This document shows positions 1-64,000 of a stretch of 64,000 nt of DNA, one piece after another. Below the pieces are notes generated by a model that did no database searches, was not told where the DNA came from, and worked only from the letters and a program-made list of their open reading frames with translations. How positions within the stretch are numbered: the stretch's first letter is position 1; each line of letters opens with the position of its first letter. The position numbers and the translations under genes were made by a program. The stretch is from Candidatus Poribacteria bacterium (GTDB lineage: Bacteria > Poribacteria > WGA-4E > PCPOR2b). The stretch lies in assembly GCA_022822785.1 (NCBI GenBank), contig JAJEAL010000080.1, forward strand, positions 448 through 64,447, written 5' to 3'.

Positions 1-1
1 C

Positions 2-304
2 AATGTCCGTCAACTTGAAAATTACCTGCACAGAATCTTTGTGCTGTCGGAAAATGAGACAATTGACCTTGAGGATCTTCCACCCGAAATTTCGGATAGC
101 TCTTTGCCACCGGGCGATTTTCCTGTGGAAATTCCAGCGGATGGGGTTGCGCTCGAAGAGATTGTGAAGGAATATATTCGGGTGGCATTGACACAGACCG
201 GTGGCAATCAAACCAAAGCCGCCGAGCTTTTGGGAATCTCGCGCCGCAGACTCCAAAATCGAATGCAGAACTACGGATTTAATAGCAGGGATTTCAAGGA
301 TTAG
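2..304 (+). CDS. sigma-54-dependent transcriptional activator, C-terminal part (5-prime truncated by the window edge)
   Basis: The frame is open from the window start and reads NVRQLENYLHRIFVL (end of the sigma54-interaction AAA+ domain). It then carries a C-terminal Fis-type HTH (TQTGGNQTKAAELLGISRRRLQNRM). Confidence 0.75.
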   Translation, partial: NVRQLENYLHRIFVLSENETIDLEDLPPEISDSSLPPGDFPVEIPADGVALEEIVKEYIRVALTQTGGNQTKAAELLGISRRRLQNRMQNYGFNSRDFKD

Positions 305-606
305 AATCGAGTAGAGGTTCTATCATGGATACTTGAATAATCTTATCATACCCGTTAAGCGGCGTCGGTTCACATAACCGATACACAGCCCTGATTAGTT
401 GCCGATTGGTATCGTGTATCGAATACCTTTCCTTGTACGGTAACCACCTTCCGCTGGAATAGTATCCTGCCTAACTCCCATAGGTTACTACGAAAGGCGA
501 CCACGCCCAAACAAATGTCAGGCTGTGGAATAGCCGTTTCGCCACGCTTCTCCCTTTAGGTTTTCTGCTGATAGGGTTAGTCAATGTCAGATGATTGGCT
601 AACTAA

Positions 607-2271
607 CTATTCAATCACCGGTAGGGTTAGACGCGTTAGATTCCCTCTGCCGTGATGAATTGCGTTACGGGCAGTAACCTGCTCGGTGTTTGACCAGGGT
701 GGTGCTAGAGTATTTGGATGCGGCAGGATGCGAGGGAAGTCGCTGCTAGTAATAAGCAAACAGATTCGGGAACCTGTCGGAAATACATAACCAATCTGTC
801 CCATCTGCAACTGAATTTGGGTAATGCTACCCGATGGAAGTGGTTGTGGATCCGTCCAACTGTCGCGGTAACGACACCGCAGTGAGCCAATTGTCAAGCA
901 TGTCATAGTCCCCGATGGGTCTTCGACACACAATTTAGCGACAAAGTCGGTATCTGCAGCGTCGCTAGAAACGCAAAGATTAAGCGTAATTTCGCCGACT
1001 ACAGTCAACGGTAATTCAAGTTTTTCACTTCGATAAAAGAGGACATCCGGTCGATCAAACAGAGGGCGTTGGTCGACTGGTCCCAAGTGCTCCATACCCC
1101 AGTAGATTGGTCCCCCGTGTGTCGGGACCGGGTCTTGTGGATTATACACATAGCTATCGGTGCTACTGTTGTCCGGCGGCTCCTGTGTCAGTACCCCGTC
1201 ACCGGTTTGCATGTTTGCGCTGCCATCCGACTTGAGATACCATGATTGGGGCGTTGCTTCCGGCGGGGGCCAATCTTGCAAAGAAATCCATCGATTTTCG
1301 CCCATCAGAAAGACTTTCACAGGTGGTTGGCATGTGTAGCCGTTGTCCAACGCTTTCAGATGAAAATCGAGAAACTGAAGTTCGTGTGCAAGGACTGGTA
1401 GATCTGCTTCCGTTCCAAAATCCCAATCACCGTAGCGATAGTGGGTTGGTCCTGTGTTGCCGATATTGCCGTGCCCCCACGGTCCAATGAGGAGACGCTG
1501 TTCGCTTTGTGCCGATTCTGTCCTGCCCTTATCACGGATGTTTCGGTAAGCTTCAAATTGTCCGCGCGTGAGATGATCAAACCAACCCCCGGCATGAAAT
1601 CCTGGGACGCTGATGTCCGGCTGCATCAAGGATTGGTCAATTGATTCCCAATAATCGTCGTAACAGTTGTGAGTAGCCCAATCTAACAGAATGGGCGTCT
1701 CAAAGCCGACGTGACCGGCAATTGCTTCAGGGTTGGCAAGCTGATTGAGCTCCTCCCATGAGAAGTGTGCCATTGGTGGTTGATTGCGACAGGAGGCGTG
1801 CGTCAGGGACCAACGTATGGCATTTCCGAGCGCGAAACAGCCATCGTAGCGAATCCAGTGGCGAAAGAATGAACCGGGAGCGACGGATGGAGCGATGCAG
1901 CGCAACGCCTCATGGCCACCGCTCGCCGCTGGCACTTGAACGATGCCAAGATAACTGCGTCCCCACAATCCAATCTGCCCGTTACACCATCTCTGATTTG
2001 CTGTCCAATCTAGCGTTGCTTGTCCGTCACGCGCTTCGTCAACTAGCGGGACAAAAAGACCGTCGGAGTCGTACTTGCCTCGGCAGTCCTGTGCAACAAA
2101 CGCGTAGCCTCGTTGTGTGAATTGTTGTGCCGTGCCTTGAAGCCCTACCCGATGATAAGGGGTGCGAACAATAACAGTGGGAAATGGTCCCGGCCCATCG
2201 GGGAGGTAGACATCCGTGGCAAGATTCACGCTGTCTTCGGCGGGCACCTGTCGGCATAATAGTGTTTGCAT
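607..2271 (-). CDS. CocE/NonD family hydrolase (S15 X-Pro dipeptidyl-peptidase-like alpha/beta hydrolase)
   Basis: 554 aa. The N-terminus reads NLATDVYLPDGPGPFPTVIVRTPYHR ... AQDCRGKYDSDG, typical of CocE/NonD. There is no signal peptide. Confidence 0.75.
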   Translation of the reverse strand: MQTLLCRQVPAEDSVNLATDVYLPDGPGPFPTVIVRTPYHRVGLQGTAQQFTQRGYAFVAQDCRGKYDSDGLFVPLVDEARDGQATLDWTANQRWCNGQIGLWGRSYLGIVQVPAASGGHEALRCIAPSVAPGSFFRHWIRYDGCFALGNAIRWSLTHASCRNQPPMAHFSWEELNQLANPEAIAGHVGFETPILLDWATHNCYDDYWESIDQSLMQPDISVPGFHAGGWFDHLTRGQFEAYRNIRDKGRTESAQSEQRLLIGPWGHGNIGNTGPTHYRYGDWDFGTEADLPVLAHELQFLDFHLKALDNGYTCQPPVKVFLMGENRWISLQDWPPPEATPQSWYLKSDGSANMQTGDGVLTQEPPDNSSTDSYVYNPQDPVPTHGGPIYWGMEHLGPVDQRPLFDRPDVLFYRSEKLELPLTVVGEITLNLCVSSDAADTDFVAKLCVEDPSGTMTCLTIGSLRCRYRDSWTDPQPLPSGSITQIQLQMGQIGYVFPTGSRICLLITSSDFPRILPHPNTLAPPWSNTEQVTARNAIHHGRGNLTRLTLPVIE

Positions 2272-2395
2272 TGGTGATTCTCCTAACTTTTTCTTTCCAA
2301 TATAGATCAGGAGTTACGCAGTTCAGTTTGTAGTAGCGCAATTCATTGCGCGTTTGGACGGGCGATAAATCGCCCTAACGCAATTCATTTCAAGA

Positions 2396-2424
2396 TTGAC
2401 ACGATGAATGGTAAGTGCTACAAT
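2396..2424 (+). promoter_or_regulatory. sigma70-type promoter (TTGACA-17 bp-TACAAT) for the CNNM/CorC-family gene
   Basis: ttgaca at 2396-2401, an exact 17-nt spacer, tacaat at 2419-2424, about 60 nt upstream of the ATG at 2486. Confidence 0.5.
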
Positions 2425-2474
2425 GAACGGTTAAATGAATTCAAACGAAAGGGCAACCTGAACGGTTAAATGAA
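2424..2474 (+). repeat. two perfect 16-nt direct repeats, tgaacggttaaatgaa, in the 5-prime leader of the CorC-family gene
   Basis: Identical copies at 2424-2439 and 2459-2474. The first starts at the last base of the -10 element and the second ends 11 nt before the ATG. Confidence 0.6.
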
Positions 2475-2485
2475 AGGGATAGCCA

Positions 2486-3496
2486 ATGTTGGTTCTGTGT
2501 ATAGCTATTGGAGTTGTCTTGCTTTCTTCTGCTATCTGTTCTGGATCTGAAGCGGCGCTGTTTTCCGTTCGGCTAGTTAAAGTTCAACGACTCGCTCAAT
2601 CAAAACGGTCCGACGCGCTAGCCCTCCTGTCTATCCGTGAACAGATGAATCGCCCTATTGCAACGATCGTTATTCTCAATAATATCGCTAATATTGTTGG
2701 AACGATTGTCGTGGGTTATCTGGCTTCCAATGTTTTAGGTAATCAATGGTTGGGTTTAGTTTCAGGGGTGCTTACCTTCTTGGTCATCCTCTTCTCGGAA
2801 ATTATTCCCAAAACGCTTGGCGAGCGATATTCAGACCAGATTGCTCTCGTTATTGCTCGGCCCGTTGCTGGATTGACCCGAATTTTAACCCCCTTGGTAT
2901 GGTGCATTGAAAAGATTACTACCCCTTTAACGGCAGGGGGGAACAGCTTCACAACAGATGAGGCTGAGATTAAGTTGCTGGCAAAAATGGGACAAGAAGC
3001 TGGTACGATTGAAGAGGATGAGTTTGAGATGATCCGAAAAATCTTCAATTTGAATGATATGACAGCCGCCGATCTCATGACGCCGAGGGTCGTAATGACA
3101 TACCTAAAGGGTGACTTAACGCTCGCGGAAGCGAAAGCGGACATTCTGACTTCTCCACATAGTCGAATTATCGTCATCGGAGAGACGCTGGATCAGGTCA
3201 CCGGAGTTGCTTTGAAGACCGACTTGCTAGCAGGAGTCATCGAAGGGAAATTAGATCAACCTATCTCACATTTTGTTTATAAGGTCCATTTTGTCCTTGG
3301 ACGAAAACGTGCTAATCAACTTCTGTCAATATTCCAACAAACTCGCCAGCATTTAGCTGTTGTTGTTGATGAATATGGAGGTGTGTCCGGAGTCGTAACG
3401 CTTGAAGACGTGCTAGAAGTCCTCACGGGTCAACTTGTTGATGAAACTGACACGGTTGTTGATTTGCAAGAGTTCGCCCGAAAACATAGCAATTAG
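2486..3496 (+). CDS. CNNM/HlyC/CorC-family membrane protein (DUF21 transmembrane domain plus CBS pair). No C-terminal CorC_HlyC domain is evident.
   Basis: 336 aa. The hydrophobic N-terminal DUF21-like region is followed by a CBS-pair-like region (DLMTPRVVM ... VVDEYGGVSGVVTLEDVLE). Confidence 0.7.
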   Translation: MLVLCIAIGVVLLSSAICSGSEAALFSVRLVKVQRLAQSKRSDALALLSIREQMNRPIATIVILNNIANIVGTIVVGYLASNVLGNQWLGLVSGVLTFLVILFSEIIPKTLGERYSDQIALVIARPVAGLTRILTPLVWCIEKITTPLTAGGNSFTTDEAEIKLLAKMGQEAGTIEEDEFEMIRKIFNLNDMTAADLMTPRVVMTYLKGDLTLAEAKADILTSPHSRIIVIGETLDQVTGVALKTDLLAGVIEGKLDQPISHFVYKVHFVLGRKRANQLLSIFQQTRQHLAVVVDEYGGVSGVVTLEDVLEVLTGQLVDETDTVVDLQEFARKHSN

Positions 3497-3503
3497 CGGT
3501 GCC

Positions 3504-4601
3504 TCAACTCCACGGCGTAGGCTCTCCAACAGGGGCAGGTGCGGGAAACCGACTTGTGACATCAACTGGCACACCCTTGTCGGCGGATTCAAAGATACGC
3601 TCACAGATTTCGAGTACATGTCGGGCGTGTTTCCCTGAGCATCGCACGGGTCGATTATTCCGAATTGCATCGGCAAAATCAGCGGGACCCTTGCCCCAGT
3701 CTAAGCCCTCGTATGCACCTTCGGGAGAATCTTCCACCTCCCAACTGCTTGTGGGTGTGCATTTACGAATTCCCCGCCCATCGTCATGTGCCTGAATCGA
3801 GAAGACACCGTTTGTGCCATGAATTTCGTAGGGTGGGATTTCCGACCTAGCGGTCCAGCTGTGGTAGAGTAGCCCGTAAGCACCGGTCTCAAATTCGAGT
3901 AGTCCGAAACCGTGATCTTTCTCGGTGACTTTATAAGGGGTGCCCGCACGTGGTCCCGCGTGTAAAAGCCGTTCTGGCAGGGTAATCCGAGCGAGACCAT
4001 AAACCCGTTTGACGGGGCCAATCATGGTTGTCATGGCAGTCAACGGGTACGGAGCAACATCCTTGAACGGGCCAACGCCATTGCTCATAAAAGCGTCGGC
4101 GGTGGGATGCCAATACTCAATCGGTCCACCGAAGTTTCCAATGGCAGAAACGACCTCGCCTATTTCCCCTGCGCGAAGGCGTTTCCAAACGTTCTGCTGG
4201 ACGCTACCAAGCATTGCTACCGGTGCACAGGCGAACTTTACTCCCATAGCATCTGCCGTCTCGACTAACTGATCCGCTTCCTCAATGCGTAGGGCGACCG
4301 GCTTTTCTGAATAAACGTGCTTCCCCGCTGTCAGTCCTGCCAAGGACACAGGATAATGTCCCGTATGAATTGTTAAGTTGATTATTGCTTCAACATTGGG
4401 GTCACTCAGAACATCTTCGAGGGATTGATAAACTTTCCCACTAGCATTTTGAGCGAGCGTTTCTGCACGAGTTATATCTTGGTCATAATAGCCGACGAGC
4501 TCGATTTTATGCGGATAGACTTGGCATCGTGGTTGATAGCCTCTGCTTGCAATCATACCACAGCCGACAATGACTGTCTTTACAGGTTTAGAATCGGGCA
4601 T
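3504..4601 (-). CDS. Gfo/Idh/MocA family NAD(P)-dependent oxidoreductase
   Basis: N-terminal Rossmann motif VKTVIVGCGMIA and EKP motif (HVYSEKP), 365 aa. Confidence 0.8.
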   Translation of the reverse strand: MPDSKPVKTVIVGCGMIASRGYQPRCQVYPHKIELVGYYDQDITRAETLAQNASGKVYQSLEDVLSDPNVEAIINLTIHTGHYPVSLAGLTAGKHVYSEKPVALRIEEADQLVETADAMGVKFACAPVAMLGSVQQNVWKRLRAGEIGEVVSAIGNFGGPIEYWHPTADAFMSNGVGPFKDVAPYPLTAMTTMIGPVKRVYGLARITLPERLLHAGPRAGTPYKVTEKDHGFGLLEFETGAYGLLYHSWTARSEIPPYEIHGTNGVFSIQAHDDGRGIRKCTPTSSWEVEDSPEGAYEGLDWGKGPADFADAIRNNRPVRCSGKHARHVLEICERIFESADKGVPVDVTSRFPAPAPVGEPTPWS

Positions 4602-4704
4602 TCCTCCATCTCCTTAAATTAACCTTAAAGTATCAGAATGTTTCGAGTATTATAGCAGATGGTCTTAGGCGGATCAAGAACAGAAAAACGAGAGACAGGA
4701 TAGA

Positions 4705-5256
4705 TTGAAAAGCATGAAAGTAAAGCTACCGTTTGCAGGGGCCCAGATTGATTACATGCAAGAAAGTGACCTGCCGGAGGTGATGGAGATTGAACAGCGT
4801 TCATTCTCCAGTCCGTGGGCGGCAGCGTCGTTTCGTGAGGGATTGAGACAGAGGAACCATCATGTTTACTTTCTAGTCATTCGCCATCATCAAAATCCGA
4901 TTGGGTTTATTAATTTTTGGGTCGTAGAAGATGATGCCCACATTGCAAATTTTGCGGTCTCTCCCGACTATCGGAATCGAGGGGTCGGCAAATACCTATT
5001 TGCACAGTCACTTGCATATATCCAAAAACTGGGAGGCAATCGCGTCTTTTTGGAGGTGCGCGTGAGTAATATAGAAGCACAACATCTCTACAGACAGTTC
5101 GGGTTCAGAATTCTTTCTATCCGAGAAAAATACTATGTGGATAACCATGAAGATGCCTATGTTTTTCGGCTTTCCAATCTTAGAGCGATCGATTTGTGTA
5201 TCGATTCCGCATATCATGTAGATGCCGAGTCTAATACTGACTATAGTGAATTCTAA
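4705..5256 (+). CDS. rimI: GNAT N-acetyltransferase, RimI-like (ribosomal-protein-alanine acetyltransferase)
   Basis: IEQRSFSSPWAAASFREGL ... NFAVSPDYRNRGVGKYLF ... LEVRVSNIEAQHLYRQFGF. The true start may be the ATG near 4750. Confidence 0.7.
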   Translation: MKSMKVKLPFAGAQIDYMQESDLPEVMEIEQRSFSSPWAAASFREGLRQRNHHVYFLVIRHHQNPIGFINFWVVEDDAHIANFAVSPDYRNRGVGKYLFAQSLAYIQKLGGNRVFLEVRVSNIEAQHLYRQFGFRILSIREKYYVDNHEDAYVFRLSNLRAIDLCIDSAYHVDAESNTDYSEF

Positions 5257-5472
5257 AGATAAATAGACGCTTTCGCTCCCCATGTTTGGTAGGCGTTGTT
5301 TTCAACTGCGCCGGTGCAGAGCGTTCAATTAATTCTAAACTTTACTGTAAAAGAGGTCCCCAGTCAATTGGCTCAGCGATTTGTCAAGATTTGGAGCGCG
5401 GTAGCACTTGAAAAGTCGTATGAAGAATTACAATCAACCGTTTAACCGCTAATGGAAAGGAGTCACGATACG

Positions 5473-6372
5473 ATGAGTAAATGCTCTTCTTATGGTGTCA
5501 GGCTGCTGCTCGTGTTGCTGATTGTTGCTAGCTTGACGCCTTCCACAATGGCAGCCGAGCCCAACGGCTTAATCATCATGATAACTGATTTTGGTTTCAA
5601 AGATTTTTACGTCGGTGCAATGAAGGGGGCAATGTATAAGGTTTTTCCACAAGCGAGGATTGACGCGATTTCTCATGGGGTTTCCAAGTTTGATGTTAAG
5701 GAGGGCGCGTATACATTCGCTAAAGCCGCCGTAGAATTTCCGACGGGAACCGTCTTCGTCGGTGTTATCGATCCAGGGGTCGGCACACAACGCAAGCCTA
5801 TTGTGATGAAAACGAAGGATGGAAATTATTTTGTTGCGCCAGATAACGGGCTCTTAACATTGATTGGTGATACAATGGGGGTCGCAGAGGTGCGTGAAAT
5901 CACGAACCGCGCTGTCATGCGGCAGGATGTTCAGTCGAGCACGTTTCATGGCAGGGATATTTTTGGTCCAGCTGCCGCACATCTTGCCAAAGGAATTGCG
6001 TTTGAAAAGATCGGACCTGTTTTGAAGGAGTATGTCCGATTGCCAATTGCGTTTGCAAAGGTGGTTGATGGTGAAGTTGTCGGACAGATTGATGTGATCG
6101 ATGAATACGGAAATGCCATCACAAATATACGTCCGGATCTATTCCAAGAATTGGGGATACAGGTTGGTCAGACTATTGAGGTCGAGTTTGCCAACCAAAG
6201 TAAAATCCACTGCAAATATGTCAAGGCTTACGGCGATGTACCCGTCGGTGATTACGTTGGATTGTTTGGCAGCGGCGGCGTGTTTGAGGTAGCTATCAAC
6301 CAAGGCAATCTTGCCGAGGGATTAAAATTGGAAACTTCAGAGAAGTGTATTGTACGGAGCAGTTCAGACTAA
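5473..6372 (+). CDS. DUF62 family SAM hydroxide adenosyltransferase-like protein with a predicted Sec signal peptide
   Basis: IIMITDFGFKDFYVGAMKG ... VIDPGVGTQRKPIV ... HGRDIFGPAAAHL. The start is chosen at the ATG at 5473, preceded by aaaggag at 5455-5461. The N-terminus MSKCSSYGVRLLLVLLIVASLTPSTMA-AEP looks like a signal peptide. The ORF track starts at 5452. Confidence 0.75.
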   Translation: MSKCSSYGVRLLLVLLIVASLTPSTMAAEPNGLIIMITDFGFKDFYVGAMKGAMYKVFPQARIDAISHGVSKFDVKEGAYTFAKAAVEFPTGTVFVGVIDPGVGTQRKPIVMKTKDGNYFVAPDNGLLTLIGDTMGVAEVREITNRAVMRQDVQSSTFHGRDIFGPAAAHLAKGIAFEKIGPVLKEYVRLPIAFAKVVDGEVVGQIDVIDEYGNAITNIRPDLFQELGIQVGQTIEVEFANQSKIHCKYVKAYGDVPVGDYVGLFGSGGVFEVAINQGNLAEGLKLETSEKCIVRSSSD

Positions 6373-6386
6373 GATAGGGGGCAACG

Positions 6387-6755
6387 ATGAACCGTGTCTT
6401 AACAAGATTAGGCGTCATCGTCATCATTCTGACGGTTATGAGTTTCGCCTGGACGGCTATCAGCAATACTCGAATTCAGCCGGACGATATCGCTGCGATG
6501 TGGCTTTTTGATGAGGTTGACAAAGAGGTAACGAAAGATCTTTCTGGCAATTTACATCATGCGAAAGTAGTAAATAATCCAGAGTTGGTGGAGGGAAAAT
6601 TTGGCAACGCATTTGCCTTTGGAAAGGGCAAATATCTGGAAGTACCACATCATAGAAAGTTGCAGATCAAGACAGAAATAGAGAACCTATTATTTACAGT
6701 TTCCGCATCAGGCAAACTTGCAACCACTTGGGGTACCATCGAACACAGTTGGTAG
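6387..6755 (+). CDS. membrane-anchored LamG_3-like (concanavalin A-like) domain fragment, possibly a truncated gene or pseudogene
   Basis: An N-terminal TM segment is followed by MWLFDEVDKEVTKDLSGNLHHAKVVNNPELVEGKFGNAFAFGKGKYLEVP. This matches the first half of a LamG_3 jellyroll. The ORF stops after about 100 aa of a roughly 180-aa domain. Confidence 0.35.
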   Translation: MNRVLTRLGVIVIILTVMSFAWTAISNTRIQPDDIAAMWLFDEVDKEVTKDLSGNLHHAKVVNNPELVEGKFGNAFAFGKGKYLEVPHHRKLQIKTEIENLLFTVSASGKLATTWGTIEHSW

Positions 6756-6913
6756 GTCGTTCCGCGGTTCAGAAGGGGTTGCGGAGTTGATTACAGGTTT
6801 CCAATTGATTAGCATCTTGGAATTTGATATAATAGACAATATTATCGAACTCTTGACTTGTCAATTTCAAGCTTGGGGTGTAGTTTCCCCCGGTTTCTAA
6901 GGAGATTAAATTT

Positions 6914-7960
6914 ATGGCAAAAACATACCGAGTTGGAATTATTGGTTGCGGGGGAATGGGAAGATCGCACACCAATGCCTGGCCCACCACCGGTCGTGCG
7001 GAAGTGGTAACAGCGGCGGATATGAATCCAGATGCCGCAGCTAGCCTAGCGGCGGAATTTTCACTATCGACGCATTATACCGATGTCCATGAAATGTTTG
7101 AAAAAGAGACGCTGGACATCGTAAGCATTACAACGTGGCAGAGCGTGCGCGCTGAACTCACGTTGATTGCTGCAAACGCAGGAATGTCAGGGGTCCTTGG
7201 TGAGAAACCGATGAGTGCTTCTTACGGTGAAGCGCAGGACATGATGGCCGCTTGTGAGGAGAGTGGTACAAAACTCGTTATCGGACATCAGCGGCGCTTT
7301 ATGCCCCAGAATTGTGAAGCACGGCGACTCATTCAGGAGGGCGCAATCGGCGAACCGCAGGCGATGTTACGCCGTGATGGACTTGGCTTACTCAATCGGG
7401 GTACACACGAAATCGACGAAATGCGCTATCTTCTTGGCGATCCGGAACCGCTGTGGTTAATCGGGCAGGTCTCGCGGCGTACGGATAAGTGGGAACGCCG
7501 GGTCCGCTGTGAAGATGTTTGCATGGGCGAAATTTGCTTTGAAGGCGGTATTCGTGGCATTTACGAAAGTGATTTGCCGGAACCCGGTTTGCGTGGTGAT
7601 GCTGTCTATGGAAGCGATGGTCAACTTAGACGGGGGGCAGATGGGACAATAGAATTGCTTAACAGCAAGGTCGCCGGCTGGCAAACCATCACGCCGCGCC
7701 AGAGTGAACCCAATCAGTTTCAGGAAATGATTGCTTGGCTTGACGGAGAGATTGAGGAACATCGTAATGCAGGGAGACATGCTGCGACTACTATGGCTAT
7801 CCTGATGGCGATTTATGAATCTCTGCGGATTAAGGATGTTGTCGAGTTTCCGCTAACTACGCGCGCCAATCCTCTGGATTTGATGGTTGAAGGTGGTATG
7901 CTGCCTGTATTTGTAGAGGGCCGCTACGATATCCGGGCTCCATTTCCTGAACAGCAGTAG
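6914..7960 (+). CDS. Gfo/Idh/MocA family oxidoreductase
   Basis: YRVGIIGCGGMGRSH ... GEKPMS, 348 aa. The RBS ggagat precedes the ATG. Confidence 0.8.
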   Translation: MAKTYRVGIIGCGGMGRSHTNAWPTTGRAEVVTAADMNPDAAASLAAEFSLSTHYTDVHEMFEKETLDIVSITTWQSVRAELTLIAANAGMSGVLGEKPMSASYGEAQDMMAACEESGTKLVIGHQRRFMPQNCEARRLIQEGAIGEPQAMLRRDGLGLLNRGTHEIDEMRYLLGDPEPLWLIGQVSRRTDKWERRVRCEDVCMGEICFEGGIRGIYESDLPEPGLRGDAVYGSDGQLRRGADGTIELLNSKVAGWQTITPRQSEPNQFQEMIAWLDGEIEEHRNAGRHAATTMAILMAIYESLRIKDVVEFPLTTRANPLDLMVEGGMLPVFVEGRYDIRAPFPEQQ

Positions 7961-8042
7961 CGTTGAGCGTTGTAAGTGTTCGCAGAGGGCAAGAACGCAA
8001 GCGGTGCACTGAAGCCGGGATTTCTAGTATCCTCACTACCTA

Positions 8043-10586
8043 TTGAGTTGTACGCCTATGACACAGATCAAACATTTCACGGAAATTGACGATGCTGACC
8101 TGCCGCTGGTCGGTGGTAAAGGGTTAAATCTCGGCAAGTTGACAAGGGCGGGGTTTCTTGTGCCGCCCGGCTTCTGTCTGACAACCGACGCCTATCGCGG
8201 CGCTATTGAAACAATCAAGACGCACAGCAGCGAAACGGTCCAAACCGTTACGCTGCCGGAGTCGCTCCAAGCGGAAGTCTTAACGGCTTATAACCGGTTA
8301 GGGGCAGGTAGAGTTGCGGTGCGTTCCTCTGCTACGGCAGAGGATCTTCCCGATGCCAGTTTTGCCGGCCAACAGGATTCGTTCTTAAATGTAGATGGAG
8401 ACGCTGAACTGTTGGACAAGATTAAGTTGTGCTGGGCATCGCTATGGTCGGATCGTGCGATTGCTTACCGCCGTGACCACGGTATTGAGGAGACACAGCT
8501 GGCGATGGCGGTTGTTGTGCAGGTGATGATCGATGCTGAGGTTTCCGGTGTTATGTTTACCCGCAGCCCCACAGGAGGTGATGAACTCGTCATTGAATCA
8601 AACTGGGGGTTAGGTGAGTCCGTTGTGTCTGGCGAAGTTACGCCTGACCATTTTACGGTCTCACGCGAAACCGGTGCAGTTATCCGCGAGACTGTAGTTA
8701 CCAAGCGGAGGATGGTTGCACTCGAGGGAATGCAAACTGTACCAATCGGTCAAAGGGAGATTCCCAGTTTACAGCGTGGACGGATTGCCGAACTCAGCAA
8801 GATTGGTATGCGGGTGGAAGCGCTCTATAGCGCACCCCAAGACATCGAATGGGCGTACGCCGACGAGCAATTCCACTGCCTTCAGACACGTCCGATAACA
8901 ACGCTCACGGACGCAGCAGAGATTGAGCGGTTACGCCGTCAGGAAATTGAGACGCTCCAGCGGCGAGCTGATGAAGGCGGAACCGTGTGGAGTCGATACA
9001 ATCTGTCCGAGGTCCTACCCGCTCCGCTCCCCATGACCTGGGCAATCATGCAGGAATTTATGTCGGGACGAGGAGGATTTGGATTGACCTGCCGTGAGTT
9101 AGGATTCCTGCCTAGCCGTAGGTTCGATGAAGAGGGTATGCTAGATTTAATCTGTGGACGGCTCTACTTCAACTTAAGTCGGGAAGTGGAATTTAATTTC
9201 CATGGATTTCTGTTTGAACACGATTTTCAGCAGCTCAAGCGTGACCCACATAAGGCAATCTATCCGCAACCGACTCCAAACATCAAACGCAGTAACACCC
9301 TATTTTGGCTTAAGTTTCCTTACTATATCGTTAAAGCAATTACCGCTGAACTGAAACATCACAAAATTCGCAAAGATCTGGATCAGGTTCTGTTAAAAGA
9401 AATCTTTCCAACCTTCAAAGAATATGTCCAGGCTCAGAAACAGATTGCGCTTGAAAAATTGCCGGACGAACAGGTGATTGACAAATTCCGTGAGTGGCGC
9501 GAGAAAACGCTTAATGATTTTGCTAAGGAAGCGCTCAAGGCAACAGTGTTCGCACATTATGCTTATCAGCAGCTCGAAACTGTCCTGCAACACTGTTTTG
9601 GTGAAACTGAAGCAAGAGATCTCGCTAGATTGTTAATCACAGGGTTGGACGACGACCTGACTGTTGATGCTAATCTGAAAATGTGGGCCGTCGCACACGG
9701 GGAGCTCCCACTAGAAGATTTCTTGGGTAAGCATGGACATCGTTCCGTTGGTGAATTTGAGCTGGCACAGCCACGCTGGTGTGAAGATCCATCCTACGTT
9801 GAGCAGATTATCGCATCATTCCGCGCCAATCCTGATGCTAATCCGACGAAGCACCTGCAAGCTCAAGAGGCAGAGCGCGCGAAGGCAAGAAATAGATTAG
9901 CAAAATTGCCGACAAAAAAGGCAGCTGCATTTCGGAAAAAGATTGATAGCGCGCTTGAACTTACACAGCGGTACATGCCCTTTCGAGAGGCAGCAAAATT
10001 CTATCTCATGCTCGGTTACCAGCTGATTCGAAAGGCTTTATCGGAACTCGATCGACGCTACCAGCTTGATGGAGGCACCTTCTATCTAGTGCCCGATGAG
10101 TTGGCCCGGTTGATCCAGGGGGAAGACCTCCAACCGACAATCGCGGAGCGTAGAACAACACGAGCTCGGCTCTTAAAAATTGAACTGCCTAATGTCATCT
10201 ACAGCGATATCCTCAACCGTATTGGTGAACCTGAGGCGATTGAAGCGAAAGATGAGATACAAGGACTTGGGGTGTCAATTGGTGTTACCACCGGCGAGGC
10301 GTATGTACTACGAGATGTAACCGAGGCACAGATTGCTGGTAAAAATTATATCTTGGTCTGCCCGTCAACAGATCCGGGATGGACGCCGCTCTTCCTCCAC
10401 GCTGCTGGACTCGTGATGGAGTATGGAGGAATGCTGTCACACGGTGCTGTTGTTGCACGGGAATATGGTATCCCTGCAGTCGTTAATATTACCGCTGCAA
10501 CGCAACGCATCCAATCCGGGCAGCGGCTGCACGTTGACGGTGCACGAGGGGTCGTCTCAATTTTGACTGATGAATCTGTACCCTGA
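8043..10586 (+). CDS. PEP-utilising enzyme with rifampicin-phosphotransferase (RPH)-like architecture: N-terminal PPDK_N ATP-grasp, long central domain, C-terminal phosphohistidine swivel domain
   Basis: N-terminus LPLVGGKGLNLGKLTRAGFLVPPGFCLTTDAY (PPDK_N). C-terminus LVCPSTDPGWTPLFLHAAGLVMEYGGMLSHGAVVAREYGIPAVV (PEP-utilisers mobile domain). 847 aa with no TIM-barrel PEP-binding domain. Confidence 0.7.
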   Translation: MSCTPMTQIKHFTEIDDADLPLVGGKGLNLGKLTRAGFLVPPGFCLTTDAYRGAIETIKTHSSETVQTVTLPESLQAEVLTAYNRLGAGRVAVRSSATAEDLPDASFAGQQDSFLNVDGDAELLDKIKLCWASLWSDRAIAYRRDHGIEETQLAMAVVVQVMIDAEVSGVMFTRSPTGGDELVIESNWGLGESVVSGEVTPDHFTVSRETGAVIRETVVTKRRMVALEGMQTVPIGQREIPSLQRGRIAELSKIGMRVEALYSAPQDIEWAYADEQFHCLQTRPITTLTDAAEIERLRRQEIETLQRRADEGGTVWSRYNLSEVLPAPLPMTWAIMQEFMSGRGGFGLTCRELGFLPSRRFDEEGMLDLICGRLYFNLSREVEFNFHGFLFEHDFQQLKRDPHKAIYPQPTPNIKRSNTLFWLKFPYYIVKAITAELKHHKIRKDLDQVLLKEIFPTFKEYVQAQKQIALEKLPDEQVIDKFREWREKTLNDFAKEALKATVFAHYAYQQLETVLQHCFGETEARDLARLLITGLDDDLTVDANLKMWAVAHGELPLEDFLGKHGHRSVGEFELAQPRWCEDPSYVEQIIASFRANPDANPTKHLQAQEAERAKARNRLAKLPTKKAAAFRKKIDSALELTQRYMPFREAAKFYLMLGYQLIRKALSELDRRYQLDGGTFYLVPDELARLIQGEDLQPTIAERRTTRARLLKIELPNVIYSDILNRIGEPEAIEAKDEIQGLGVSIGVTTGEAYVLRDVTEAQIAGKNYILVCPSTDPGWTPLFLHAAGLVMEYGGMLSHGAVVAREYGIPAVVNITAATQRIQSGQRLHVDGARGVVSILTDESVP

Positions 10587-10668
10587 TTTTTCCATTTCTA
10601 ATTAATCCTTTTTCAATGATACTAGTCTGTCCCGACAATAAATTTCGATTGATTTACTGCAATCATAC

Positions 10669-10697
10669 TTGACAAACACTGCTAATCAGTGTAAACT
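10669..10697 (+). promoter_or_regulatory. sigma70-type promoter (TTGACA-17 bp-TAAACT) upstream of nadA
   Basis: ttgaca at 10669-10674, a 17-nt spacer, taaact at 10692-10697, about 130 nt before the nadA ATG. Confidence 0.4.
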
Positions 10698-10830
10698 CTA
10701 AAGTAACCCAACAAGCAATAAAGATTTCTCCAATGTTTTGGCGGCACGTCAAAAAGTCCTTTAGCACTAAGAAGCTCATATCAGAAATTCGAGACGGAAG
10801 ATGCTCCGACAGATTCAGGGGTGAAAAGAC

Positions 10831-11940
10831 ATGAATTCCCAACCAACAACACTCCAAGACAATATAGATAATGCAGAGCTCAGCGTTGAAAGTGTAAAAA
10901 AAGAGCTTTATAAAAGAAACCATCCAAGTTTAATGCCAATCGACATAGAAGCTCACGCTGAGACAGTGTATCAGATACTGAAACTCAAGCAGAAACACAA
11001 TGTGGTGATACTCGGCCATAATTACATGGAACCCCTCGTATTTGGCTTATCAACGAAAAGTGAGCAGGGCGATTCACTTGGATTAAGCATGTATGCCGCA
11101 AAGACCGATGCGCCATATATCCTCTTCAATGGGGTACCGTTCATGGCAGAAACTGCCAAAATCCTCAATCCTTCAAAAACCGTTCTCGCTGCTGATAAAA
11201 CTGCAGGCTGCTCTTTGGCGGATAATTTTGGGGCTGAGGAGGTGAGGAAGTTGAAAGCACTTTATCCAGGGATGCCTGTCATGATTTATATCAATAGCTA
11301 CGCTGATGCGAAGGCGGAATCGGATATTTGTTGCACCTCCGCCAATGCCGCCCAAATTGCCCGAGAAATGCCGGGGGATGAGATTCTTTTTGTCCCCGAT
11401 ATTTTCTTCGCAGAGAATTTGGAGGAAGAACTTAAAGGGACGAAAACTGTTATCTATCCTGGGAAAGGAAACCAAGAGAGGGGCGCGGTGTGTGAGGTGC
11501 ATGAAAAATTCCTGCTCTCGGACCTTTTAGCAATACGTGAGTCGTTTGACATCCCTAAAGGTCACTCCAAGCGAATACTTTATGCACACTGGGAATGTCG
11601 GCCTGAGGTGCTTCAGGAAGCCGATTTTTATGGTAGCACCAGCCAGATTGGGCAGGACATCGCGAAAAGGGTAGAGGAAAATCGGCTAGAACGCGCTTTT
11701 GTCGCTTCAGAATGTGAGTTGACTTCCAACTTGGCCCAAGAGTTTCCGACTGTGCAATTCTCGACCGCTTGTTCTGTAAGGTGTTCACATATGGCGAAAG
11801 TCACGCTTAGTAAGGTGCTTAATGTCTTGCAGACACTAGATAAAGGTGACGACTTGAGCCCTCACGAGGTCACGCTTACGCCCGATATTATCGAACGCGC
11901 AAGAACACCAATTGAACGGATGCTCGAGATGAGCGCGTAG
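10831..11940 (+). CDS. nadA: quinolinate synthase NadA
   Basis: VVILGHNYMEP ... ETAKILNP ... CSLADNF ... YINSYADAKAESDICCTSANA, a three-repeat NadA fold. 369 aa. Confidence 0.85.
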   Translation: MNSQPTTLQDNIDNAELSVESVKKELYKRNHPSLMPIDIEAHAETVYQILKLKQKHNVVILGHNYMEPLVFGLSTKSEQGDSLGLSMYAAKTDAPYILFNGVPFMAETAKILNPSKTVLAADKTAGCSLADNFGAEEVRKLKALYPGMPVMIYINSYADAKAESDICCTSANAAQIAREMPGDEILFVPDIFFAENLEEELKGTKTVIYPGKGNQERGAVCEVHEKFLLSDLLAIRESFDIPKGHSKRILYAHWECRPEVLQEADFYGSTSQIGQDIAKRVEENRLERAFVASECELTSNLAQEFPTVQFSTACSVRCSHMAKVTLSKVLNVLQTLDKGDDLSPHEVTLTPDIIERARTPIERMLEMSA

Positions 11941-12007
11941 AACACGAAATATAGGGCTCCTCACTATGCGAAACTGCACACCCTCTGAATCTGAAAGCAC
12001 CATGAAT

Positions 12008-12041
12008 AAAAAAGGCTCCCATGAATTTGGGAGCCTTTTTT
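12008..12041. terminator. bidirectional Rho-independent terminator between nadA and csp
   Basis: aaaaaa-ggctccc-atgaattt-gggagcc-tttttt: a 7-bp GC-rich stem flanked by an A-run and a T-run. It lies between the convergent nadA (+) and csp (-) genes. Confidence 0.8.
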
Positions 12042-12084
12042 AATTTAGATAACTGTATACTTAGTCGAATTCGATCGGGTAACC

Positions 12085-12285
12085 CTAAAGTTTTACTACG
12101 TTTTCTGCCTGATAGCCTTTGGGACCTTGCACAATGTCAAACTCGACCTCTTGTCCTTCATCGAGCGATTTGAAGCCATCTCCCTCGATCCCTGAATAAT
12201 GTATAAACACATCTTCCCCTGAATCGGTGGTTATGAACCCGTACCCCTTCTGATCACTAAACCATTTTACACGGCCTATTGCCAT
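12085..12285 (-). CDS. csp: cold-shock protein (CspA family, S1-like cold-shock domain)
   Basis: [33 protein letters not shown], 66 aa. The strong RBS aaaggagg lies upstream. Confidence 0.92.
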
Positions 12286-12532
12286 ATTTTTGCACCTCCT
12301 TTCACTTCAAAATATCTAACTGCAAACGTCTCATGAAGCTGAAAGAAGCATAGAAGTGCAAAATGATAGCAAATCTGAGGAAGACGCTTCAGTTTTGCCC
12401 TTCACACAACTTGTAAAGCTTTCTTGAATCCATTGTACAGTTGCATCTATATTATACTTAGCGTTTGATTCAAATGCAAGAATTAAAGGTGATCGCCAAT
12501 CCATGTTTCAACTGCCGTAACCGCTTGCCAGT

Positions 12533-12757
12533 TCAACGTTTGTCGTGCTGCTGGATGTATAGGTCCGTAAGATATTCCTTCATTTCATCCACACTCTTTT
12601 GAAGTGCGTTGAGATCTGCTTGAATCTGTGTAAGTGCCTCCGGACTGGCTTGGGTTCTCTTCTCGAATTCATATCGCTTTTTGACTATATCGCTGATGTT
12701 ATTAATCGCTACAAGGGCAATGATAAAAATACCTACAAATACCATGAACTCCGGCAT
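12533..12757 (-). CDS. small single-pass membrane protein with a C-terminal coiled coil (PspB-like size and topology; function unknown)
   Basis: 74 aa. TM helix FMVFVGIFIIALVAI, then a charged linker and a heptad-like segment. The RBS aaaggagg sits 7 nt upstream of the ATG. Confidence 0.55.
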   Translation of the reverse strand: MPEFMVFVGIFIIALVAINNISDIVKKRYEFEKRTQASPEALTQIQADLNALQKSVDEMKEYLTDLYIQQHDKR

Positions 12758-13189
12758 TTTCAGACCTCCTTTATTTATACTGTCAGATCGTTGGAATAGT
12801 GCCGTTCAGTCATCGTTAAATTCCACTAATTGTCTAGGACGGATATCTTTCCCCATCCATGGCGCTAGTGGCACAGCGCTGGTGTAGGTCCACGATTCTC
12901 GGAAGAAGTTGGGTTAAGCGATAGCGAACCTGAAGGCTCAAATTTTAAGCGATTTTATAGAACCAAGGCACTCATGGACCAACCCTAGCGAGCGAGATGT
13001 ATGTCGTACCCTAACGCAACTTAGATTATAAGTGAGATACAAGATTTTTGCCGTTCTCGAAATAATTGAGACAAGCTAGGGTGGATCGGCAGAAATCTCT
13101 TGACTGCTAAAGTAAGGTCCCGACTAAATCGACAGGAACTTACCGCCTGATTCAATAAAAATATGCTGCTCAACTGTAATGTAAACATT

Positions 13190-14614
13190 TCATATTCTGT
13201 TCCTTGCTAGCCTTCTGGTATCTGGTTTTGTACAAAGCTCATATACGAGTTGTTCTAAAATGCACTCTGGATCTAATTGACTACTCTTGAGTTGTACATC
13301 CACCGCCAGTGTTTGCTCCAATCCGTGAATTAGCTCTTCTGTGCTAAAAAAAGGAATTGCTTGGATAACTTTATAGGCAGCATAAGGATTTTGTTTTAGC
13401 AGGTTGACTTGTGCTGTATTGGGTAGGCGATTGGACATTTTTGCGGCAAGCGGCTTGAAGACAGTATCTGCGAAGCTCTGGTAGCTTATTCGATCCACTG
13501 TCGGTTTTAACCCTCCCTGCTCTACGAGCAGTTTCGCTTGAAGTGTAAGTCTGATTTGCCGAGCGATGAGCGCGTTGACTTTAATCGGTGGTTCACCGCT
13601 TTCTAGCACGCTGTGGAGGCTGGACAACGCTTGTGAAACTGACCGTCTTCCAAGAGCATCTGTAAGTGCGAAAATATTGTCAAAACTGCTTTGGGCGATG
13701 ATAGTTTCGATATCTCGTTCGTCGATCCGTGTCTTTTCCCCAACAAAAGCGATTATCTTCTCGATTGCTTCAGCAATCAAGTGCATATCGTTTCCTGTCC
13801 GCTTCTGTAAAAGATTAAAGGCACTCGGCGAAATCCGCTTTCCAAATGTTTCCAATTTCCGCGATACGCCTTGGTAAATCCGATCTTGCTGATTCGACCT
13901 GCCGGGCTCTAACGGAGCAAATGAAACATATCTACCGACCCGACCAATCAATCTGACAAGGCGACTTCGACCATCAACGTTCCCTTTGACGGTAAAGATC
14001 AAAACGCTCGTTTTTGGCAATTCATCATCTAGCCACTCACTTAAGATTTCGGTATCGTCAGCTGCACCGGATATATGTTCGTAATCGTCAACTTGTGCAG
14101 TAATTTGTGGCAAGTTGTGGAGAAATTCGAGATCTTCGGGGCTCAAACCAGTCTCATTTTCCTCAACAAACTCGCTGACGGCAGCTCTAAAATCGTTATT
14201 CTCATCGACGATATCCTGTGCCGAAACCCCTAAAACTTTGGTCATCAACGCGATTGCCTTCCGTGGATTGCCCTCTTCGACAGCTTCAACAGCACTCTCT
14301 ATTATCTCCGGCGATGATGGTCCCTTCTGCCGCTTAAATACGGTTGCCTCGCTCACAACAACAACGCGCCAATCTGCCATCACCGGGTAGACTTCCACGG
14401 CACTGAGTATCTCACGAACGGACACCTCCGCACCATCAAGATGAGTTAGGTTAAAATCACGGGTCTCCGGTGACAGCAGGTTTTCAAGCACCTGCTTAAG
14501 TGTGCTCTCGACCAGAAACTGCTCTTCGCCGCACAGTAGGTAGACAGGACGAACCTTACCAGCTTGAATTTCCTTAACAATATTTGGTGTTGAAGATTGT
14601 GTTGATTGTCTCAT
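13190..14614 (-). CDS. holA: DNA polymerase III delta subunit HolA with a roughly 130-aa acidic insertion
   Basis: VRPVYLLCGEEQFLVE near the N-terminus, ISPSAFNLLQKRTGNDMHLIAEAIEKI in the middle, NIFALTDAL near the C-terminus. An extra acidic segment (EEGNPRK ... DDELPKT) separates the conserved blocks. The start is chosen at the internal Met (MRQSTQ); the ORF track runs to 14728. Confidence 0.6.
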   Translation of the reverse strand: MRQSTQSSTPNIVKEIQAGKVRPVYLLCGEEQFLVESTLKQVLENLLSPETRDFNLTHLDGAEVSVREILSAVEVYPVMADWRVVVVSEATVFKRQKGPSSPEIIESAVEAVEEGNPRKAIALMTKVLGVSAQDIVDENNDFRAAVSEFVEENETGLSPEDLEFLHNLPQITAQVDDYEHISGAADDTEILSEWLDDELPKTSVLIFTVKGNVDGRSRLVRLIGRVGRYVSFAPLEPGRSNQQDRIYQGVSRKLETFGKRISPSAFNLLQKRTGNDMHLIAEAIEKIIAFVGEKTRIDERDIETIIAQSSFDNIFALTDALGRRSVSQALSSLHSVLESGEPPIKVNALIARQIRLTLQAKLLVEQGGLKPTVDRISYQSFADTVFKPLAAKMSNRLPNTAQVNLLKQNPYAAYKVIQAIPFFSTEELIHGLEQTLAVDVQLKSSQLDPECILEQLVYELCTKPDTRRLARNRI

Positions 14615-14748
14615 GGATATGTAGATTAACGCTTTGCAGGATGGAGGCTGATTGAATGGTAAGGCGCTATCGGGAGGATCAACTCGGCATTGACTTTGAA
14701 TCCCGGTTACCTCCGAGTAAGTTGGCAAATGTCATAACCTAATGGGCA

Positions 14749-15651
14749 CTACCTCACACGGTCGGGAAATCGTAGAAACCGCTTTGCATTCTCACCCATG
14801 ATGTCATTGTACTCATCGTCGCGTAAATCTGGTAGTAGCTCCTTGAGGATACCGGTGAGTTTGCCGTAACCGGGGTCTTCCAAAATCCACGGAAAATCAG
14901 TCGCCCACATCAGACGCTTAGCCCCATAGTGATCAAGTATCCGCTGATGCCATCGGGCGAGATCTCGGTAGGGGTATTCTTCATTGCTGAAGGCATATTG
15001 ACCTGATATATGCATCATCACGTTTTCAAAACAGTTGAGACGATGAGTCGTGTGAAAAGCCGGATTATACTCCGCTGCTTCAATCCGTGGGCGTCCTTTT
15101 GCATCCCAAGAAAACTTCCCTTTGCCGGGGCAGATACCGAGATGGTTCAAAACGACCCGGACTTGAGGAAAGGCCTCCATCAGATAGGGAAGTAGATGTG
15201 CATCGACCGCGCGAGGATATAGCCAGAGTACATAGTCTTCCGCTGCGGCATGTTCCCAAACAGGGTAGGCCTTGATTTCTTTAACGTTGATTCGATTAAA
15301 CGGATCTCTTGGACCCCCAATTGACGAAAGCCGAAAACCGATAATCCCAGTCCCGTCTGTTAGCCTGTCCATGTGATCCGCCGGCTCGGAAAGATCGGGC
15401 GGTATAAGTCCAATCCCTAGGAAGCGGTCAGGATACGTTTTCAAACAGTGTAACAGGTAGGCGTGATGTTCGATACCGGTGCCGCCGGTCTGCACGAGCA
15501 TCGCTTGATCAATGCCGTTGGCTTCCATTTCGTTTAGTAGTTTTTCGGCGGTTTCTTCCCGATCAGGGGGACAGACCGGGGTCGGTTCTCTCGGAAATTC
15601 AGCGGAAATCTTGGCGAAGACGTGGAGATGGGAATCTATTCGAGTCATCAT
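14749..15651 (-). CDS. amidohydrolase-2 family (PF04909-like) metal-dependent TIM-barrel hydrolase
   Basis: IDSHLHVF near the N-terminus ... VVLNHLG ... MWATDFPW. The 4-bp ATGA overlap with the upstream PhyH gene suggests translational coupling. Confidence 0.7.
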   Translation of the reverse strand: MMTRIDSHLHVFAKISAEFPREPTPVCPPDREETAEKLLNEMEANGIDQAMLVQTGGTGIEHHAYLLHCLKTYPDRFLGIGLIPPDLSEPADHMDRLTDGTGIIGFRLSSIGGPRDPFNRINVKEIKAYPVWEHAAAEDYVLWLYPRAVDAHLLPYLMEAFPQVRVVLNHLGICPGKGKFSWDAKGRPRIEAAEYNPAFHTTHRLNCFENVMMHISGQYAFSNEEYPYRDLARWHQRILDHYGAKRLMWATDFPWILEDPGYGKLTGILKELLPDLRDDEYNDIMGENAKRFLRFPDRVR

Positions 15652-16364
15652 GCCTCCAAACTAAAAAGCCGGCGCCGTTCCGGCGTCGTGCAGAGGTGAG
15701 CAATAGAGGCAAACCGTTTTGGATCCACGCGATCCGGCGTCCGTTTCTCGTAAATCAAGATGAGTGATTTTCGTGGCGTATCCGTATGGTTGTTCATCGC
15801 GGTATGCCAGCCGTAGGAGTTGAACATGATAGCAGTACCGGCTTCTCCTGCAAATCGTTTGTGACCGGGCATCGCTTCTAGCTGATGCGCTCTAGAGTAA
15901 GGTCCCGCATCAGGTTTGTGGCTCCCGGGTACAAACGCAAAATCGCCTGCTCCTAACTCGACATCGTTCACATAAACTTGGACTTTGATATGCAGCGGAT
16001 TGCTGTGCGGCACATCGGGATGCCAACCGGAATAGCAGACAGGTCCCGGCGGAACAGTGCGTACCTGCGGTCCCAGCAGAATCAGGTCGTCGTCCGTAAA
16101 TGCCATCAGACTGCCGTAATAGCTGGGATGATCAATCATATCCACAAAGATTTCATCTTTTGCAAAGGGATCGGGGATGTCGTAAAACGACGCAGCCATT
16201 TCCCCTGCTTCCACGCGGTCTAACCATGCGGGCTTACACTCCTCAGCCCAATAATCGAAGGCATCTTGGAGCCGTTTCAACTCATTGCCTTGAATCGCGT
16301 TTTCAAAGACAAGGTAACCTTTTTCTTCCCATTGGGCCGTTTGGGCTGCGGTGGGTCTAATCAT
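15648..16364 (-). CDS. phytanoyl-CoA dioxygenase (PhyH) family Fe(II)/2OG oxygenase
   Basis: WEEKGYLVFENAI ... GWHPD ... FVPGSHKP ... GWHTAMNNHTDTPR. 238 aa. Confidence 0.75.
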   Translation of the reverse strand: MIRPTAAQTAQWEEKGYLVFENAIQGNELKRLQDAFDYWAEECKPAWLDRVEAGEMAASFYDIPDPFAKDEIFVDMIDHPSYYGSLMAFTDDDLILLGPQVRTVPPGPVCYSGWHPDVPHSNPLHIKVQVYVNDVELGAGDFAFVPGSHKPDAGPYSRAHQLEAMPGHKRFAGEAGTAIMFNSYGWHTAMNNHTDTPRKSLILIYEKRTPDRVDPKRFASIAHLCTTPERRRLFSLEA

Positions 16365-16426
16365 GGAATACCTCCTATTGCTAGGTTTAGGTCAAAGTAG
16401 CGAGAAGTCCTTATGCTTCTACCTTT

Positions 16427-17200
16427 TCAAAGATTGTTAATCGTTTCCATCTCTTCAGGCGTTAGCTCCCAATCAAACAGGTCAAGATTTTCTATCAAAT
16501 GGGGGTCAGAACTGGCTTTGGGGATGACAATCAAGCCTTTCTGGAGCAGCCATCGCAACGCGACCTGCGCCGCTGTTTTTCCGTGTTTGGCACCAATGCC
16601 TCCTAGAACCGGATCGTCAACAATTTTGCCAACTGCTAGTGGTCGATGAGCGGTCAGGGGGATCTGAAGTGCCTGACAGTGCTGTAACAGATCTTCGTGT
16701 TGACTATGAGCGTGATATTCTACCTGATTGGTGGTGATAGGTGCCTGAGAAATTTCCCGCGCCCGATCCACCTGTTCAATACTAAAGTTGCTGATACCAA
16801 TACTCCTTGTTTTGCCCGCGTCGTGTATTTCGTTGAATGCAGACAGCGTTTCCTCCATCGGCACTGTGCCATCGCCGGGGTGATGGACTAGCAATAGGTC
16901 TACATAATCGGTTTGTAAATCTGCCAGGCATTCATCAAATTGAGAGTGCACCTGATCGTATTTCAGGTGGGTGTGCCAAATCTTAGAGGTAATATAGAGT
17001 TCCTCCCTAACCGCATCAATCTCTCGCAACGCCTCACCAATCTCCTTTTGGTTAGCGTACATCCAAGCCGTGTCGATATGGTTGTAACCCAGTTCCAAGG
17101 CGTTCTTGACCACAGTTTTGCACTGTTCGTCACGCAAGGTCCATGTCCCAAGTCCTAGAACAGGGATGTCATAGCCTGATACAAGTCGGATTGTTTCCAT
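16427..17200 (-). CDS. aldo/keto reductase family oxidoreductase
   Basis: LGLGTWTL ... GYNHIDTAWMYANQKEIG ... LLVHHP ... IGISNFS. 257 aa. Confidence 0.85.
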   Translation of the reverse strand: METIRLVSGYDIPVLGLGTWTLRDEQCKTVVKNALELGYNHIDTAWMYANQKEIGEALREIDAVREELYITSKIWHTHLKYDQVHSQFDECLADLQTDYVDLLLVHHPGDGTVPMEETLSAFNEIHDAGKTRSIGISNFSIEQVDRAREISQAPITTNQVEYHAHSQHEDLLQHCQALQIPLTAHRPLAVGKIVDDPVLGGIGAKHGKTAAQVALRWLLQKGLIVIPKASSDPHLIENLDLFDWELTPEEMETINNL

Positions 17201-17271
17201 TCGTTCTTCCTCGCAGTGTTGGGATCATCTCTACATCACGGTTAGTGATGCCCTCTTTTTCACATATAGCC

Positions 17272-18837
17272 TTAATGTCTAAAATGCCGGACACCGGTAA
17301 AGACCATCGCCATGCCGTACCGATCTGCCGTCTCAATCACAGGTTGGTCGCCCACCGAGCCGCCGGGCTGGATAATTGCCCGCACGCCTGCCTCGCCGGC
17401 GATTTCAACGCCATCCGGGAATGGGAAGTAGGCATCAGAAGCAAGGACGGATGTTTTGGCTCGGTCAGCTGCTTTTCGCGCCGCGATGATACACGAATCA
17501 ACACGACTCATCTGACCAGCACCGATACCGACCGTCTTTGAACCTTGAGCGAGTAAAACACAGTTTGATTTCACATGTTTACACGCCTTCCACGCAAACA
17601 GCAGTGATTCAATTTCCTCGTCTGTCGGTTGACGCTTTGTGACAACCTTCAGGTCATCGGGCGTTATTTCATGGAGGTCCCGGTCTTGCACAAGTACGCC
17701 GCCAATAACATTTCGCACCTGCTTAATCGAGGCATCCTGGCGAAGCTCACCCGTTTCGAGGATTGGTCGGCGTTTCACGCGGGAAAGGGCACGCAATGCT
17801 TTCGGGGTGTAGTTTGGAGCGATGATAGCATCAACTTTGATTCCTGCGTTTGCGGCTTCACGAATAGTGTTTGCTGCTTTTAGGGAGACTTTTCGGTTCA
17901 AACCGATGATACACCCGAAAGCAGAGGTCCGATCGCAATCGAGCGCGTTGTTGAACGCTTCTTCCAAGGTCCCGGCAGTCGCCAATCCGCACGGATTATT
18001 GTGCTTAATAATCACACAGGCCGGTTCGGAGAAGTCTTTGACGATTTCAATTGCTGCGTCTAAATCGAGAATGTTGTTGAACGAAAGTGGTTGGCCACTC
18101 AGTTGATTCGCCCACGCTGCACATGGCTCAGGTGACGCGTGGGTACGATAGAACGCCGCACGCTGGTGCGGATTCTCACCGTACCGGAGGCTTTGGGCAC
18201 TCTCGTACTGGAGATCTAGCAAGTTCGGAAAATTCGTATCGGTGGCATCTACATCGGCGAGATAACGTGAAATTGCAGCGTCGTAATGGGCGGTATGCAC
18301 AAATGCGGCTTTAGCTAATCGAAACCGGGTTTCTTCTGAAAGCCAACCTTTGTTTGCCGAAAATTCCGCGATAATATCAGGATACTGCTGCGGATCGGTT
18401 AGGATAGCGACATCTTGATAATTTTTGGCAGCTGCCCGAATCATTGACGGGCCACCGATATCGATATTTTCAATTGCTTCGACAATCTCTACCCCTTCTT
18501 TGGCGATTGTCGCCTCAAATGGATAGAGATTGGAAACGACGAGATCAATGAACTCAATTCCTTGGCTCGACGCTTCAACGACATGTTCAGGATTATTCCT
18601 CATTGCCAACAAGCCCCCGTGGATCTTCGGATGGAGTGTTTTTACCCGTCCATCGAGCATTTCCGGGAAACCGGTGTAATCGGATACCTCGCGAATATCA
18701 ATCCCCGATTCGCGGAGGGTGTTTGCAGTGCCCCCTGTAGAAAGAATCTCTACACCGTGTTGAATAAGACTTTTGGCAAGATTTATGAGATTAGTTTTAT
18801 CGTAGGTACTGATTAATGCACGTTGTATCTTCTTCAT
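17272..18837 (-). CDS. purH: bifunctional AICAR formyltransferase/IMP cyclohydrolase PurH
   Basis: [12 protein letters not shown] ... STGGTA ... [15 protein letters not shown] and the C-terminal AICARFT domain. The start is chosen at MKKIQRAL; the ORF track runs to 18891. Confidence 0.9.
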
Positions 18838-18973
18838 GCACCCTTCCTTTTTGGCCTTTGGTGCGAGTTGGTGCGGAGGTCGTTTCCACACCGTTCAATA
18901 ATTCATTCCCAAATCTATGAACCAACTGTTGTCACGTTTTGCACATCACACTTCACTCTCAGCGTCAACAGTG

Positions 18974-20287
18974 TTATGCTACATATCGAGGATGTCCAAA
19001 CCCATCGTTAGCAACGTGGCTGCGTGCAGGAATCTCTGACTGATCTGGAATAATTAAATCTATCGCTGAGGTGTTTTCGATAATCGTGCCATCACCCACC
19101 GAGACGTTTTTTCCAAGACGGATCACGCCCGGTTTGATGGATTCGCTCCGGATGGTGCCGATCACCACCGATGATCCAATATGGCAGCCCGTACCGATTT
19201 CAACAAACCCGTAGATTTCTGTATTTGTGCCGATGGTGGAGTGATTGCCGATCCGTACGGGGCCCAGCAGGCTTGCGTCCGTGCCAACCTGGACAAAGTC
19301 ACCAAGAATTGGGTGGCGCTGTTTGACTCTTACACTCAAGCCACCGAGCGTACACGGATAGATGACGCAGCCAGAACCGATAACGCCGGTCTGTCCGGTG
19401 GTAAATCCGCGGTGCGGGTGTTCTAAGAAATTCGCATCCCCAATCTGTGTTTCGGGATGGAGATCGGCTTGATAGTAACGACCACCAAGTTCAGAAATCG
19501 CGCGGGGCAGCAGGGGCACAGGACTTCGGTAAAGATTGGGATTGTCCTCAACGGGACCGGATCGGGTCAAAAGATAGCCAACATCGTGGTAGAACAGCAC
19601 TCGCCAGCCGGGGTAGGTGCTGACAACTAATTGCATCTGATAGTCAAAGGCGAACCCCACATTGAGGGCATCTAGTACACTTCGATAAGGCTGAAACTCC
19701 CGTCTTAGGATGGCTTCGTCTACCTTGCTGCGCATATCCAATTCGATAAGTTTTTCGCGCGAAATACCGCTGTGGAGCAGATAAGCATCCCACACCGCCG
19801 GGTCTCTCAAAGAGGCAAAACGGTTCCAGAGCGCACGCTCTTTCAGTCGAGGCAATTCCCAGAGCAGGGCAAACGTAGTGTCCAATGCACGGCTTTCCAA
19901 CTCCCTTTCATCGGTGACTGCCAAGAAGGATTGGGCGATCATCGCGTAAAGCTGGTCGGCGACCTCTTCGATTGCTTCCGACAATTGGCCTCTACGGTTT
20001 TCTGAGCGCAGCGCATTATGGGAACCGGGTGCTACACATTCCAAGAGGTTACCGAGCACTGTTTCGAGGATATCCCGATTGACAAATCCCCGTCCAGAGC
20101 GCAGAGAGAGGATATCTCGGCTTTCACTGTCGATGCGTAAGACCTTCAGTTCGTTCTCAGAATAGATTGGGCGTAATCGCTCTAATACCTGCGTCAGGAG
20201 AGGACGCTTCCGGCTTTCGTAGGTTGAATCAAAAAGAGTAGTTTCGAGCATATCGTTTGTACTTTCAATCTGTGAAATTTTTGTCAA
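18974..20287 (-). CDS. serine O-acetyltransferase-like left-handed beta-helix acyltransferase with an extended N-terminal domain
   Basis: C-terminal hexapeptide repeats (IGTNTEIYGFVEIGTGCHIGSSVVIG). SLRDPAV and YPGWRVLFYHDVGYLL resemble the CysE SATase_N region. 437 aa, with about 270 aa ahead of the beta-helix. Confidence 0.55.
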   Translation of the reverse strand: MTKISQIESTNDMLETTLFDSTYESRKRPLLTQVLERLRPIYSENELKVLRIDSESRDILSLRSGRGFVNRDILETVLGNLLECVAPGSHNALRSENRRGQLSEAIEEVADQLYAMIAQSFLAVTDERELESRALDTTFALLWELPRLKERALWNRFASLRDPAVWDAYLLHSGISREKLIELDMRSKVDEAILRREFQPYRSVLDALNVGFAFDYQMQLVVSTYPGWRVLFYHDVGYLLTRSGPVEDNPNLYRSPVPLLPRAISELGGRYYQADLHPETQIGDANFLEHPHRGFTTGQTGVIGSGCVIYPCTLGGLSVRVKQRHPILGDFVQVGTDASLLGPVRIGNHSTIGTNTEIYGFVEIGTGCHIGSSVVIGTIRSESIKPGVIRLGKNVSVGDGTIIENTSAIDLIIPDQSEIPARSHVANDGFGHPRYVA

Positions 20288-20328
20288 TCCTGCTGGGTTC
20301 GGAATGAGATGGTCTCAAGGGTAGAAGC

Positions 20329-21141
20329 TTATGCAAACCTCAATTTCACATTGGATTGGGCGAGGTCGTACTTCACTGCGAATTTATAAAACTTCTGTAG
20401 TCCGGCAATTTCAGAATCACCGAGCTCATAAAAGATATGCTTGGTCAAATAATCTCGACAAAGCTGTTCCGGGAAACCGATTTTTTGGGATTCAATTCGG
20501 ACAATCTCAGAGATTTTTTTAATCCCATCTTCCTTTGCATTCAGAAGAGTTTGCGGAACTTGTCCTAACTCCACCTCTCCTCGGGCCACCCAGCACGCGT
20601 AGACAAACGGTAATCCTGTCAATTCACTCCATTCCGCCCCGAGATCTAAGGTATAATCTGTTGCACCGAGTCTTTTCAACGCTGTATCCCCAATCAATAG
20701 GACTGCATCCACATCGGCAGATCGTGGGTCGATAGTGGGTGGACAGGAATGAAATTCGGGGTAGACTCGATATTTTTCGGCAAGCACAATCTTCACGAGC
20801 GCACGAGATGAGCGCGAGCTTGTGTCAAGCGCAACACTACGGATTGCAGGAATCGGTACGCGACTGAGTAATTGGATGCTCAATACCGGGCCCCGCGAAC
20901 AGATTGAAATGTGCCGTATAATCCTATACCCACTCTCCGCTCGGAAATACTCAATGATTGGAATCAATCCAATATCAAGATTTCCGTCTCCTAATTCTGT
21001 TGCTAAACGACTTGGTACCGCTAGACTGAGTTTAATCTCATCGCTGCCGGGGAATTGGGGGACCTTCAAAAGGGGATAAATCAGTGGTTTCGTGTTCAGA
21101 TATGAAACCGCTCCAACTTTCACGCGGCTTTCCTGTGCCAT
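20329..21141 (-). CDS. mqnA: chorismate dehydratase MqnA (futalosine pathway, DUF178)
   Basis: VKVGAVSYLNTKPLIYPL is the MqnA/MqnD-family signature. 270 aa. It sits next to the radical-SAM mqn gene. Confidence 0.75.
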   Translation of the reverse strand: MAQESRVKVGAVSYLNTKPLIYPLLKVPQFPGSDEIKLSLAVPSRLATELGDGNLDIGLIPIIEYFRAESGYRIIRHISICSRGPVLSIQLLSRVPIPAIRSVALDTSSRSSRALVKIVLAEKYRVYPEFHSCPPTIDPRSADVDAVLLIGDTALKRLGATDYTLDLGAEWSELTGLPFVYACWVARGEVELGQVPQTLLNAKEDGIKKISEIVRIESQKIGFPEQLCRDYLTKHIFYELGDSEIAGLQKFYKFAVKYDLAQSNVKLRFA

Positions 21142-22283
21142 TGATTCCCTTCTCGGATAATTTCGTTATAGAGCGTATCGCGTTCAACGGGAATGCGACC
21201 TGCTTCCCCGATTACTTGGATAATTTCTTCTGCTGAAATGGCTTCCGGCGTGTCTGCCCCCGCCATATGCGTAATCTTCTCCTCCGTCACTGTACCATCG
21301 ATATCATCTGCACCAAAGCTCAGCGCAATTTGGGCTGTCTTCAGTCCAGTCATAATCCAATACACCTTGATGTGTGGGAAATTGTCAAGCAACAAGCGCG
21401 ACACAGCTATATTTTGCAGGTCAGTCAAGCCGGACGTGCTTGGTAGGTAATCCATTCGTGTGTTATCAGGATGGAACGCCAACGGAATAAAGGTGACGAA
21501 GCCGCCCGATTTGTCTTGTTGTTCACGAAGACGAATCAAATGATCTACGCGATCCTCGCTCGTTTCGAGGTGTCCATAGAGCATTGTCGCATTTGTTGAG
21601 ATACCGAGACGGTGTGCGATGTCATGCACCTCAAGCCATCCCTCCGCGCTCAGCTTGCCGGGACAGATTTTTTCCCGTGTCTCTTCCGCAAAGATTTCCG
21701 CCCCGCCGCCGGGTAGCGAATCTAGCCCTGCCTCGCGTAACGCAATCAAGACCTCCTCAATCGACATCTTGAATATCCGAGCGAAGTGGTGAATCTCGAC
21801 AGCTGTAAAAAACTTCAGATGAACCTGTGGCATCCGTCTCTTCAGTCCGCGGAGCATGTCGAGATAGTATTCAAACGGTAGCTTCGGGTGCAGTCCACCG
21901 ACGCTGTGAATCTCCGTGCAACCGTGGTCAATGGAATACATCGCCTTATCCAAAAATTCATCGACGCTCATCTCCCATGCCCCGTCGGTTTCTATATTCT
22001 TCCGTGCAAACGCGCAAAAGTGACAACGTGCGTGCAGGATACACACGTTTGAGTAGTCGATATGTTGATTGAAGTTGTAATAGGCGACATTTCCATTTTG
22101 TCGCTCCCGGACGATATTGGCGAGATAGCCAACGCCGTTAATATCCGGGCTTTCGTAGAGCCTTACCCCATCTTCAAAAGAGAGGCGCTCATCAGCGTGA
22201 ACTTTTTCGTAGATGGGGTGAAGCGTTGCGTCTGTTATTGGTAAAAGTCTTTCCATCGTTGCTCCTATTTCGTTTTTAATCAA
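21120..22283 (-). CDS. radical SAM menaquinone-biosynthesis enzyme of the MqnC/MqnE family (cyclic dehypoxanthinyl futalosine synthase or aminofutalosine synthase)
   Basis: GNVAYYNFNQHIDYSNVCILHARCHFCAF ... GGLHP ... TMLYGHLET. 387 aa. The cysteine spacing is CX5CX2C, confirmed from the DNA, not the usual CX3CX2C. Confidence 0.7.
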   Translation of the reverse strand: MIKNEIGATMERLLPITDATLHPIYEKVHADERLSFEDGVRLYESPDINGVGYLANIVRERQNGNVAYYNFNQHIDYSNVCILHARCHFCAFARKNIETDGAWEMSVDEFLDKAMYSIDHGCTEIHSVGGLHPKLPFEYYLDMLRGLKRRMPQVHLKFFTAVEIHHFARIFKMSIEEVLIALREAGLDSLPGGGAEIFAEETREKICPGKLSAEGWLEVHDIAHRLGISTNATMLYGHLETSEDRVDHLIRLREQQDKSGGFVTFIPLAFHPDNTRMDYLPSTSGLTDLQNIAVSRLLLDNFPHIKVYWIMTGLKTAQIALSFGADDIDGTVTEEKITHMAGADTPEAISAEEIIQVIGEAGRIPVERDTLYNEIIREGNQWHRKAA

Positions 22284-22383
22284 TTTCTAAATTTTTCAAA
22301 GTACTGATCAATCTCAGTCCGTAATTCAATGCCAACTTTTTCAAAACAATCCAATAAATCTTGATATGCGCCGTTTCCACCCG

Positions 22384-23976
22384 CTATTTTGACTTTAGAT
22401 GGAAGATACTTTCGGAGTACGCGCTTTTGTCCTTTTCTGTTCTGTTGAGAACAGGTCGTTTATATTGATTGACAATTCTCATTCCTGAACGTTCCGCAAT
22501 CGTTGGATACATATTGAACTTATCATTTGCTACCAGAAAAACATCATAATCTTGGACTAAGAATCTTTTACAATTCTGCAGCACTTCCGAAATACCTTTG
22601 ATATATCGCTCTCTAGCTTCTTTTCCCTTACCCTTGAAGAGCGGTCCAATTTCTAGCTCATCTTTTCGGTCAAATTCAAATAAATCGTAAGCATAGGCGT
22701 GTTGTTCGTGATAGTTGATGAGTCCAACATACGGCGGACTAGAGAAAATCCCTTTAATCTTCTGTTTTTTCACGAGTTGAGCAAAATCTGGGTTATCTGC
22801 TTTTAATGCCTTGATAATATCAATTGTCCGAGAATCTCCGGTCAGACAGGTTTGAAATGTGTCTGTCCTTAATTTATCAAACCGTACAAGGCGTTGAAGC
22901 GTATCTTGGCTGTATCGTTCCCACCAACTCAATATTGAAAATAGGGGTCTGCACATTTTACCATGTTTGGCACAGTAATAGACTGCCGTTACAGGTTCTT
23001 TCAAGGTTGCCAAATCTGCATGAGTTGTTGCCCGGCAAGTACGGATCGTTCGACTCAGAATAACCTGAATTACCCGCCGTGTTTCACGATTGTGGATATG
23101 TTTGACGCGCTCAAAGACAAGGTCAATTTCTTCTCTTACAGGCGATAAGTACCACATATCGAGGAAATTCTCTGATTTTCTTTGCCACAACTGGACTCCA
23201 TATTGGTTGATTAGTTGAAAGTATCTGAGTGAGAATTGGTCCTCTTTTTCTTTTCCATATTTCTCTTGATCAATCTGTCCCTGCCTGACTTGGTATTTGA
23301 AATCAGGAGACGGGAAATATTCATTATTAAACTCCTTCAGCTCTTCGGCGAGTTGTGCTTCAAATTGAGCGATATTGGATTTGCCGATAAACCGCTTCAA
23401 GGCGTTTGTGATGCTGTGAATTTCATTTTGTACATCAACAAGACTATGTTTTTCTATTTTAATGTTGCTTATGAGCGTGTTAAATGCAGAAATATCAACC
23501 CCGATAGCGTGCATTCCAAGTTCGTTAGCTTGTACTAGCGTTGTGCCGCTACCACAAAACGGATCAAGCACAATATCACCTTGTTTGAAACATACATCTT
23601 TTTTGAAATCATCTGTGTGATCATCTAAGAAGTATTCAACCAGTTGAGGGATGAATTTGCCTTTATATGGGTGGAGTCTATGGACATGTTTCGTCGTGTC
23701 GGCTTCTTTCAGATAATCAAATGACAGTCCCCAATTGATATCTTCGCCTAATTGTGCCTTCCAGTTGATTTCTCGGGTTCCCAGATATGAATGATAGTAT
23801 TTAATCAAATCTTGTTTTGAGACTCTAGTGGAACCATTGCTGTCATGTTTGCGGATTCGTCCATATTGAATCAGATAGGAAATGTTGGAAGCCGTCACAT
23901 TTTTTTTCGTATAGTCGGTTGCCCATTTACTGGCTTCAGGGATTGTCATTAAATCCGTATCTTCAATCATTGTCAA
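22384..23976 (-). CDS. DNA methyltransferase (N-4/N-6 family) with DPFCGSGTT and SPPY motifs, no partner restriction-enzyme gene nearby, and low GC
   Basis: DPFCGSGTT at about aa 140 and SPPYVGL at about aa 410. 530 aa. Local GC of about 40% against about 52% in flanking genes. Confidence 0.7.
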   Translation of the reverse strand: MTMIEDTDLMTIPEASKWATDYTKKNVTASNISYLIQYGRIRKHDSNGSTRVSKQDLIKYYHSYLGTREINWKAQLGEDINWGLSFDYLKEADTTKHVHRLHPYKGKFIPQLVEYFLDDHTDDFKKDVCFKQGDIVLDPFCGSGTTLVQANELGMHAIGVDISAFNTLISNIKIEKHSLVDVQNEIHSITNALKRFIGKSNIAQFEAQLAEELKEFNNEYFPSPDFKYQVRQGQIDQEKYGKEKEDQFSLRYFQLINQYGVQLWQRKSENFLDMWYLSPVREEIDLVFERVKHIHNRETRRVIQVILSRTIRTCRATTHADLATLKEPVTAVYYCAKHGKMCRPLFSILSWWERYSQDTLQRLVRFDKLRTDTFQTCLTGDSRTIDIIKALKADNPDFAQLVKKQKIKGIFSSPPYVGLINYHEQHAYAYDLFEFDRKDELEIGPLFKGKGKEARERYIKGISEVLQNCKRFLVQDYDVFLVANDKFNMYPTIAERSGMRIVNQYKRPVLNRTEKDKSAYSESIFHLKSK

Positions 23977-24146
23977 TTTACCTTTTCGTCAAGAATTCTA
24001 CATAGATTCCCATGATCGGATATTCAGTATTATAGCCCAGCCTATGCGACGGTGCAAGCGAATATTTCGTCTTGCTTGCGGCTTTCCTTTCTGGTAGACT
24101 TTCGGTGCTGTGCAATGCGCCTGTTTATTTTGTGAGGTAAGTTACA

Positions 24147-24947
24147 ATGGATTTAACACCAGCCCCTATTATCACACTGATGACCGATTTTGGGACAAGC
24201 GACCACTACGTCGGGGTCATGAAGGGTGTGATTCTAAAGATCAATCCGCAAGCTCAGGTTGTCGACATCACGCACGCTATTCCACCACAGGATATTAACG
24301 GTGCGGCGTTCCTGATTGATTCGGCATATAGCTACTTCCCGATGGGGACCATCCATGTGATAGTGGTAGACCCAGGGGTGGGCAGTAGCCGTCGTGCCCT
24401 CGTTTGCCAAACACGAACGGCTTACTTCGTCTGTCCAGACAATGGATTGCTAACCCATATCCTCCGTAATGAAGGATGGGCCCATACCGTGGCCGTGGAG
24501 AACTCCGCTTACGTTCTGCCGCGGGTGAGCAACACCTTTCACGGTCGGGACATCTTCGCCCCCGTCGCAGCACACCTTTCACGCGGCGTACCGATCGGCA
24601 CACTAGGAGACCCGGTTTCACAGCTCGTTCAACTCCCCCTCCCAAAACCTCAAGTGACGGAGAACACAATTGTTGGACAGGTCATTTGGATCGATTCCTT
24701 CGGCAATTTGGTCACAAATATTTCCCACAGAATATTGGGGGCGCTGGACGGACGAAACGATATTGTTGTCCGTGCGGGGAGCGCAGAGATCCATCGTCTC
24801 AACCGCTCGTACGCTGAATCGGCAGTCGGTGAGGCGTTAGCAATCATCGGCAGTTCTAATCGACTGGAAATCTCAATTAATCAAGGGGATGCAGCACAAA
24901 TCCTCGGACTGAAGCGCGGCGATACAATCACAATCTGTGCGACATAA
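24147..24947 (+). CDS. DUF62 family SAM hydroxide adenosyltransferase-like protein (cytoplasmic paralog)
   Basis: IITLMTDFGTSDHYVGVMKG ... VVDPGVGSSRRALV ... HGRDIFAPVAAHL. 266 aa, no signal peptide. Confidence 0.8.
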   Translation: MDLTPAPIITLMTDFGTSDHYVGVMKGVILKINPQAQVVDITHAIPPQDINGAAFLIDSAYSYFPMGTIHVIVVDPGVGSSRRALVCQTRTAYFVCPDNGLLTHILRNEGWAHTVAVENSAYVLPRVSNTFHGRDIFAPVAAHLSRGVPIGTLGDPVSQLVQLPLPKPQVTENTIVGQVIWIDSFGNLVTNISHRILGALDGRNDIVVRAGSAEIHRLNRSYAESAVGEALAIIGSSNRLEISINQGDAAQILGLKRGDTITICAT

Positions 24948-25018
24948 CGCCATCATATCTCTGTGAATTTTGCAAACCTGAGCCGTTACCGTGGATGCAA
25001 AGCGGGTCAAATGGAAAT

Positions 25019-25795
25019 CTACTTCATCGTCGCTGTGCACCTCTCTTTGGGTTTAGGGTAGGTTTCGAGGAAACCGTGTGGGATGCGTAGGAGATACTTC
25101 AGCCAACTTCCCTCCGGTGCATCTTCAAATAAACGCTGGTAAAGTGCATCGCCTCCAAAGGAATTTGCGATCACCCCAGGGCAGTAAGTAAAGATGATTG
25201 TCCGACGCACTTTATCGGTGGTATTCAAGGAGGCATGACGCATATCATGGGTGAACAGCAGGACAGATCCCGCTTTCATCGGGATTTCAACATACATATC
25301 CTTCAACACGTCCTCGGATGGCGACGGGTAATTTGCTTTGTGGCTCCCCGGAATGACCTGTAACCCACCCTCACCAGGGTGGATGTCGCGCATGGCATAA
25401 AACACTTGGAAAAGATTGTGATGGATACGCCCATTAAAGTGATAGAAATTGTGCGTTACCGATGGGGTGTGGTTGGAGTGAGCGACTGTCCTGCCCCCAT
25501 TCCACTTAAACGTCACCCATGTTGACTTGAGTCTGGGACGGTCCACCATCTCATCAATATACGGAAGCACCTTGGGATTCACAACGAGGTCTAATAAGGA
25601 CGGCTCCTGATTCAGAATATCATCGTATCTTACTTCAGGATTCGCTGATTCGGGCAAGGCGCGAAAATCTTGCAGTGCTCGTTTTTCCCAAACATCCAAA
25701 CGTTCGTTCAGATATATGAGATAATCCGGCGCAATGGCATCTTCGATCAGCAGATACCCGTTCACATCGTAATGATACAGTTCTTCGGGTGTCAC
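25019..25795 (-). CDS. PhyH-family dioxygenase paralog lacking an obvious HxD/E motif
   Basis: YHYDVNGYLLIEDAI ... LQVIPGSHKAN ... LLFTHDMRHASLNTTDKVRR. The window where WHxD should lie reads AHSNHTPSVTHNFYHFNGRIHHN. Confidence 0.65.
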   Translation of the reverse strand: MTPEELYHYDVNGYLLIEDAIAPDYLIYLNERLDVWEKRALQDFRALPESANPEVRYDDILNQEPSLLDLVVNPKVLPYIDEMVDRPRLKSTWVTFKWNGGRTVAHSNHTPSVTHNFYHFNGRIHHNLFQVFYAMRDIHPGEGGLQVIPGSHKANYPSPSEDVLKDMYVEIPMKAGSVLLFTHDMRHASLNTTDKVRRTIIFTYCPGVIANSFGGDALYQRLFEDAPEGSWLKYLLRIPHGFLETYPKPKERCTATMK

Positions 25796-25889
25796 TATGA
25801 AATGCTCCTTTGAGTTCGCGCGGTTTAGCAGAAAATTCCTTTAGATCTAAAACCCAAAATGTAGCGAAAAGCTATAGTTGTTCCCAGTG

Positions 25890-26678
25890 TTATACTTCCT
25901 CCACCGGCACATACTCCGGAAAAACTTTCGGATAGCCGCGTCCGGTTGAGACCTGACGAGTCGCTGCGTCAATGTAGCACACGCTGAATCCTCGTCGTGG
26001 ACGATTTGTGGTGTTGATTTCTGAGCGATGCAACGTCCAATTATGGAGCAGCACGACCTCTCCCCGCTCCATCTCTATATAGATTCGCTTCTCGTCCGGC
26101 GCATGGATCGCGCGCTCTTCTGGAGATAGCTGGTCACCTGTTTCGGGGATAAGGCTTTTGTGCGATCCCGGAATAATTTGTAGACACCCGTTAGCGACGC
26201 TCGTCGGATCCAGCGCTGTCCAGATTGTCACCTTTGGTGGAATGCTTAGTCCCCAACCGCCGGCACCGTCCTGATGCCAATTGATAACTACCCCTTGCTC
26301 CGCTGGCTTGTTGAAAAACATCGTGCGAAAAGTGGAGACCTCTTCTCCAATAATCTTCTGTGTGATGTCCCGAAACAGTGGATGTCGTATGTAAAGCAGA
26401 AATAGTGGATCTTGATCAAGGTCCTGAATCTTTCGATATTTGAGGGAAGAGCCCTTAAACGCTTTCGTTTGCTTCGATAATTCTGGGTGACCGGCTGACG
26501 GGCATAGTTGCATCAGCATATTGTCATAACGAATCTTACCTAACATAATATCATCAATGCGCTGGCAGAGTGCCTTAATCTCTTCGTCCCGGGCGACCTT
26601 GCCCAGACGCACATACCCCTGATCGTGAAATACTGCAAGTTCATCATCGGTTAAAACGGGTCCGTGTAGGTTCGCCAT
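25890..26678 (-). CDS. PhyH-family Fe(II)/2OG dioxygenase
   Basis: FHDQGYVRL ... INWHQDGAGGW ... IIPGSHKSL ... LLHNWTLHRSEINTTNRPRR. 262 aa. Confidence 0.75.
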   Translation of the reverse strand: MANLHGPVLTDDELAVFHDQGYVRLGKVARDEEIKALCQRIDDIMLGKIRYDNMLMQLCPSAGHPELSKQTKAFKGSSLKYRKIQDLDQDPLFLLYIRHPLFRDITQKIIGEEVSTFRTMFFNKPAEQGVVINWHQDGAGGWGLSIPPKVTIWTALDPTSVANGCLQIIPGSHKSLIPETGDQLSPEERAIHAPDEKRIYIEMERGEVVLLHNWTLHRSEINTTNRPRRGFSVCYIDAATRQVSTGRGYPKVFPEYVPVEEV

Positions 26679-26726
26679 AGTAAACCTCCTAAATAACCGT
26701 GCCGATTCAATTACCTATTCGATAGT

Positions 26727-27335
26727 TTAGTGGGATGTGCGGTAGATAGTTACCTCCATCGCATCACGTTTGACCCAAGGTAGGTCTGTCTCGAACCAAT
26801 GGGTGCGACTCTCATGGTGGGAACGAACATGGTTTAAATAGTCCGCCATTCCCGCTGCCCCAATTCCCACGTTGTCAGCAACAACAGTCGCTCCGTCGGT
26901 TAGCTGCGATTCAATCGCCTGAAAGCAGGGAAAATAGTTGCCGTAGTTATTGTCGAGCAGTAGAAAATCGACCGGCTTTCGGATAGTTTTCAGCACCTCC
27001 GCGGCATCCCCAATCCGCGAATCAATTAAATCCTGAACATTGGCACGCCTAAAGTTTTCCCGTGCTTCGTGAGCGCGCCCTGTGTCTATTTCGACGGTGA
27101 TTAATCTGCCCTTGCCTACTGATTTGAGTGCGCCGATCATCCATAGGCCCGAATAGCCGATAGCAGTCCCGCATTCGATAATCAAGGATGGTTCCACTTT
27201 CCGCACTAGGCCTGCGAGAAATTCAGCTTTTTCAGATCCGAGCATCGGAATATGCTGTTCTCGACATCGTTCGTCGACTTCCTGTAATACCTGATCAAAT
27301 ACTGTCATTGGTGTACCGACCTCCTCTATTTTCAA
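26727..27335 (-). CDS. class I SAM-dependent O-methyltransferase (catechol-OMT-like, Methyltransf_24/3)
   Basis: IIECGTAIGYSGLWM ... LITVEID ... FDFLLLDNNYGNYF. 202 aa. Confidence 0.7.
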   Translation of the reverse strand: MKIEEVGTPMTVFDQVLQEVDERCREQHIPMLGSEKAEFLAGLVRKVEPSLIIECGTAIGYSGLWMIGALKSVGKGRLITVEIDTGRAHEARENFRRANVQDLIDSRIGDAAEVLKTIRKPVDFLLLDNNYGNYFPCFQAIESQLTDGATVVADNVGIGAAGMADYLNHVRSHHESRTHWFETDLPWVKRDAMEVTIYRTSH

Positions 27336-27363
27336 GGTCTAGGCTGCCCTAGAAATTCCTTTG

Positions 27364-28596
27364 TTAATCTGCACGGAATGTCCCTTCCTGTTGCACCCGC
27401 TCATAGGTGCGAGCAAATTCCGTTGAACCGTCGTCTTCCCAGATTTCGGACCTAACCCCTCGAATTGTGCCTTCCTCACGCCCCGTCACTCTGGTGGGTG
27501 AAACATAGGAGCGACCGTAGAACGTATTTCCGCCCGGCATGTGCAGCGTGCCAACATGTTTTGGAGGTACTGTAGGTTTATTCGCCGCAATACGTGCTAG
27601 CGCGTCCTCGTCTACTTCGTATCCCAGTCCTGGCCCCTCGGGAACGGGTGATGATCCCTCAATGACAGGGATCCGCTCGGTGGTGTAGTCTTCCTCGTAT
27701 TGATCGTCCAGATTAATGGAATGTGCGGTATGGGTGGGTAGGACCGCCGCCATGTGTAGTGCCATCGCCTTGCCGAGTGTGCCGGACTCAAACTGAAGTA
27801 TTGTCTGGATATTCGCCTTGCCGCAAGCAAAGCCGGTTGCAATGGTATCACCAATCGTACCGCCAATCATATAGATGTCAGCGACGCCACGAATGATTTC
27901 CTGTACGCCTCCGAGCGGCGTCCCGTGCATGATAATTGGGAGTCCCGTCTGTTCACGCAATTGACGCCAGCCGTCTACATCGTTTTTCACGAGCGGGTCT
28001 TCGATATAGCCGACAATGGGATGGTTGCGTTCCAATTCGTGAATGATGGGGAGTACCGCTGCGAGACTCCGGTTACTGTTGAAGTCGTAGTGAATCTTAA
28101 AACCTTCTGGGGCGACCTGTTCGGCGAGCCGTGTTTGTTCCATCACATCATGGTAATCGCAGGTGTGCATCTTGAAGATCGTGTAACCTTGATCTACCGC
28201 CCGGCTGATTTCGTCGCGGAATGCCTCCGGCGATGCGGGACGAGTCCAGGCCGCCACCGGCACCGCATCGCGAACTTTCTGCCCGATTAACTTATAGACG
28301 GGCACCTCAAGATATTTTCCCATCACATCGTAAAGGGCACAATTCAGGGCGGAGCCGTAGGGCAGATAGTTGTTAATAAAATCAAACGGATTACGACCAA
28401 TAAGCGACGCTGCAATTGCTGGATCCGGCTGTCCACCCGGACGGACGCGCTGGTCGCCATAACCGACTATTCCCGCATCGGCTTCTACCTTGAAAACGGT
28501 GCGGTGGTCTATACCGTATAGATCGACCTTGCGAGTTTCGTACCGTTTTGCTAGACGGGGATAAATCGGAATCACTTCAATATTGGTAATTTTCAT
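27364..28596 (-). CDS. enolase-superfamily enzyme (mandelate racemase/muconate lactonizing enzyme-like)
   Basis: MKITNIEVIPIY ... an N-terminal capping domain, then a TIM-barrel region with FKMHTC ... IEDP ... DxxxW-like acid/base motifs. 410 aa. Confidence 0.6.
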   Translation of the reverse strand: MKITNIEVIPIYPRLAKRYETRKVDLYGIDHRTVFKVEADAGIVGYGDQRVRPGGQPDPAIAASLIGRNPFDFINNYLPYGSALNCALYDVMGKYLEVPVYKLIGQKVRDAVPVAAWTRPASPEAFRDEISRAVDQGYTIFKMHTCDYHDVMEQTRLAEQVAPEGFKIHYDFNSNRSLAAVLPIIHELERNHPIVGYIEDPLVKNDVDGWRQLREQTGLPIIMHGTPLGGVQEIIRGVADIYMIGGTIGDTIATGFACGKANIQTILQFESGTLGKAMALHMAAVLPTHTAHSINLDDQYEEDYTTERIPVIEGSSPVPEGPGLGYEVDEDALARIAANKPTVPPKHVGTLHMPGGNTFYGRSYVSPTRVTGREEGTIRGVRSEIWEDDGSTEFARTYERVQQEGTFRAD

Positions 28597-28763
28597 CTAA
28601 GTGCTCCTTATTAACGCGGCTTCATTGCACGAAAAGTGTGGGTATAGAAAGGATATTCTCTCTTATGCTGCCTCAACGGTATACTAACAGATTTCCGAAC
28701 GTTATTCAAGGGAATGGCTGGTGGAAGCCCTCGGTTTCTATAACATGGTGGGTACGTGCTGAA

Positions 28764-29996
28764 TTAGGTTGTCCAACCTTTCACCATATACGCCTGTAAT
28801 ATGCCACTCTCGTCTGAATTGAAGAACCCGGTACTGCCATCCGGTGAGAGGAACGGATGAATATGGCTGCCTTTCTCCCAAGACGAGTGTGGGTTAAGCA
28901 AGAAGGTCGTTTTCTGAAGCGGACTCGTTTCATCGGTGGGCAGCTCAGCTAGATAGATTGCTCCACCGCCATCTCGAGGCCCTGCGTCCGTAATCAGGTG
29001 CTGTCCGGCAAGATCTGTGGCAAAATGGTAGAAATCAGGGTTTGGGAAATTTCGCGATAGGTTGTTACGTTTGCTACCCGGTGTATTGAGCCCCAAGTGG
29101 CCCACATGAGGCAAGGCGCGTCCCTCAATCAGTTGACAATTCTTAGGTTCTCGCGTGGAGGTGCTAGTAAGTGCCCTCGTGCTCCGTCCAATCCAACACT
29201 GATGGCCTTGACAAAACTCAATCCCGTTTCGTCCCCAAGGCAGATCTCTGAGTCTCGTTCCATCATCCCGGATGACGTGGATATCTGCCCCATCGCCCCC
29301 AACGAGTCGCGTGACGTTTCCCGCGGGGTCAGAGGTATTGCCATGGTTCTCTTGGATCAGAATATCGTGTGTGTCCTCGTTGTCGAGAGACCGGCTGTAT
29401 TGTGGGTGCATGTTGCACCATGTCTGTCCGTGGATAATTGGTTCGACAGATGCCTTCTCTAGGTCAAAAACCATCAATCCCCAAGGTGCATCTGCTGTTT
29501 TACCATCGCCAAAGAAAGCGGAAATCGCTAACCGTTTGCCGTCAGAGGATATTGTGGACAGCGGATACGGACGACTCGGACGAAAAGTGGTGTCGGGAAA
29601 TGGTGTGTCAATCGTTAGTAGTGTCTCTCTGTTGGTGCCGTCCATGCCAACCTGCTTGAGTGTCAATCTCCCACCGCCGGGGTAAGTCTCATTGATGAAA
29701 TAGTAGAGAGTCATCCCGTCAGGTGATACAGACGGAGCGGTTGCACCAACCTCTTCGGTAATCGGAATGAGTTCACAATTATTCTCCAGGTCGCAGATTA
29801 GATATTTATGTTCAGGGTCTTTAGGATCTGATCCGTGTGGATGTGCGGAACGGTGCAGGATAAATCGCTTTGAATCCGGCGAAAAGATTTGTGCCTCCAT
29901 ATAAATGTGCGAGCTGGGTACATCTTCCGTTGTCAGTTGAATAATTTCCAACTCATCAGGACTGGACTCGCTCCGCAGATCCGGTCGTTTTTTCAT
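28764..29996 (-). CDS. beta-propeller protein (oligogalacturonate lyase-like or TolB/PD40-like)
   Basis: Repeated S(P)DG(K/M) blades: FSPDSKRF, VSPDGMTLYY, ISSDGKRLAI, LSPDGSTGFF. 410 aa, no signal peptide. Confidence 0.5.
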   Translation of the reverse strand: MKKRPDLRSESSPDELEIIQLTTEDVPSSHIYMEAQIFSPDSKRFILHRSAHPHGSDPKDPEHKYLICDLENNCELIPITEEVGATAPSVSPDGMTLYYFINETYPGGGRLTLKQVGMDGTNRETLLTIDTPFPDTTFRPSRPYPLSTISSDGKRLAISAFFGDGKTADAPWGLMVFDLEKASVEPIIHGQTWCNMHPQYSRSLDNEDTHDILIQENHGNTSDPAGNVTRLVGGDGADIHVIRDDGTRLRDLPWGRNGIEFCQGHQCWIGRSTRALTSTSTREPKNCQLIEGRALPHVGHLGLNTPGSKRNNLSRNFPNPDFYHFATDLAGQHLITDAGPRDGGGAIYLAELPTDETSPLQKTTFLLNPHSSWEKGSHIHPFLSPDGSTGFFNSDESGILQAYMVKGWTT

Positions 29997-30218
29997 TATC
30001 CTTGCCTCCTATATGAAATTGCTGTTCGCATGGCGTTCTACACAGTATCAATTCCCACTCTAGCTTAACACCAATTAGGAATTCAAGCAAGAAAAGTCTG
30101 TTGATCTGCCCCCTAAATCGTGCTAATATGTAAACGATCTAGCTGTTTTTCTGATTAATAGAAATTAAGTTGAAAATTGAAGTTGGTGAAACTGTCGGAT
30201 TTGAAAAGCGGAGATACC

Positions 30219-30956
30219 ATGTACTTAAAATATATACGTCCCTATCAATTAAAGGAAGCTGTGGAACACGATTATGCCCTACTAGTGCCAGCGGGTTGCA
30301 TTGAAACTCACGGTCCCCATATGGCGATTGGTCACGACACAATCATCGTTGAAGAGATTTGTGCCCGAATCGCTGAAGAGGTAAAGGTCGTCATTGCCCC
30401 ATCCTTCGATTACGGTCCCACTGGGTATGCACTCGGCGGTCCCGCCGAAGGCACCATTGATCCGGATTACGCGGCATTTGGGGCACATGTCAAAGCGATT
30501 CTAAAAAATTTTCGTGAGATGGGCTTTAAGACTATTTATGTAATCATCATGCACCAAGGTATGGAGGCACCACTCGCGCTCGCTTTCAAAAAGGCAGCAG
30601 CAGAACTTGCATTCGAGAGTATTTTAGAGTGCGGTTATCCGCGGGGTTGGTGGGGGGTGGAATCGTTGAAGAACGAGGCGGGCCCACTATCCGGTCACGT
30701 CGAAGTCCAACCAATGATTCTCCCCGACGCATCGCCGCCGGCTGGTGGTGACCATGCTGGTTATAACGAGACGTCTTTTCTACTAGCCACCCGTCCTGAA
30801 TTAGTAGAACAAGATCGTTTGGATGATACGGCACCTTGGTATTGTCGCCAAAATGAGGAGAAGAATAGCTGGACCGCCAATGCTGAACATGGACAAGCGA
30901 TGGTAGATGCAGTCGTGGCAGCGTGGGTCAAAAAAATTAGCTCACGTGTGGGGTAA
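30219..30956 (+). CDS. creatininase-family amidohydrolase
   Basis: LLVPAGCIETHGPHMAIGHDT ... GGDHAGYNETS. The start is chosen at the Met of MYLKYIRPY; the ORF track starts at 30177. Confidence 0.7.
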   Translation: MYLKYIRPYQLKEAVEHDYALLVPAGCIETHGPHMAIGHDTIIVEEICARIAEEVKVVIAPSFDYGPTGYALGGPAEGTIDPDYAAFGAHVKAILKNFREMGFKTIYVIIMHQGMEAPLALAFKKAAAELAFESILECGYPRGWWGVESLKNEAGPLSGHVEVQPMILPDASPPAGGDHAGYNETSFLLATRPELVEQDRLDDTAPWYCRQNEEKNSWTANAEHGQAMVDAVVAAWVKKISSRVG

Positions 30957-30963
30957 ATACTAT

Positions 30964-32382
30964 ATGACATTTGCAGATAAACAGATCACTGTCTTCGGAC
31001 TCCATCGCAGCGGTGTTGCCGTTGCCCAATTACTAGATGATCTCGGCGCAAAAGTGCTTGTGACAGACCCGAAATCCGGTGACGAGCTACAAGAGGACAT
31101 TGATGCCCTCAAGGATCGAGAAATCGATTTCGTTCTCGGTGGTCATAATCGACGCTGCATTGAAAAGACAGATCTGGTTGTTCTTTCGCCAGGGGTGCCA
31201 CTAGACATCCCAATACTCCAAGAAGCCCGTGCAGCAAATCTCCCGATTATCGGCGAACTAGAGGTAGCTGCAAGCGTCTGTGAAGCACCAATAATTGCGA
31301 TTACGGGAACAAAAGGCAAGTCAACGACCACAATTTTAACAGCTGAACTTCTCAAGCGTGGACATTTTCGCAGAGTTTGTACCGCTGGGAACATTGGGGT
31401 CCCGTTGTCGAGTGAGATCCGGCGTTTAACGGTTGAAGATCTCGTTGTCGTCGAAGCCAGCAGCTTTCAACTTGAAACGACGACTAAGTTCAGACCAGTA
31501 GTCAGTGTTGTGCTAAATCTGTCACGCGATCATCTAGATCGTCACAGGACAATGGAAGCTTACCGCGCAGCAAAACTGAAGATTTGCGCGAATCAAACAG
31601 CCGCTGACTGGATTGTGCTAAATGCGTTGGATGAAAACGTTAGTGCTTTCGCCGATGAAACCCCGGCAAAGCCGGTTTATTTTGCAGATACCGCCGATGT
31701 TAAAGTGGATGTCTATGTGGAGCATAACCAGATTTTTGTAAAACGGGGAGGCGAATCTCATCAGATCTGCGATGTTGGCGACATCCCCTTGCCCGGAAGG
31801 CATAACAGCCAAAATGTCCTCGCTGCAATAACCGTTGCACAGATTTTTAATATTCCATCTAGTATGATGCGTTCGGCGATCCGTGACTTTTCCCCTGCCG
31901 AACATGCTGCCCTTGAGCACGCTTTTGAGCCGGTCAAAACAATCAATGGGATCCAGTTCATCAACGATTCCAAAGCTACCAATGTCGCAGCGGTCAAGGC
32001 AGCGCTTGAATCGTTGTCAGGTCCGATCCTGCTAATCATGGGAGGCTATGATAAGGGGAACAATTATCAGCCGCTGATTGAATGTATCCAATCTAGGGTC
32101 AAAGGATTAATCTTATTGGGATCGCATACGGGAATAATACGAAACGCCCTTGCAGCCCATGTCGTTCTACGGGATGCAGGGACGATGCAAGAGGCTGTCA
32201 AGCTCGCGTACTCACAAGCCGCGCCGGGCGATGTAGTGCTTCTATCGCCGGCGAATGCTAGTTTTGATATGTTTACAGATTATAAGGCGCGTGGGCAAGC
32301 GTTTCGGGAGGCTGTTAACCAACTTGAAGCGGCAGAACCAATCTCAAAATCCGATATCTGTCTGGACCAATTCTCCGATTAA
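30964..32382 (+). CDS. murD: UDP-N-acetylmuramoyl-L-alanine--D-glutamate ligase MurD
   Basis: ITVFGLHRSGVAVAQLL ... AITGTKGKSTTT ... HNSQNVLAA. It is the first gene of the partial dcw cluster. The start is chosen at MTFADKQ. Confidence 0.88.
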   Translation: MTFADKQITVFGLHRSGVAVAQLLDDLGAKVLVTDPKSGDELQEDIDALKDREIDFVLGGHNRRCIEKTDLVVLSPGVPLDIPILQEARAANLPIIGELEVAASVCEAPIIAITGTKGKSTTTILTAELLKRGHFRRVCTAGNIGVPLSSEIRRLTVEDLVVVEASSFQLETTTKFRPVVSVVLNLSRDHLDRHRTMEAYRAAKLKICANQTAADWIVLNALDENVSAFADETPAKPVYFADTADVKVDVYVEHNQIFVKRGGESHQICDVGDIPLPGRHNSQNVLAAITVAQIFNIPSSMMRSAIRDFSPAEHAALEHAFEPVKTINGIQFINDSKATNVAAVKAALESLSGPILLIMGGYDKGNNYQPLIECIQSRVKGLILLGSHTGIIRNALAAHVVLRDAGTMQEAVKLAYSQAAPGDVVLLSPANASFDMFTDYKARGQAFREAVNQLEAAEPISKSDICLDQFSD

Positions 32383-33565
32383 AGGCGGAATAGACCATAT
32401 CCTGCTGTTCATCACACTATGTCTTGTCGCAATTGGAATCGTGATGGTTTACAGCTCAAGCAACATGCTGGCCTATAAGCTGTATAACGAAAACAGTTAT
32501 CACTACTTAAGGATGCAACTGATCGCGTGCGCGATTGGATTGGTCAGCATGTTTGCAGCGTCATACTTCCCATATCAATACTATCATAGGTACGCTAAGC
32601 TAATTTTAGCGGTATCATTAGGTGGATTGCTGCTGGTATTCTCTCCAATTGGACATGAGGTTCGTTCAGCGGGTGGTATCCAGTTTCATAGATGGGTTCG
32701 GATCGCTGGTCTCCAATTTCAACCTGTTGAATTGACAAAGCTTGGGTTGATAATTTACGTGTCTCATTTCCTTGTTAGCAAACCTAACCAGATTCGTAGC
32801 TTTACCCGCGGCGTGCTTCCGACCATTCTTATCTTGTCGATTACGTTTGTTCTGCTATACAAACAGCCTGATTTTGGATCAGCTGTCCTATTAAGTCTGT
32901 CCGTCTTTGTATTACTATTTGTAGGTGGGGCGCGCCCCTCACAGATTGTGCTTGTTGTTGGAATTGCCTGTTTTTTCGTGTATTCATCAATTCAAGACGA
33001 CGCCTATAAAATGCAGCGAATCCAAGGCTTCCTGAGTTCGCTGAAGTTCCCTTATGAAGGACACTATCAGATTAATCGGTCCATAAATGCGCTCGCGCTC
33101 GGCGGATTATTCGGTGCCGGTATTGGTAACAGTGTCTTTAAACTCTTTCATCTCCCGTATCCGCATACCGATTTCATTTTTGCGATTCTTGGAGAAGAAC
33201 TCGGTTTTCTCGGTACTATTGGCATTATTGCCCTATTTATGCTACTCATCTGGAGGGGAATCTATATTGCTCGACATACCACGGAGCCCTTTGGCTGTTT
33301 GATTGCCATCGGAATTTCCACGCTTATTGGATTGCAAACGATTGTTAATATGGGGGTAGTAACCGGTATGTTGCCCACGAAAGGAATTACGCTGCCTTTT
33401 ATCAGCTATGGTGGTTCATCGCTCTTGGTCAGTCTGTTCAGCGTGGGGGTGTTATTGAATATCTCGCGTGATATGAGCGAAACAGTCGCGGGACGTGCGC
33501 CGCTAGAGAGAATCCGGATAAATCGAAATATTGCAGAGGTCCCACCGATTCGATTAAAACTGTAA
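32255..33565 (+). CDS. ftsW: SEDS-family peptidoglycan polymerase FtsW
   Basis: Multi-pass membrane protein with RPSQIV ... PDFGSA ... LPTKGITLPFISYGGSSLL. The start is uncertain: ATG 32255, GTG 32291 or TTG 32324. It overlaps the murD 3-prime end. Confidence 0.85.
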   Translation: MLVLICLQIIRRVGKRFGRLLTNLKRQNQSQNPISVWTNSPIKGGIDHILLFITLCLVAIGIVMVYSSSNMLAYKLYNENSYHYLRMQLIACAIGLVSMFAASYFPYQYYHRYAKLILAVSLGGLLLVFSPIGHEVRSAGGIQFHRWVRIAGLQFQPVELTKLGLIIYVSHFLVSKPNQIRSFTRGVLPTILILSITFVLLYKQPDFGSAVLLSLSVFVLLFVGGARPSQIVLVVGIACFFVYSSIQDDAYKMQRIQGFLSSLKFPYEGHYQINRSINALALGGLFGAGIGNSVFKLFHLPYPHTDFIFAILGEELGFLGTIGIIALFMLLIWRGIYIARHTTEPFGCLIAIGISTLIGLQTIVNMGVVTGMLPTKGITLPFISYGGSSLLVSLFSVGVLLNISRDMSETVAGRAPLERIRINRNIAEVPPIRLKL

Positions 33566-33650
33566 CAAAGTGAAGTGTCTATCTGACAGATCATCATACT
33601 TTATGGGAGGGTTCTAGCGTCGTGGGTGTATATCATAAAAGAGGTCTAGA

Positions 33651-34760
33651 TTGATGCCGCGAATAGTGATTTCTGGTGGTGGCACTGGGGGTCACATCTA
33701 TCCAGCTATCGGGATTGCCAAAGCGCTGATGCAGCTCAACGCGGAGGCTGAAGTTGTTTTCATTGGTGGAGCAGATCGTCTCGAATCAACGCTTGTTCCG
33801 CAGCATGGATTTCGCTTTCTACCTATTTCCGTTGCTGGCTTTCCGCGCAAATTAACATGGCGATGGCTTCCAGTTATTCACAGGGTCTGTTCCGGCTTCG
33901 CAAAATCGTTGTGGCTGCTGAAGGACTTGAAACCTAGGGTTGTGGTCGGGACGGGAGGATATGTCTGCGGACCTGTACTTTTCGCAGCTGTACTCCTCGG
34001 TATTCCCACTGTGATACAGGAGCAAAATGCCGCACCGGGACTGACAAATCGCGTGTTGGCGCGCTGGGCAGAAATGGTTTATCTTGCGTTTGAAACGGCG
34101 GGTAAACACCTACCGACTCAAAAAACGGTAGTGATGGGCAACCCAATCCGTCGAACAATCGCAGATGTCGAACGAAATCGTGAAACTTACGATTCACTCG
34201 GACTGGACCCGGGGCGAAGAACTGTATTTGTAATGGGTGGGAGCCAAGGCGCGCAGGCAATTAACCGAAGTGTCACGGACGCCCTAGATCATTTAGAGAT
34301 GTTTCACGAGCAACTTCAGTTTGTTCATCAGACGGGAAAAGCCGATTACAATGCAGTTAAGGTGCGTTATCAGGCTTCATCACTTCGACATCTAGTGCAG
34401 CCGTACTTTGATCCTATCGAAACGATTTACAGTATTGCAGATCTGATGGTATGCCGAGCCGGTGGTATGACAATAGCTGAAATCACGACGTGTGGTATTC
34501 CTGCGCTTTTTATCCCTTTGCCGACCGCTACCGGAGATCATCAAAGGTTGAATGCTCAAGCGATTGCAGATGCGGGTGGCGGTGTTGTGCTAGATCAGTC
34601 CACGTTGACGGGCGGCACGCTTGCTGAAGAAGTGGTCAAAATCATCAATAATCCCGATAAACACCAACAGATGAAGCATCGAAGTCGTCGGCTGGGCAAT
34701 CCGCATGCCAGCAAAGAAATTGCCCAATCAATCTTTTCTTTTATAAAATGTAATCCTTAA
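33651..34760 (+). CDS. murG: undecaprenyldiphospho-muramoylpentapeptide beta-N-acetylglucosaminyltransferase MurG
   Basis: IVISGGGTGGHIYPAIGIAKAL ... GGSQGA ... a C-terminal GT-B domain. 369 aa. Confidence 0.9.
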   Translation: MMPRIVISGGGTGGHIYPAIGIAKALMQLNAEAEVVFIGGADRLESTLVPQHGFRFLPISVAGFPRKLTWRWLPVIHRVCSGFAKSLWLLKDLKPRVVVGTGGYVCGPVLFAAVLLGIPTVIQEQNAAPGLTNRVLARWAEMVYLAFETAGKHLPTQKTVVMGNPIRRTIADVERNRETYDSLGLDPGRRTVFVMGGSQGAQAINRSVTDALDHLEMFHEQLQFVHQTGKADYNAVKVRYQASSLRHLVQPYFDPIETIYSIADLMVCRAGGMTIAEITTCGIPALFIPLPTATGDHQRLNAQAIADAGGGVVLDQSTLTGGTLAEEVVKIINNPDKHQQMKHRSRRLGNPHASKEIAQSIFSFIKCNP

Positions 34761-34779
34761 AGTTAGAAAGTTTATATCT

Positions 34780-36168
34780 ATGTTTGGAAAAACTAGTCAC
34801 ATTCACATCATCGGTATTGGTGGTGCCGGACTCAGTGGAATTGCTGAGATTTTGTTGAACCAAAATTTTCAGGTGTCTGGATCCGATTTGCGCGAAACAG
34901 AAGTTACGGAACACTTAGCGGCATTGGGGGCGCGGATTTACTATGGTCATGCCGCCGAGCAGATTGCCGACGCCGATGTTGTTGTAATGTCTCCCGCGGT
35001 TCCGTTGCAAAATCCCGAAGTGGTTGCAGCGCAAGAACGCAAGATTCCTGTTATTCGTGGAGCAGAGATGCTTGCTGAGATTATGCGGATGAAGTATAGC
35101 ATTGCGATAAGTGGGACGCACGGGAAAACCACTACAACCGCTATGACAGCGGCGGTACTGGATAAGCTGGACCCAACTGTTGTTGTCGGAGGGAAACTGG
35201 TCAGTTTAGGTAGCCATGCCCGGATTGGGCAAGGAGACGTGATGGTTGTTGAGGCGGACGAAGCTTACGGTTCTATCGAAAAATTTTTCCCAACAATCGC
35301 GGTGGTGACATCGGTCGATGCGGATCACTTGGACTACTATAACAGCGTTGAAGAGATTGGTGAGACGTTCCTGGAATTCATCAACAAGGTGCCGTTTTAC
35401 GGCACCGCTGTGCTGTGCCTCGATCAGGAAAATATTCAGCAGCTTATTCCCCGAATCGAAAAACGCTACATCACTTATGGAATTGAAACTCGTGCGGACC
35501 TAATAGCCGAGAGGTTGAGTGTTGAAGGGCCAACTTCTCATTACCGTATCCAATTGCATGGCGAAGTCCTTGGACAGGTCCACCTGAAGATGCCGGGTAA
35601 GCATAATATCTTAAACTCATTGGCGGCAGTGGCTGTTGGGTTGGAGCTAGGGGTGCCCTTCGATACAATTCGAGAGGCTTTGGAGTCTTTTCGTGGGGTA
35701 CATCGTCGTTTTGAAATTATTGGCAAGGTCAATGATATCATTGTGGTTGATGATTACGCACACAATCCGGCAAAACTAAAAGCGACATTTAGCGCGGCGC
35801 GCGACAGCTATAATCGACGTATCGTCGCGGTTTTTCAGCCACACCGTTACCAGCGGGTGAAGCATCTGGCTGAAGAGTTTTCGAGGTCGTTCTATCAAAC
35901 AGATGTGCTCATCGTGACCTCAATCTATGGTGCAGGGGAGGCGCCGGTCGAGGGGGTAACTGCAGAAAAACTAGCTAATGCCATTCAAGCCTACGGACAT
36001 CGACATGTAATCTATGTTCCCGACACAAACGAAATTACGGACACTTTGGCAAAAATGGTCCGTCCGAATGACATCGTTATCACAGTTGGGGCAGGCGACA
36101 TCTGGCAAGTTGGCCGTGAACTATTGAAAAGGCTTGGTGAAACGGGTGGAACCCCAAACCAAGAGTGA
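34780..36168 (+). CDS. murC: UDP-N-acetylmuramate--L-alanine ligase MurC
   Basis: HIHIIGIGGAGLSGIAEIL ... IAISGTHGKTTTTAM ... DDYAHNP. 462 aa. Confidence 0.9.
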   Translation: MFGKTSHIHIIGIGGAGLSGIAEILLNQNFQVSGSDLRETEVTEHLAALGARIYYGHAAEQIADADVVVMSPAVPLQNPEVVAAQERKIPVIRGAEMLAEIMRMKYSIAISGTHGKTTTTAMTAAVLDKLDPTVVVGGKLVSLGSHARIGQGDVMVVEADEAYGSIEKFFPTIAVVTSVDADHLDYYNSVEEIGETFLEFINKVPFYGTAVLCLDQENIQQLIPRIEKRYITYGIETRADLIAERLSVEGPTSHYRIQLHGEVLGQVHLKMPGKHNILNSLAAVAVGLELGVPFDTIREALESFRGVHRRFEIIGKVNDIIVVDDYAHNPAKLKATFSAARDSYNRRIVAVFQPHRYQRVKHLAEEFSRSFYQTDVLIVTSIYGAGEAPVEGVTAEKLANAIQAYGHRHVIYVPDTNEITDTLAKMVRPNDIVITVGAGDIWQVGRELLKRLGETGGTPNQE

Positions 36169-36404
36169 ACAAATTTGCCCCCTGATTCAGATTTTTAGAA
36201 CATCGTACGTCAATCCGCTCTGAGTGTGTAACGTATGTTTTCGGCTCGATTATCCGTCGCGCCAGTTGCATCAAAAAGTAGATTGATAATCGTGAAAATG
36301 TCTTTTAGATAAGTATACTACGAGATATTGTGTGTTTTTTTTGAAAAATATACAAAAAAACGTGTCAGAACAGCGATTTAGGGCAAAATTCGTCAAATTT
36401 TTAG

Positions 36405-36433
36405 TTGATATTTGCAATTGTTTGTCGTATAAT
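36405..36433 (+). promoter_or_regulatory. consensus sigma70 promoter TTGATA-17 bp-TATAAT driving the RHH gene
   Basis: ttgata at 36405-36410, an exact 17-nt spacer, tataat at 36428-36433. The ATG at 36444 is only about 10 nt downstream and has no SD. An AT-rich UP-like region lies upstream at 36290-36400. Confidence 0.6.
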
Positions 36434-36443
36434 CAATTACATC

Positions 36444-36647
36444 ATGGCAAAACAAGTTGTACAATTTCGGTTAGATAAGGACTTACACGATTTTGTGAGG
36501 CACTATGCCGAGCTCAAGCGTATGTCTATCAGTCAGGTCATACGGCTTTGCGTCCTTGAATTTTACGAGGAGCATCAAGACGAAGAAGATCTGACTGAAG
36601 CAACTATTTCTGAGGTGACAGAACGCTTGGAATCTGAGCAAAAATGA
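36444..36647 (+). CDS. small ribbon-helix-helix (CopG/Arc/MetJ-like) DNA-binding protein inserted between murC and ftsQ
   Basis: MAKQVVQFRLDKDLHDFVRHYAELKRMSISQVIRLCVLEFYEE: a beta-strand then two helices, followed by an acidic tail. 67 aa. The ORF track starts at TTG 36405, which is the -35 element. Confidence 0.55.
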   Translation: MAKQVVQFRLDKDLHDFVRHYAELKRMSISQVIRLCVLEFYEEHQDEEDLTEATISEVTERLESEQK

Positions 36648-36884
36648 AGAGGCGGATCTGCTTAAATATGGATTCAAGTATCGACACCGGAAATACTTAG
36701 TCCAGTTGACCCTCGGGACGAGATATAAAACACGACGATAAATCCTGACGCCGGAATCATAGTCTATCCTAGAAGGCAGCCCGATCGAAATGTTGCAACG
36801 ATTATTTTTTAGTGGCTCCAGAACAGATTTGCATCGGCCATGAGGGGGCACACATAACATACGCATCCACTGGGTCTATATGTC

Positions 36885-37724
36885 GTGCAATTTTCATCAC
36901 TTCAATTTTCTAATCGGTTTAAAAACCGGCTACTTCCAGTACCCGACGATTCTTCTGGCTATGTTGGGCGGTATTTAATTATTGGCATAACATGTATCAT
37001 TGGACTACTTTTTATTCATTATTTGACAGCACGGGTCGGACTGTTTCGTGTGAAGCGGATTTCTGTTTCCGGTAATGAACATTATACACAAAAAGAGGTG
37101 ATTGCCGCTCTAGATTTAAGATTTCGACAAAGTGATGTGCATACCATTTCAGTGCCTGCAATTGAAAAACGGCTGAAGCAAAAACTTAGTTACATTAAAC
37201 AAGCACACATCTCAAAAAACATCTTGAAACGTTCATTAACGCTTGAGATAACTGAAAGAGAACCGGTCGCATTACTAAAATATCCTGAGGATAGTCACAT
37301 TCCCTTTGTATTAGTCGATTTTGAAGGATATGTTCTGGAACATTTACCGGCACTGCCAGCTTCCAGTTCAATGGTTGAGATTGTCAGTGCTGGACAGCAA
37401 GTTCCCGACGTGGGAGATCGAATCGGTTCTGATACTGTTCAACTTGCCTTGGAAGTGCTAAATTTAGCGCTGAGTTTGGCACCGGAAATTGTTTCCACGC
37501 TACAAACAATTGATGCGAATCAACCAGATAAAATTGTTCTCGAATTTAGTAATATTCCTATAGCATGGATTTCATCGGACTTGATTAAAACTGGCATTTA
37601 TCATATTAATTTACTCATAAGACATCAAGCGATGCTTATCAATGAAGGAAAACATATTTCAAATCCTCTGAATGGCTATTTGGACGCTAGGTTCGAGGAC
37701 GCTATATATTGGGGAGGGCAATAA
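36885..37724 (+). CDS. ftsQ: cell division protein FtsQ (POTRA domain)
   Basis: GTG start. Short N-terminus, one TM helix (YLIIGITCIIGLLFIHYL), then FRVKRISVSGNEHYTQKEVIAA as POTRA. 279 aa. Confidence 0.7.
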   Translation: MQFSSLQFSNRFKNRLLPVPDDSSGYVGRYLIIGITCIIGLLFIHYLTARVGLFRVKRISVSGNEHYTQKEVIAALDLRFRQSDVHTISVPAIEKRLKQKLSYIKQAHISKNILKRSLTLEITEREPVALLKYPEDSHIPFVLVDFEGYVLEHLPALPASSSMVEIVSAGQQVPDVGDRIGSDTVQLALEVLNLALSLAPEIVSTLQTIDANQPDKIVLEFSNIPIAWISSDLIKTGIYHINLLIRHQAMLINEGKHISNPLNGYLDARFEDAIYWGGQ

Positions 37725-37725
37725 G

Positions 37726-38967
37726 ATGGCAGCAGATGAAATTATTGTTGGTCTGGATATCGGTACCAGCAAAATTGCTGCAATTATCGGAAATACTTGG
37801 CAGGGGGATCTGGAAAAGATTGAAATCATAGGTGTTGGCACTGCTCCTTCTGAAGGATTACGGAAGGGAGTTGTCGTTGATATTGACCTGACGACAACAG
37901 CGATTCGTCAGGTTGTTGAAACCGCTGAGCTCATGGCGGGTGTACAGATTGGATCCGTATATGCAGGCATCGCGGGAGGACATATCACCGGACAAACTTC
38001 TCACGGCCTTGTTGCCGTTTCAGGAGAAGGACACGAGATTACCCAATCCGATGTGGAACGCGCAATTAACGCTGCTCAGGCAATGAAGATTCCTGTTGAA
38101 CGGGAGATACTGCACGTGATTCCACAAGGCTTTATTGTTGACGAGCAAGGGGACATTAAAGATCCTGTAGGTATGTCTGGAGTGCGTCTTGAAGCTTATG
38201 TGCATATTATCACCGGTGCTGTTGCATCGGCCCAAAATCTTGTCAAGAGTATCTACAATGCAGGAATTTCTGTTGAAGACATTATTTTGGAGCCTATTGC
38301 TTCCGCCGAGGCAGTCTTAACAACTGAGGAGAAGACGGCGGGCGTTGTTCTTGCCGATTTGGGAGGCGGAACGATAGATGTCGTGGTTTACAAGAATGGT
38401 ACGCTCCATCATTCTGCAGTGCTTTCGCTTGGCGGTCACCATATCACCAATGATATCGCGCAACTGTTGAAGATGACCCCGCAAGATGCCGACAAGATTA
38501 AATTGCGCTACGGGTGTGCGTCGGTTGACTTTGTAGATCAGAATGATGCCATTCCAATTTCCACGGTTGGTGGGCCACGCAAACCACGTTTCATTACTCG
38601 GCGAGATTTGGCAGAAATCATTCAATGTCGTATTGACGAGTTTTTAAGTCTAATCGGTCAGGAAATTTACAACTGTAACCTGAATATTCCGGCTGGGGTC
38701 GTACTTACCGGTGGCACTGCGCTTCTTGATGGACTGCTTGAATCAGCCGAACACGCTTTCCCATGTCCAGTGCGGGTCGGCTATCCCTGTCCACTGAAAG
38801 GATTAACCGAGAAAATACACAGTCCAATTTATGCAACAGGTGTTGGGCTCGTTCTTGCCGGCGCGATGGAACATCATCGTGCCCCCAAAAGGACATTTAT
38901 TAAGGGGACAAACCTATTCGATCAGATTTTTAAACGGATGAAGCATTGGTTTCAGGATTGGCTGTAA
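37726..38967 (+). CDS. ftsA: cell division protein FtsA
   Basis: IIVGLDIGTSKIAAIIG ... DLGGGTIDVVVYKNG ... an actin-like fold. The start is chosen at MAADE, preceded by ggagggca. Confidence 0.9.
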   Translation: MAADEIIVGLDIGTSKIAAIIGNTWQGDLEKIEIIGVGTAPSEGLRKGVVVDIDLTTTAIRQVVETAELMAGVQIGSVYAGIAGGHITGQTSHGLVAVSGEGHEITQSDVERAINAAQAMKIPVEREILHVIPQGFIVDEQGDIKDPVGMSGVRLEAYVHIITGAVASAQNLVKSIYNAGISVEDIILEPIASAEAVLTTEEKTAGVVLADLGGGTIDVVVYKNGTLHHSAVLSLGGHHITNDIAQLLKMTPQDADKIKLRYGCASVDFVDQNDAIPISTVGGPRKPRFITRRDLAEIIQCRIDEFLSLIGQEIYNCNLNIPAGVVLTGGTALLDGLLESAEHAFPCPVRVGYPCPLKGLTEKIHSPIYATGVGLVLAGAMEHHRAPKRTFIKGTNLFDQIFKRMKHWFQDWL

Positions 38968-39464
38968 CGACAATCTCCGGTTGAGATTTTGTAGTATCTG
39001 CCAAGAGTATTAACTTTAATTTAACAGTTTTCTATAGTCCAAAAATAGTGTATGGATCCAGATGTTTCGTGGATTTCCCTAAAAAATAAAAATTTAGAAG
39101 CATCGGTCCCCTAGATGAGGCCAAAAGTGCCAAGCTCCTGCCGATTCCGACTTAATCGAAAATTCCGTTCCGATGGAATTGAGGTTGTCCTTTATTAAGT
39201 GGGGAAGGAGCTTCTAATTTTAAAAGAGTACACGTCGGTGTGAGTCTCGAATCAACCCAACGGTCTCTCGCTATATGAGAGCCAAATTCTCACAAGTGCA
39301 AGAGAGATTAATTCTCACACATCACATTCAGACTTTTTGGTGTGCAGGGCGGAGTTTAGAGCTGGTCGACGTTTAGGTCCTTTGTATTAATGTCTTGACA
39401 TTCGGTGTGCGTAAGACAATGGAGGGATTAGGCTACCCCATCAGCGGGGGCGTAGCTGAAAATC
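38968..39464 (+). promoter_or_regulatory. long (about 500 bp) ftsA-ftsZ intergenic/leader region with dyad and direct repeats
   Basis: It contains ctctc-gctatat-gagag, two copies of aattctcaca about 20 nt apart, and ttgaca at about 39395-39400 with no clear -10. Confidence 0.35.
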
Positions 39465-40727
39465 ATGAATGATAATGTAATTGAATTTGTTGAACAGGAT
39501 GAATTTTCAAATGTCGCTCGTATTAAAGTCATTGGCGTTGGTGGCGGTGGCAGCAACGCTGTCAGGCGCATGATTGAGGCTGAACTGGCGGGTGTGGAAT
39601 TCTACGTGGTCAATACCGATGTGCAGGCGCTAAGAGTGTGTCATAATGCAACCCGAGTACAAATTGGCGAAAATACGACAAACGGGCTTGGTGCCGGGGC
39701 AAACCCGGAGGCGGGACGTAAGGCGGCTGAAGAGAGCAAAGAGAACCTCCGAAGTATTGTCGAAGATGCAGACATGGTGTTTGTTACGGCGGGAATGGGC
39801 GGCGGGACCGGCACAGGTGCGGCTCCTATTATTGCGGGTCTTGCTAAGGAAACCGAGGCGTTGACAATTGGGGTCGTTACCCGTCCTTTTACCTTTGAAG
39901 GAAGACAGCGCGCTACCCAGGCAGAAGCAGGCGTGAATGAGATGCGTGAGAATACGGATTCCGTTATCGTTATTCCGAACCAACGTCTTATGGAGGCAGC
40001 GGATCGGAATCTGCCGATAAAAATGGGGTTCCGGATGGGAGACGAAATCTTACTACACGCTGTCCAGAGCATTTCCGACCTGATCATGGTGCCTGGGGAA
40101 ATTAATCTTGACTTTGCTGATGTCAAGACGATTATGTCTAACGCGGGCGGTGCGTTGATGGGAATTGGTTTAGGAACCGGTGATAATCGTGCCGAAGGGG
40201 CAGCAAAACGTGCTATTCTCTCACCGCTATTGGAAGAAAACTCCATTGAAGGCGCAACAGGAATTATCGTGAATATCACGGGACCAAGCGACATGGCGAT
40301 GCACGAGTTGGAAGATGCCATGGAGGTGATTAGAGAGGCCTCAGATACGGAGCAGGTCATTTTTGGGCTTGCTTATGACGACAGCTTGGAAGATGAACTG
40401 CGCGTGACTGTAATCGCAACAGGATTTGATCCACAATCTCGGACCAGAAGGCAGACCGCAGGTCAGGGTGACATTGTGAATCTGGAAGAATTTTTGGGAC
40501 GTAATTTCCCTGGCATTGACACGCGGAATGTACGTCCTTCGGGAAATTCGACACAAACCACCCGCACTCCCAAACGACAGGATCAAGGTTCATCTGGGAC
40601 GGGCTCAGGTGTGAGGTCGAATCAATCTTCAGGGGAGGTAGTTAAACCTGAAGTTGCACGGGATGATGATGACCTCTGGGATATCCCGGCGTTTTGGCGA
40701 GTTCGCAATCAGAAAAACAGAAAATAG
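39465..40727 (+). CDS. ftsZ: cell division GTPase FtsZ
   Basis: IKVIGVGGGGSNAV ... VTAGMGGGTGTGAAPI ... a C-terminal Ser/Gly/Gln-rich linker and the terminal peptide DDDDLWDIPAFWR. Confidence 0.95.
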   Translation: MNDNVIEFVEQDEFSNVARIKVIGVGGGGSNAVRRMIEAELAGVEFYVVNTDVQALRVCHNATRVQIGENTTNGLGAGANPEAGRKAAEESKENLRSIVEDADMVFVTAGMGGGTGTGAAPIIAGLAKETEALTIGVVTRPFTFEGRQRATQAEAGVNEMRENTDSVIVIPNQRLMEAADRNLPIKMGFRMGDEILLHAVQSISDLIMVPGEINLDFADVKTIMSNAGGALMGIGLGTGDNRAEGAAKRAILSPLLEENSIEGATGIIVNITGPSDMAMHELEDAMEVIREASDTEQVIFGLAYDDSLEDELRVTVIATGFDPQSRTRRQTAGQGDIVNLEEFLGRNFPGIDTRNVRPSGNSTQTTRTPKRQDQGSSGTGSGVRSNQSSGEVVKPEVARDDDDLWDIPAFWRVRNQKNRK

Positions 40728-40749
40728 TTCGGTCTCCACCAAAATTCCT

Positions 40750-42480
40750 ATGCAACGAGTTTTACGTCAAACATACCAGGAACTGCTCAAGGCAGAGCAC
40801 CGCCCAGCCTTCAATTTTAGAAAAGACAACCGGTTTGCGCTAATCTATCCGGGTGCCTATACTCTCGGTATGTCGAGCCTCGGACTTCAAGTAATCTACT
40901 CGCTCCTCAATCAACGTGAGGACACCTCCTGCGAACGTGTATTTCTTCCTGAACCGCAGATGGTGCGTCAACTCGATGACCGCCGGACCACGTTATTTTC
41001 CTTTGAAACACAAACCCCACTCAATCAGTTTGATTTGCTCGGGTTTTCCGTCTCATTTGAATCGGATTATATCAATATTCCGACCACGCTTCAGATGGCA
41101 CGGCTTGAACCGCTGGCTGTTGATAGAGAAGATACCGATCCACTCGTTATTGCTGGCGGTATCAATATCTCCTACAATCCCGAACCTATTGCCGATTTCA
41201 TTGATGTTTTCGTCGTCGGTGAAGCCGAGATAACCATCCATAATCTGATGGATATCTTTGGGGAGTGGAAGGCGTCAGGTGCATCTAAAATGGATCTGCT
41301 GTGTGAGCTTGCAACAGTGCCCGGTCTATACGTCCCACGGTTTTATGAGGTCGATTATAGTGACGAGGGTGGCATCAAAGAGATGCGCGCAAAATCACCC
41401 GCACCGGCGCGCATCCATTCTGCTGCGATACCGAATCTTGATGATGCCGAAACTTGCACGAAAATCTTTACTCCAAACACGGAGTTTTCTAACGCGCATC
41501 TGATTGAAATTGTGCGCGGTTGTGGTCGTCAATGCCGTTTTTGTGTGGCTGACTATGCTCGGCGGTGGCCGAGGCATCGGTCGGTGGAAAGTACGCTCCA
41601 CCTCGCCGAACGAGCCCGTGGCATCACAGATCGAATCGGTTTGGTGGGTGCCTCAATTTCGGACCACCCGGATATTGATGAGATTGCTACAGGATTGGTG
41701 GAGAGAGGCTTCCGGATTTCGTGCGCTTCCCTCCGGGCAGAAACGGTTCGTACCCCCTTGCTTGACGCGCTTGCTGACAGCGAACAAGGCACGATTACGA
41801 TTGCGCCGGAAGTCGCTACCGAAAATCTGCAAAAGGTTGTCAACAAAGCGATTCCGCGGCAGCGTCTGTACCATGTCCTCGAAGAAGCTGTTAAACGGGA
41901 TATCCTGAACCTTCGCCTGTACTTCCTGATTGGTGTTCCCTACGAAACCTCCGCTGACGTTGAAGCTATTGTTGACATGGCGAAGGAGATGCGCTCTATT
42001 ATTCTGCCTTATGCAAAAAAATCTGGACGGATGGCACAAATCAGCTTCACCATTTCGCCGATGGTTCCCAAACCTCACACTCCCTTCCAGTGGGTAGCTA
42101 TGGAAGATCCGAAGACAATCTCTCGCAAACTTAATTTTCTGAAAAAAGAGATGGGGCGTATCGGTGGGATGAAAGTCTCCTCAGCCAGTGCTCGACTTGC
42201 GTATCAAGAAGCGGTCTTTGCCAGAGGAGACCGACGATTGAGTAGAGTTATCGTAGACCTCGCCAGCGGGATGTCGTGGAAACCCGCTTTCCGCAAACAT
42301 CGTTTGGATCCCGATTTTTATGCGCTGCGTCCGCGGTCTATCGGCGAGTTCAATCCGTGGGATCACCTTGACCTAAATGTCAAGCCGGAGTTCCTGCGTC
42401 TCGAACACAATAAGCACGAAAAACGGTTCATGACAAGTCCGTGCGATACTACCGTTTGTAAGAAGTGTGGCGCGTGCTAA
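40750..42480 (+). CDS. B12-binding-domain radical SAM protein (TIGR03960-like) immediately downstream of ftsZ
   Basis: An N-terminal B12-binding-like region (FALIYPGAYTLGMSSLG) and a radical SAM core (IEIVRGCGRQCRFCVADY, CX3CX2C). About 577 aa from the start chosen at MQRVLRQ, 22 nt after the ftsZ stop. The ORF track starts at 40654. Confidence 0.65.
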   Translation: MQRVLRQTYQELLKAEHRPAFNFRKDNRFALIYPGAYTLGMSSLGLQVIYSLLNQREDTSCERVFLPEPQMVRQLDDRRTTLFSFETQTPLNQFDLLGFSVSFESDYINIPTTLQMARLEPLAVDREDTDPLVIAGGINISYNPEPIADFIDVFVVGEAEITIHNLMDIFGEWKASGASKMDLLCELATVPGLYVPRFYEVDYSDEGGIKEMRAKSPAPARIHSAAIPNLDDAETCTKIFTPNTEFSNAHLIEIVRGCGRQCRFCVADYARRWPRHRSVESTLHLAERARGITDRIGLVGASISDHPDIDEIATGLVERGFRISCASLRAETVRTPLLDALADSEQGTITIAPEVATENLQKVVNKAIPRQRLYHVLEEAVKRDILNLRLYFLIGVPYETSADVEAIVDMAKEMRSIILPYAKKSGRMAQISFTISPMVPKPHTPFQWVAMEDPKTISRKLNFLKKEMGRIGGMKVSSASARLAYQEAVFARGDRRLSRVIVDLASGMSWKPAFRKHRLDPDFYALRPRSIGEFNPWDHLDLNVKPEFLRLEHNKHEKRFMTSPCDTTVCKKCGAC

Positions 42481-42538
42481 GCACAGTATGAAAACTGCTC
42501 CTGCCTTCGTCAATACACCTTAGCTTTTACCGTTCCGG

Positions 42539-43054
42539 CTACTCACTCAATGATTTCCGCATTAACTGTCCCCGTGCAACGTAGCCTTCCCTTCCAAGTT
42601 GGACACGCTCTAAATCCGCTGGAGTTACGTCTCGTTTAACCTGCGCCGGAAGCCCCATTGCCAATGTCTCTGGTGGAATCTCCTGTCCTTCTCGCACAAC
42701 TGCACCTGCAGCGATAATTGCTCGTTCTCCAATCTTAGCGCCTGTCAGGATTGTAGCTCCCATCGAAATCATTGCACCATCGCCAACGGTGCACCCATGA
42801 ACGATTGCTCCGTGGCCGATTGTGACATCGTTTCCAATCACACAGGGAAAGCCCGGATCGAGATGCACAACTGTGCCATCTTGGATGTTCGTGCGGTCCC
42901 CAACCTCAATGTATTCCAAATCGCCGCGCAGGACACAATTAAACCAAATACTCGATTCTTCACCAACGGTAACAGCACCAATAATCATCGCACCCGGTGC
43001 GATGAAGGCGGACGGGTGAATTTGCGGTAATATATCTTTATAAGGTATCTGCAT
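42539..43054 (-). CDS. gamma-class carbonic anhydrase family hexapeptide protein (YrdA/PaaY/CaiE-like)
   Basis: IHPSAFIAPGAMIIGAVTVGEESSIWFNCVLRGD ... VIGNDVTIGHGAIVHGCTVG. The start is chosen at MQIPYKD; the ORF track runs to 43168. Confidence 0.75.
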   Translation of the reverse strand: MQIPYKDILPQIHPSAFIAPGAMIIGAVTVGEESSIWFNCVLRGDLEYIEVGDRTNIQDGTVVHLDPGFPCVIGNDVTIGHGAIVHGCTVGDGAMISMGATILTGAKIGERAIIAAGAVVREGQEIPPETLAMGLPAQVKRDVTPADLERVQLGREGYVARGQLMRKSLSE

Positions 43055-43251
43055 TGCTCCTCCAAATCTGATTGATATGCGACTGTTACTATTCTGCTTA
43101 CAAGCCGTGTTGATAGATATGAATTTTATCAGCTCCCGAACCGCCGGACAAGCAAATCTCTGAAGCAAACTTACAAATTGACAGCAGATGTTCGCCGTGC
43201 TACAATTTCAAACAAGCTATTTCCTAAACCTTCCTAAATCAGGAGAAAGAT

Positions 43252-43998
43252 ATGGAGTTAACAAATAAAGTCGCTGTAATTACCGGAGGCGCAACGGGAA
43301 TCGGGGCAGCATCGGCGATTCTCTATGCGCGTGCGGGGGCGAAGGTTGTCGTCGGTGATATAAACGTCGAAGGCGGCGAACAAACTGTGGCGACCATTCA
43401 ATCTGAAGGCGGTGTCGCCCAATTTGTCCGAACCGATGTCAATTCAGCATCCGAGGTGGCCAATCTAATACAAACGACAGATGAAGCCTTCGGTCAGCTT
43501 GATGTACTGCTAACCTCCGCAGGTATCTTGAGCGGTCCTAGCGTTCGGGTAGATGAATTTGAGCTGGCGGTGTTTGAGTCAGTTATTGACACAAACCTCA
43601 GGGGCACCTTTCTATCGGTTAAACACGCTGTGCCAATCATGCAACGAAGTGGCGGCGGCGTGATTCTATGCATCGCTTCCGGTGCCGGTGTGCGCGGCGG
43701 CAGCTCATCGGTGGCTTACGGTTCAAGCAAGGGCGGTGTCAACGGACTGGTGCTGACCATTACACCACAACTTGCACCGCTCAATATCCGTGTCCACACA
43801 ATCTGTCCCGGCAGTATCGCCACCCCGCTGAAACTCCGACAGATTGCAGAATCCGCTGAACGAGCAGGACACTCCCCGGAAGAAGCAGTGGACAATGCCC
43901 GCAGATCGTTAGGTGAGCCGGAAGGCGTTGCGCGTGTACTAACATTCCTCGCCTCTGATGATGCCTCGTATGTTCGGGGCACCATTTCCACACGGTAA
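43252..43998 (+). CDS. SDR-family short-chain dehydrogenase/reductase
   Basis: VAVITGGATGIGAA ... SGAG ... YGSSKGG. 248 aa. Confidence 0.85.
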   Translation: MELTNKVAVITGGATGIGAASAILYARAGAKVVVGDINVEGGEQTVATIQSEGGVAQFVRTDVNSASEVANLIQTTDEAFGQLDVLLTSAGILSGPSVRVDEFELAVFESVIDTNLRGTFLSVKHAVPIMQRSGGGVILCIASGAGVRGGSSSVAYGSSKGGVNGLVLTITPQLAPLNIRVHTICPGSIATPLKLRQIAESAERAGHSPEEAVDNARRSLGEPEGVARVLTFLASDDASYVRGTISTR

Positions 43999-44007
43999 AC
44001 AGTCTGT

Positions 44008-44958
44008 TTAATACCCTTTTTCCTTATCCGCTACGTTGATTAATGGCTCCTCTCTGACATAGCGGTGCAGGTTATCGACGAATAGACGCATCGTACGCGC
44101 TGCAATATGTTGAGATGATCCTGCGCTATGTGCGGTCAAGATAACATTTGGTTCTGTCCATAAGGGACTTTCTGGCGGGCATGGCTCCGTATAGGTGACA
44201 TCCAATCCCGCACCAGCGAGCTTACCACTACGGAGTGCATCGACCAAAGCGTCCTCGTCAACTACTTTGCCGCGGCTGATATTGACCAAGTGGCTCCCAT
44301 CCTGCATCGCGTTAAATTGCTCGTGCGACAGGAGTTTATGCGTCTCCGGCGTGATTGGACAGCAGACTACGACCACGTTGGATTTTGCCATAAACTCCAG
44401 CAGCCAATCTAGTTTTCCAAGTTCGGTAACACTCTCTGGCTTCTCCATTGGCTCTGGATCAACCGCAATCACATCAAACTCGAAGGCTTTCGCGCGTGTA
44501 GCAATGGCGCGACCAATGCCACCAAGCCCCAAAATACCCATCGTCATTCCCGCCAATTCGATGCAGGGGACTTTTTCCCACCGCTTGTCCTTCATAAATT
44601 CGTGCTGTGTTACGATGCGGCGGGTAAGCGAAAGCAGCAGAGCAAATGCGTGTTCTGCAATCTGTGAACCGTGCATCCGTCGGCAATTGGTCAGTATAAT
44701 ATCGCTATCTTTGAACGCAGGATACATCATCCCCTCGACACCCGCAGAAACGACCTGCACCCAACGCAAGGACTTGGCTTTGGCGAGATCTGCTTCACCG
44801 ATATGTCCGTAGATGATGTCAACATCGGCAACGTGATCGCCAAGAGCCTCGCCCTGTGGCAAAAAGCACATCTCTACTTCAGGTGGCGCCTCTTTACTTA
44901 TCGCTTCAACCTCTGGACTGTATCGTCCTGCAATCAAGGCTTTGTATTTTGCCATTGT
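44008..44958 (-). CDS. D-isomer-specific 2-hydroxyacid dehydrogenase family, NAD-binding
   Basis: GILGLGGIGRAIATRA ... VNISRG ... AGLDV ... HSAG. The start is chosen at MAKYKALIAG; the ORF track runs to 45039. Confidence 0.8.
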   Translation of the reverse strand, partial: TMAKYKALIAGRYSPEVEAISKEAPPEVEMCFLPQGEALGDHVADVDIIYGHIGEADLAKAKSLRWVQVVSAGVEGMMYPAFKDSDIILTNCRRMHGSQIAEHAFALLLSLTRRIVTQHEFMKDKRWEKVPCIELAGMTMGILGLGGIGRAIATRAKAFEFDVIAVDPEPMEKPESVTELGKLDWLLEFMAKSNVVVVCCPITPETHKLLSHEQFNAMQDGSHLVNISRGKVVDEDALVDALRSGKLAGAGLDVTYTEPCPPESPLWTEPNVILTAHSAGSSQHIAARTMRLFVDNLHRYVREEPLINVADKEKGY

Positions 44959-45169
44959 AGATCCCTTTCTGATAATTAGGATAAGCCAAGTTGATGGTAG
45001 TAAGTATATCGCTTTGAGTCCTGACTCGCGGTTCTCCATATCAAGTTTCTATAATATCATGCTATAGATAGAACCGACAATAACTGTTCATGTAATTGCA
45101 GCCAGTTTTCCGAAGGTGAAAAGTCTAATAGACTGTTCTAATCTCCGACACCCATCTGTTGCTATTGCT

Positions 45170-47122
45170 TCATACCCAAAAACCATAAGTCGACATCCCT
45201 GCTAGAATGCCGACAAGTGTCCAGAGGCTACCCACTGTGAATTCACCGAGGATAAGTCCCAAAAAAAAAGGGGCAACGCGACGATGCAGCCCGATGCCGC
45301 CGTGTCGTAACAGCAGCCACTTGATGAGCCAACTGACAAAAAGGCAACTCCATGTCACCCGCATTCCCCAACTTGTCGAAATTGCAAAACCCGCGGGATG
45401 GAAGGGCCACCACACAAATCGCATGCGAAAGAGCATTAGGAAGCTAGCAATGATAAAACCGCAGGCCATGAAACCACTTTCGGCAACTAATGTGTCTGTC
45501 GGTGTACTTAGCCAACGGTCTAGCCGTCGATACGGCTCGATGCCGAACGCACTCAACGAGGGGCTATAGGCACGAGCTTCCATACCTAGTTGGTATCCAC
45601 GGTCAATCAGTGCCCAAAAGCCGGCGAGTGAGCCGAGGAGAGCAGCGAGCATCAGCGCAAGTATAAAATGCCGCAGATTCATCCGAGTCCGCTCCGCCAT
45701 CTTGAGCCCCTCGAGCTGATGCGGCATCGGGTGGCTGCGATAAGCACGGTTAATGAACCAGAACATCGAAAACATAACCAAGTTCCCGCGTCCCAGCGTT
45801 CGTGTGCCGACGGTTCGTGTGAGAATCTCGTCGGGACCGGAATAGTGCAGGTCATGGACAGGCGTTCCCAACTCTGCTCGCATGCGGGTGATAGCAATGG
45901 AGATAGCATAATAGATGACAAAGAAACTGACAGTGATAGGCACCGTTGCGCCCCCGCGATAACAGAAACAGACAAGGAACACCATCACACCGATTAGTCC
46001 CAACACCGCTGTGCGATACCTCATCGGCTCATTCAAGTCGTCGAGATTCTCCGCTCCCCGGAACGCTTTTCTGATGACCGCTATCAAATGCCTTCGGCTT
46101 GCCCAAAGTGCAATGACAGCAAGTGCGATGTAGCCACCCGATGCTTGTTCTCTCATGTAGGGAAAGTTCGGCAGACTTTGCAAGCCCATTGCGGCACCAG
46201 CAACACGCATCAGCCGCCAGAACCAGAAGAAAAACCAGCACGAAAACGATAGGTCAAGTGGGATGAAAAATCCGAGTCCAATAGCAAATGGGTAGAATGA
46301 GAGTGGGATGCGTCCCATGGCGTTCCACGGGCTATCAGTGAAAAGCTGGAAGCTCTGAATCCGTGTCCGAAGTTCAGGGATGACGGGAAAGATGACGTGC
46401 ACCCCGTTCAGCAGTGCCAACGCTCCTGCAATAGCAAATCCCATCCACATCACCCGGTTCCGAAAGAACGCTTGCCGTTGCGTTTCCGTCATCTGGAGTG
46501 GGAGTTGGATAATCGGGTAGCTAAGTTTCTCATGCTCAATCCACCGCTTACGGACAATGACGTTGACGCAGAACATCCCGAAGACAAGTACAAAGATAAA
46601 CGTTGTCCACCAGAGGACAGGAGATGCCCAACCAATCAACTGCTCAGGGGTATAGAGGTTCACCTCTCCTTCGTAATATCCCCGTGCAACCTTGCTATTG
46701 CTGACCGTCAGCCACTCCGGGAGGTATGGCAAGAATAGTTCGCGCCATTCGTTCTCCGGTGTCGCAAAACGAAAGGCGTGCCCCAACATCGGCACGAGGA
46801 TTTCGAGCATATCGTGCCCCGTGATGCCGGACGCAATAGAGAGCATCAGGTAGATGATAATCAGCTCTCCCTGATTCAATGCAGAACGAGGTGAAAACCA
46901 CTTGACAAACTGATTGACACCGACAATCACAAAAAGGGTGAAAACAACGTTAAAAAACAGGGAGATAGTGACCGGATGACCGGAATACCGAATTACCTCC
47001 ATTTCGATGACCCAATAACAGTTGATTGGGATGAGAACGCAGGCGATGAAAAGGGATTTGACGGTAACACCTTCAACCGGCTGCTGCTCTATTTTTGAGC
47101 GGAGCGAATCTGTTGTTGCCAT
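45170..47122 (-). CDS. large polytopic membrane protein of unknown function (at least 12 predicted TM segments)
   Basis: 650 aa, rich in W/F/L hydrophobic segments throughout. I recognise no catalytic motif. It is adjacent to the PhyH-rich island. Confidence 0.6.
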   Translation of the reverse strand: MATTDSLRSKIEQQPVEGVTVKSLFIACVLIPINCYWVIEMEVIRYSGHPVTISLFFNVVFTLFVIVGVNQFVKWFSPRSALNQGELIIIYLMLSIASGITGHDMLEILVPMLGHAFRFATPENEWRELFLPYLPEWLTVSNSKVARGYYEGEVNLYTPEQLIGWASPVLWWTTFIFVLVFGMFCVNVIVRKRWIEHEKLSYPIIQLPLQMTETQRQAFFRNRVMWMGFAIAGALALLNGVHVIFPVIPELRTRIQSFQLFTDSPWNAMGRIPLSFYPFAIGLGFFIPLDLSFSCWFFFWFWRLMRVAGAAMGLQSLPNFPYMREQASGGYIALAVIALWASRRHLIAVIRKAFRGAENLDDLNEPMRYRTAVLGLIGVMVFLVCFCYRGGATVPITVSFFVIYYAISIAITRMRAELGTPVHDLHYSGPDEILTRTVGTRTLGRGNLVMFSMFWFINRAYRSHPMPHQLEGLKMAERTRMNLRHFILALMLAALLGSLAGFWALIDRGYQLGMEARAYSPSLSAFGIEPYRRLDRWLSTPTDTLVAESGFMACGFIIASFLMLFRMRFVWWPFHPAGFAISTSWGMRVTWSCLFVSWLIKWLLLRHGGIGLHRRVAPFFLGLILGEFTVGSLWTLVGILAGMSTYGFWV

Positions 47123-47194
47123 GCAGGATATAGGTTATATTACACAAGGTGGGATTTTCTAGGGACTTTGCTTGTGCACGCGCTGCCAATCTTT

Positions 47195-47998
47195 CTACCC
47201 TTTCGTTTCCGAAGCGGTCCAGACACCATTCGGAGCGAGTGCCAACGCCTGCTCAAGATGCACCATTCGCTCCGGTCCCGCCGTTTCTACCATTTTATCC
47301 CCATAGACCTTTCCCTTCCCAAAACCCGACACAAGATCAAGCTCCTTGTGCAGTAAGTCTATCTCATCTTCTTTGTATCGATAGCCACAGTTAATTGTGA
47401 ACATACGCCTTTGGGTCCCGCCGCCCCAAGAGCTATGCTTCAAACCTTGATTAAACACAACAAGGTCCCCTGGCTGCGATTCGAGTGCAACCGCGGGTAC
47501 TGAAGGGCCATCAAGCGCGTAAGTCTCTTCCAAGCTAGAGATGTTCTGTTGTACCGTTTCGGCGTATAGCTCCCCATATCTGTGGCTACCGGGGATAAAA
47601 CGCACTGCCCCGGTATTAGCGGTCAATGGGTCAAGATAAAACGCCATCTTATAGAAACGGATGGGACGGGGCCAACCGCCATCAGAATGCCAACCAGTAT
47701 CCCCACTGTAGAAATTGCCGTCACTCCCCAGATAGGTGTAATCTTCTCCGAGCAGGCTGGCGAAGATGCCATCAATTCGGTCATCGTCGAGAAGCGAACT
47801 GAGGTATTCGCTCTGACCGATAAACGGTACGATGTATGTGCGGTGCGTTTCGGGGTGATCTACGTTCAGGTCAACCCAGACCTGTTCAAATGCTTCAATA
47901 ATCTGATCGATGCAGTCATTGAGAAAACCGGGGAGATGGAGATAGCCGAATGTGTCCATATAACGGAGTTGCTCTGGTGTGAGTCGGAACTTTGACAT
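47195..47998 (-). CDS. PhyH-family Fe(II)/2OG dioxygenase
   Basis: FGYLHLPGFL ... GWHSDGGW ... FIPGSHRYG. The start is chosen at MSKFRLTPEQ; the ORF track runs to 48079. Confidence 0.7.
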   Translation of the reverse strand: MSKFRLTPEQLRYMDTFGYLHLPGFLNDCIDQIIEAFEQVWVDLNVDHPETHRTYIVPFIGQSEYLSSLLDDDRIDGIFASLLGEDYTYLGSDGNFYSGDTGWHSDGGWPRPIRFYKMAFYLDPLTANTGAVRFIPGSHRYGELYAETVQQNISSLEETYALDGPSVPAVALESQPGDLVVFNQGLKHSSWGGGTQRRMFTINCGYRYKEDEIDLLHKELDLVSGFGKGKVYGDKMVETAGPERMVHLEQALALAPNGVWTASETKG

Positions 47999-48038
47999 GA
48001 GATGTCTCCTTTGACTTAAGGTTTGACTTGCTAAAGGA

Positions 48039-49241
48039 TTAGGCGTTATCCCAACTAACGATAAAATCTGCGACCTCAAAATCCACGGGCATGTTGTCAG
48101 AATCGTATGGCGATATGCTCCGTTGAAAACCGGGGTGGTCTTCCGTATCAGAAGTCTTCAGCTTCTTATCAAGTGCACCAAACCGATTCCACAGTCCCTC
48201 TGTTTGTTCAGGAGTGAAGCGAGTTCCGAGGTAGAGGATGTCTCGACCATTCCCCCACAGGGAATTGGGTGAGGTATCCGTGTGTTTGAGCCGATACAAC
48301 GCTCTACTCAATTTTGATAGCATGACGATGCTGACCATCCGGCCGTGTGGTGATGGGTGAAGTTGCTCTAGCCCTGCGTGAAATGCGTCAACGTCTTTGT
48401 TTACGATCGCATGAAAGATCTTTGCAACCAGATCCAGTTCTGTGAAGAAGAGTGTATCCCACGTCTCAAACTGTGTTCTTGCGGGATCTGAAAGATAGTG
48501 ATAGAACCCAGGCTCCCAGTGGCGCCAATGAACGTTGGGGAAAGAGGGGAAGCGAAAAGGACGGTAGCCGGGATGCAGTGTGCGCCGCATCTTGCTGCTG
48601 TAGTAACTTCCCCAGTGTAGCAGAAGGTGGGTGTACACGACTCCGTCGCCGGCGTTAAGTTCGACAGGCATGCCGCCGGGCAGGGGCACTGATGCGTTCT
48701 CACTCAACTGTTGGTTTTCCTCGTTGGTGTTAACGCGCCGGTGACTGCCGGGAACAATCCAAAATACACTGTCGTCGTAGAGGGCGATGTTCCATTGTAG
48801 ATAACTGGGGCCATGGTGCTGCATATTGGAAATCATGCCGCGCAGCGGGGCGGGTTCTCCGGGGCCAATATCTCGGTGCCACGTGGCTGGTCCGGTTTCC
48901 CCGGCGGTCGCGCTGCAGATACAGGCAAGATTGTGTGGAACGACATCTTCTGTATCCATTAGTTGCTGGGCAACCCCCAAGGTATTCTCGTGGAGCAGAA
49001 ACTCAATGGCGTTGGCAGACTCACGATCGCAATCTGCGGCGAATGCCAATCGTGGTTGGCCACTTGCCGCCCATTCGCCCCCCGGCGGCTGATCGGGCGT
49101 ACGCCGCTGCTCGGACAGTTCTTTTTTCCGATTGACCATGTGTTCAATGCTGTTGCGCAGGGGTTGGAGCTGGTCAGGCGGGACCACATTGTGCAAGATA
49201 TTGTAGCCCTCGTCCATAAGCTGTTGCCGGTCGACTTGCAT
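48039..49241 (-). CDS. long PhyH-like dioxygenase paralog (about 400 aa) with a C-terminal extension
   Basis: LMDEGYNILHNVV ... ATWHRDIGP ... WIVPGSHRRVNTNEENQQL ... HWGSYYSSKMRRT. Clear paralog of 56974..58212, including the C-terminal roughly 130 aa. Confidence 0.7.
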   Translation of the reverse strand: MQVDRQQLMDEGYNILHNVVPPDQLQPLRNSIEHMVNRKKELSEQRRTPDQPPGGEWAASGQPRLAFAADCDRESANAIEFLLHENTLGVAQQLMDTEDVVPHNLACICSATAGETGPATWHRDIGPGEPAPLRGMISNMQHHGPSYLQWNIALYDDSVFWIVPGSHRRVNTNEENQQLSENASVPLPGGMPVELNAGDGVVYTHLLLHWGSYYSSKMRRTLHPGYRPFRFPSFPNVHWRHWEPGFYHYLSDPARTQFETWDTLFFTELDLVAKIFHAIVNKDVDAFHAGLEQLHPSPHGRMVSIVMLSKLSRALYRLKHTDTSPNSLWGNGRDILYLGTRFTPEQTEGLWNRFGALDKKLKTSDTEDHPGFQRSISPYDSDNMPVDFEVADFIVSWDNA

Positions 49242-49354
49242 GATAATACCTCATCGGAAGTGTTGAATTGGGTAAGACGGATTCAAAGATTTATGGTGAA
49301 TTAGCTAAATAAGTAGACATTTACCAACAACTCCGATCTTCGAGAAGTTGCCAA

Positions 49355-49445
49355 AGTCCCCCTGAACCCCCTTATCAGGGCGCTTCCCTTGTCAGGTGCT
49401 TGCATCCCGATTTATCGGGGGAGTTGGGGGATTTAGGGGGTTGGT
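49355..49445. repeat. C5 runs followed by G5 runs, plus a small palindrome, in an intergenic region
   Basis: ccccc at 49358-62 and 49367-71, the palindrome cccga-ttta-tcggg at 49406-49419, then GGGGG-AGTT-GGGGG-ATTTA-GGGGG-TT-GG at 49417-49444. Confidence 0.4.
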
Positions 49446-49544
49446 TGTGCATTAGGAGTGTCAAAGTAATTCTAAAATCCACCATAATAGGAGATTATAT
49501 TTATGCGGTCTACATTTGTCAACAGTCTCAGGGAGAGAAATAGG

Positions 49545-50432
49545 TTATTGGTTCAGCTGTGCTTCTGCCCACGCTTGGAGTGGAATATCAGCCGCCTCTG
49601 GTCGCCAATGTCTGGACACCGGATGTACGTGAGCGTCATCTCCTAGGTAATTGCCTTTACCTGTGCCTAATTCTCCGATCAGCTGCCGCTGAATCGGTGT
49701 GCAGCGGGCAATCAGGTCGGGGGCTTGGTGGAGATAATCGGCGGGTCGAATCCAACGATAGTGATAACCGTAATACAAACACTTCCGGGCGTGGTTTGAC
49801 AGATTTGGGGTGAGGCAGTGCCAGAGCGCAGTGCGCCAGAGCATCGCTGTGCCCGGGCGGACGTTCACCTCTACAATCCGGTCGGGATCAATCTCGTAGC
49901 CATCCTGATGTATCAGTGCCGGTGACATCTTATGGCTGCCCCGGACAACACAGATTGCGCCGCTGTTATGCTGCGTCAAATCCGTCAAATAGTAGCCAAC
50001 TTTTACCTCCACAAACGGCACCCGTCCGTTGGTAATAGGATACCCAAAATTCGGTGCGTCCGAATGCCAAGGGAAGAAACTATCCTTTGACCCTAACTTC
50101 TGATTTGCGTATTCGGGCGGACACGGTGGACGCACATCGAGGTGTGATGTGCGGATCTGGATATTGACACCGAGGACATCTACCACGAGCGGCAGCAATG
50201 TTGGGTGGTCGATGAGACGCAGCAATTCGTCATGGTGAGCGAGAGCGTTCCGAATCTGGAACGGTTCGTCCGGTCCAATCTCTTTCTCACTTCGATAGTG
50301 AGCATCTAACTCATCTACCGCTTCAATCAATGTTTCAATCTCTGTGGGACTTAGTGCATCCTCAATTAGAATATACCCATCTTCATCGAATTGCCTGCTT
50401 TGTTCTTCAGTGATAGCAATGGATTTTTCCAT
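49545..50432 (-). CDS. PhyH-family Fe(II)/2OG dioxygenase
   Basis: FDEDGYILIEDAL ... PWHSDAPN ... VVRGSHK. The start is chosen at MEKSIAIT; the ORF track runs to 50522. Confidence 0.7.
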   Translation of the reverse strand: MEKSIAITEEQSRQFDEDGYILIEDALSPTEIETLIEAVDELDAHYRSEKEIGPDEPFQIRNALAHHDELLRLIDHPTLLPLVVDVLGVNIQIRTSHLDVRPPCPPEYANQKLGSKDSFFPWHSDAPNFGYPITNGRVPFVEVKVGYYLTDLTQHNSGAICVVRGSHKMSPALIHQDGYEIDPDRIVEVNVRPGTAMLWRTALWHCLTPNLSNHARKCLYYGYHYRWIRPADYLHQAPDLIARCTPIQRQLIGELGTGKGNYLGDDAHVHPVSRHWRPEAADIPLQAWAEAQLNQ

Positions 50433-50454
50433 CAAAATATCCTCCGGGACGTTG

Positions 50455-51213
50455 TTAACGGTAATCTTCTGCTGCGTCCTGTGGCTCAAAACCAACCACC
50501 TCACGCGCATGTGAAAAGTCACGATAACTCCATCTGTTATTCGACACCGCGAAGAAGATATCGAACTTTACACTATCGGGTGCTTCGACGCACTTTTCGA
50601 CCATCTGTGCGATGTCTCGATGGCTGCACCAGACGGAGAACGTACGTGACTGTGTCGGACGGTTTTCGCGGGTCACTGCGCCGATACGGAGACTGATTAT
50701 TGAGATGTCACAGGTATCCGTAAAATATCTGGCTAACGCCTCACCGAACACCTTGGTGCACCCGTAGAGCCCGTCTGGTCGTGTCAGCGAATTATGGTCT
50801 AGCATATCCCACGTTTCAGGCACTTCATCGTAACGTCCTTCTGCAAGTGCGTTATAGGGAAATTCCCGTTCGCAATTACTGATGGTTGAGCCGCTGCTGG
50901 CGTAGATTACTCGCTTAACACCCGCCTGTCGTGACGCTTCAAACACATTATAGGTCCCAATGATGTTAGGGCTCAAGAGATCTTCCCACGTTGCGCCGCC
51001 TTGTGCGTTTGCTGCAAGATGCACAACCACATCCACCCCCTCAAAGGCAGGTTGTATCGCATTGAGGTCGGCGATATCCGCTTGATGACATTCTATTCCT
51101 TTTACCGGGCGACGATTGAGTGCGCTCAAAGCGTATTTTCCCTCCAAACGCTCCCGCACGATGCCGCCAATCAGTCCGCTCATGCCGGTGATGAGTACTT
51201 TCTTTTGTGCCAT
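50455..51213 (-). CDS. NAD-dependent epimerase/dehydratase family protein (short Rossmann-fold)
   Basis: KKVLITGMSGLIGGIV ... HLAA ... YGCTKVFGE (the YxxxK catalytic motif). 252 aa. Confidence 0.75.
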   Translation of the reverse strand: MAQKKVLITGMSGLIGGIVRERLEGKYALSALNRRPVKGIECHQADIADLNAIQPAFEGVDVVVHLAANAQGGATWEDLLSPNIIGTYNVFEASRQAGVKRVIYASSGSTISNCEREFPYNALAEGRYDEVPETWDMLDHNSLTRPDGLYGCTKVFGEALARYFTDTCDISIISLRIGAVTRENRPTQSRTFSVWCSHRDIAQMVEKCVEAPDSVKFDIFFAVSNNRWSYRDFSHAREVVGFEPQDAAEDYR

Positions 51214-51368
51214 ATCCCTCTCCTTTTTTACGTTGGCTCATGTAAAAAGAAAGTGCAAAGCACGAATTCTTAACATGAGCGTTTACGTTTTATGTACGGT
51301 TCGCGTATTATACAACACACGCTGCAAGTTATCAATAATTCCTCCCTATTGAGGTGACCAAAATTGTC

Positions 51369-51397
51369 TTGACACGACTGCTGTTTTCCTCTATACT
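51369..51397 (+). promoter_or_regulatory. sigma70-type promoter TTGACA-17 bp-TATACT upstream of the ThuA-like gene
   Basis: ttgaca at 51369-51374, an exact 17-nt spacer, tatact at 51392-51397. An imperfect dyad ctgcg ... cgcag follows, then the RBS aggagg 9 nt before the TTG start at 51481. Confidence 0.5.
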
Positions 51398-51480
51398 GAC
51401 GACAGGTTTAGTATCGCTGCGTCTTACAGATAAGCGCAGGAGCGTAACGACAAACATAAAGCATAGAGGAGGCATCCACA

Positions 51481-52125
51481 TTGAAAGTTTTAGTCTTATC
51501 GGGCCCAAATCATCGGTTTGAAGATAGTGCGGCTGTTATCAACGATTTCCTCTCCGCGCGAGGCGATATGTCCGTCGAGCTTACTGACGATAAAGGGGTA
51601 TTGGCGTCGTCTCAACTGAACGAGTTTGATGTCTGTGTGTTCGGAACCGGGTTCACCCGTACGGTTAGGCAAGCCGACGGTGCCCCCAAGCGGGAGCCGG
51701 ACCTCACATCTGATCAGGAAGACGGTCTCTTTCAATTTGTCGGTGGAGGGAAGGGATTGGTCGGGATTCACGGAACTGCATGGTGGATCGGTGGACGTGC
51801 TGTTGACCTCATCGGCGGAGCCGCCAACTGGCATCCACCGGGTGATACGTTCACAGTGAATATTGACGACTCAGATCACCCGATTACACAGGGCGTTGAG
51901 GCCTTTGAGGTCGAGGACGAAATCTATATGTCCGCTTATGATCCTTATATCCGCATCCTGGCGTCCGCGGAATGGTCGGAGAAACAACACCCGATGGCGT
52001 GGGTGAAATCCTATGGCGATGGGCGGGTTTTCTACACATCGCTTGGTCACGGTCCCGGCACCTTTGAGCGACCTGCTATGCAGAAAATGCTTGCACAGGG
52101 CGTCCAATGGGCGGCAAACAGTTAA
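51481..52125 (+). CDS. ThuA-like protein (class-I glutamine-amidotransferase-like fold)
   Basis: KVLVLSGPNHRFE ... GKGLVGIHGTAWWIGG ... GRVFYTSLGHGPGTF. 214 aa, TTG start. Confidence 0.65.
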   Translation: MKVLVLSGPNHRFEDSAAVINDFLSARGDMSVELTDDKGVLASSQLNEFDVCVFGTGFTRTVRQADGAPKREPDLTSDQEDGLFQFVGGGKGLVGIHGTAWWIGGRAVDLIGGAANWHPPGDTFTVNIDDSDHPITQGVEAFEVEDEIYMSAYDPYIRILASAEWSEKQHPMAWVKSYGDGRVFYTSLGHGPGTFERPAMQKMLAQGVQWAANS

Positions 52126-52211
52126 GTCTCAAGTGGAGTTGAGCAGGCTGCTTTGGTGGTATCCTGCTCAATCTCTTTAACGCCGTGAATAGAAGGGGAG
52201 GTTAGCATACG

Positions 52212-53003
52212 ATGATCGAAGACGAACGCTATCTATTTGACCTGACAGGCTACCTCGTAATTAAGGAGGTACTCGCCGCTGAGGAGGTTGAGCGTTGTAA
52301 TGCAGCAATCGATCGCCATTTTGATCAAGCGAAAGAGATAGACAGGTCGCTAGCGGGTAATTCAAAAACGTTGTCAGGAACTTCTCGCCGGATAGATTTA
52401 GGTGGGATGCTAGCGTGGGAACGCCCATGGTGCGAACCGTTTCGGCATTTTCTTGTCCATCCGCGAATAAAGCCCTACCTCGACGGGATATTAGGAGAAG
52501 GCTATCGACTCGATCACGGACCGGGGATGATTGCGATGGACACAGGGGCAGAAGGCGGCACATTGCACGGCGGGGGCATTGAGCGTCCTAACTTTTCGGA
52601 AGCCTATTTCTTCAAGGATGGACGTATCTACACCGGGCTCACGGTCGTCGAATATATGCTCGCGGACGAAGGCCCGGGAGATGGTGGATTAGCGGTTATT
52701 CCGGGCAGCCATAAGGCGAACCTCCCTTGTCCGCAAAGTATGAAGCTATGGGAGAAATATCAGCAGCATGTGCTTGAAATCAATGCAGAGGCCGGCGATG
52801 CCGTTATCTTCAGTGAGACCCTGACGCACGGCACTTTGCCATGGAGGGCGAAGCATCAGCGGCGTGCGTTGCTCTATAAATTTAGTCCCGGATTTCAGGC
52901 ATACAGTGCAGGAGCGCATCAAATCACCTATCCTGACTATATTGAGGATATGACGCCGGCGCAGCGTGCAGTCATGGAGGCACCGCACATCCGTCGCCGA
53001 TAG
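52212..53003 (+). CDS. PhyH-family paralog in which the expected HxD/E position reads H-G-G
   Basis: YLFDLTGYLVIKEVL ... GTLHGGGIERPNF ... LTVVEYMLADEGPGDGGLAVIPGSHKAN ... SETLTHGTLPWRAKHQRR. 263 aa. Confidence 0.65.
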   Translation: MIEDERYLFDLTGYLVIKEVLAAEEVERCNAAIDRHFDQAKEIDRSLAGNSKTLSGTSRRIDLGGMLAWERPWCEPFRHFLVHPRIKPYLDGILGEGYRLDHGPGMIAMDTGAEGGTLHGGGIERPNFSEAYFFKDGRIYTGLTVVEYMLADEGPGDGGLAVIPGSHKANLPCPQSMKLWEKYQQHVLEINAEAGDAVIFSETLTHGTLPWRAKHQRRALLYKFSPGFQAYSAGAHQITYPDYIEDMTPAQRAVMEAPHIRRR

Positions 53004-53042
53004 TATCTAGTTGTTTACTTCAAGAGAAAGAGATGAACACCC

Positions 53043-54374
53043 ATGAGCAACGTTCCGATGACACGCCCTGAAGAGGCATTGGCGATTCACGAGACGAGAT
53101 ACTTCCACTCGTCTACCTTTACGGAACTGGAAGATGGACGTGTGTTACACGCCGCTGGAACGCAGTTCAATACATCTGACGATGGCGGAATCACATGGTC
53201 AGAGTCGTTCTCGTGTTCTGACACAGAAGGGAATCCGGTGGGTGGCGGCGGAACATCGCTCGTGCGGTTGTCCGGCAGCGGTATTGGCTTGGCAGCCATG
53301 CAAAGACCGTCGGACGATTCTCCAGAGAACGATAGGTGGAACGCGCATCTGGTTTTCTGGCGGTCTGAAGATGGCGGAGAGACGTGGGAACCTCCGGTTC
53401 GCATAACGCCGCCGGGGGTGGGCACCTACGCCTATCAAGATGTCCTGCTTCGCACTGCTTCTGGGCGCATTGTCCTACCGGTGTATATCGCGATAGGGCA
53501 GTCCGCTGGACCGGATGACGTCAAACCGCCAGCATCTGGTAAATTGGTGAATGGTCAGTGGGCCTCCACCGCTGCACACTTCTTTGACCCTCGTTTTTCC
53601 GCTTCTTATGTCTGTTATTCGGACGACGATGGGCGCACGTGGCAGCGCAATCGGGATGGGGAACTGATCATCTTGATGGACTGGAACGCATCGTTCAGCT
53701 ATACCAATGAACCAACGGTCACAGAAGTGAGTCCGGGACGGCTGCTGATGTTCATGCGCAATGGGTTAGGACGAATCTTTCAGGCGTGGTCGGCGGACAA
53801 TGGGGAGACATGGACGCGTCCACAGCCGACTTCTCTCGCTTCGTCCACGGCGCCTGCACAGATTCGGACGCTGCCTAACGGCCATCTCTTGGCGGTCTGG
53901 AATCAGGAGACCGAGGACGAAATTAAACGGGGCTATAACCGGACGCGCGTCTCCGCTGCGATTAGTCGAAATGGTGGCAGCGTGTGGGAGTTCTTCCAAA
54001 ATGTGGAATCGATGCACGAGGAGACGCGGGTCGAGCCGGGACCGATTCGTCCTGTCCGGCCAGCGGAATACAACTTTGATCCGGGACTTCCTGCTCCAGA
54101 GCGTGAGCGTGAACATATCCTCCCCTTCGATTTTCATGGACGGTGGTCGTACCCGTCGGTATTCGTGATGGCAGACCGCGTCCTCATCGCGCATACCTAT
54201 TCGGTCTATGAGGAACACCCGACCCGCGCTGAGTTAATTCTGAGCAGTCAGAAGGAGGGCGGTTTCAATCAGAAGCTGAAGGTGCTGCCTTTGACGTGGT
54301 TCTACGGTGGGAAAGAGCCTGCGGATAACCCTGTGCTGGCGCGAATATACGATCAGGGAAACCCTAATGCGTGA
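53043..54374 (+). CDS. BNR/Asp-box repeat protein (sialidase/neuraminidase-like six-bladed propeller), no signal peptide
   Basis: Asp-box motifs SDDGGITWS, SEDGGETWE, SDDDGRTWQ, SADNGETWT, SRNGGSVWE. 443 aa. Confidence 0.75.
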   Translation: MSNVPMTRPEEALAIHETRYFHSSTFTELEDGRVLHAAGTQFNTSDDGGITWSESFSCSDTEGNPVGGGGTSLVRLSGSGIGLAAMQRPSDDSPENDRWNAHLVFWRSEDGGETWEPPVRITPPGVGTYAYQDVLLRTASGRIVLPVYIAIGQSAGPDDVKPPASGKLVNGQWASTAAHFFDPRFSASYVCYSDDDGRTWQRNRDGELIILMDWNASFSYTNEPTVTEVSPGRLLMFMRNGLGRIFQAWSADNGETWTRPQPTSLASSTAPAQIRTLPNGHLLAVWNQETEDEIKRGYNRTRVSAAISRNGGSVWEFFQNVESMHEETRVEPGPIRPVRPAEYNFDPGLPAPEREREHILPFDFHGRWSYPSVFVMADRVLIAHTYSVYEEHPTRAELILSSQKEGGFNQKLKVLPLTWFYGGKEPADNPVLARIYDQGNPNA

Positions 54375-54421
54375 AAAGTGAAGCGTTAAAGATCAGAACT
54401 TGATCGCTGTAGAGGAGACAA

Positions 54422-55426
54422 TTGATGTTAAAATTTGCTTATTTGGGGGCATGGCACAGCCACGCGAGTATGCACACCCGCGAGTCAACAGAGCGTCCGG
54501 ACGAGTTCAAACCCATCGGATTCTATGACCCGGATCCAGAGGTTGTTGCGCGGAGAGAGGGGGAGTGGTCCGAATCCTTTCCTGACCTGACCGTTTTTCC
54601 GTCGGTGGAAGCGGTGTTGGACAGCGATGTTCAAGCTGTCATCGTCGAAGGGCATGTGTATCAGAACTTGGACTATGCAGAGCAGGCACTCGAAGCGGGT
54701 AAACATGTGTTGCTCGAAAAACCGGCAGGCGTTAATATAGAGCAGTTACAGCGGGTTCACGAACTCTCGGAACGCAAGGGGCTATGCGTTCAGATGGCGT
54801 ATATGTGGCGTTACAATCCCGCAATCCACGAAATGCTGCGACTTGCAAAATTGGGTGCGTTTGGCGATATTTTCTACTACCGCGGACACATCCCGAAGCC
54901 GATGTCGTGGCATCCACAGTTGGCGCAGGAGTACAAGGTGTATCACGGCGGGATTTACTTCGAGATGGCGGGACATCTGATTGATCTGATGGTTATCCTG
55001 ATGGGAGAGCCAACGGGAGTGCAGCCCTCCTTGGGACGGCACTACGACAGCCGGTCGGAGGTGGATAATGCGGTGGTCGTCCATGAATTTGAGAATGGAC
55101 TTGGTACGATTGACACCGCCGGGATGCACATCGAGAGCGGCAAAACCCGGCGTATCGAGGTCTACGGCACAAAGGGCACCGCTATCCATACGCCAATCGG
55201 TTCGGATAATCTCAGCCTGTTTCTGGGGGAATCTGTTGAAGGCTACGCAGCGAGCTCGCACGATGTAACCATCACTCGGTCGGCAGCCTCTGGATCACTG
55301 TTGCGTGAGCTTGCCTCTTGCATTCGTGGGGAAAAACAGCCAGATTACACGCTGGCACACGATAGGGCTGTGCAACGGACACTGTTCGCCGGTTGTGGCA
55401 TAACGGACGGTATGGCATTGAGATAA
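54422..55426 (+). CDS. Gfo/Idh/MocA family oxidoreductase
   Basis: KFAYLGAWHSHA ... LLEKPAG ... C-terminal alpha/beta domain. 334 aa. Confidence 0.65.
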   Translation: MMLKFAYLGAWHSHASMHTRESTERPDEFKPIGFYDPDPEVVARREGEWSESFPDLTVFPSVEAVLDSDVQAVIVEGHVYQNLDYAEQALEAGKHVLLEKPAGVNIEQLQRVHELSERKGLCVQMAYMWRYNPAIHEMLRLAKLGAFGDIFYYRGHIPKPMSWHPQLAQEYKVYHGGIYFEMAGHLIDLMVILMGEPTGVQPSLGRHYDSRSEVDNAVVVHEFENGLGTIDTAGMHIESGKTRRIEVYGTKGTAIHTPIGSDNLSLFLGESVEGYAASSHDVTITRSAASGSLLRELASCIRGEKQPDYTLAHDRAVQRTLFAGCGITDGMALR

Positions 55427-55489
55427 GCGAAAGTTTTCGGCCAACCTTCCCTCTAACCGAACGAGTCTCGTTTGTCCGGGAAAATTTCT

Positions 55490-56221
55490 ATGAAAAATAG
55501 TGAGAAAACAGATACCCTTGAAATCAAGGCGTTGACATTTGATGTATTCGGCACAGTTGTGGACTGGCGCGGTAGCATTATCCGCGAAGGGGAAGCCTTT
55601 GGGGCAACTCACGGAATTGATGTCGATTGGGCAGAGTTTGCGGATAAGTGGCGGGGAGGATACGGACCCTCAATGAATCGCGTCCGTCAGGGTGAACTGC
55701 CGTGGCTGAACATAGATACCCTGCACCGTATGATCTTGGACGATTTACTTGATGAGTTCGAGATTACAGGTTTGGGTGAGGAAGAGAAAGACCACCTCAA
55801 CCGTGTGTGGCATCGTCTCCTCCCATGGCCCGACGCCGTCAGCGGACTGCAGCGATTGCGCGAGCGGTTTATTATTGCACCCCTTTCTAATGGTAATATC
55901 GCCTTGCTCACCAATATGGCGAAACACGCCGGGCTACCGTGGGACTGCATTCTGTCCTCAGAGTTGGCGAGGCATTACAAACCGGATCCGGAGGTCTACC
56001 AAACCGCCGCGGACTTATTGGGCCTTCCGCCGAATCAAGTGATGATGGTCGCGGCACACCCCGGTGATTTGATCGCGTCGTCGGCTGTTGGATTCAAGAC
56101 CGGATTCGTGCCCCGCCCTGAAGAATACGGGCCGCACCGCAACCGAGATCTGGAACACGATGCCGCTTTCGATGTCATAGCGAAAGACTTTAATGATCTG
56201 GCAAGTCAGCTAGGAGCATAG
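55490..56221 (+). CDS. HAD-superfamily hydrolase of the haloacid dehalogenase type II subfamily (dehalogenase activity not supported)
   Basis: ALTFDVFGTVVDW (single nucleophile Asp), LSNG motif, HYKPDPEVY, AAHPGDL. The corresponding stretch in L-DEX is SSNAWD; here the two Ser and the Asn are not conserved. The start is chosen at MKNSEK. Confidence 0.6.
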   Translation: MKNSEKTDTLEIKALTFDVFGTVVDWRGSIIREGEAFGATHGIDVDWAEFADKWRGGYGPSMNRVRQGELPWLNIDTLHRMILDDLLDEFEITGLGEEEKDHLNRVWHRLLPWPDAVSGLQRLRERFIIAPLSNGNIALLTNMAKHAGLPWDCILSSELARHYKPDPEVYQTAADLLGLPPNQVMMVAAHPGDLIASSAVGFKTGFVPRPEEYGPHRNRDLEHDAAFDVIAKDFNDLASQLGA

Positions 56222-56228
56222 AACAAAG

Positions 56229-56969
56229 ATGTTTGTCGGTGTGGATGGGTGCAGGGCGGGTTGGTTGGCTATCGGACTGGAAGCCACGGGTAACTGGCAG
56301 GTAGATATTTTTTCCAATGTGTCCAGTCTTTGGGATCACCACCGGCAGGCGTCTTTGATACTGATTGATATTCCTATCGGCTTGAAAGCCGGTGGCAAGG
56401 CTGAACGTGGTTGTGACCCGCAAGCCCGGAAGTTGTTGGGGCCGAGACGTTCAAGCGTGTTTCCCGCGCCGTGCCGTGAGGCGATATATGCCTCGTCGTA
56501 TCAGGAAGCCTGCGATATCAATCAACGGTTGACAGACAAACGGTTGTCTGTTGAAAACTGGAATATTATCCCCAAAATCCGTGAGGTGGATTGCCTTCTT
56601 TCGGATGACATCTCCGCGAGATCTAGCATTAGGGAAACCCATCCGGAACTCTGTTTTTGGGGGTTGGCGGATCGGCCGATGCAATACGCCAAAAAGCGGA
56701 GTGAAGGACTGTCGGAACGGACGCAGCTCCTCTGGTCGATTTATCCGGGGACTACTGATATTATTGCCCATGCGTTATCCACTTATAGACGCAAAGATGT
56801 CGCAAGAGACGACATTCTGGATGCGCTGGCCGCTGCGGTGACGGGACTGATGGGAGGACAAAACCTCGTGTCAATTCCCCAGAAACCTGAGTTTGATGAG
56901 CGCGGCTTGCGGATGGAGATGGCGTATTGTTCGCACGCCGTAGTGGAATTATGGGATAGAACTGAATAG
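56229..56969 (+). CDS. DUF429 domain protein
   Basis: MFVGVDGCRAGWLAIGLE ... ILIDIPIGL, the characteristic DUF429 N-terminus. 246 aa. Confidence 0.6.
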   Translation: MFVGVDGCRAGWLAIGLEATGNWQVDIFSNVSSLWDHHRQASLILIDIPIGLKAGGKAERGCDPQARKLLGPRRSSVFPAPCREAIYASSYQEACDINQRLTDKRLSVENWNIIPKIREVDCLLSDDISARSSIRETHPELCFWGLADRPMQYAKKRSEGLSERTQLLWSIYPGTTDIIAHALSTYRRKDVARDDILDALAAAVTGLMGGQNLVSIPQKPEFDERGLRMEMAYCSHAVVELWDRTE

Positions 56970-56973
56970 GCTT

Positions 56974-58212
56974 ATGACGGGAGATACGGGAATGCAATTT
57001 AATCGAGACCAATTCATGGAGGACGGGTATTTGGTATTGCGCGAGGTCATCCCACCGACTGAATTGGAAGATTTGTGCGCTGGTTACGATCGGATGGTAG
57101 ATCGACAACGTGGGATCTGGGCGTGCGAACGCAATCCAGACGATCCACCGGGCGGCGTATGGGAGACGGGTCCACAACCGCGGTTGGCGCTGCATCGGCG
57201 CCCTTTGCTAGACCTTATTGATAGGGAGACAGCGAACACAGCGGAAATCTGGCTGCACGAAAACACGCAGGGCGTTAGTACTCAGTTGATGGGAGAGCCG
57301 GATGCAGCCGTTACCGAAATGATGTTGATGTGCAGTCCGGTACGCGACCGGGGTCCTGCTGCTTGGCACCGCGACATCCATCCGATTGATACCGCCCCGC
57401 TACAGGCGTATATAGATGACATCATAGAAAACGGGCCGAGATATGTTCAGTGGAACATTCCGCTCTACGATGACAGTGTGTTGTGGGTGGTGCCCGGCAG
57501 CCACCTACGCATCAACACCGAAGAGGAGAACCGTCAGTTGTTGGCGGATCCGCACGTCCCCTTGCCCGGCGGCGTCCAAACGCATCTCAAGGGTGGTGAT
57601 GGTGTGGTCTACATCACCCCCATCCTCCATTGGGGCAGCAACTACAGCGCGAAGCTGCGGCGCACCATTCACGGCGGTTTCTGCAACTTCACGAAATATG
57701 AAGATTTGAGTTATACGAAAAATCTATCCGCTGAAGCCCAAGCCACACTGCAACGGTGGGACAAACGGAGTGAGCAGATGCAGGGTCGTACTGAGTCGGC
57801 ATTGCGAGCTGTTATTGAAAAAGATGGTTCCGCCTACCACGCTTCGCTAGACGCGATACATCCGGGCAGAGGTGAAAAGGGCAAAATGCTAACCACTATT
57901 TTTCTGTGTAAGGCGGCGTTTTTCATTAATCTCCGACGGAATCCGGGGGTTGAAGACGGTCCAGAAGACCTGCGTAAGCGCGGGACGAGCGCTCACCCAA
58001 CGACGCTGAACTGGGGACCTGAGTTCGCAGATCGTTTCACACCGCAGGAGGCAGAGACGTTATGGGACCGGTTTAAGCCGCTCGATGCCAAACTTCAAAG
58101 GGATGAGGAACATTTTTTCCCCGGCTTCCAATCGGGGCCGATGCGGTACTGTTTCAATGAAACACCCTCCGATTTCGGGGTAAAGGAATTCATCGGGATT
58201 TGGGAGAATTGA
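56974..58212 (+). CDS. long PhyH-like dioxygenase paralog (about 410 aa) with a C-terminal extension
   Basis: FMEDGYLVLREVI ... AWHRDIHP ... WVVPGSHLRINTEEENRQL ... HWGSNYSAKLRRT. Paralog of 48039..49241. Confidence 0.7.
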   Translation: MTGDTGMQFNRDQFMEDGYLVLREVIPPTELEDLCAGYDRMVDRQRGIWACERNPDDPPGGVWETGPQPRLALHRRPLLDLIDRETANTAEIWLHENTQGVSTQLMGEPDAAVTEMMLMCSPVRDRGPAAWHRDIHPIDTAPLQAYIDDIIENGPRYVQWNIPLYDDSVLWVVPGSHLRINTEEENRQLLADPHVPLPGGVQTHLKGGDGVVYITPILHWGSNYSAKLRRTIHGGFCNFTKYEDLSYTKNLSAEAQATLQRWDKRSEQMQGRTESALRAVIEKDGSAYHASLDAIHPGRGEKGKMLTTIFLCKAAFFINLRRNPGVEDGPEDLRKRGTSAHPTTLNWGPEFADRFTPQEAETLWDRFKPLDAKLQRDEEHFFPGFQSGPMRYCFNETPSDFGVKEFIGIWEN

Positions 58213-58267
58213 GAACTGCCCGTAAGTATAGTCCTGTGGGGCGTTAAATTTGGGAGAGGAGAAATAG

Positions 58268-59110
58268 ATGATCGTTGATGTGCACAGCCATTGTCTTCAA
58301 CCCGAGCACATGAGCGAAGCTAATCATCGCGCTAACGAGCGAGCGGGTTATCCGCCGATGCCACCGTTGTCGCCCGAAACGTACCTGAAAGCGATGGAGG
58401 TCGTTGACAAAGCGATTGTTTTCGGGGTGCGGGGCGTTTCTGCCGGAATGTACAGCCCGAACAATTTCACCGCTGAATGGGTCAAACACGCGCCGGACAA
58501 GCTGATCGGTTTCGCGGCGATAGATCCGACCGAGGAGGACCATCTAGAAGAGGTTGATCGGTGTGTGTCGGACTTGGGATTGCAGGGGATCAAACTCTAT
58601 CCCATGCTAGGGCGATACGATCCCACTGATCCCACCGTCGCCTTTCCCTTGTACGAAAAGGCGCAGCGGATGGGATTGCCGATCTTGTCGCACATGGGAA
58701 CGCATCCGGCCCCTCGGGCGATGCTCAAATACAGTTTGCCGATACTGATTGACGAAGTTGCCCAAGCGTTTCCAGACCTCAAGTTTATCATGGCGCATAT
58801 GGCACACCCGTGGCAGCGAGATTGTGCGGTTGTCTTGCGCAAGCACCCAAATGTCTACGCGGATGTCTCCGGTGGCGGGTGGGTCCGTCAGTGGCAAGGC
58901 TGGGAGGGGTTGATTGGCATGGTTGAGTGGGGTGTGACAGACAAACTCCTTTTTGGCTCGGATTTCCCGCTATGGACGCCGCAGGAGGGCATGGATGGGC
59001 TGCGCCGGCTGAACGACCAGCTCGAAGGTACGAAACTGCCGCGTATTCCGGAAGATGTGATTGAAGGGATTATCCACCGGGATTCGCTCGCGCTTCTGGG
59101 GTTGGAGTGA
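58268..59110 (+). CDS. amidohydrolase-2 family (PF04909-like) metal-dependent hydrolase
   Basis: MIVDVHSHCL ... IKLYP ... FIMAHMAHPW ... GSDFPLW. 280 aa. Confidence 0.7.
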   Translation: MIVDVHSHCLQPEHMSEANHRANERAGYPPMPPLSPETYLKAMEVVDKAIVFGVRGVSAGMYSPNNFTAEWVKHAPDKLIGFAAIDPTEEDHLEEVDRCVSDLGLQGIKLYPMLGRYDPTDPTVAFPLYEKAQRMGLPILSHMGTHPAPRAMLKYSLPILIDEVAQAFPDLKFIMAHMAHPWQRDCAVVLRKHPNVYADVSGGGWVRQWQGWEGLIGMVEWGVTDKLLFGSDFPLWTPQEGMDGLRRLNDQLEGTKLPRIPEDVIEGIIHRDSLALLGLE

Positions 59111-59341
59111 TAAGGTATCTATGTTTGCTGTACGTCACTTGAAAGGGAACTGTTCAGATGACGAGGGTTCTTTGTATCTCTGTCATATCTGGAGTCAGGG
59201 AATACCCCAGAGAGGTTGCGATGATAAAGTTGTTGGCCTCTGCCGAAGGGCGGTAGATTTATGAGAAGCTAGGTTTTGAATCATCGAATGAGATGGTTCT
59301 GTTGTGTGAATGAAGAGTTTTAGAGAAAGGATCCGCCCATT

Positions 59342-60118
59342 ATGCTTGATGTTGAGCTTATCGATCCCACTGAAGTTGAAAGAGCAGCGGCTATCTTCCA
59401 TCGAGATGGGTTTGTTCCCATCAGAGACGCGCTCAATCCCGAACAGCTTGCGTACGCCCAATCGGGTGCAGCCCGTGTCATTGCCCAGCAGATGAGGGAT
59501 ATTCCACTGGAGGAGGCAAACCGAGGATATGCCCGTTACTCTTTTGGTTCCCAGATCCATCACCCGGAATGGGTTCAGCTTATCGATTTACCGACGGTTT
59601 TACCGATAATAGATGCGATTTGGGGGAGTTCCGATTACATCTGTTCCGGCGGCGGTGGCGATTACTCGACGCCCGGCGCGCGGGAACAACAGCTCCACGC
59701 CGATATCAGAGATGTTTTCAACGATCCACTGAATCTAGTGACAATCCACGATGTGCCAACGCCGTATATCGTTGTGAATTTTCTTATGGTTGAATTCAAA
59801 AAGATTAACGGTGCCATTCGATTTGTGCCGGGGACCCATCGGACGCGTCAACCTGTGCCGGCGATAGACGAGGAGCCTGACCGTATGAAGGAATCGATTA
59901 TCTGTGCACCCGCCGGAACGGCGCTCATCCGGGATGTGCGTTGCTGGCACGGGGGCACCGCCAATAACTCGGCTGAGATTCGACCGATGACCAGTGTCGG
60001 TTACCTCGCGCCATGGTTTCGTTTGTCCGGTCTGGGACCATCACTTCCACGTGCGCTCTATGATACGCTGTCCGCCCGCGGTAAGGAGCTCACTCGGTTT
60101 ATCGTTCAGCCCGATTAA
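59342..60118 (+). CDS. PhyH-family Fe(II)/2OG dioxygenase
   Basis: FHRDGFVPIRDAL ... QQLHADIRD ... FVPGTHRT ... CWHGGTANNSAEIR. 258 aa. Confidence 0.7.
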   Translation: MLDVELIDPTEVERAAAIFHRDGFVPIRDALNPEQLAYAQSGAARVIAQQMRDIPLEEANRGYARYSFGSQIHHPEWVQLIDLPTVLPIIDAIWGSSDYICSGGGGDYSTPGAREQQLHADIRDVFNDPLNLVTIHDVPTPYIVVNFLMVEFKKINGAIRFVPGTHRTRQPVPAIDEEPDRMKESIICAPAGTALIRDVRCWHGGTANNSAEIRPMTSVGYLAPWFRLSGLGPSLPRALYDTLSARGKELTRFIVQPD

Positions 60119-60177
60119 GTGTGTTGTTGACCTCGATTCTGGTTTGTCTTTAGCGATTAAAGAACGGAGATGTACTG

Positions 60178-61227
60178 ATGAACGCTTTCGATCTGCGTGA
60201 ATTATCCGATGCCTCTGAAGTTTATCTCTGCCACGATGAGGGCTACTTTCCTGTCCTCATCAATCCACAAGATGAAGAAATTCTCGCTGTCCTGCGGGGC
60301 GGGGCCGGACATGTGGGGATAACCGGATGGCTGGATGCGGTGCGTTCACTAGATGGCGGCAAAACGTGGGGGCCGCCGACTGTTATTGTGGATACCGAGG
60401 TGGATGACCGCAATCCCGCAGTTGGGCACGCTCTTGATGGGACGGTCGTGGTTGCTTACCACGCTCAAGGGTCTTACAACAAGGATGGGAGTTGGGGGCA
60501 CAACTTGCGCCGTGTGCAAATGCGGCTCACGTGCTCGCACGATGGCGGTGTAACATGGGAACCATCTCAACCGCTCAACTACAAACCGATGGAAAAATGC
60601 TCTGCCTATGGTCGAATCTGTACCTTGACCGATGGAACGATGCTCCTGCCGATTTATGGGAGCGTTATCGGAACGTCGGAGCAGACAAATGATCATGCCT
60701 ACATTCTACGCTCATATGACAACGGGCAAACGTGGGGAGAACCCACTCTGATCGCTGCGGGTTACAACGAAACAGGGTTACTTCTCCTACCCAACGGTGA
60801 TTTGGTGGCTGCAATGCGCTCCGGTGATCAACGTGCCCTGCTGTCGGTGTCCCGTTCCACGGATGGAGGAACGACATGGACCGAACCTATTCCTGTCACC
60901 AATGACCGCGAACACCCTGCTGACTTGACGCTGCTTTCCAACGGCTGGATTCTCCTATTCTTTGGTGTGCGGCATGAGCCATTTGGGGTGAGTGCGCTCG
61001 TCAGTAAGGATAACGGACAAACTTGGGATGAACGGCGGTTGATTGTCTGTGACGATTTAGGCGACAATGATTTGGGTTATCCTTCTACGGTGAAGCTAGG
61101 TGATCGCCTCGTGACAGCATACTACTGCGCGCCGCGACAGTGGAATGCGCCGGATTTTCGTGGCGAGGGCACTTTCGCGCGAGCATTGCTCTACAGCGAA
61201 AGTGTGTTGTTGGCGGCAATTGTGTGA
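60178..61227 (+). CDS. BNR/Asp-box repeat sialidase-like propeller protein, no signal peptide
   Basis: Asp-boxes SLDGGKTWG, SHDGGVTWE, SYDNGQTWG, STDGGTTWT, SKDNGQTWD. 349 aa. Confidence 0.75.
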   Translation: MNAFDLRELSDASEVYLCHDEGYFPVLINPQDEEILAVLRGGAGHVGITGWLDAVRSLDGGKTWGPPTVIVDTEVDDRNPAVGHALDGTVVVAYHAQGSYNKDGSWGHNLRRVQMRLTCSHDGGVTWEPSQPLNYKPMEKCSAYGRICTLTDGTMLLPIYGSVIGTSEQTNDHAYILRSYDNGQTWGEPTLIAAGYNETGLLLLPNGDLVAAMRSGDQRALLSVSRSTDGGTTWTEPIPVTNDREHPADLTLLSNGWILLFFGVRHEPFGVSALVSKDNGQTWDERRLIVCDDLGDNDLGYPSTVKLGDRLVTAYYCAPRQWNAPDFRGEGTFARALLYSESVLLAAIV

Positions 61228-61277
61228 AACTGAACACGCCTTTTGCCCTGCTGGGGCTAAAGCGAGGAGCGGTGAAG

Positions 61278-63329
61278 ATGAAAAACGAAGATAAAGCGAA
61301 ACCACAACTGTTGGATGAACTAGTGGACATCCGTCAACGTATCTCGGAGTTAGAACAGGCAGGGGCACGGTATAGGGGGACCCTAGAAACTTTGGAGCAG
61401 ACAGGAAGGACCTATTACGATCTTTACGATAACGCTCCGGATATGTTCCTGTTCGTAGATGCTAGGACAGCTAAGGTTATCCGATGCAATCAGACGGTGG
61501 TCCAGGCACTGGGCTACACTAAAGAAGATATTATTGGTCAGTCTGTTTTCAGGATGTATCATCCAGATTGCATGGAGGAGGCAAATAAAGCGTTTCAAAC
61601 CTTTGTAGAAACGGGTGAAGTTCATGATGCCGAACTCGTGTTAAAGCGGAAAGATGGGAGCAAAATTGATGTGAGTTTGAACGTCTCATCGGTTCGCGAT
61701 GAAGAGGGAAATGTCCTGTACGGCAGGTCGGTGTGGCGCGATATTACTCGGCATAAGCAGGCGGAGAAGGCACTCCGGCAAAGCGAAACGCGATACCGTA
61801 CCCTTTTTGGTGAATCCAGAGATGCCATCTGTATCAACACCCGCGAGGGCAAAATCCTTGATGTTAATCAAGCAACGTTGCATCTTCTCGGTTATACCCG
61901 TGATGAATTAATCGGGATGAATGTCCGGAAATTATATGTTCGTCCTGAAGATCGAAGCTCGTTTCAGCAGGAGATTGAACGAAAGGGATCCGTTAGAGAC
62001 TATGAATTGAAATTCCGGAGGAAGGATGGGACGCGGATAGACTGTCTGCTCACCTCAACGGTGCGGCGCGCGGCTGACGGGACGGTGTTAGAGTACCAAG
62101 GTATTATCCGCGACATCACCGAACAGGTGAAGGCAGAAAGAGCGCTCCACGAGAGCGAGCAGCGATTTCGTCAGCTGGCAGCAAATCTGCGTGAGGTGTT
62201 CTGGCTGAGTTCTCTTGATGGGCGCCAAATCTATTTCATCAGTCCCGCGTATGAGGAGATTTCGGGGCGCAGCTGCGAGAGTCTAATAGCGCGTCCGGAA
62301 TCTTGGTTGGATGCTGTCCATCCCGAAGACAGGGAAGTCGTTCTCGCCAATTTGGAGAAGCAGAGCCGTGGAGAATTTGCCGAATATGAATACCGGATTA
62401 TACGCCCTGATGGGGAGGTCCGTTGGATTGAAACCCATGTCTCTCCGGTCCGCAACGAAGAAGGAGAAATTTACCGCTCCGCGGGGAGTGCGCAGGAAAT
62501 CACCAAACGCAAGCGAGCGGAGGCATTGGCGGAATCGCAGCAGCAGCAGTTAATTCAAGCGGACAAAATGGCATCGCTCGGAATTCTGGTCTCCGGGGTG
62601 GCGCATGAAATCAACAATCCGAATAACTTTATCATGCTCAACGGAGAAATTCTGTCCATGGCTTGGCAGAATATCATGCCAATCCTTCAGAAATACTACG
62701 AAGATAATGGCGATTTTCTTTTGGCCGGCATGCCGTACACCCGGGCACATGCGAAAATTGGTCAGTTGATTTCCGGTATCTCGGAAGGGGCAACCCGTAT
62801 TGGGAAAATTGTTGAGGCATTGGGCGGTTTTGCGCGTCAGGATGCGGGCGATTTGAATCAGACTGTTGATCCAAACACGGTCACCGAATCCGCGATGGTT
62901 ATTGTTAACAATTTAATCAAGAAATCGACCCATGCTGTGTCCGTTGATTTGGCGGAGAACTTACCCAAAATTCGGGGAAACCCACAGCAGCTCGAACAAG
63001 TTATCATCAATTTAATCACTAACTCCTGCCAAGCACTTCAATCGCCCCAAAAGCGCCTATTTATCTCAACATCGTATAACAATAGGTCGGACATGATTAC
63101 CATTAGGGTGCGAGATGAGGGTGAGGGGATTCCGCCTGAAAATTTGAACCACATCATTGAACCCTTTTTTACGACTAAGCGAGACACCGGCGGTACAGGT
63201 TTAGGCTTGTCAGTGTCCTATAATATCGTCAAGAATCATGGCGGTCATCTACATTTCACGTCGAGATTTGGCAAGGGCACGACTGCCACTGTTATGCTGC
63301 CCGTCTCTCGTCGGATTGTCATGGAGTAG
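61278..63329 (+). CDS. multi-PAS sensor histidine kinase (cytoplasmic)
   Basis: At least three PAS-like modules, then HisKA (ADKMASLGILVSGVAHEINNP) and HATPase_c (VRDEGEGIPPEN ... GGTGLGLS). The start is chosen at MKNEDKAKPQ; the ORF track starts at 61140. Confidence 0.8.
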   Translation: MKNEDKAKPQLLDELVDIRQRISELEQAGARYRGTLETLEQTGRTYYDLYDNAPDMFLFVDARTAKVIRCNQTVVQALGYTKEDIIGQSVFRMYHPDCMEEANKAFQTFVETGEVHDAELVLKRKDGSKIDVSLNVSSVRDEEGNVLYGRSVWRDITRHKQAEKALRQSETRYRTLFGESRDAICINTREGKILDVNQATLHLLGYTRDELIGMNVRKLYVRPEDRSSFQQEIERKGSVRDYELKFRRKDGTRIDCLLTSTVRRAADGTVLEYQGIIRDITEQVKAERALHESEQRFRQLAANLREVFWLSSLDGRQIYFISPAYEEISGRSCESLIARPESWLDAVHPEDREVVLANLEKQSRGEFAEYEYRIIRPDGEVRWIETHVSPVRNEEGEIYRSAGSAQEITKRKRAEALAESQQQQLIQADKMASLGILVSGVAHEINNPNNFIMLNGEILSMAWQNIMPILQKYYEDNGDFLLAGMPYTRAHAKIGQLISGISEGATRIGKIVEALGGFARQDAGDLNQTVDPNTVTESAMVIVNNLIKKSTHAVSVDLAENLPKIRGNPQQLEQVIINLITNSCQALQSPQKRLFISTSYNNRSDMITIRVRDEGEGIPPENLNHIIEPFFTTKRDTGGTGLGLSVSYNIVKNHGGHLHFTSRFGKGTTATVMLPVSRRIVME

Positions 63330-63436
63330 CGTTTTAGCCTTTCACCGGAAAACTAGCAGTAAGGGCATGATCCTCTGTCAGATAGCAAATCAATCACCGA
63401 ACCTCGTACTCTTACTTTTAGAATGGATCTGAGTGC

Positions 63437-64000
63437 ATGAACCCAACTACTTTTCCTGCCCTCCCTGTTTTACTAGTAGATGACGAAGCACAATTCCTCT
63501 TCAGTGCTAGTTTAAGCCTGAATTCGGAGGGCATTGATAATGTTGTAGAATGCCAAGATAGTCGTGATGTAATGTCGATTCTTTCCGAAGAAGACTTTTC
63601 CGTCGTTGTGTTGGATATGTTGATGCCGCATCTGTCAGGGTGGGAATTGCTCCCAACGATTGTGCGGGATTTCCCAGATATCCCAGTTATTATCATCACG
63701 GCGGTCAATGAGGTTAAGACAGCGGTTGACTGTATGAAGGAAGGGACTTTCGACTATTTGGTAAAACCTGTGGACAAGGTGCGTTTGGTAACGACAGTCC
63801 GGCGGGCGATAGAGGTTAGGGACTTACGCGATGAAAATACTCGACTTCGGGACTATCTGCTTTCCGACAAGCTAGAGCAGCCTGATGTGTTTTCCGAAAT
63901 TATCACCCAAAACTCTGTTATGCGATCTATTTTCCAATATATCGAAGCGATTGCCGAGAATGCGCTGCCGGTACTCATAACTGGGGAAACCGGTGTGGGT
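63437..64000 (+). CDS. sigma-54-dependent response regulator (NtrC-like: receiver plus AAA+), 3-prime truncated by the window edge
   Basis: Receiver domain LLVDDEAQF ... VVLDMLMPHLSGWELL ... KEGTFDYLVKP, then the start of the AAA+ domain with LPVLITGETGVG (Walker A). There is no stop codon before the window end. Confidence 0.8.
   Translation, partial: MNPTTFPALPVLLVDDEAQFLFSASLSLNSEGIDNVVECQDSRDVMSILSEEDFSVVVLDMLMPHLSGWELLPTIVRDFPDIPVIIITAVNEVKTAVDCMKEGTFDYLVKPVDKVRLVTTVRRAIEVRDLRDENTRLRDYLLSDKLEQPDVFSEIITQNSVMRSIFQYIEAIAENALPVLITGETGVG

Follow-up and report, generated by a model that had tools for sequence, protein, structure and literature searches.

Nine distantly related PhyH oxygenase genes in a conserved poribacterial locus, with a putative role in the oxidation of sugar-like molecules

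The DNA analysed here (64,000 nucleotides, hereafter the window) is a chromosomal segment of Candidatus Poribacteria, a sponge symbiont, that adjoins the dcw cell-division cluster. It harbours nine genes of the PhyH family (PF05721). We read the window as a dense case of the phylum-wide PhyH abundance that has already been published, in which an inherited gene cluster would serve the cytoplasmic oxidation of sugar-like molecules, and give this joint reading a probability of about 0.6.

The initial annotation had assigned nine open reading frames to the PhyH-type Fe(II)/2-oxoglutarate (2OG) oxygenases. All nine exceed the curated Pfam cut-off for PhyH membership (gathering score of 22 bits), with PF05721 scores of 28.7-104.9 bits, which bears out both the count and the family. 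A six-frame scan of the window with a PhyH HMM built in this study returned these nine only, with no tenth copy, fragment or pseudogene, and neither tRNAs nor Rfam matches were detected within the window. The iron triad H-x-D...H...R is canonical in seven of the nine paralogs, the other two being those at 52212 and 25019, and the 2OG-binding Arg about ten residues past the distal His is present in all nine. Regarding the source, MYE87608.1 (Ca. Poribacteria) is in the 90% cluster of the 25890 protein, which places the sequence in Poribacteria, and the 33 best loci in GTDB genomes all belong to Poribacteria MAGs, the first 16 at 84-87% identity.

The PhyH genes fall into four groups, located at 15.6 kb, 25-26.7 kb, 47.2-50.4 kb and 52.2-60.1 kb. 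They represent nine of about 51 genes (~17%), about 5-8 times the Poribacteria average derived from the available text of Kamke 2014 (PLoS One 9:e87353, PMC3909097). The background consists of the SAG counts of PF05721 published there, the related genomes being covered by 21-kb pieces. At background frequencies of 2-3.7%, the probability of at least nine PhyH genes among 51 is 7e-7 to 1e-4; the density proposed earlier is therefore real, and above chance even against the high background of the phylum. According to the accessible parts of the same paper, PF05721 is the most abundant Pfam domain in Poribacteria (1.98-3.7% of genes), the counts amount to more than 100 PhyH genes per genome, and 305 poribacterial PhyH sequences form 193 clusters at 60% identity, with functions mostly unassigned. 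Because PF05721 was already published as the most abundant poribacterial domain, the abundance has been known since 2014 and the window adds no new phenomenon. The initial annotation had compared the density with reports from symbiont lineages, and the window itself comes from such a lineage; we also agree with it that substrates are not assigned.

The first paralog (15648-16364, minus strand, 238 aa, PF05721 52.4 bits) possesses the motif H116-x-D...H188...R199, and its stop overlaps the start of an Amidohydro_2 gene (14749-15651) by 4 nt. An aldo/keto reductase gene (16427-17200) lies upstream, and no match to PDB sequences was found for this paralog at E<=0.01. The second (25019-25795, minus strand, 258 aa, 59.1 bits) has a non-canonical iron site, in which H106-S-N replaces HxD and is followed by D184-x2-H187. 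Its nearest PDB entry is DhiD (8zyb, E 9e-6), and it shares 28% identity with the 52212 paralog. The third (25890-26678, minus strand, 262 aa) has the top score of the nine, 104.9 bits, with a canonical HxD...H...R; human PHYH (2a1x, E 5e-12) is its nearest PDB relative, with further matches to SnoN, SnoK and PHYHD1. The other genes of its row encode an O-methyltransferase (26727-27335), an enolase-superfamily enzyme of the MR_MLE family (27364-28596) and a PD40 beta-propeller protein (28764-29996).

In the third group, the first long paralog (48039-49241, minus strand, 400 aa, 28.7 bits) is directly followed downstream by a short one (47195-47998, minus strand, 267 aa, 43.8 bits), a pairing kept in 17/17 and 20/21 Poribacteria loci. 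The mechanical reading frame of the short gene extends to 48079; its true start is most likely the ATG at 47998, in line with the 267-aa call made by gene callers on the identical contig and in orthologues (loci L001 and L004). The third member of the group (49545-50432, minus strand, 295 aa from ATG, 76.9 bits) has a canonical triad, lies downstream of an NAD-dependent epimerase gene (50455-51213), and has the leucine hydroxylase GriE as its nearest PDB relative (E 9e-7). Its mechanical frame reaches 50522, and the true start is most likely at 50432, giving the 295 aa called in the orthologue. The starts at 47998 and 50432 remove the overlap of both frames with their neighbours. A sigma-70-like promoter match, TTGACA-17-TATAAT (49494-49522, minus strand), agrees with the consensus at 12/12 positions and lies upstream of the long paralog 48039, within a gap of 300 bp; it is only suggestive, as promoter-like counts overall were not above those in shuffled sequence. 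All operons referred to here are predictions from spacing, strand and consensus promoter matches.

The fourth group includes the paralog at 52212-53003 (plus strand, 263 aa, 53.8 bits), the second long paralog (56974-58212, plus strand, 412 aa, 37.5 bits), and a paralog at 59342-60118 (plus strand, 258 aa, 61.6 bits) with the motif H-A-D...H...R. The last is located between an Amidohydro_2 gene (58268-59110) and a gene for a BNR/sialidase-like protein (60178-61227), and its nearest PDB relative is the kanamycin B dioxygenase KanJ (E 3e-8). The 52212 paralog comes second in a series of genes on one strand that encode ThuA, PhyH, BNR, GFO/IDH/MocA, HAD, DUF429, long PhyH, Amidohydro_2, PhyH and BNR proteins. 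Its iron site, H119-G-G121 with E202-T-L-T-H206, corresponds to the rare motif H-x-G...E-x3-H of HygX-type orthoester synthases (defined in PMC13374393), and it is the only one of the nine with this site. The E-x3-H aligns with NEALMH of HygX, which is also the nearest PDB entry (4xc9, E 3e-8), and the motif is kept in 18 unique orthologues. By Pfam, none of the genes near 52212 belongs to orthosomycin or aminoglycoside biosynthesis.

The two long paralogs share 39% identity over their full length (E 1e-99). The initial annotation had described them as proteins of about 400 aa with a common C-terminal extension of about 130 aa, and the motifs that it quoted, GTRFTPEQTEGLWNRF and ADRFTPQEAETLWDRF, are present in the two frames. 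The extension is indeed shared and conserved; its length, however, is about 160 aa (residues ~237-400), encoded at 48039-48533 (minus strand) in the first paralog and at about 57712-58212 (plus strand) in the second, and the domain is specific to the long subfamily. The N-terminal DSBH oxygenase domain of 48039 carries W121-H122-R123-D124, H209 and R219/R220, and the WHRD, H209 and RR positions are invariant columns in an alignment of 53 long-subfamily sequences. The 48039 protein was the one of the nine covered by AF2 modelling and Foldseek. Its model is a confident single unit (pLDDT 94.5, pTM 0.92). At E<=0.001 it has 275 matches in the PDB, and the best 50 of the 275 are all PhyH-type Fe/2OG oxygenases with the DSBH fold. 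The top matches, EvdO1 and AviO1 (E 5e-11), align over ~238 columns only.

The extension is predicted by AF2 to be a helical domain with about eight helices, a beta-hairpin and a last helix (pLDDT 89). It returned zero matches in Pfam and no significant fold match in the PDB (best E 0.89). In an exhaustive phmmer search of 1.84 billion representative proteins, it was found in 109 representative clusters. A mobile, reusable domain was considered and rejected, as the extension was always C-terminal in ~400-aa proteins or else part of fragments and truncated gene calls. The domain is not peculiar to the window and defines a ~400-aa subfamily that spans several phyla, at least seven of which were found (Poribacteria, Planctomycetota, Latescibacterota, Gemmatimonadota, Zixibacteria, Chloroflexota and Handelsmanbacteria). 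Outside Poribacteria, the long PhyH gene likewise occurs amid several PhyH genes together with genes for MR_MLE, GFO/IDH/MocA, 2-Hacid_dh, epimerase, SDR and GH95 fucosidases.

The density had been interpreted as a local expansion, and here the comparison argues otherwise. Pairwise identity among the nine is 20-30%, save for the long pair. In the tree of the long subfamily, the two long paralogs fall in separate deep clades, each with other phyla, and the known branch resembled differs from paralog to paralog (PHYH/SnoN, GriE, KanJ, HygX/DhiD, proline hydroxylase). Neighbours that are closest relatives at high identity, the pattern of a recent tandem expansion, were not found. Moreover, of 17 loci in MAGs of other, related Poribacteria (84-87% identity), 14-17 share the layout at 42-58 kb. 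The five of the nine copies that lie within the flanks compared (47195, 48039, 49545, 52212 and 56974) are one-to-one in related genomes. On these comparisons, the nine genes are distant paralogs in an ancient cluster retained by vertical descent, and not the outcome of a recent burst of tandem duplication. The most conserved module appears to be a trio, in which a 2-hydroxyacid dehydrogenase (2-Hacid_dh) accompanies the long PhyH and the short, 47195-like PhyH. At ~70% identity, 18-21 of 21 loci contain this trio, and the dehydrogenase is retained as neighbour of the long PhyH in 14/17 loci and in 18/21 loci. The same synteny bears on an artefact, in which a chimeric or mis-assembled metagenomic contig, or frames that mimic the family, would have produced the cluster. 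The source is a metagenome-assembled contig of about 74 kb. Nevertheless, the gene order recurs in genomes that were assembled independently, among them closed chromosomes (5-7 Mb) from related Poribacteria, GC content is even over the clusters, and all nine proteins pass the Pfam threshold and retain catalytic residues, which makes an artefact extremely improbable.

The genes next to the PhyH copies encode enzymes of sugar and sugar-acid families, along with a membrane protein. The context of the left cluster (42539-47122; Pfam, hydrophobicity) comprises a hexapeptide transferase, an SDR, a D-2-hydroxyacid dehydrogenase, and a polytopic membrane protein (DUF6785/DUF6784) in which at least 11 segments are hydrophobic. 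That of the right cluster (51481-56969, plus strand; Pfam, with synteny in 14-17 of 17 loci) comprises ThuA, BNR_2, GFO/IDH/MocA, HAD and DUF429 proteins. No obvious signal peptides were seen in the N-termini checked among the right-cluster genes, and no glycoside hydrolase of a clear CAZy family was found within the window. Since the PhyH genes are surrounded by sugar and sugar-acid enzymes without signal peptides and by a membrane protein, we infer cytoplasmic oxidative processing of imported carbohydrate-like molecules. The neighbouring GFO/IDH/MocA, Amidohydro_2 and SDR families are broad, which limits inference of the substrate.

In the proposed mechanism, the nine oxygenases would act in the cytoplasm with Fe(II), 2OG and O2, each hydroxylating, demethylating or otherwise oxidising its own small carbohydrate-like substrate imported from the sponge matrix. 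Candidates are sugars, sugar acids, deoxy- or O-methyl sugars, and amino sugars. The dehydrogenases encoded alongside (GFO/IDH/MocA, 2-hydroxyacid dehydrogenase, SDR, aldo/keto reductase) would receive the products, as would the epimerase, the amidohydrolases, which are lactonase-like, and the dehydratase of the enolase superfamily. According to the model, the helical C-terminal domain of the long subfamily would fold as one unit with the catalytic domain; a part in pocket shaping or oligomerisation is a guess. The long enzyme may act together with the short PhyH encoded downstream and the 2-hydroxyacid dehydrogenase. A more specific proposal, which we hold only tentatively, is that the long PhyH proteins are an undescribed cross-phylum subfamily with a new C-terminal fold or module and form, with an obligate short PhyH and 2-hydroxyacid dehydrogenase, a hitherto unrecognised pathway that oxidises a sugar derivative of host or algal origin.

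The closest solved structures to the PhyH proteins of the window act on sugars or glycosides (EvdO1, AviO1, HygX, KanJ, SnoN/SnoK), with weak similarity (E 1e-6 to 1e-11, 14-22% identity), and the best 50 of the 275 Foldseek matches also include amino-acid and terpenoid oxygenases. These relatives, together with DhiD, are natural-product tailoring enzymes, so the oxygenases might instead tailor a glycoside, aminocyclitol or other secondary metabolite of the symbiont, as the solved relatives do for orthosomycin, kanamycin, nogalamycin and hygromycin. The window also contains an O-methyltransferase, an epimerase, two hexapeptide acyltransferases, HAD, GFO/IDH/MocA and radical SAM enzymes, and transcriptomics of the Kamke group reported highly expressed PhyH genes annotated as 'mitomycin/fumonisin biosynthesis'-like. 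However, the PDB is biased towards natural-product enzymes, and the PhyH clusters lack glycosyltransferase, aminotransferase, sugar nucleotidyltransferase, PKS/NRPS or other scaffold-forming genes, while holding families of catabolic type (BNR sialidase-like, ThuA, Amidohydro_2 and MR_MLE, with GH95 fucosidases in other phyla). A complement of more than 100 PhyH genes in each genome is also hard to square with the tailoring of a few metabolites, and we consider a biosynthetic role unlikely. EvdO1, AviO1 and HygX (PDB 4xbz, 4xaa and 4xc9), of a PhyH subfamily that acts on oligosaccharides, are the best fold or sequence matches of the long and 52212 paralogs. Nonetheless, identity to the orthosomycin oxygenases is only 16-22%, the window lacks orthosomycin-type biosynthetic genes, and these enzymes have no 160-aa C-terminal domain, because ~238 columns align only.

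Alternatively, the genes could have roles already characterised for PhyH enzymes, such as the use of phosphonates (PhnY), hydroxylation of ectoine (EctD), SyrB2-like halogenation, FJS/PHYHD1 demethylation of 2'-O-methyl nucleosides, or PHYH alpha-oxidation of branched acyl-CoAs. Kamke 2014 (PMC3909097) found PhnY/PhnZ pairs among the PhyH genes of Poribacteria, 25890 matches human PHYH best and PHYHD1 and SyrB2 also, and the facial-triad Asp is missing in two paralogs, as in halogenases. EctD, PhnY-type and SyrB2-type enzymes share the superfamily fold and cofactors with the nine, but HMM matches are weak and the gene context differs. None of the nine reached any NCBIfam equivalog or subfamily cut-off, and each candidate was rejected far below it: 18-29 bits against 336.5 for EctD (TIGR02408, equivalog), 16-27 against 500 for PhnY-type (NF052437), and at most 51, on 25890 with its HxD, against 226 for the chlorinating enzyme (TIGR01762, SyrB2 type). 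No HD-domain phosphohydrolase, acyl-CoA ligase or carrier protein adjoins any PhyH copy, and 52212, which lacks the Asp, carries a relocated Glu as in HygX and not a halogenase site. A PhyH-family enzyme of Poribacteria, related to the FJS/PHYHD1 demethylases, demethylates 2'-O-methyl ribose in nucleosides and is thus active on a methylated sugar moiety (NAR 2025, PMC12709175). When its sequence from the supplement was compared with the nine and all loci, the best of the nine matched with 27% identity over 146 aa (E 1e-9), so there is no orthologue among the nine and the activity is not transferable. Taken with the scores, this leaves the characterised roles improbable as an explanation, and cytoplasmic oxidation of sugar-like molecules remains our preferred reading.

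Searches of the literature for a part of PhyH in the utilisation of marine polysaccharides, or for pangenomes of Poribacteria, yielded only Kamke 2014, Jahn 2016 and the FJS paper of 2025. The expansion described in Kamke 2014 (PMC3909097) is similar to the window in phylum, Pfam family and very high diversity. It differs in that the accessible text of that paper gives genome-wide counts and a PhnY/PhnZ case, but no conserved multi-PhyH cluster beside ftsZ, no ~400-aa long subfamily with a C-terminal domain, and no HygX-type variant of the iron site.

PhyH is the most abundant protein family in a dominant sponge symbiont phylum, and twelve years on substrates have been assigned for almost none of its members. 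The window offers a compact, conserved and tractable set, consisting of the trio, the long subfamily with its C-terminal domain, and the HygX-type copy. If the proposed pathway of the long subfamily is true, multi-PhyH clusters would be a general, overlooked type of carbohydrate-processing locus. Finding the substrates would account for much of the metabolism of Poribacteria and would add to the chemistry known for Fe/2OG oxygenases.

The nine ORFs assigned to the PhyH family in the initial annotation all scored above the 22-bit gathering score of PF05721 (28.7 to 104.9 bits). A six-frame scan of the window with a PhyH profile, built from the nine copies and their relatives, recovered just those nine genes and no further copy or fragment, and both the original observation and the family assignment are correct. 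Two of the mechanically predicted ORFs probably extend too far at their 5′ ends. On the identical contig and in orthologues, gene callers give 47195-48079 a length of 267 aa (start 47998); for 49545-50522 the called protein has 295 aa (start 50432). The PhyH genes represent nine out of the ~51 genes in the window (17%), and the binomial tail of 7e-7 to 1e-4 against backgrounds of 2-3.7% indicates that the clustering is real. Clustering is also general beyond the window. Poribacteria loci of 21 kb around homologues of the long paralog usually possess 3-5 PhyH genes, and 15-kb loci harbour three in Gemmatimonadota, five in Handelsmanbacteria, and three in one further metagenome contig.

The window belongs to an ordinary chromosome, with murD-ftsW-murG-murC-ftsQ-ftsA-ftsZ, purH, nadA, holA, and the futalosine genes mqnC/mqnD. 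GC content varies little over most of the window (~0.47-0.54), with dips near 12-14, 22-24, and 36-38 kb. Between mqnC and a SAM_HAT gene lies a 530-aa DNA methyltransferase (N6_N4_Mtase, 22384-23976, minus strand), the segment of which has a GC of 0.40 versus about 0.50 around it and may be acquired DNA. Within the dcw cluster two unusually long gaps without ORFs of at least 150 aa were present, one of 717 bp between murC and ftsQ (36168-36885, GC about 0.42, no ddl there) and one of 500 bp between ftsA and ftsZ (38967-39465). The window also encodes two paralogous members of the SAM hydroxide adenosyltransferase family (SAM_HAT_N/C; DUF62), a family that includes fluorinase/chlorinase enzymes. 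The paralog at 5452-6372 (+) has a hydrophobic segment at its N-terminus, and the one at 24147-24947 (+) adjoins the two PhyH genes at 25-26.7 kb.

The window derives from Candidatus Poribacteria. The 25890 protein shares its 90% cluster with MYE87608.1 from 'Candidatus Poribacteria bacterium'. In a scan of one genome per GTDB species with the long-paralog alignment, the 33 best loci were Poribacteria MAGs; the first 16 of these had 84-87% identity and were mostly closed chromosomes of 5-7 Mb. PF05721 was described as the most abundant Pfam domain of poribacterial genomes, with 1.98-3.7% of the genes (e.g. 123 out of 3319 and 114 out of 4820) versus at most 0.49% elsewhere (Kamke et al. 2014, PMC3909097). 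These PhyH sequences are very diverse: 305 of them fall into 193 clusters when grouped at 60% identity, and to most no function could be assigned (PMC3909097). A follow-up study to Kamke et al. 2014 found the genes abundant in transcriptomes. The expansion "reported for some symbiont lineages", to which the window had been compared, is this same case (PMC3909097), and therefore the PhyH abundance is not new.

Local expansion, as initially proposed, is the wrong description of the cluster. The nine copies are only 20-30% identical pairwise, many pairs being barely detectable by BLASTP, and each resembles a different characterised branch of the family. The nearest solved relatives are human PHYH, SnoN/SnoK, and PHYHD1 for 25890, GriE and EctD for 49545, KanJ for 59342, HygX for 52212, DhiD for 25019, and a proline hydroxylase for 47195, while a PDB sequence search found no solved relative of 15648. 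The left run (ftsZ, radical SAM, hexapeptide transferase, SDR, 2-hydroxyacid dehydrogenase, PhyH 47195, long PhyH 48039, PhyH 49545, epimerase) and the right run (ThuA, PhyH 52212, BNR, GFO/IDH/MocA, HAD, DUF429, long PhyH 56974) are kept, from ftsZ to 56974, in 14-17 of the 17 loci from related MAGs. Mis-assembly as the source of the PhyH density is excluded, because the synteny is shared with closed genomes. The multi-PhyH cluster is old and has been kept by vertical inheritance. The descriptive conclusions on origin, family, age, and synteny are well supported.

The long PhyH genes, 48039-49241 (-) and 56974-58212 (+), encode proteins of 400 and 412 aa with 39% full-length identity (E 1e-99), and the motifs quoted in the initial annotation were found in both. 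The C-terminal extension attributed to the pair is indeed shared, although it comprises ~160 aa (residues ~237-400) and not 130. Full-length relatives of ~400 aa gave 300 matches at E≤0.001, the best 120 of the 300 all with E≤1e-95. GTDB species genomes contain at least 589 loci. Outside Poribacteria the subfamily occurs in Planctomycetota, Latescibacterota, Gemmatimonadota, Zixibacteria, Chloroflexota, and Handelsmanbacteria. When 53 proteins of the long subfamily were compared by neighbour joining, the two window copies fell in two deep clades. The clade of 48039 contains Planctomycetota and has Latescibacteria as its sister branch; that of 56974 contains Zixibacteria, Gemmatimonadota, and Dehalococcoidia, with Handelsmanbacteria just outside. 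Three Poribacteria genomes (OZ244825.1, OZ242036.1, and OZ242315.1) possess an extra copy of the long type (45-46% identity), which lies some 61-66 kb away from the 48039 orthologue and has no other PhyH within 10 kb; thus Poribacteria have at least three long paralogs, not all clustered. Two Latescibacterota loci (L044, 10001-12673; L045, 9564-12234) carry two long genes in direct tandem, a true tandem that differs from the arrangement in the window.

The residues W121-H122-R123-D124, H209, and R219/R220 are invariant in the subfamily alignment, and on this basis the long enzymes look catalytically competent. An AlphaFold2 model computed with this alignment (pLDDT 94.5, pTM 0.92) indicates one rigid unit. 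With Foldseek only the first ~238 residues matched PhyH-type oxygenases, and the top matches were EvdO1 and AviO1, which act on oligosaccharides. The C-terminal 164 residues had no Pfam match, and an exhaustive search covering 1.84 billion representative proteins detected the region in 109 clusters, always as the last part of ~400-aa proteins or in gene calls that are truncated. The extension is thus a subfamily-specific accessory domain. Modelled alone (pLDDT 89), it folds into a bundle of helices plus a beta-hairpin, and its role as substrate lid or oligomer interface is a guess.

At ~70% identity only three genes stay linked: the long PhyH, the short PhyH of the 47195 type that follows it immediately downstream, and the 2-hydroxyacid dehydrogenase. 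Of 21 loci, 18-21 keep this trio. The 300-bp intergenic gap preceding 48039-49241 contains a perfect TTGACA-17-TATAAT match, a promoter candidate that is only suggestive, since consensus matches are overall no commoner than in shuffled sequences. A candidate transporter is encoded in the same strand run at 45170-47122 (-), a DUF6785/DUF6784 protein that has 11 or more hydrophobic segments. It was found in only four out of 17 syntenic loci and therefore looks like a variable insertion.

Seven of the nine copies possess the canonical H-x-D ... H ... R site, and the facial-triad Asp is absent in 52212-53003 (+) and 25019-25795 (-). The 52212 protein has H119-G-G121 and E202-x3-H206, conserved in 18 distinct orthologues. 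In the orthoester synthase HygX the acid is relocated, with Gly in its place (PMC13374393). HygX is the best PDB match of 52212, with E-x3-H aligned, and both share this rare relocated-acid site. The related 25019 has H-S-N and D184-x2-H187. Since a compensating acid is present, 52212 and 25019 are probably not halogenases.

The known PhyH roles in phosphonate, ectoine, halogenation, or acyl-CoA alpha-oxidation fail for the nine on both threshold and context tests, and no copy comes near a curated NCBIfam family (e.g. EctD, PhnY-type, or chlorinating enzyme). One Poribacteria PhyH-family enzyme demethylates 2′-O-methyl nucleosides (PMC12709175); orthology to it was rejected, the best match among the nine having 27% identity. 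Neighbouring genes encode GFO/IDH/MocA dehydrogenases, 2-hydroxyacid dehydrogenase, SDR, aldo/keto reductase, NAD-dependent epimerase, ThuA, two BNR sialidase-like proteins, two Amidohydro_2 enzymes, an enolase-superfamily enzyme, O-methyltransferase, and HAD. The same mix, plus GH95 fucosidases, is present in other phyla. This context is consistent, though the neighbour families are broad. Both Amidohydro_2 genes, 14749-15651 (-) and 58268-59110 (+), lie directly beside a PhyH gene, one overlapping it by 4 nt, and the pairing may be functional. At a Gemmatimonadota locus (L088, 14021-15194), genes for a 2-hydroxyacid dehydrogenase and a thiamine-diphosphate enzyme come after the PhyH genes. 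The arrangement resembles alpha-oxidation, in which PHYH acts with 2-hydroxyacyl-CoA lyase, and might point to a pathway of hydroxylation and subsequent cleavage.

Relatives among natural-product enzymes suggest a biosynthetic role, but the clusters lack scaffold-forming or glycosyl-transfer genes, and such a role fits poorly with >100 PhyH copies per genome. Our tentative reading, to which we give a probability of about 0.4, is that the oxygenases are cytoplasmic, no signal peptide being evident on any cluster enzyme, and would hydroxylate or demethylate imported carbohydrate-like molecules, with the products passing on to dehydrogenases, lactonases, and dehydratases. The underlying PhyH phenomenon was already published in 2014, and the remaining interest, which is modest, lies in the conserved multi-PhyH cluster, the HygX-type iron-site variant, and the long subfamily, which is uncharacterised, spans several phyla, and has a C-terminal domain that matched nothing.

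Follow-up and report, generated by a model that had tools for sequence, protein, structure and literature searches.

A DUF62 protein of Candidatus Poribacteria with a conserved predicted Sec signal and intact hydrolase residues belongs to a signal-bearing branch of the family

The DUF62 enzymes characterized to date hydrolyze (R)-SAM in the cytoplasm to adenosine and methionine, and since the (R)-sulfonium epimer is the only one they cleave, their activity has been read as cytoplasmic metabolite repair (bioRxiv 10.1101/2025.08.29.672840). The physiological role of DUF62 and of (R)-SAM hydrolysis has been questioned, because the activity of StDUF62 was greatly diminished at physiological NaCl/KCl, with very little activity at 10 °C (PMC12120602). 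Water is activated in PH0463 by a triad of D68, R75, and H127, and in the halogenases the halide is coordinated by T80/S158 in FlA and Y70/G131 in SalL (PMC4859513). Full-text literature searches returned nothing relevant on exported DUF62 proteins or exported SAM hydrolases, and the DUF62 papers that were checked for export-related terms contained none relating to the enzymes. SAM is also destroyed by the phage T3-type SAMase (SAM lyase), which belongs to an unrelated family, uses lyase chemistry, and has an intracellular anti-restriction role. UshA, NadN, CpdB, and gamma-glutamyltranspeptidase are periplasmic scavengers of cofactors or nucleotides, with folds and chemistry unrelated to those of DUF62.

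The window analyzed here, that is, the whole stretch of 64,000 nucleotides from a Candidatus Poribacteria bacterium, carries two DUF62 genes whose products are 38% identical. Features of both genes are collected in Table 1. The 299-amino-acid product of the first gene scored 174.7 bits with the Pfam model SAM_HAT_N (gathering cut-off 26.3) and 73.8 bits with SAM_HAT_C (gathering cut-off 25.5). Its AF2 model had a pLDDT of 90 and displayed the two-domain fold of PH0463, SalL, and FlA. The best Foldseek match was the T. maritima DUF62 protein 2zbu (E 2e-35, TM 0.95 normalized to 2zbu, rmsd 1.5 Å), followed by the chlorinases ClA1 and SalL, PH0463, and the fluorinases, and every one of the 40 matches with E <= 0.001 was a DUF62 protein or a halogenase. 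Scores with the NCBIfam (R)-SAM hydrolase equivalog models NF058624 and NF053629 fell far under the cut-offs (180.2 vs 350 and 165.1 vs 470, respectively), which leaves the sharing of a substrate with the characterized enzymes putative. The second gene product likewise scored under these cut-offs (208 and 181). On the profile scores, both copies in the window are to be regarded as members of the DUF62 family and not as demonstrated equivalogs.

The closest described systems are PH0463 (2wr8, 1wu8), 2zbu, MJ1651 (2f4n, 22uy), StDUF62, SaciSAMH, and HvSAMH, all of which are cytoplasmic DUF62 or (R)-SAM hydrolases. The 299-amino-acid protein shares with them both Pfam domains, the fold, the Asp-Arg-His triad, and the PDNGL and IDxxGN motifs. 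Unlike them, it begins with a predicted Sec signal of 27 residues followed by a mature N-terminus with the sequence 'PNG'; it is 31-40% identical to them in structural alignments, and it lies on the opposite side of the NJ branch that splits signal-bearing sequences from those with short N-termini. Its own paralog at 24147..24947 belongs to the same family and has the same triad and motifs, but lacks the N-terminal extension and clusters with cytoplasmic sequences.

The open reading frame at 5473, with its Shine-Dalgarno sequence, ATG, and signal-like start, had been proposed in the initial annotation and was borne out by direct reading of the DNA. The product begins with MSKCSSYGVRLLLVLLIVASLTPSTMA followed by AEP. 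A further in-frame ATG at 5452, from which a mechanical open reading frame of 306 amino acids would start, was rejected as the start codon; it has no Shine-Dalgarno sequence and is not conserved. In an alignment of loci from 18 Candidatus Poribacteria species, the ATG and Shine-Dalgarno sequence of the signal-bearing DUF62 gene were kept in all 18, with a purine-rich Shine-Dalgarno-like motif, GAAAGGAG or a variant of it differing by 1-2 bases, equally spaced from the ATG in every locus. The first 33 codons contained no indels and no stops across these loci, and the mean pairwise difference was 0.58 in the upstream non-coding DNA versus 0.17-0.24 in the signal codons. Within the signal region, the first and second positions of the codons were more variable than in the mature part, yet the reading frame was still open. 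Judged by this pattern of conservation, the N-terminal extension of the open reading frame at 5473 is genuine coding sequence.

Table 1. Coordinates in the window of the two DUF62 genes and of their features.
Feature	Coordinates	Strand	Details and basis
DUF62 open reading frame, 299 aa	5473..6372	+	ATG at 5473, stop at 6370-6372
Shine-Dalgarno sequence AAAGGAG	5456..5462	+	10 nt 5' of ATG; direct reading
Start codon ATG	5473..5475	+	ATG in 19/19 aligned sequences
Predicted Sec-type signal peptide, residues 1-27	5473..5553	+	Inspection, ortholog conservation, AF2 model
Internal Met26 codon, rejected alternative start	5548..5550	+	No Shine-Dalgarno sequence; Ile/Val in several orthologs
Predicted mature enzyme, residues 28-299, starting AEPNGL...	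5554..6369	+	Domain model and fold from residue 33-34
SAM_HAT_N (PF01887), residues 34-181	5572..6015	+	Pfam E 1.2e-51
DPGVGTQR motif, with D100 and R107	5770..5793	+	Aligns with PH0463 IDPGVGTERR
HGRDIF motif, with H159 as third triad residue	5947..5964	+	Aligns with PH0463 HGRDIF
SAM_HAT_C (PF20257), residues 204-290, including IDEYGN (209-214)	6082..6342	+	Pfam E 1.4e-20
Cytoplasmic-type DUF62 paralog, 266 aa, without signal	24147..24947	+	Pfam domains from residue 9

By inspection, the predicted signal peptide consists of an n-region, MSKCSSYGVR, with K3 and R10, an h-region, LLLVLLIVASL, and a c-region, TPSTMA. The h-region is made up of 11 uncharged residues (Kyte-Doolittle 10-residue mean 3.29), and the c-region has Pro23 at -5, Thr25 at -3, and Ala27 at -1, with a predicted cut between TMA and AEP. 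The segment thus has the positive n-region, the h-region of 7-15 residues, and the small uncharged residues at -3 and -1 that characterize a substrate of Sec and signal peptidase I, and cleavage by this peptidase after Ala27 is most likely. Neither a twin-arginine motif (S/T-R-R-x-F-L-K) nor a lipobox (L-x-[GAS]-C) was found in the protein or in its Poribacteria orthologs. The AF2 model showed a lone helix at residues 5-20, a linker at residues 21-32, and a globular fold from residue 33. A crude rule-based signal scan flagged 3 of the 51 open reading frames in the window, two of which resemble by sequence the N-termini of Rossmann-type dinucleotide-binding proteins, one of these being a Pfam-confirmed GFO_IDH_MocA gene. 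Because such a scan is not very specific, the case for export leans on comparative evidence.

A database search yielded about 80 orthologs of 299-300 amino acids, aligned at 100% query coverage, that keep the signal. All of them start with the pattern M(R/K)K.F.YGV(R/W/Q)LLL.FLIV.SLTP.TMG↓AQ(T/P)NGL, where the arrow marks the predicted cut, and they were located by a genome scan in 18 Candidatus Poribacteria species. More distant homologs (43-63% identity) have N-termini that are unrelated in sequence yet signal-like, typically ending in ...AxA↓APNG; some carry lipoboxes, such as P0098 (LLAAC) and P0094 (LFSC) in a related subclade. Support for export from disulfides was not found, there being no conserved Cys pair among the homologs compared: C247 and C292 are present in 77 and 62, respectively, of 80 close Poribacteria-type orthologs and are replaced by hydrophobic residues in more distant homologs. 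The initial annotation had supposed that this copy is exported, and the signal conserved in the orthologs, the start site kept throughout the 18 loci, and the signal-like distant homologs all agree with that view. On this evidence, the DUF62 protein encoded at 5473..6372 has a conserved predicted Sec export signal that is more than a chance resemblance.

The signal was then placed in the context of the family. HMMER, run exhaustively against 1.84 billion cluster representatives, returned 10,530 DUF62 family members, and among the 149 listed representatives at 50% identity, 54 had signal-like N-termini, 82 had short N-termini, and 13 had other extensions. On a distance-based NJ tree of 191 sequences, constructed without bootstrap and sampled by similarity to the signal-bearing query, signal state required 13 changes, as opposed to about 64 (minimum 54) with shuffled labels, and one branch of the same tree set 88 of the 90 signal-bearing homologs apart from all 82 full-length sequences with short N-termini. 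The second copy in the window falls among these short N-termini, which together with Pfam domains that begin so near its own N-terminus upholds the earlier proposal that it is of the cytoplasmic type. When the signal-bearing representative P0137 served as the query of another search, 93 of 114 further homologs proved to be signal-like, with a very regular pattern, ...AxA↓APNG(L/M)V.LLTDYG, and all of those named by organism were from Candidatus Hydrogenedentes. Only homologs with a signal carry the 'PNG' motif immediately ahead of strand 1. Among the signal-bearing relatives, one has a fused SecDF P1 head domain, and others have an Ig-like domain or Emfourin as fusion partner; since the SecDF P1 head domain is periplasmic, these fusions agree with the predicted localization. 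A fusion to a radical-SAM/wyosine domain was found in a relative without a signal. The export signal is therefore a trait of a whole subfamily and not a peculiarity of one gene, and by the same comparisons the predicted exported branch spans Poribacteria, Hydrogenedentes, and further lineages and is both large and unstudied.

The predicted active site was examined next to those of the characterized enzymes. Based upon HMMER alignments to solved structures, D100, R107, and H159 of the 299-amino-acid protein correspond to D68, R75, and H127 of PH0463. D100 and R107 are present in 80 of 80 close Poribacteria-type orthologs and in 32 of 33 distant signal-bearing homologs, and H159 is kept in all 113 of these signal-bearing sequences. 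The initial annotation had pointed to the motifs DPGVGTQR and DPGVGSSRR, in the first and second copy respectively, and to HGRDIF in both, and all were confirmed. The PxNGL motif takes the form PDNGL at residue 123, and the IDxxFGN motif the form IDEYGN at residue 209, the latter with Tyr in the place of Phe. Residues were further compared between 90 signal-bearing and 82 cytoplasmic sequences. Common to both sets were T38, D39, K51, D100, R107, P123-D-N-G126, S155, T157, F158, H159, G160, R161, D162, D210, G213, N214, N218, S267, E272, and N276; the C-terminal block S267/E272/N276 is presumably the methionine-binding region, as in the SalL and FlA structures. The two sets differed at position 65 (Asp in 99% of cytoplasmic and 44% of signal-bearing sequences, and Ala in the 299-amino-acid protein), at position 95 (His in 57% and Phe in 40% of cytoplasmic sequences, Phe in 97% of signal-bearing ones), at position 165 (Ala in cytoplasmic, Gly in signal-bearing), and at position 212 (Phe in cytoplasmic, Tyr in signal-bearing). 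The signal-bearing sequences also have a one-residue insertion near position 152 and the 'PNG' motif before strand 1, both of which are absent from the cytoplasmic set. In these alignments the differences are peripheral, and none is located at a known catalytic residue.

The surroundings of the gene were also inspected. The order S15 peptidase, CNNM, GFO, GNAT, DUF62, Laminin_G_3, GFO, PPDK-like, and the gene at 10831..11940 is syntenic among closely related Poribacteria, and because the whole region is syntenic this neighborhood is uninformative. No conserved operon was seen at the nine distant loci examined, where the neighbors were all different. Gene neighborhood is silent on substrate and on uptake. 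Rfam gave no match in the window at the gathering score and none in 5150-5560 at E <= 1, and hence no SAM riboswitch; a scan for promoters and terminators gave weak consensus matches only, with no terminator between the DUF62 stop codon and the next open reading frame 15 nt downstream.

The catalytic set that is kept in the signal-bearing protein comprises the Asp100-Arg107-His159 triad, the ribose-binding Asp39 of the TD(F/Y)G motif, PDNG, IDxxGN, and the S267/E272/N276 region. Nothing of the catalytic machinery of the cytoplasmic members is thus lost, and the same reaction is therefore expected. The reading we favor, with a probability of roughly 60%, is that the protein hydrolyzes adenosyl-sulfonium compounds outside the cytoplasm and so recovers adenosine and methionine from exogenous and possibly epimerized SAM, a function we infer from the features described above. 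The signal peptide of 27 residues would target the precursor to Sec export, and signal peptidase I would cut after Ala27 to leave a mature enzyme of about 272 residues, which would fold on the far side of the cytoplasmic membrane, whether in the periplasm or further out, and assemble into a trimer. A trimer is typical of the DUF62 family. Water or hydroxide would then attack C5' of the adenosyl-sulfonium and release adenosine and a thioether, which in the case of SAM is methionine. The substrate would be exogenous SAM that lysed cells or host cells release, and the sulfonium-epimerized (R,S) form, which accumulates where resynthesis of SAM is absent, would probably be part of it. The products adenosine and methionine would be taken up by the cell, and the cytoplasmic paralog would deal with intracellular (R)-SAM. 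Such a role could, by analogy, parallel that of the periplasmic scavengers of NAD, nucleotides, and glutathione, with an exported hydrolase cutting a normally intracellular metabolite that is met outside the cell into transportable pieces. The sensitivity of StDUF62 to salt and cold is a poor fit with a scavenger at work in cool, saline surroundings outside the cell, and a literature search covering seawater and Poribacteria turned up no evidence that usable pools of SAM exist extracellularly.

One alternative accepts export and proposes a physiological substrate other than SAM, with the exported branch acting on another extracytoplasmic 5'-substituted adenosine, or else serving mainly to bind its ligand. 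Candidate substrates would include 5'-halo-5'-deoxyadenosines, decarboxylated SAM, seleno- or other adenosyl-onium compounds, and an adenosyl-containing natural product. The scores under the NCBIfam equivalog cut-offs are consistent with this proposal, as are the subfamily-specific features (positions 65, 95, 165, and 212, the insertion near 152, and the 'PNG' N-terminus), and doubt has been expressed that hydrolysis of (R)-SAM is what all DUF62 enzymes really do (PMC12120602). Against it, every catalytic residue found family-wide is kept, including S267/E272/N276, and the positions that differ are not known to be catalytic; we regard it as a possibility to be taken seriously, but an unlikely one. 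It also appears improbable that the signal is an uncleaved anchor by which the enzyme stays attached to the outside of the cytoplasmic membrane and is not released. The single helix at residues 5-20 of the AF2 model, followed by a flexible linker, is compatible with such an anchor, and some homologs are predicted lipoproteins and so membrane-tethered. However, the hydrophobic core between R10 and T22/P23 amounts to 11 residues, too short to span a bilayer; next come a helix-breaking Pro and then small residues at -3 and -1, with AxA↓A being very regular in the Hydrogenedentes relatives.

Two further explanations would remove either the export or the hydrolysis. If translation began at Met26, the extension would be an artefact of annotation and the protein would be cytoplasmic like its paralog. 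There is a Met codon at 5548, and a few database entries (P0074, P0077; 274 aa) have been called from it, but this codon has no Shine-Dalgarno sequence, is ATC (Ile) in locus L010, and is replaced by Ile or Val in 11 listed orthologs, P0028 and P0047 among them. The downstream Met, which the initial annotation had named as a possible conserved start of the orthologs, is therefore not one. With the upstream ATG and its Shine-Dalgarno sequence kept in all 18 species, the frame undisrupted, and the distant homologs signal-like, an artefact is very hard to credit. A secreted SAM-dependent chlorinase or fluorinase producing 5'-halo-5'-deoxyadenosine is harder still to credit. The protein has the fold of SalL, ClA1/ClA2, and FlA together with the PxNGL and IDxxGN motifs, its expected SN2 chemistry at C5' of SAM would be theirs as well, and some relatives bear the NCBI name 'SAM-dependent chlorinase/fluorinase'. 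Unlike the halogenases, however, it lacks SalL Y70, the discriminating halide residue that was aligned, with V98 at this position and H159 at that of SalL Y130 in the HMMER alignment, and has the hydrolase Asp-Arg-His triad instead, and its score with the fluorinase model TIGR04507 was 85.7 bits against a cut-off of 400. The earlier preference for the hydrolase type over the halogenase type thus held.

The family, its fold, and its chemistry are known; what is new is the predicted localization and the coherent subfamily that shares it. DUF62 proteins have so far been viewed as cytoplasmic, either repairing the (R)-epimer or having a true role that is unknown. A branch with an export signal and an intact active site implies extracellular processing of adenosyl-sulfonium compounds, or else a substrate that has not yet been looked for, and either outcome would change the annotation of relatives that now go under 'SAM-dependent chlorinase/fluorinase' or under 'S-adenosylmethionine hydrolase' without a stated localization. 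More broadly, and only tentatively, the signal-bearing DUF62 proteins may form a coherent extracytoplasmic branch that defines an undescribed extracellular route of SAM salvage or detoxification, notably of abiotically epimerized (R,S)-SAM that would otherwise be unusable; we think this extension rather doubtful at present. If it is true, bacteria associated with detritus or with hosts would meet exogenous SAM as a genuine nutrient or hazard, and what DUF62 does physiologically, which is debated, could be tested outside the cell. The enzyme would also strengthen the view that Poribacteria and Hydrogenedentes scavenge metabolites derived from cells.

The open reading frame directly downstream of the predicted exported DUF62 gene in the window encodes a product with a signal-like or transmembrane-like N-terminus, for which a Pfam search returned no match. 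A full-length counterpart was found in L001, one of the 18 Poribacteria loci that were compared. In 16 of the 17 remaining loci the window product gave a split tblastn match, as it did against L001. Approximately 156 central residues, corresponding to nearly the entire Laminin_G_3 domain, are missing from the window product, and both ends are retained in frame. Judged by this sequence comparison, the downstream ORF is an in-frame deletion derivative of a Laminin_G_3-domain gene.

Coordinates of the downstream ORF, its counterpart and genes at other DUF62 loci
Feature	Sequence	Coordinates	Strand	Remarks
ORF downstream of DUF62 gene	window	6387..6755	+	122 aa; starts 15 nt 3' of DUF62 gene
Full-length counterpart of this ORF	L001	6906..7751		281 aa; Laminin_G_3 (ConA-like lectin) domain
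HhH-GPD (DNA glycosylase family) gene	L026	4913..5602		directly after exported DUF62
HhH-GPD gene	L028	5241..5936		directly after exported DUF62, overlapping the DUF62 gene
Exported DUF62 gene (P0118 locus) with overlapping genes on both sides	L019	4877..7622
DDAH/ADI-family gene	L020	4352..6061
P0094 DUF62 gene	L020	6001..6945

Elsewhere in the window, ORFs at about 30.9-40.7 kb resemble, judged by sequence alone, mur ligases, FtsW, MurG, FtsQ, FtsA and FtsZ, and this region looks like a cell-division/cell-wall (dcw) cluster. An Rfam scan of positions 1 to 64,000 of the window returned zero families at the gathering score.

A signal-bearing Candidatus Poribacteria homolog of 403 aa (P0084 / P0277, NCBI MCH8294326.1, product name 'SAM-dependent chlorinase/fluorinase') shares 47% identity with the window DUF62 protein and is about 100 aa longer. 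It contains a divergent segment immediately after the TD motif (LITDYQSKNADKPP...), and its SAM_HAT_N score of 84 bits is much below that of the window protein. It therefore appears to represent a third DUF62 type in Poribacteria. For P0094, another DUF62 homolog, the database start produces a 61-nt overlap with the upstream gene; translation probably begins instead at an internal Met (MKNKTLGMILFVLYLLLFSCGS), from which the product carries a clean lipoprotein signal.

Several representative proteins from outside the window are domain fusions. Signal-bearing DUF62 is fused C-terminally to SecDF_P1_head in P0139, to Emfourin in P0121 and P0137, and to an N_BRCA1_IG Ig-like domain in P0122 (660 aa). 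P0143 (563 aa) joins a signal-less DUF62 to radical-SAM and wyosine-formation domains. An Emfourin fusion to signal-bearing DUF62 was also matched, weakly, in P0136.

Gene neighbors of exported DUF62 were also compared in distant loci. The DUF62 proteins of L026 (P0340, Candidatus Hydrogenedentes) and L028 are close homologs of the Hydrogenedentes-type clade, and their shared adjacency to HhH-GPD genes may reflect either lineage synteny or a functional link. In L019, the DUF62 gene is flanked by an upstream GH88 glycoside hydrolase gene and a downstream His_Phos_1 phosphatase gene. Because 4-nt overlaps occur at both ends of this DUF62 gene, the arrangement suggests translational coupling of the three genes, specific to the L019 lineage.

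Follow-up and report, generated by a model that had tools for sequence, protein, structure and literature searches.

The window analyzed here, a stretch of 64 kb from Candidatus Poribacteria, carries on its minus strand the gene of an orphan type II DNA amino-methyltransferase (MTase) at 22384..23970 (528 aa and a stop codon). An earlier note on this DNA had described an ORF of 530 aa at 22384..23976. That ORF, opening with the TTG at 23976, is present, but the gene itself starts two codons further, at the ATG at 23970 (MIEDTDL...), a start common to all homologs. The upstream neighbor, in divergent orientation, codes for a DUF62/SAM hydroxide adenosyltransferase ((R)-SAM hydrolase family; 24147..24947, plus strand; PF01887 and PF20257), as already recognized in that note, and this gene delimits the locus upstream, a boundary conserved in 24 Poribacteria loci. 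The downstream neighbor (21120..22256, minus strand) had been named mqnC. It is mqnE, the gene of aminofutalosine synthase, with 511 bits, above the cut-off, for TIGR03700 vs. 381 bits, below the cut-off, for MqnC, and it corresponds to the 378-aa gene calls in the loci L001 and L002.

In the MTase, residues 52–162 match Pfam PF01555 (N6_N4_Mtase) above the gathering threshold (57 bits for a cut-off of 26.7, E = 3.4e-15), and they cover profile positions 114–213 alone, that is, the C-terminal half of the profile. The C-terminal segment of the protein gives a weak match to profile positions 1–74 (E = 0.04–0.06). With the PADLOC model MTase_II PDLC03249, a REBASE-derived type II cluster, the match is full length (E = 1.6e-240; residues 6–526 on profile positions 14–538 of 541). 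The two motifs quoted in the earlier note, DPFCGSGTT and SPPY, are there and are invariant in an alignment of 32 sequences. The first is motif I (AdoMet binding; aa 136–144, 23539..23565, minus strand), within the PF01555 match, and the second is the catalytic motif IV (aa 411–414, 22729..22740, minus strand). Because motif IV comes after motif I, about 270 aa toward the C terminus, the order is permuted and alpha-like, as opposed to the order IV then I of the beta-class PF01555 enzymes. The two halves are kept apart by an insert of about 200 aa, helical in structure, that carries a conserved Cys/His cluster. At the N terminus (aa about 5–62, 23785..23958, minus strand), a winged-helix-like beta-alpha-alpha-beta-beta-alpha domain is predicted by AF2 (pLDDT 64–87), with conservation throughout the family (TSNISYLIQYGR) and a weak, sub-threshold match to HTH_17 (E = 0.12). 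This domain may have a role in DNA binding or autoregulation.

The AF2 model of the whole MTase is moderate (pLDDT 70), and a fold search with it returns weak generic MTase matches. The best PDB sequence matches are the rotifer N4CMT structures 8s9m/8s9n, and no close solved structure was found for the family. The family is large (more than 8000 homologs), with members at 63%–75% amino acid identity in Cyanobacteria, Brocadia, Elusimicrobia, Bacteroidota, archaea, and others. A few copies are found on viral contigs. The search of a plasmid collection with the MTase gave no close homolog (best match with 33% coverage and 28% identity). NCBIfam holds no model for the endonuclease, and its matches to the MTase are marginal only. 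No published specificity for the family was found in a literature search.

The 100-bp spacer immediately 3' of the MTase is the 3' remnant of the cognate restriction endonuclease (REase), a member of the PF09520 (TdeIII/HinfI) family. The remnant (22280..22381, minus strand) consists of 33 codons (GGNGAYQDLLDCFEKVGIELRTEIDQYFEKFRN) and a TGA stop, and the ATG of mqnE at 22256, with an AGGAG ribosome-binding site, follows 24 nt past that stop. In a tblastn search of the whole window with the REase of the Chloroflexi locus L009 (which itself matches PF09520 at E = 9e-90), residues 227–258 of 259 align at 22381..22286 with 69% identity (E = 7e-11). The deletion junction is visible in nucleotide alignments with the intact REase genes of L018, L038, and L022: The first ~226 codons (about 690 bp) are gone, from 2 nt past the MTase stop. 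With both REase subtypes as queries, tblastn over all 64 kb finds only the stump and no second PF09520 match. The statement of the earlier note that there is no REase within 5 kb holds, therefore, for an intact gene and fails for the cognate remnant at 22280–22381; the overlooked nearby REase for which that note had allowed exists only in this dead form. The MTase is solitary, as had been said: The window, 64 kb of a roughly 6-Mb genome, holds neither an intact REase nor a specificity subunit or a mobility gene, and the island has no further ORFs. Around the island, a search for flanking direct repeats gave short chance-level repeats only.

A putative promoter is present upstream of the MTase (24029..24059, minus strand). 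The element, GCTTGCAC-N15-GCTATAAT, contains TTGCAC and TATAAT with a spacer of 17 nt and is preceded by a near-palindrome, CGAAATATTCG. It occurs upstream of the MTase in 25/25 Poribacteria loci, as seen by alignment of the upstream regions and by a pattern scan. A consensus promoter scan did not call it because TTGCAC agrees with TTGACA at 3/6 positions only. The idea that this is the ancestral promoter of mqnE was rejected: Similar promoters drive pdxS-pdxT-mqnE in lineages devoid of the restriction-modification (RM) genes, and the motif is therefore a general strong promoter type of Poribacteria and not specific to this locus. Between MTase and mqnE, a terminator scan shows no terminator-like site, and the two genes probably share one transcript.

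The earlier note had proposed to look in relatives for a lost REase by synteny, and this was done. The MTase lies between the DUF62 gene and mqnE in 24/24 of the Poribacteria species representatives that carry it, with flanking genes that differ between these species at dS 0.5 to >1. The only related lineages that lack the cassette (L097, L098, L102, and L104–110) are more distant or other ones. Distances between MTases correlate with those between the flanks (Spearman 0.61 for dN and 0.46 for dS, p <= 4e-7). In 12 Poribacteria relatives, a plainly intact REase stands next to the MTase. Outside Poribacteria, in Brocadia (L003–8) and Chloroflexi (L009–14), where the homologs have 63%–71% identity, a PF09520 REase follows ~10–25 bp after the MTase, and such a REase adjoins the MTase in most of 56 non-Poribacteria loci. 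For the partner REases, the E values against PF09520 range from 1e-58 to 1e-90 (about 1e-90 for those of relatives). The remnant of an RM system, listed in the earlier note among its alternatives, is thus the description borne out by the stump and by the intact PF09520 partners in relatives.

In the clade, the REase has been lost through at least seven distinct classes of junction: the window; L016; L026; L017/20/23/25; L057; L027/39; and L034, where an ApaLI-like RM system is found in place of the REase. Every deletion leaves at least the 10 last REase codons next to mqnE. A 99-aa ORF after the MTase in L002/L017 was considered as a small REase; it has no family match, lies within a filler of ~370 bp common to four lineages, and was treated as non-coding. 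The MTase of L021, a locus with an intact REase, is closer to those of L017 and L023 than is the MTase of L020, so that the clade expected from a single loss event is not cleanly monophyletic. Recombination, therefore, blurs estimates of dN/dS "after loss."

The MTase is under strong constraint with or without its partner. Its dN/dS is 0.081 in orphan–orphan pairs and 0.089 in RM-intact pairs, values which, being pairwise, also span time before REase loss; for comparison, dN/dS is 0.03–0.06 for mqnE, 0.12 for a gene of the MqnA/D family, and 0.16 for DUF62. The window MTase keeps every one of the 176 columns that do not vary among 31 homologs. At 133 family-invariant columns, orphans show one to three deviations and RM-intact lineages none to two. 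A full-length MTase ORF is maintained in 10/11 of the lineages with a REase stump, loss, or replacement. The one other case is L039, also REase-less, where the MTase is a pseudogene with a stop at codon 180 and changes at five invariant residues, one of them D136N in motif I; retention of the MTase is, therefore, not universal.

The low GC content pointed out in the earlier note is real. The MTase has a GC of 0.396 vs. a mean of 0.50 (sd 0.037) over 50 ORFs of the window (z = -2.8), and a GC3 of 0.382 vs. 0.51 (sd 0.063). Against a null simulated with its own amino acid composition and length, GC3 at synonymous sites is 0.364 for an expected 0.482 +/- 0.022 (z = -5.3), and the G statistic of codon usage is also deviant (z = 4.9), whereas mqnE, DUF62, and purH do not deviate under the same matched null. 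In a raw per-codon KL ranking, a statistic that is inflated in short genes, the MTase came out mid-table, and the matched simulation was used in its place. The protein accounts for part of the low GC, a very conserved sequence rich in AT-type codons (F, Y, M, I, N, and K make up 32% of the residues vs. 23 +/- 3% elsewhere). The other part is a GC3 that has stayed low instead of moving toward that of the host. The low GC is stable throughout the clade, with values of 0.385–0.40 in about 18 species separated by a dS of 0.5–1.2. Being stable over such deep divergence and partly set by a conserved AT-rich protein, it is not evidence of recent transfer. An FtsQ-type gene at 36885–37724 deviates in composition even more than the MTase. 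That a core ftsQ-like gene of the same window is the more deviant of the two calls for caution in genome scans.

As regards the target, the best guess is tentative: The endonuclease family, together with the SPPY motif and the alpha-like arrangement of the motifs, would point to N4-methylcytosine in GGNCC, an assignment we would give somewhat less than even odds. TdeIII cuts GGNCC. A "type II alpha" MTase making m4C in GGNCC, M.TpsD3V, is described in Thioflexothrix psekupsii D3 (PMC5578853). Palindrome avoidance was computed on the combined RM-carrying loci (about 0.8 Mb) vs. 0.55 Mb of controls, and in these pooled loci no single site stands out, carriers avoiding many (GGCC, GATC, CCWGG, ACGT, and others). 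Outside Poribacteria, carriers show a depletion of GGNCC (O/E 0.65 and 0.54 vs. 0.86 in controls); Poribacteria do not (O/E 0.86–0.91). GATATC is depleted in RM-intact sets and not in Poribacteria orphans (0.65, 0.68, and 0.52 vs. 0.89), a difference not significant after multiple testing. In the window itself, avoidance is strong for GGCC (O/E 0.40), CCWGG (0.39), and GATC (0.57).

The locus is an old RM pair that decays repeatedly to an orphan MTase under selection. For the window, we consider it likely, with a probability of roughly 85%, that an old locus, passed on by vertical descent, lost its PF09520 endonuclease to a deletion and that the MTase is the orphan which remained. A type II RM cassette would have arrived in an ancestor of the Poribacteria clade, at a site flanked by DUF62 and mqnE in divergent orientation, and would have been inherited vertically from then on. 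In the window lineage, a deletion of about 690 bp would have removed the endonuclease to about codon 226, with 33 codons left, and other lineages would have lost theirs independently. The MTase has stayed intact under purifying selection and would be expressed from the conserved sigma-70-type promoter. Judging from its intact motifs, its dN/dS of about 0.08, and the conserved promoter, it probably still acts as a solitary methylase on every copy of one short chromosomal palindrome. It may be retained because it protects from endonucleases that share its specificity, whether incoming or resident, or because it has a regulatory epigenetic role.

The earlier note had read the gene as a laterally acquired solitary MTase. 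Since the family is promiscuous across phyla (63%–75% identity), a foreign origin is reasonable, and the MTase is solitary now. What does not stand is a recent horizontal arrival of a lone MTase in a housekeeping region, with the low GC as its mark: The deviant GC and synonymous usage and the wide spread of the family, with its few viral copies, would fit such an arrival, but the same locus in 24 species with flanks at dS 0.5 to >1, the low GC common to about 18 of them, the absence in our searches of a mobility gene or flanking direct repeat, and the fact that the MTase came with a REase (remnant in the window, intact genes in 12 relatives) leave this the least credible of the explanations. 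Another reading sees in the MTase a non-functional relic that disabling mutations have not yet hit since the endonuclease was lost. L039, with its stop codon and broken invariant residues including D136N, is an example of this very fate; it is nevertheless an improbable account of the window gene, given the 176 intact invariant residues, the conserved promoter, the dN/dS of about 0.08 in orphan pairs, and the REase-less lineages, 10/11 of which keep a full-length ORF with deviations as few as in RM-intact ones.

The MTase could also be kept by RM addiction, if the genome encoded at some other place another endonuclease with its specificity. The window avoids GGCC, CCWGG, and GATC, it shows 64 kb of a roughly 6-Mb genome, and RM systems abound in sponge symbionts (PMC5099237). 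Against this, no second PF09520 match occurs in the 64 kb, no observation made here hints at such an endonuclease, and the same explanation would have to apply in every lineage that became REase-less independently; we judge it about as improbable as the relic. Finally, the DNA of the MTase might be retained only because it supplies the promoter and the beginning of the transcript for an essential mqnE operon, the protein being irrelevant. The conserved promoter before the MTase, the lack of a terminator up to mqnE, and the last REase codons (at least 10) that all deletions leave beside mqnE agree with this. Selection on a spacer, however, would account neither for a dN/dS of 0.08 nor for the conserved catalytic motifs, and in-frame deletions of the MTase would be tolerated, whereas none is seen, so that this reading is very improbable, although not to the degree of a recent arrival.

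Beyond the orphan left by REase deletion, which we retain as the main reading, a further step can be imagined. The foreign RM methylase may have been domesticated in this one Poribacteria clade as a clade-wide m4C epigenetic regulator or genome-marking enzyme, rather than a leftover of defence. We regard this as rather unlikely, with better chances than the alternatives above. It draws on the host-type promoter, the position at the head of the mqnE (menaquinone/futalosine) unit, a housekeeping-like selection with or without the endonuclease, and an odd composition kept over dS > 1. If it were true, the repeated endonuclease deletions would represent selection shedding the toxic half. The decay of an RM system with the methylase outliving the nuclease is a textbook outcome, and the MTase is of the ordinary orphan kind, though old and conserved in sponge-associated Poribacteria. 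One syntenic locus followed over about 25 species of uncultured sponge symbionts, with at least seven independent endonuclease losses, one RM replacement, and one MTase pseudogene, offers a clean series from nature in which the reasons for the persistence of orphan methylases can be studied.

Several known systems can be compared with this locus. In the beta-class PF01555 MTases (M.PvuII, M.RsrI, M.MboIIA, and CcrM), the same HP..K...DPFxGSGTT AdoMet block and (S/D)PPY catalytic block are present; in the window MTase, the halves are in the opposite order, with the helical insert of ~200 aa and the winged-helix-like N-terminal addition of ~60 aa. Orphan MTases arise from RM systems by endonuclease loss, and some, like Dam and CcrM, are conserved. 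M.TpsD3V, likened here by its description, is an alpha-order amino-methyltransferase making m4C in GGNCC, the combination predicted for the window MTase. The TdeIII RM system of Treponema denticola consists of the MTase TDE0909 and the REase TDE0911, with a homolog in Helicobacter pylori PeCan4 (PMC12878829, PMC8265222, PMC3467074). It shares with the present locus the REase family (Pfam PF09520 "RE_TdeIII"), the two-gene type II M–R layout, and a documented horizontal spread. It differs in that the REase is down to 33 codons in the window and in that, in the MTase family here, M and R are directly adjacent, whereas the T. denticola locus tags suggest an intervening gene. Like orphans such as Dam and CcrM, the window MTase lacks a REase partner, is conserved in its clade under purifying selection, and lies among housekeeping genes of the chromosome. 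Unlike in those orphans, its origin is directly visible, in the REase stump and in the intact sister loci, and one copy, that of L039, has become a pseudogene.

The open reading frame at 22384–23976 (minus strand), which the earlier note had read as a laterally acquired solitary methylase, is present in the window. All homologs begin at an ATG two codons inside this frame (MIEDTDL...) and, therefore, the methylase gene is 22384–23970, with 528 aa. Motif I (DPFCGSGTT) is found at residues 136–144 and motif IV (SPPY) at residues 411–414. The protein passes the cut-off of Pfam PF01555 (57 bits vs. 26.7) and matches end to end a REBASE-derived type II model (PADLOC PDLC03249, E = 1.6e-240). The family has more than 8000 scored matches, the best 120 of which, with 67–92% identity, come from Poribacteria, Cyanobacteria, Brocadia/Kuenenia, Chloroflexi, Elusimicrobia, Nanoarchaeota, and others.

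In the Brocadia and Chloroflexi contigs of two homologs with ~70% identity, a gene matching PF09520 is directly downstream of the methylase at every place (the local Pfam name is “RE_TdeIII, type II restriction endonuclease”; the contig annotation calls the same accession “HinfI”). Endonucleases adjoining methylase homologs match PF09520 at E = 4e-58 to 3e-90. Such an endonuclease, in either of two subtypes (~259 and ~347 aa), comes right after the methylase in almost all of 56 non-Poribacteria species representatives. This near-constant downstream partner identifies the methylase as the M half of a type II restriction–modification (RM) cassette of two genes.

In the window, a tblastn search with the Chloroflexi endonuclease gives a sole significant match, at 22381..22286 (minus strand, E = 7e-11), which covers residues 227–258 of 259 at 69% identity. 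The match falls in the 100-bp “spacer” that separates the stop of the methylase (22384) from mqnE. There, a stump of 33 codons (22280–22381, minus strand) reads in-frame GGNGAYQDLLDCFEKVGIELRTEIDQYFEKFRN and then a stop. Nucleotide alignment with relatives carrying the full gene places the deletion from 2 nt past the methylase stop to endonuclease codon ~226, so that roughly 690 bp are missing. No other endonuclease-like sequence was found by tblastn in the 64-kb window. Locally, the methylase is thus a true orphan, left over from an RM system, which was one of the alternatives given in the earlier note. The neighbor beyond the stump, previously called mqnC, is mqnE: TIGR03700 gives 511 bits, above the cut-off, and the MqnC model stays below its own. 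Its start is ATG 22256 (minus strand, 378 aa), in agreement with gene calls in relatives. The start TTG 22283 of the mechanical ORF (additional span 22257–22283, minus strand), which overlaps the endonuclease stump, was rejected in favor of that ATG.

The comparison of synteny proposed in the earlier note, a search in relatives for a lost endonuclease, shows that the methylase was not solitary originally: among the 25 Poribacteria loci (24 species representatives and the window), 12 have an intact endonuclease of 258–265 aa, starting 19 bp past the methylase stop. The endonuclease is lost in 11 of the 25, the window included. In locus L037, it is intact beside a frameshifted methylase. In L015, the closest relative (93% methylase identity), the endonuclease differs from intact copies by an additional base within a poly-A run around codon 20 (about 9650–9700); its N terminus is disrupted and only a 227-aa ORF remains. 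Early inactivation, phase variation, or a sequencing error could each account for this difference.

The junctions differ among the loci without endonuclease. In L016, the junction is within the methylase 3′ end and endonuclease codons 221–258 are kept; in L026, codon ~198 directly follows the first ~12 codons. In L017, L020, L023, and L025, codons 1–218 are swapped for a common unrelated filler of ~370 bp. About the last 10 codons remain in L057 and, likewise, in the pair L027 and L039. In L034, codons 238–258 remain, and an ApaLI-like RM pair (9762–11642; an endonuclease matching PF09499 at E = 3e-93 and a 394-aa beta-class PF01555 methylase) is placed between the conserved methylase and this 21-codon stump of the old TdeIII-type endonuclease; here, one RM system is disrupted by another. 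From these distinct junctions, there are at least seven independent inactivations, and in every loss at least the last 10 endonuclease codons, beside mqnE, are spared. The filler (about 9600–9965 at L017/L002, with equivalents in L020, L023, and L025) contains a 99-aa ORF, for which no family match was found. An additional insertion of ~190 bp in L025 (about 10090–10280), possibly a small repeat element, contains a long perfect hairpin, GTAGGGAACGCAGATCTGCGTTCCCTAC.

A genome scan assigns the window to Candidatus Poribacteria and finds the methylase in 24 Poribacteria species representatives at 79–93% amino acid identity. In all 24, it is downstream of a divergent DUF62 (SAM hydrolase family) gene and, except in L024 (no mqnE match in the flank), upstream of mqnE and an adjacent MqnA/D-family gene. 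The synteny persists where DUF62 and the MqnA/D-family protein are down to 60–65% identity, and the distances of the methylase and of the flanks correlate (Spearman 0.61 for dN and 0.46 for dS; p <= 4e-7). A metagenome scan with MqnE finds related lineages (MqnE identity 72–85%) without the cassette, arranged either as DUF62-[sugar-phosphate isomerase-like gene]-mqnE or as pdxS-pdxT-mqnE. Clade-wide synteny, tracking distances, and cassette-less relatives together argue that the cassette was acquired once, as a pair, by the ancestor of one Poribacteria clade and inherited vertically since. Of the laterally acquired solitary methylase, the present solitude, with only a stump left, and an acquisition, by an ancestor, would stand; the gene would have arrived as half of an RM pair, and its low GC is no timestamp of that arrival.

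The low GC itself is real: 0.396 vs. a mean of 0.50 (sd 0.037) over 50 window ORFs, with the dip limited to about 22250–24000. Against a null preserving the gene's own amino acid composition and length, the synonymous GC3 is 0.364 (expected 0.482 ± 0.022, z = −5.3) and codon usage deviates at z = 4.9; in the same test, mqnE, DUF62, and purH show no deviation. Part of the low GC is due to the protein itself, with F/Y/M/I/N/K making up 32% of residues vs. 23% elsewhere. An FtsQ-type POTRA core gene (PF08478; 36885–37724, plus strand) is more AT-shifted than the methylase (GC 0.39, GC3 0.30, synonymous GC3 z = −6.9), so that low GC in this genome is not specific to foreign genes and composition alone is a weak sign of foreignness. 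The gene at 13190–14728 (minus strand) is likewise AT-shifted at synonymous sites (z = −3.0). In ~18 close Poribacteria species, the methylase GC is 0.385–0.40 between flanks at ~0.50, and in deeper branches it is 0.43–0.47. Since the low value is constant across species with synonymous divergence of 0.5–1.2, it is a lasting property of the gene, which has not ameliorated.

Of the 176 residues that do not vary among 31 diverse homologs, the window methylase retains all. A second comparison used the 133 columns without variation in 56 non-Poribacteria sequences: Poribacteria methylases lacking the endonuclease deviate at 1–3 of them, and those of intact RM pairs at 0–2. Pairwise dN/dS, which takes in time preceding endonuclease loss, is 0.081 for orphan pairs and 0.089 for pairs of RM-intact lineages (mqnE, 0.03–0.06; MqnA/D-family gene, 0.12; DUF62, 0.16); within the filler-allele group, it is 0.079–0.081 at dS 0.2–0.67. 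The methylase of L021 (endonuclease intact) is nearer those of L017 and L023 (endonuclease lost) than that of L020 is, and recombination at the locus therefore blurs “post-loss” estimates. Across Poribacteria loci, methylase dS is ~0.7 times flank dS (median 0.52 vs. 0.71). This lower dS and the placement of L021 point to synonymous-site constraint, allele recombination among Poribacteria, or both. The methylase of L039 (8001–9620; endonuclease gone) is a real pseudogene: codon 180 is an in-frame stop, motif I carries D136N, and four further invariant residues are broken. The frameshift near codon 109 in L037 (8001–9600), beside an intact-looking endonuclease, may be a long-read assembly error, or else the combination looks lethal. 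On balance, the methylase is under purifying selection after partner loss, with a retention that is not absolute. A role as a domesticated, clade-wide epigenetic enzyme linked to the mqnE transcription unit is a tentative and rather improbable extension.

Upstream of the methylase, GAAATATTCGCTTGCAC-N17-GGGCTATAATAC occurs in 25/25 Poribacteria loci (window 24029–24059, minus strand), and the remainder of the intergenic region is variable. Upstream sequences of non-Poribacteria homologs are unrelated to it. In RM-less lineages, the pdxS-pdxT-mqnE operon is preceded by similar TTG(C/A)AC-N17-GGGCTATAAT elements, so that the predicted strong promoter would be of host type and not cassette-borne. 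A scan of the minus strand between methylase and mqnE finds no terminator-like structure, and the mqnE ATG (22256) is 24 nt past the stump stop with an AGGAG site, which makes co-transcription of the two genes likely. A near-palindrome, CGAAATATTCG, adjoins the −35 hexamer, and the N-terminal domain has a family-wide beta-alpha-alpha-beta-beta-alpha pattern (HTH_17 match sub-threshold, E = 0.12). Together, they suggest, speculatively, autoregulation.

The PF01555 match, at residues 52–162, is confined to the C-terminal half of the profile (positions 114–213, motif X/I block), and the C-terminal part of the protein (GDS...SPPY...) weakly matches positions 1–74 (E = 0.04–0.06). The methylase is therefore circularly permuted with respect to beta-class enzymes, in an alpha-like order; the reversed halves are split by a mostly helical insert of ~200 aa. 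This insert, between motifs I and IV, contains a family-invariant cluster (C312, H317, C333, H336, C340, and C375; about 22846–23037, minus strand) that may form a zinc site in the target-recognition region. The AF2 model is moderate (pLDDT 70), and Foldseek with it gave nothing better than generic Rossmann methyltransferases. The best PDB sequence matches, over 34 residues only, are beta-class N4-cytosine and N6-adenine enzymes. Motif IV typically takes the form SPPY in N4-cytosine methyltransferases, and TdeIII cuts at what we take to be GGNCC. A methylome study lists M.TpsD3V as an alpha-class m4C enzyme for GGNCC (PMC5578853). By analogy, our best guess for the target would be m4C in GGNCC, with GANTC (HinfI-like) as the alternative; site-avoidance statistics did not tell these two apart. 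Several palindromes are strongly under-represented in the window (O/E of 0.40 for GGCC, 0.39 for CCWGG, and 0.57 for GATC). The ratios are similar across Poribacteria loci L015–L057, with or without endonuclease, a pattern suggesting that other RM systems have exerted pressure over a long time.

The gene is, thus, an orphan type II methyltransferase produced by endonuclease deletion, a well-known route to orphan methylases. The methylase family is already in REBASE-derived models, Pfam has a curated entry for the endonuclease family, and sponge symbionts are rich in RM systems (PMC5099237). Specific to the present case are an orphan origin legible directly from a 33-codon stump, an ancient locus syntenic throughout one uncultured clade, the many losses of the nuclease with a methylase kept under selection behind a conserved, predicted host promoter, and a low GC without amelioration.
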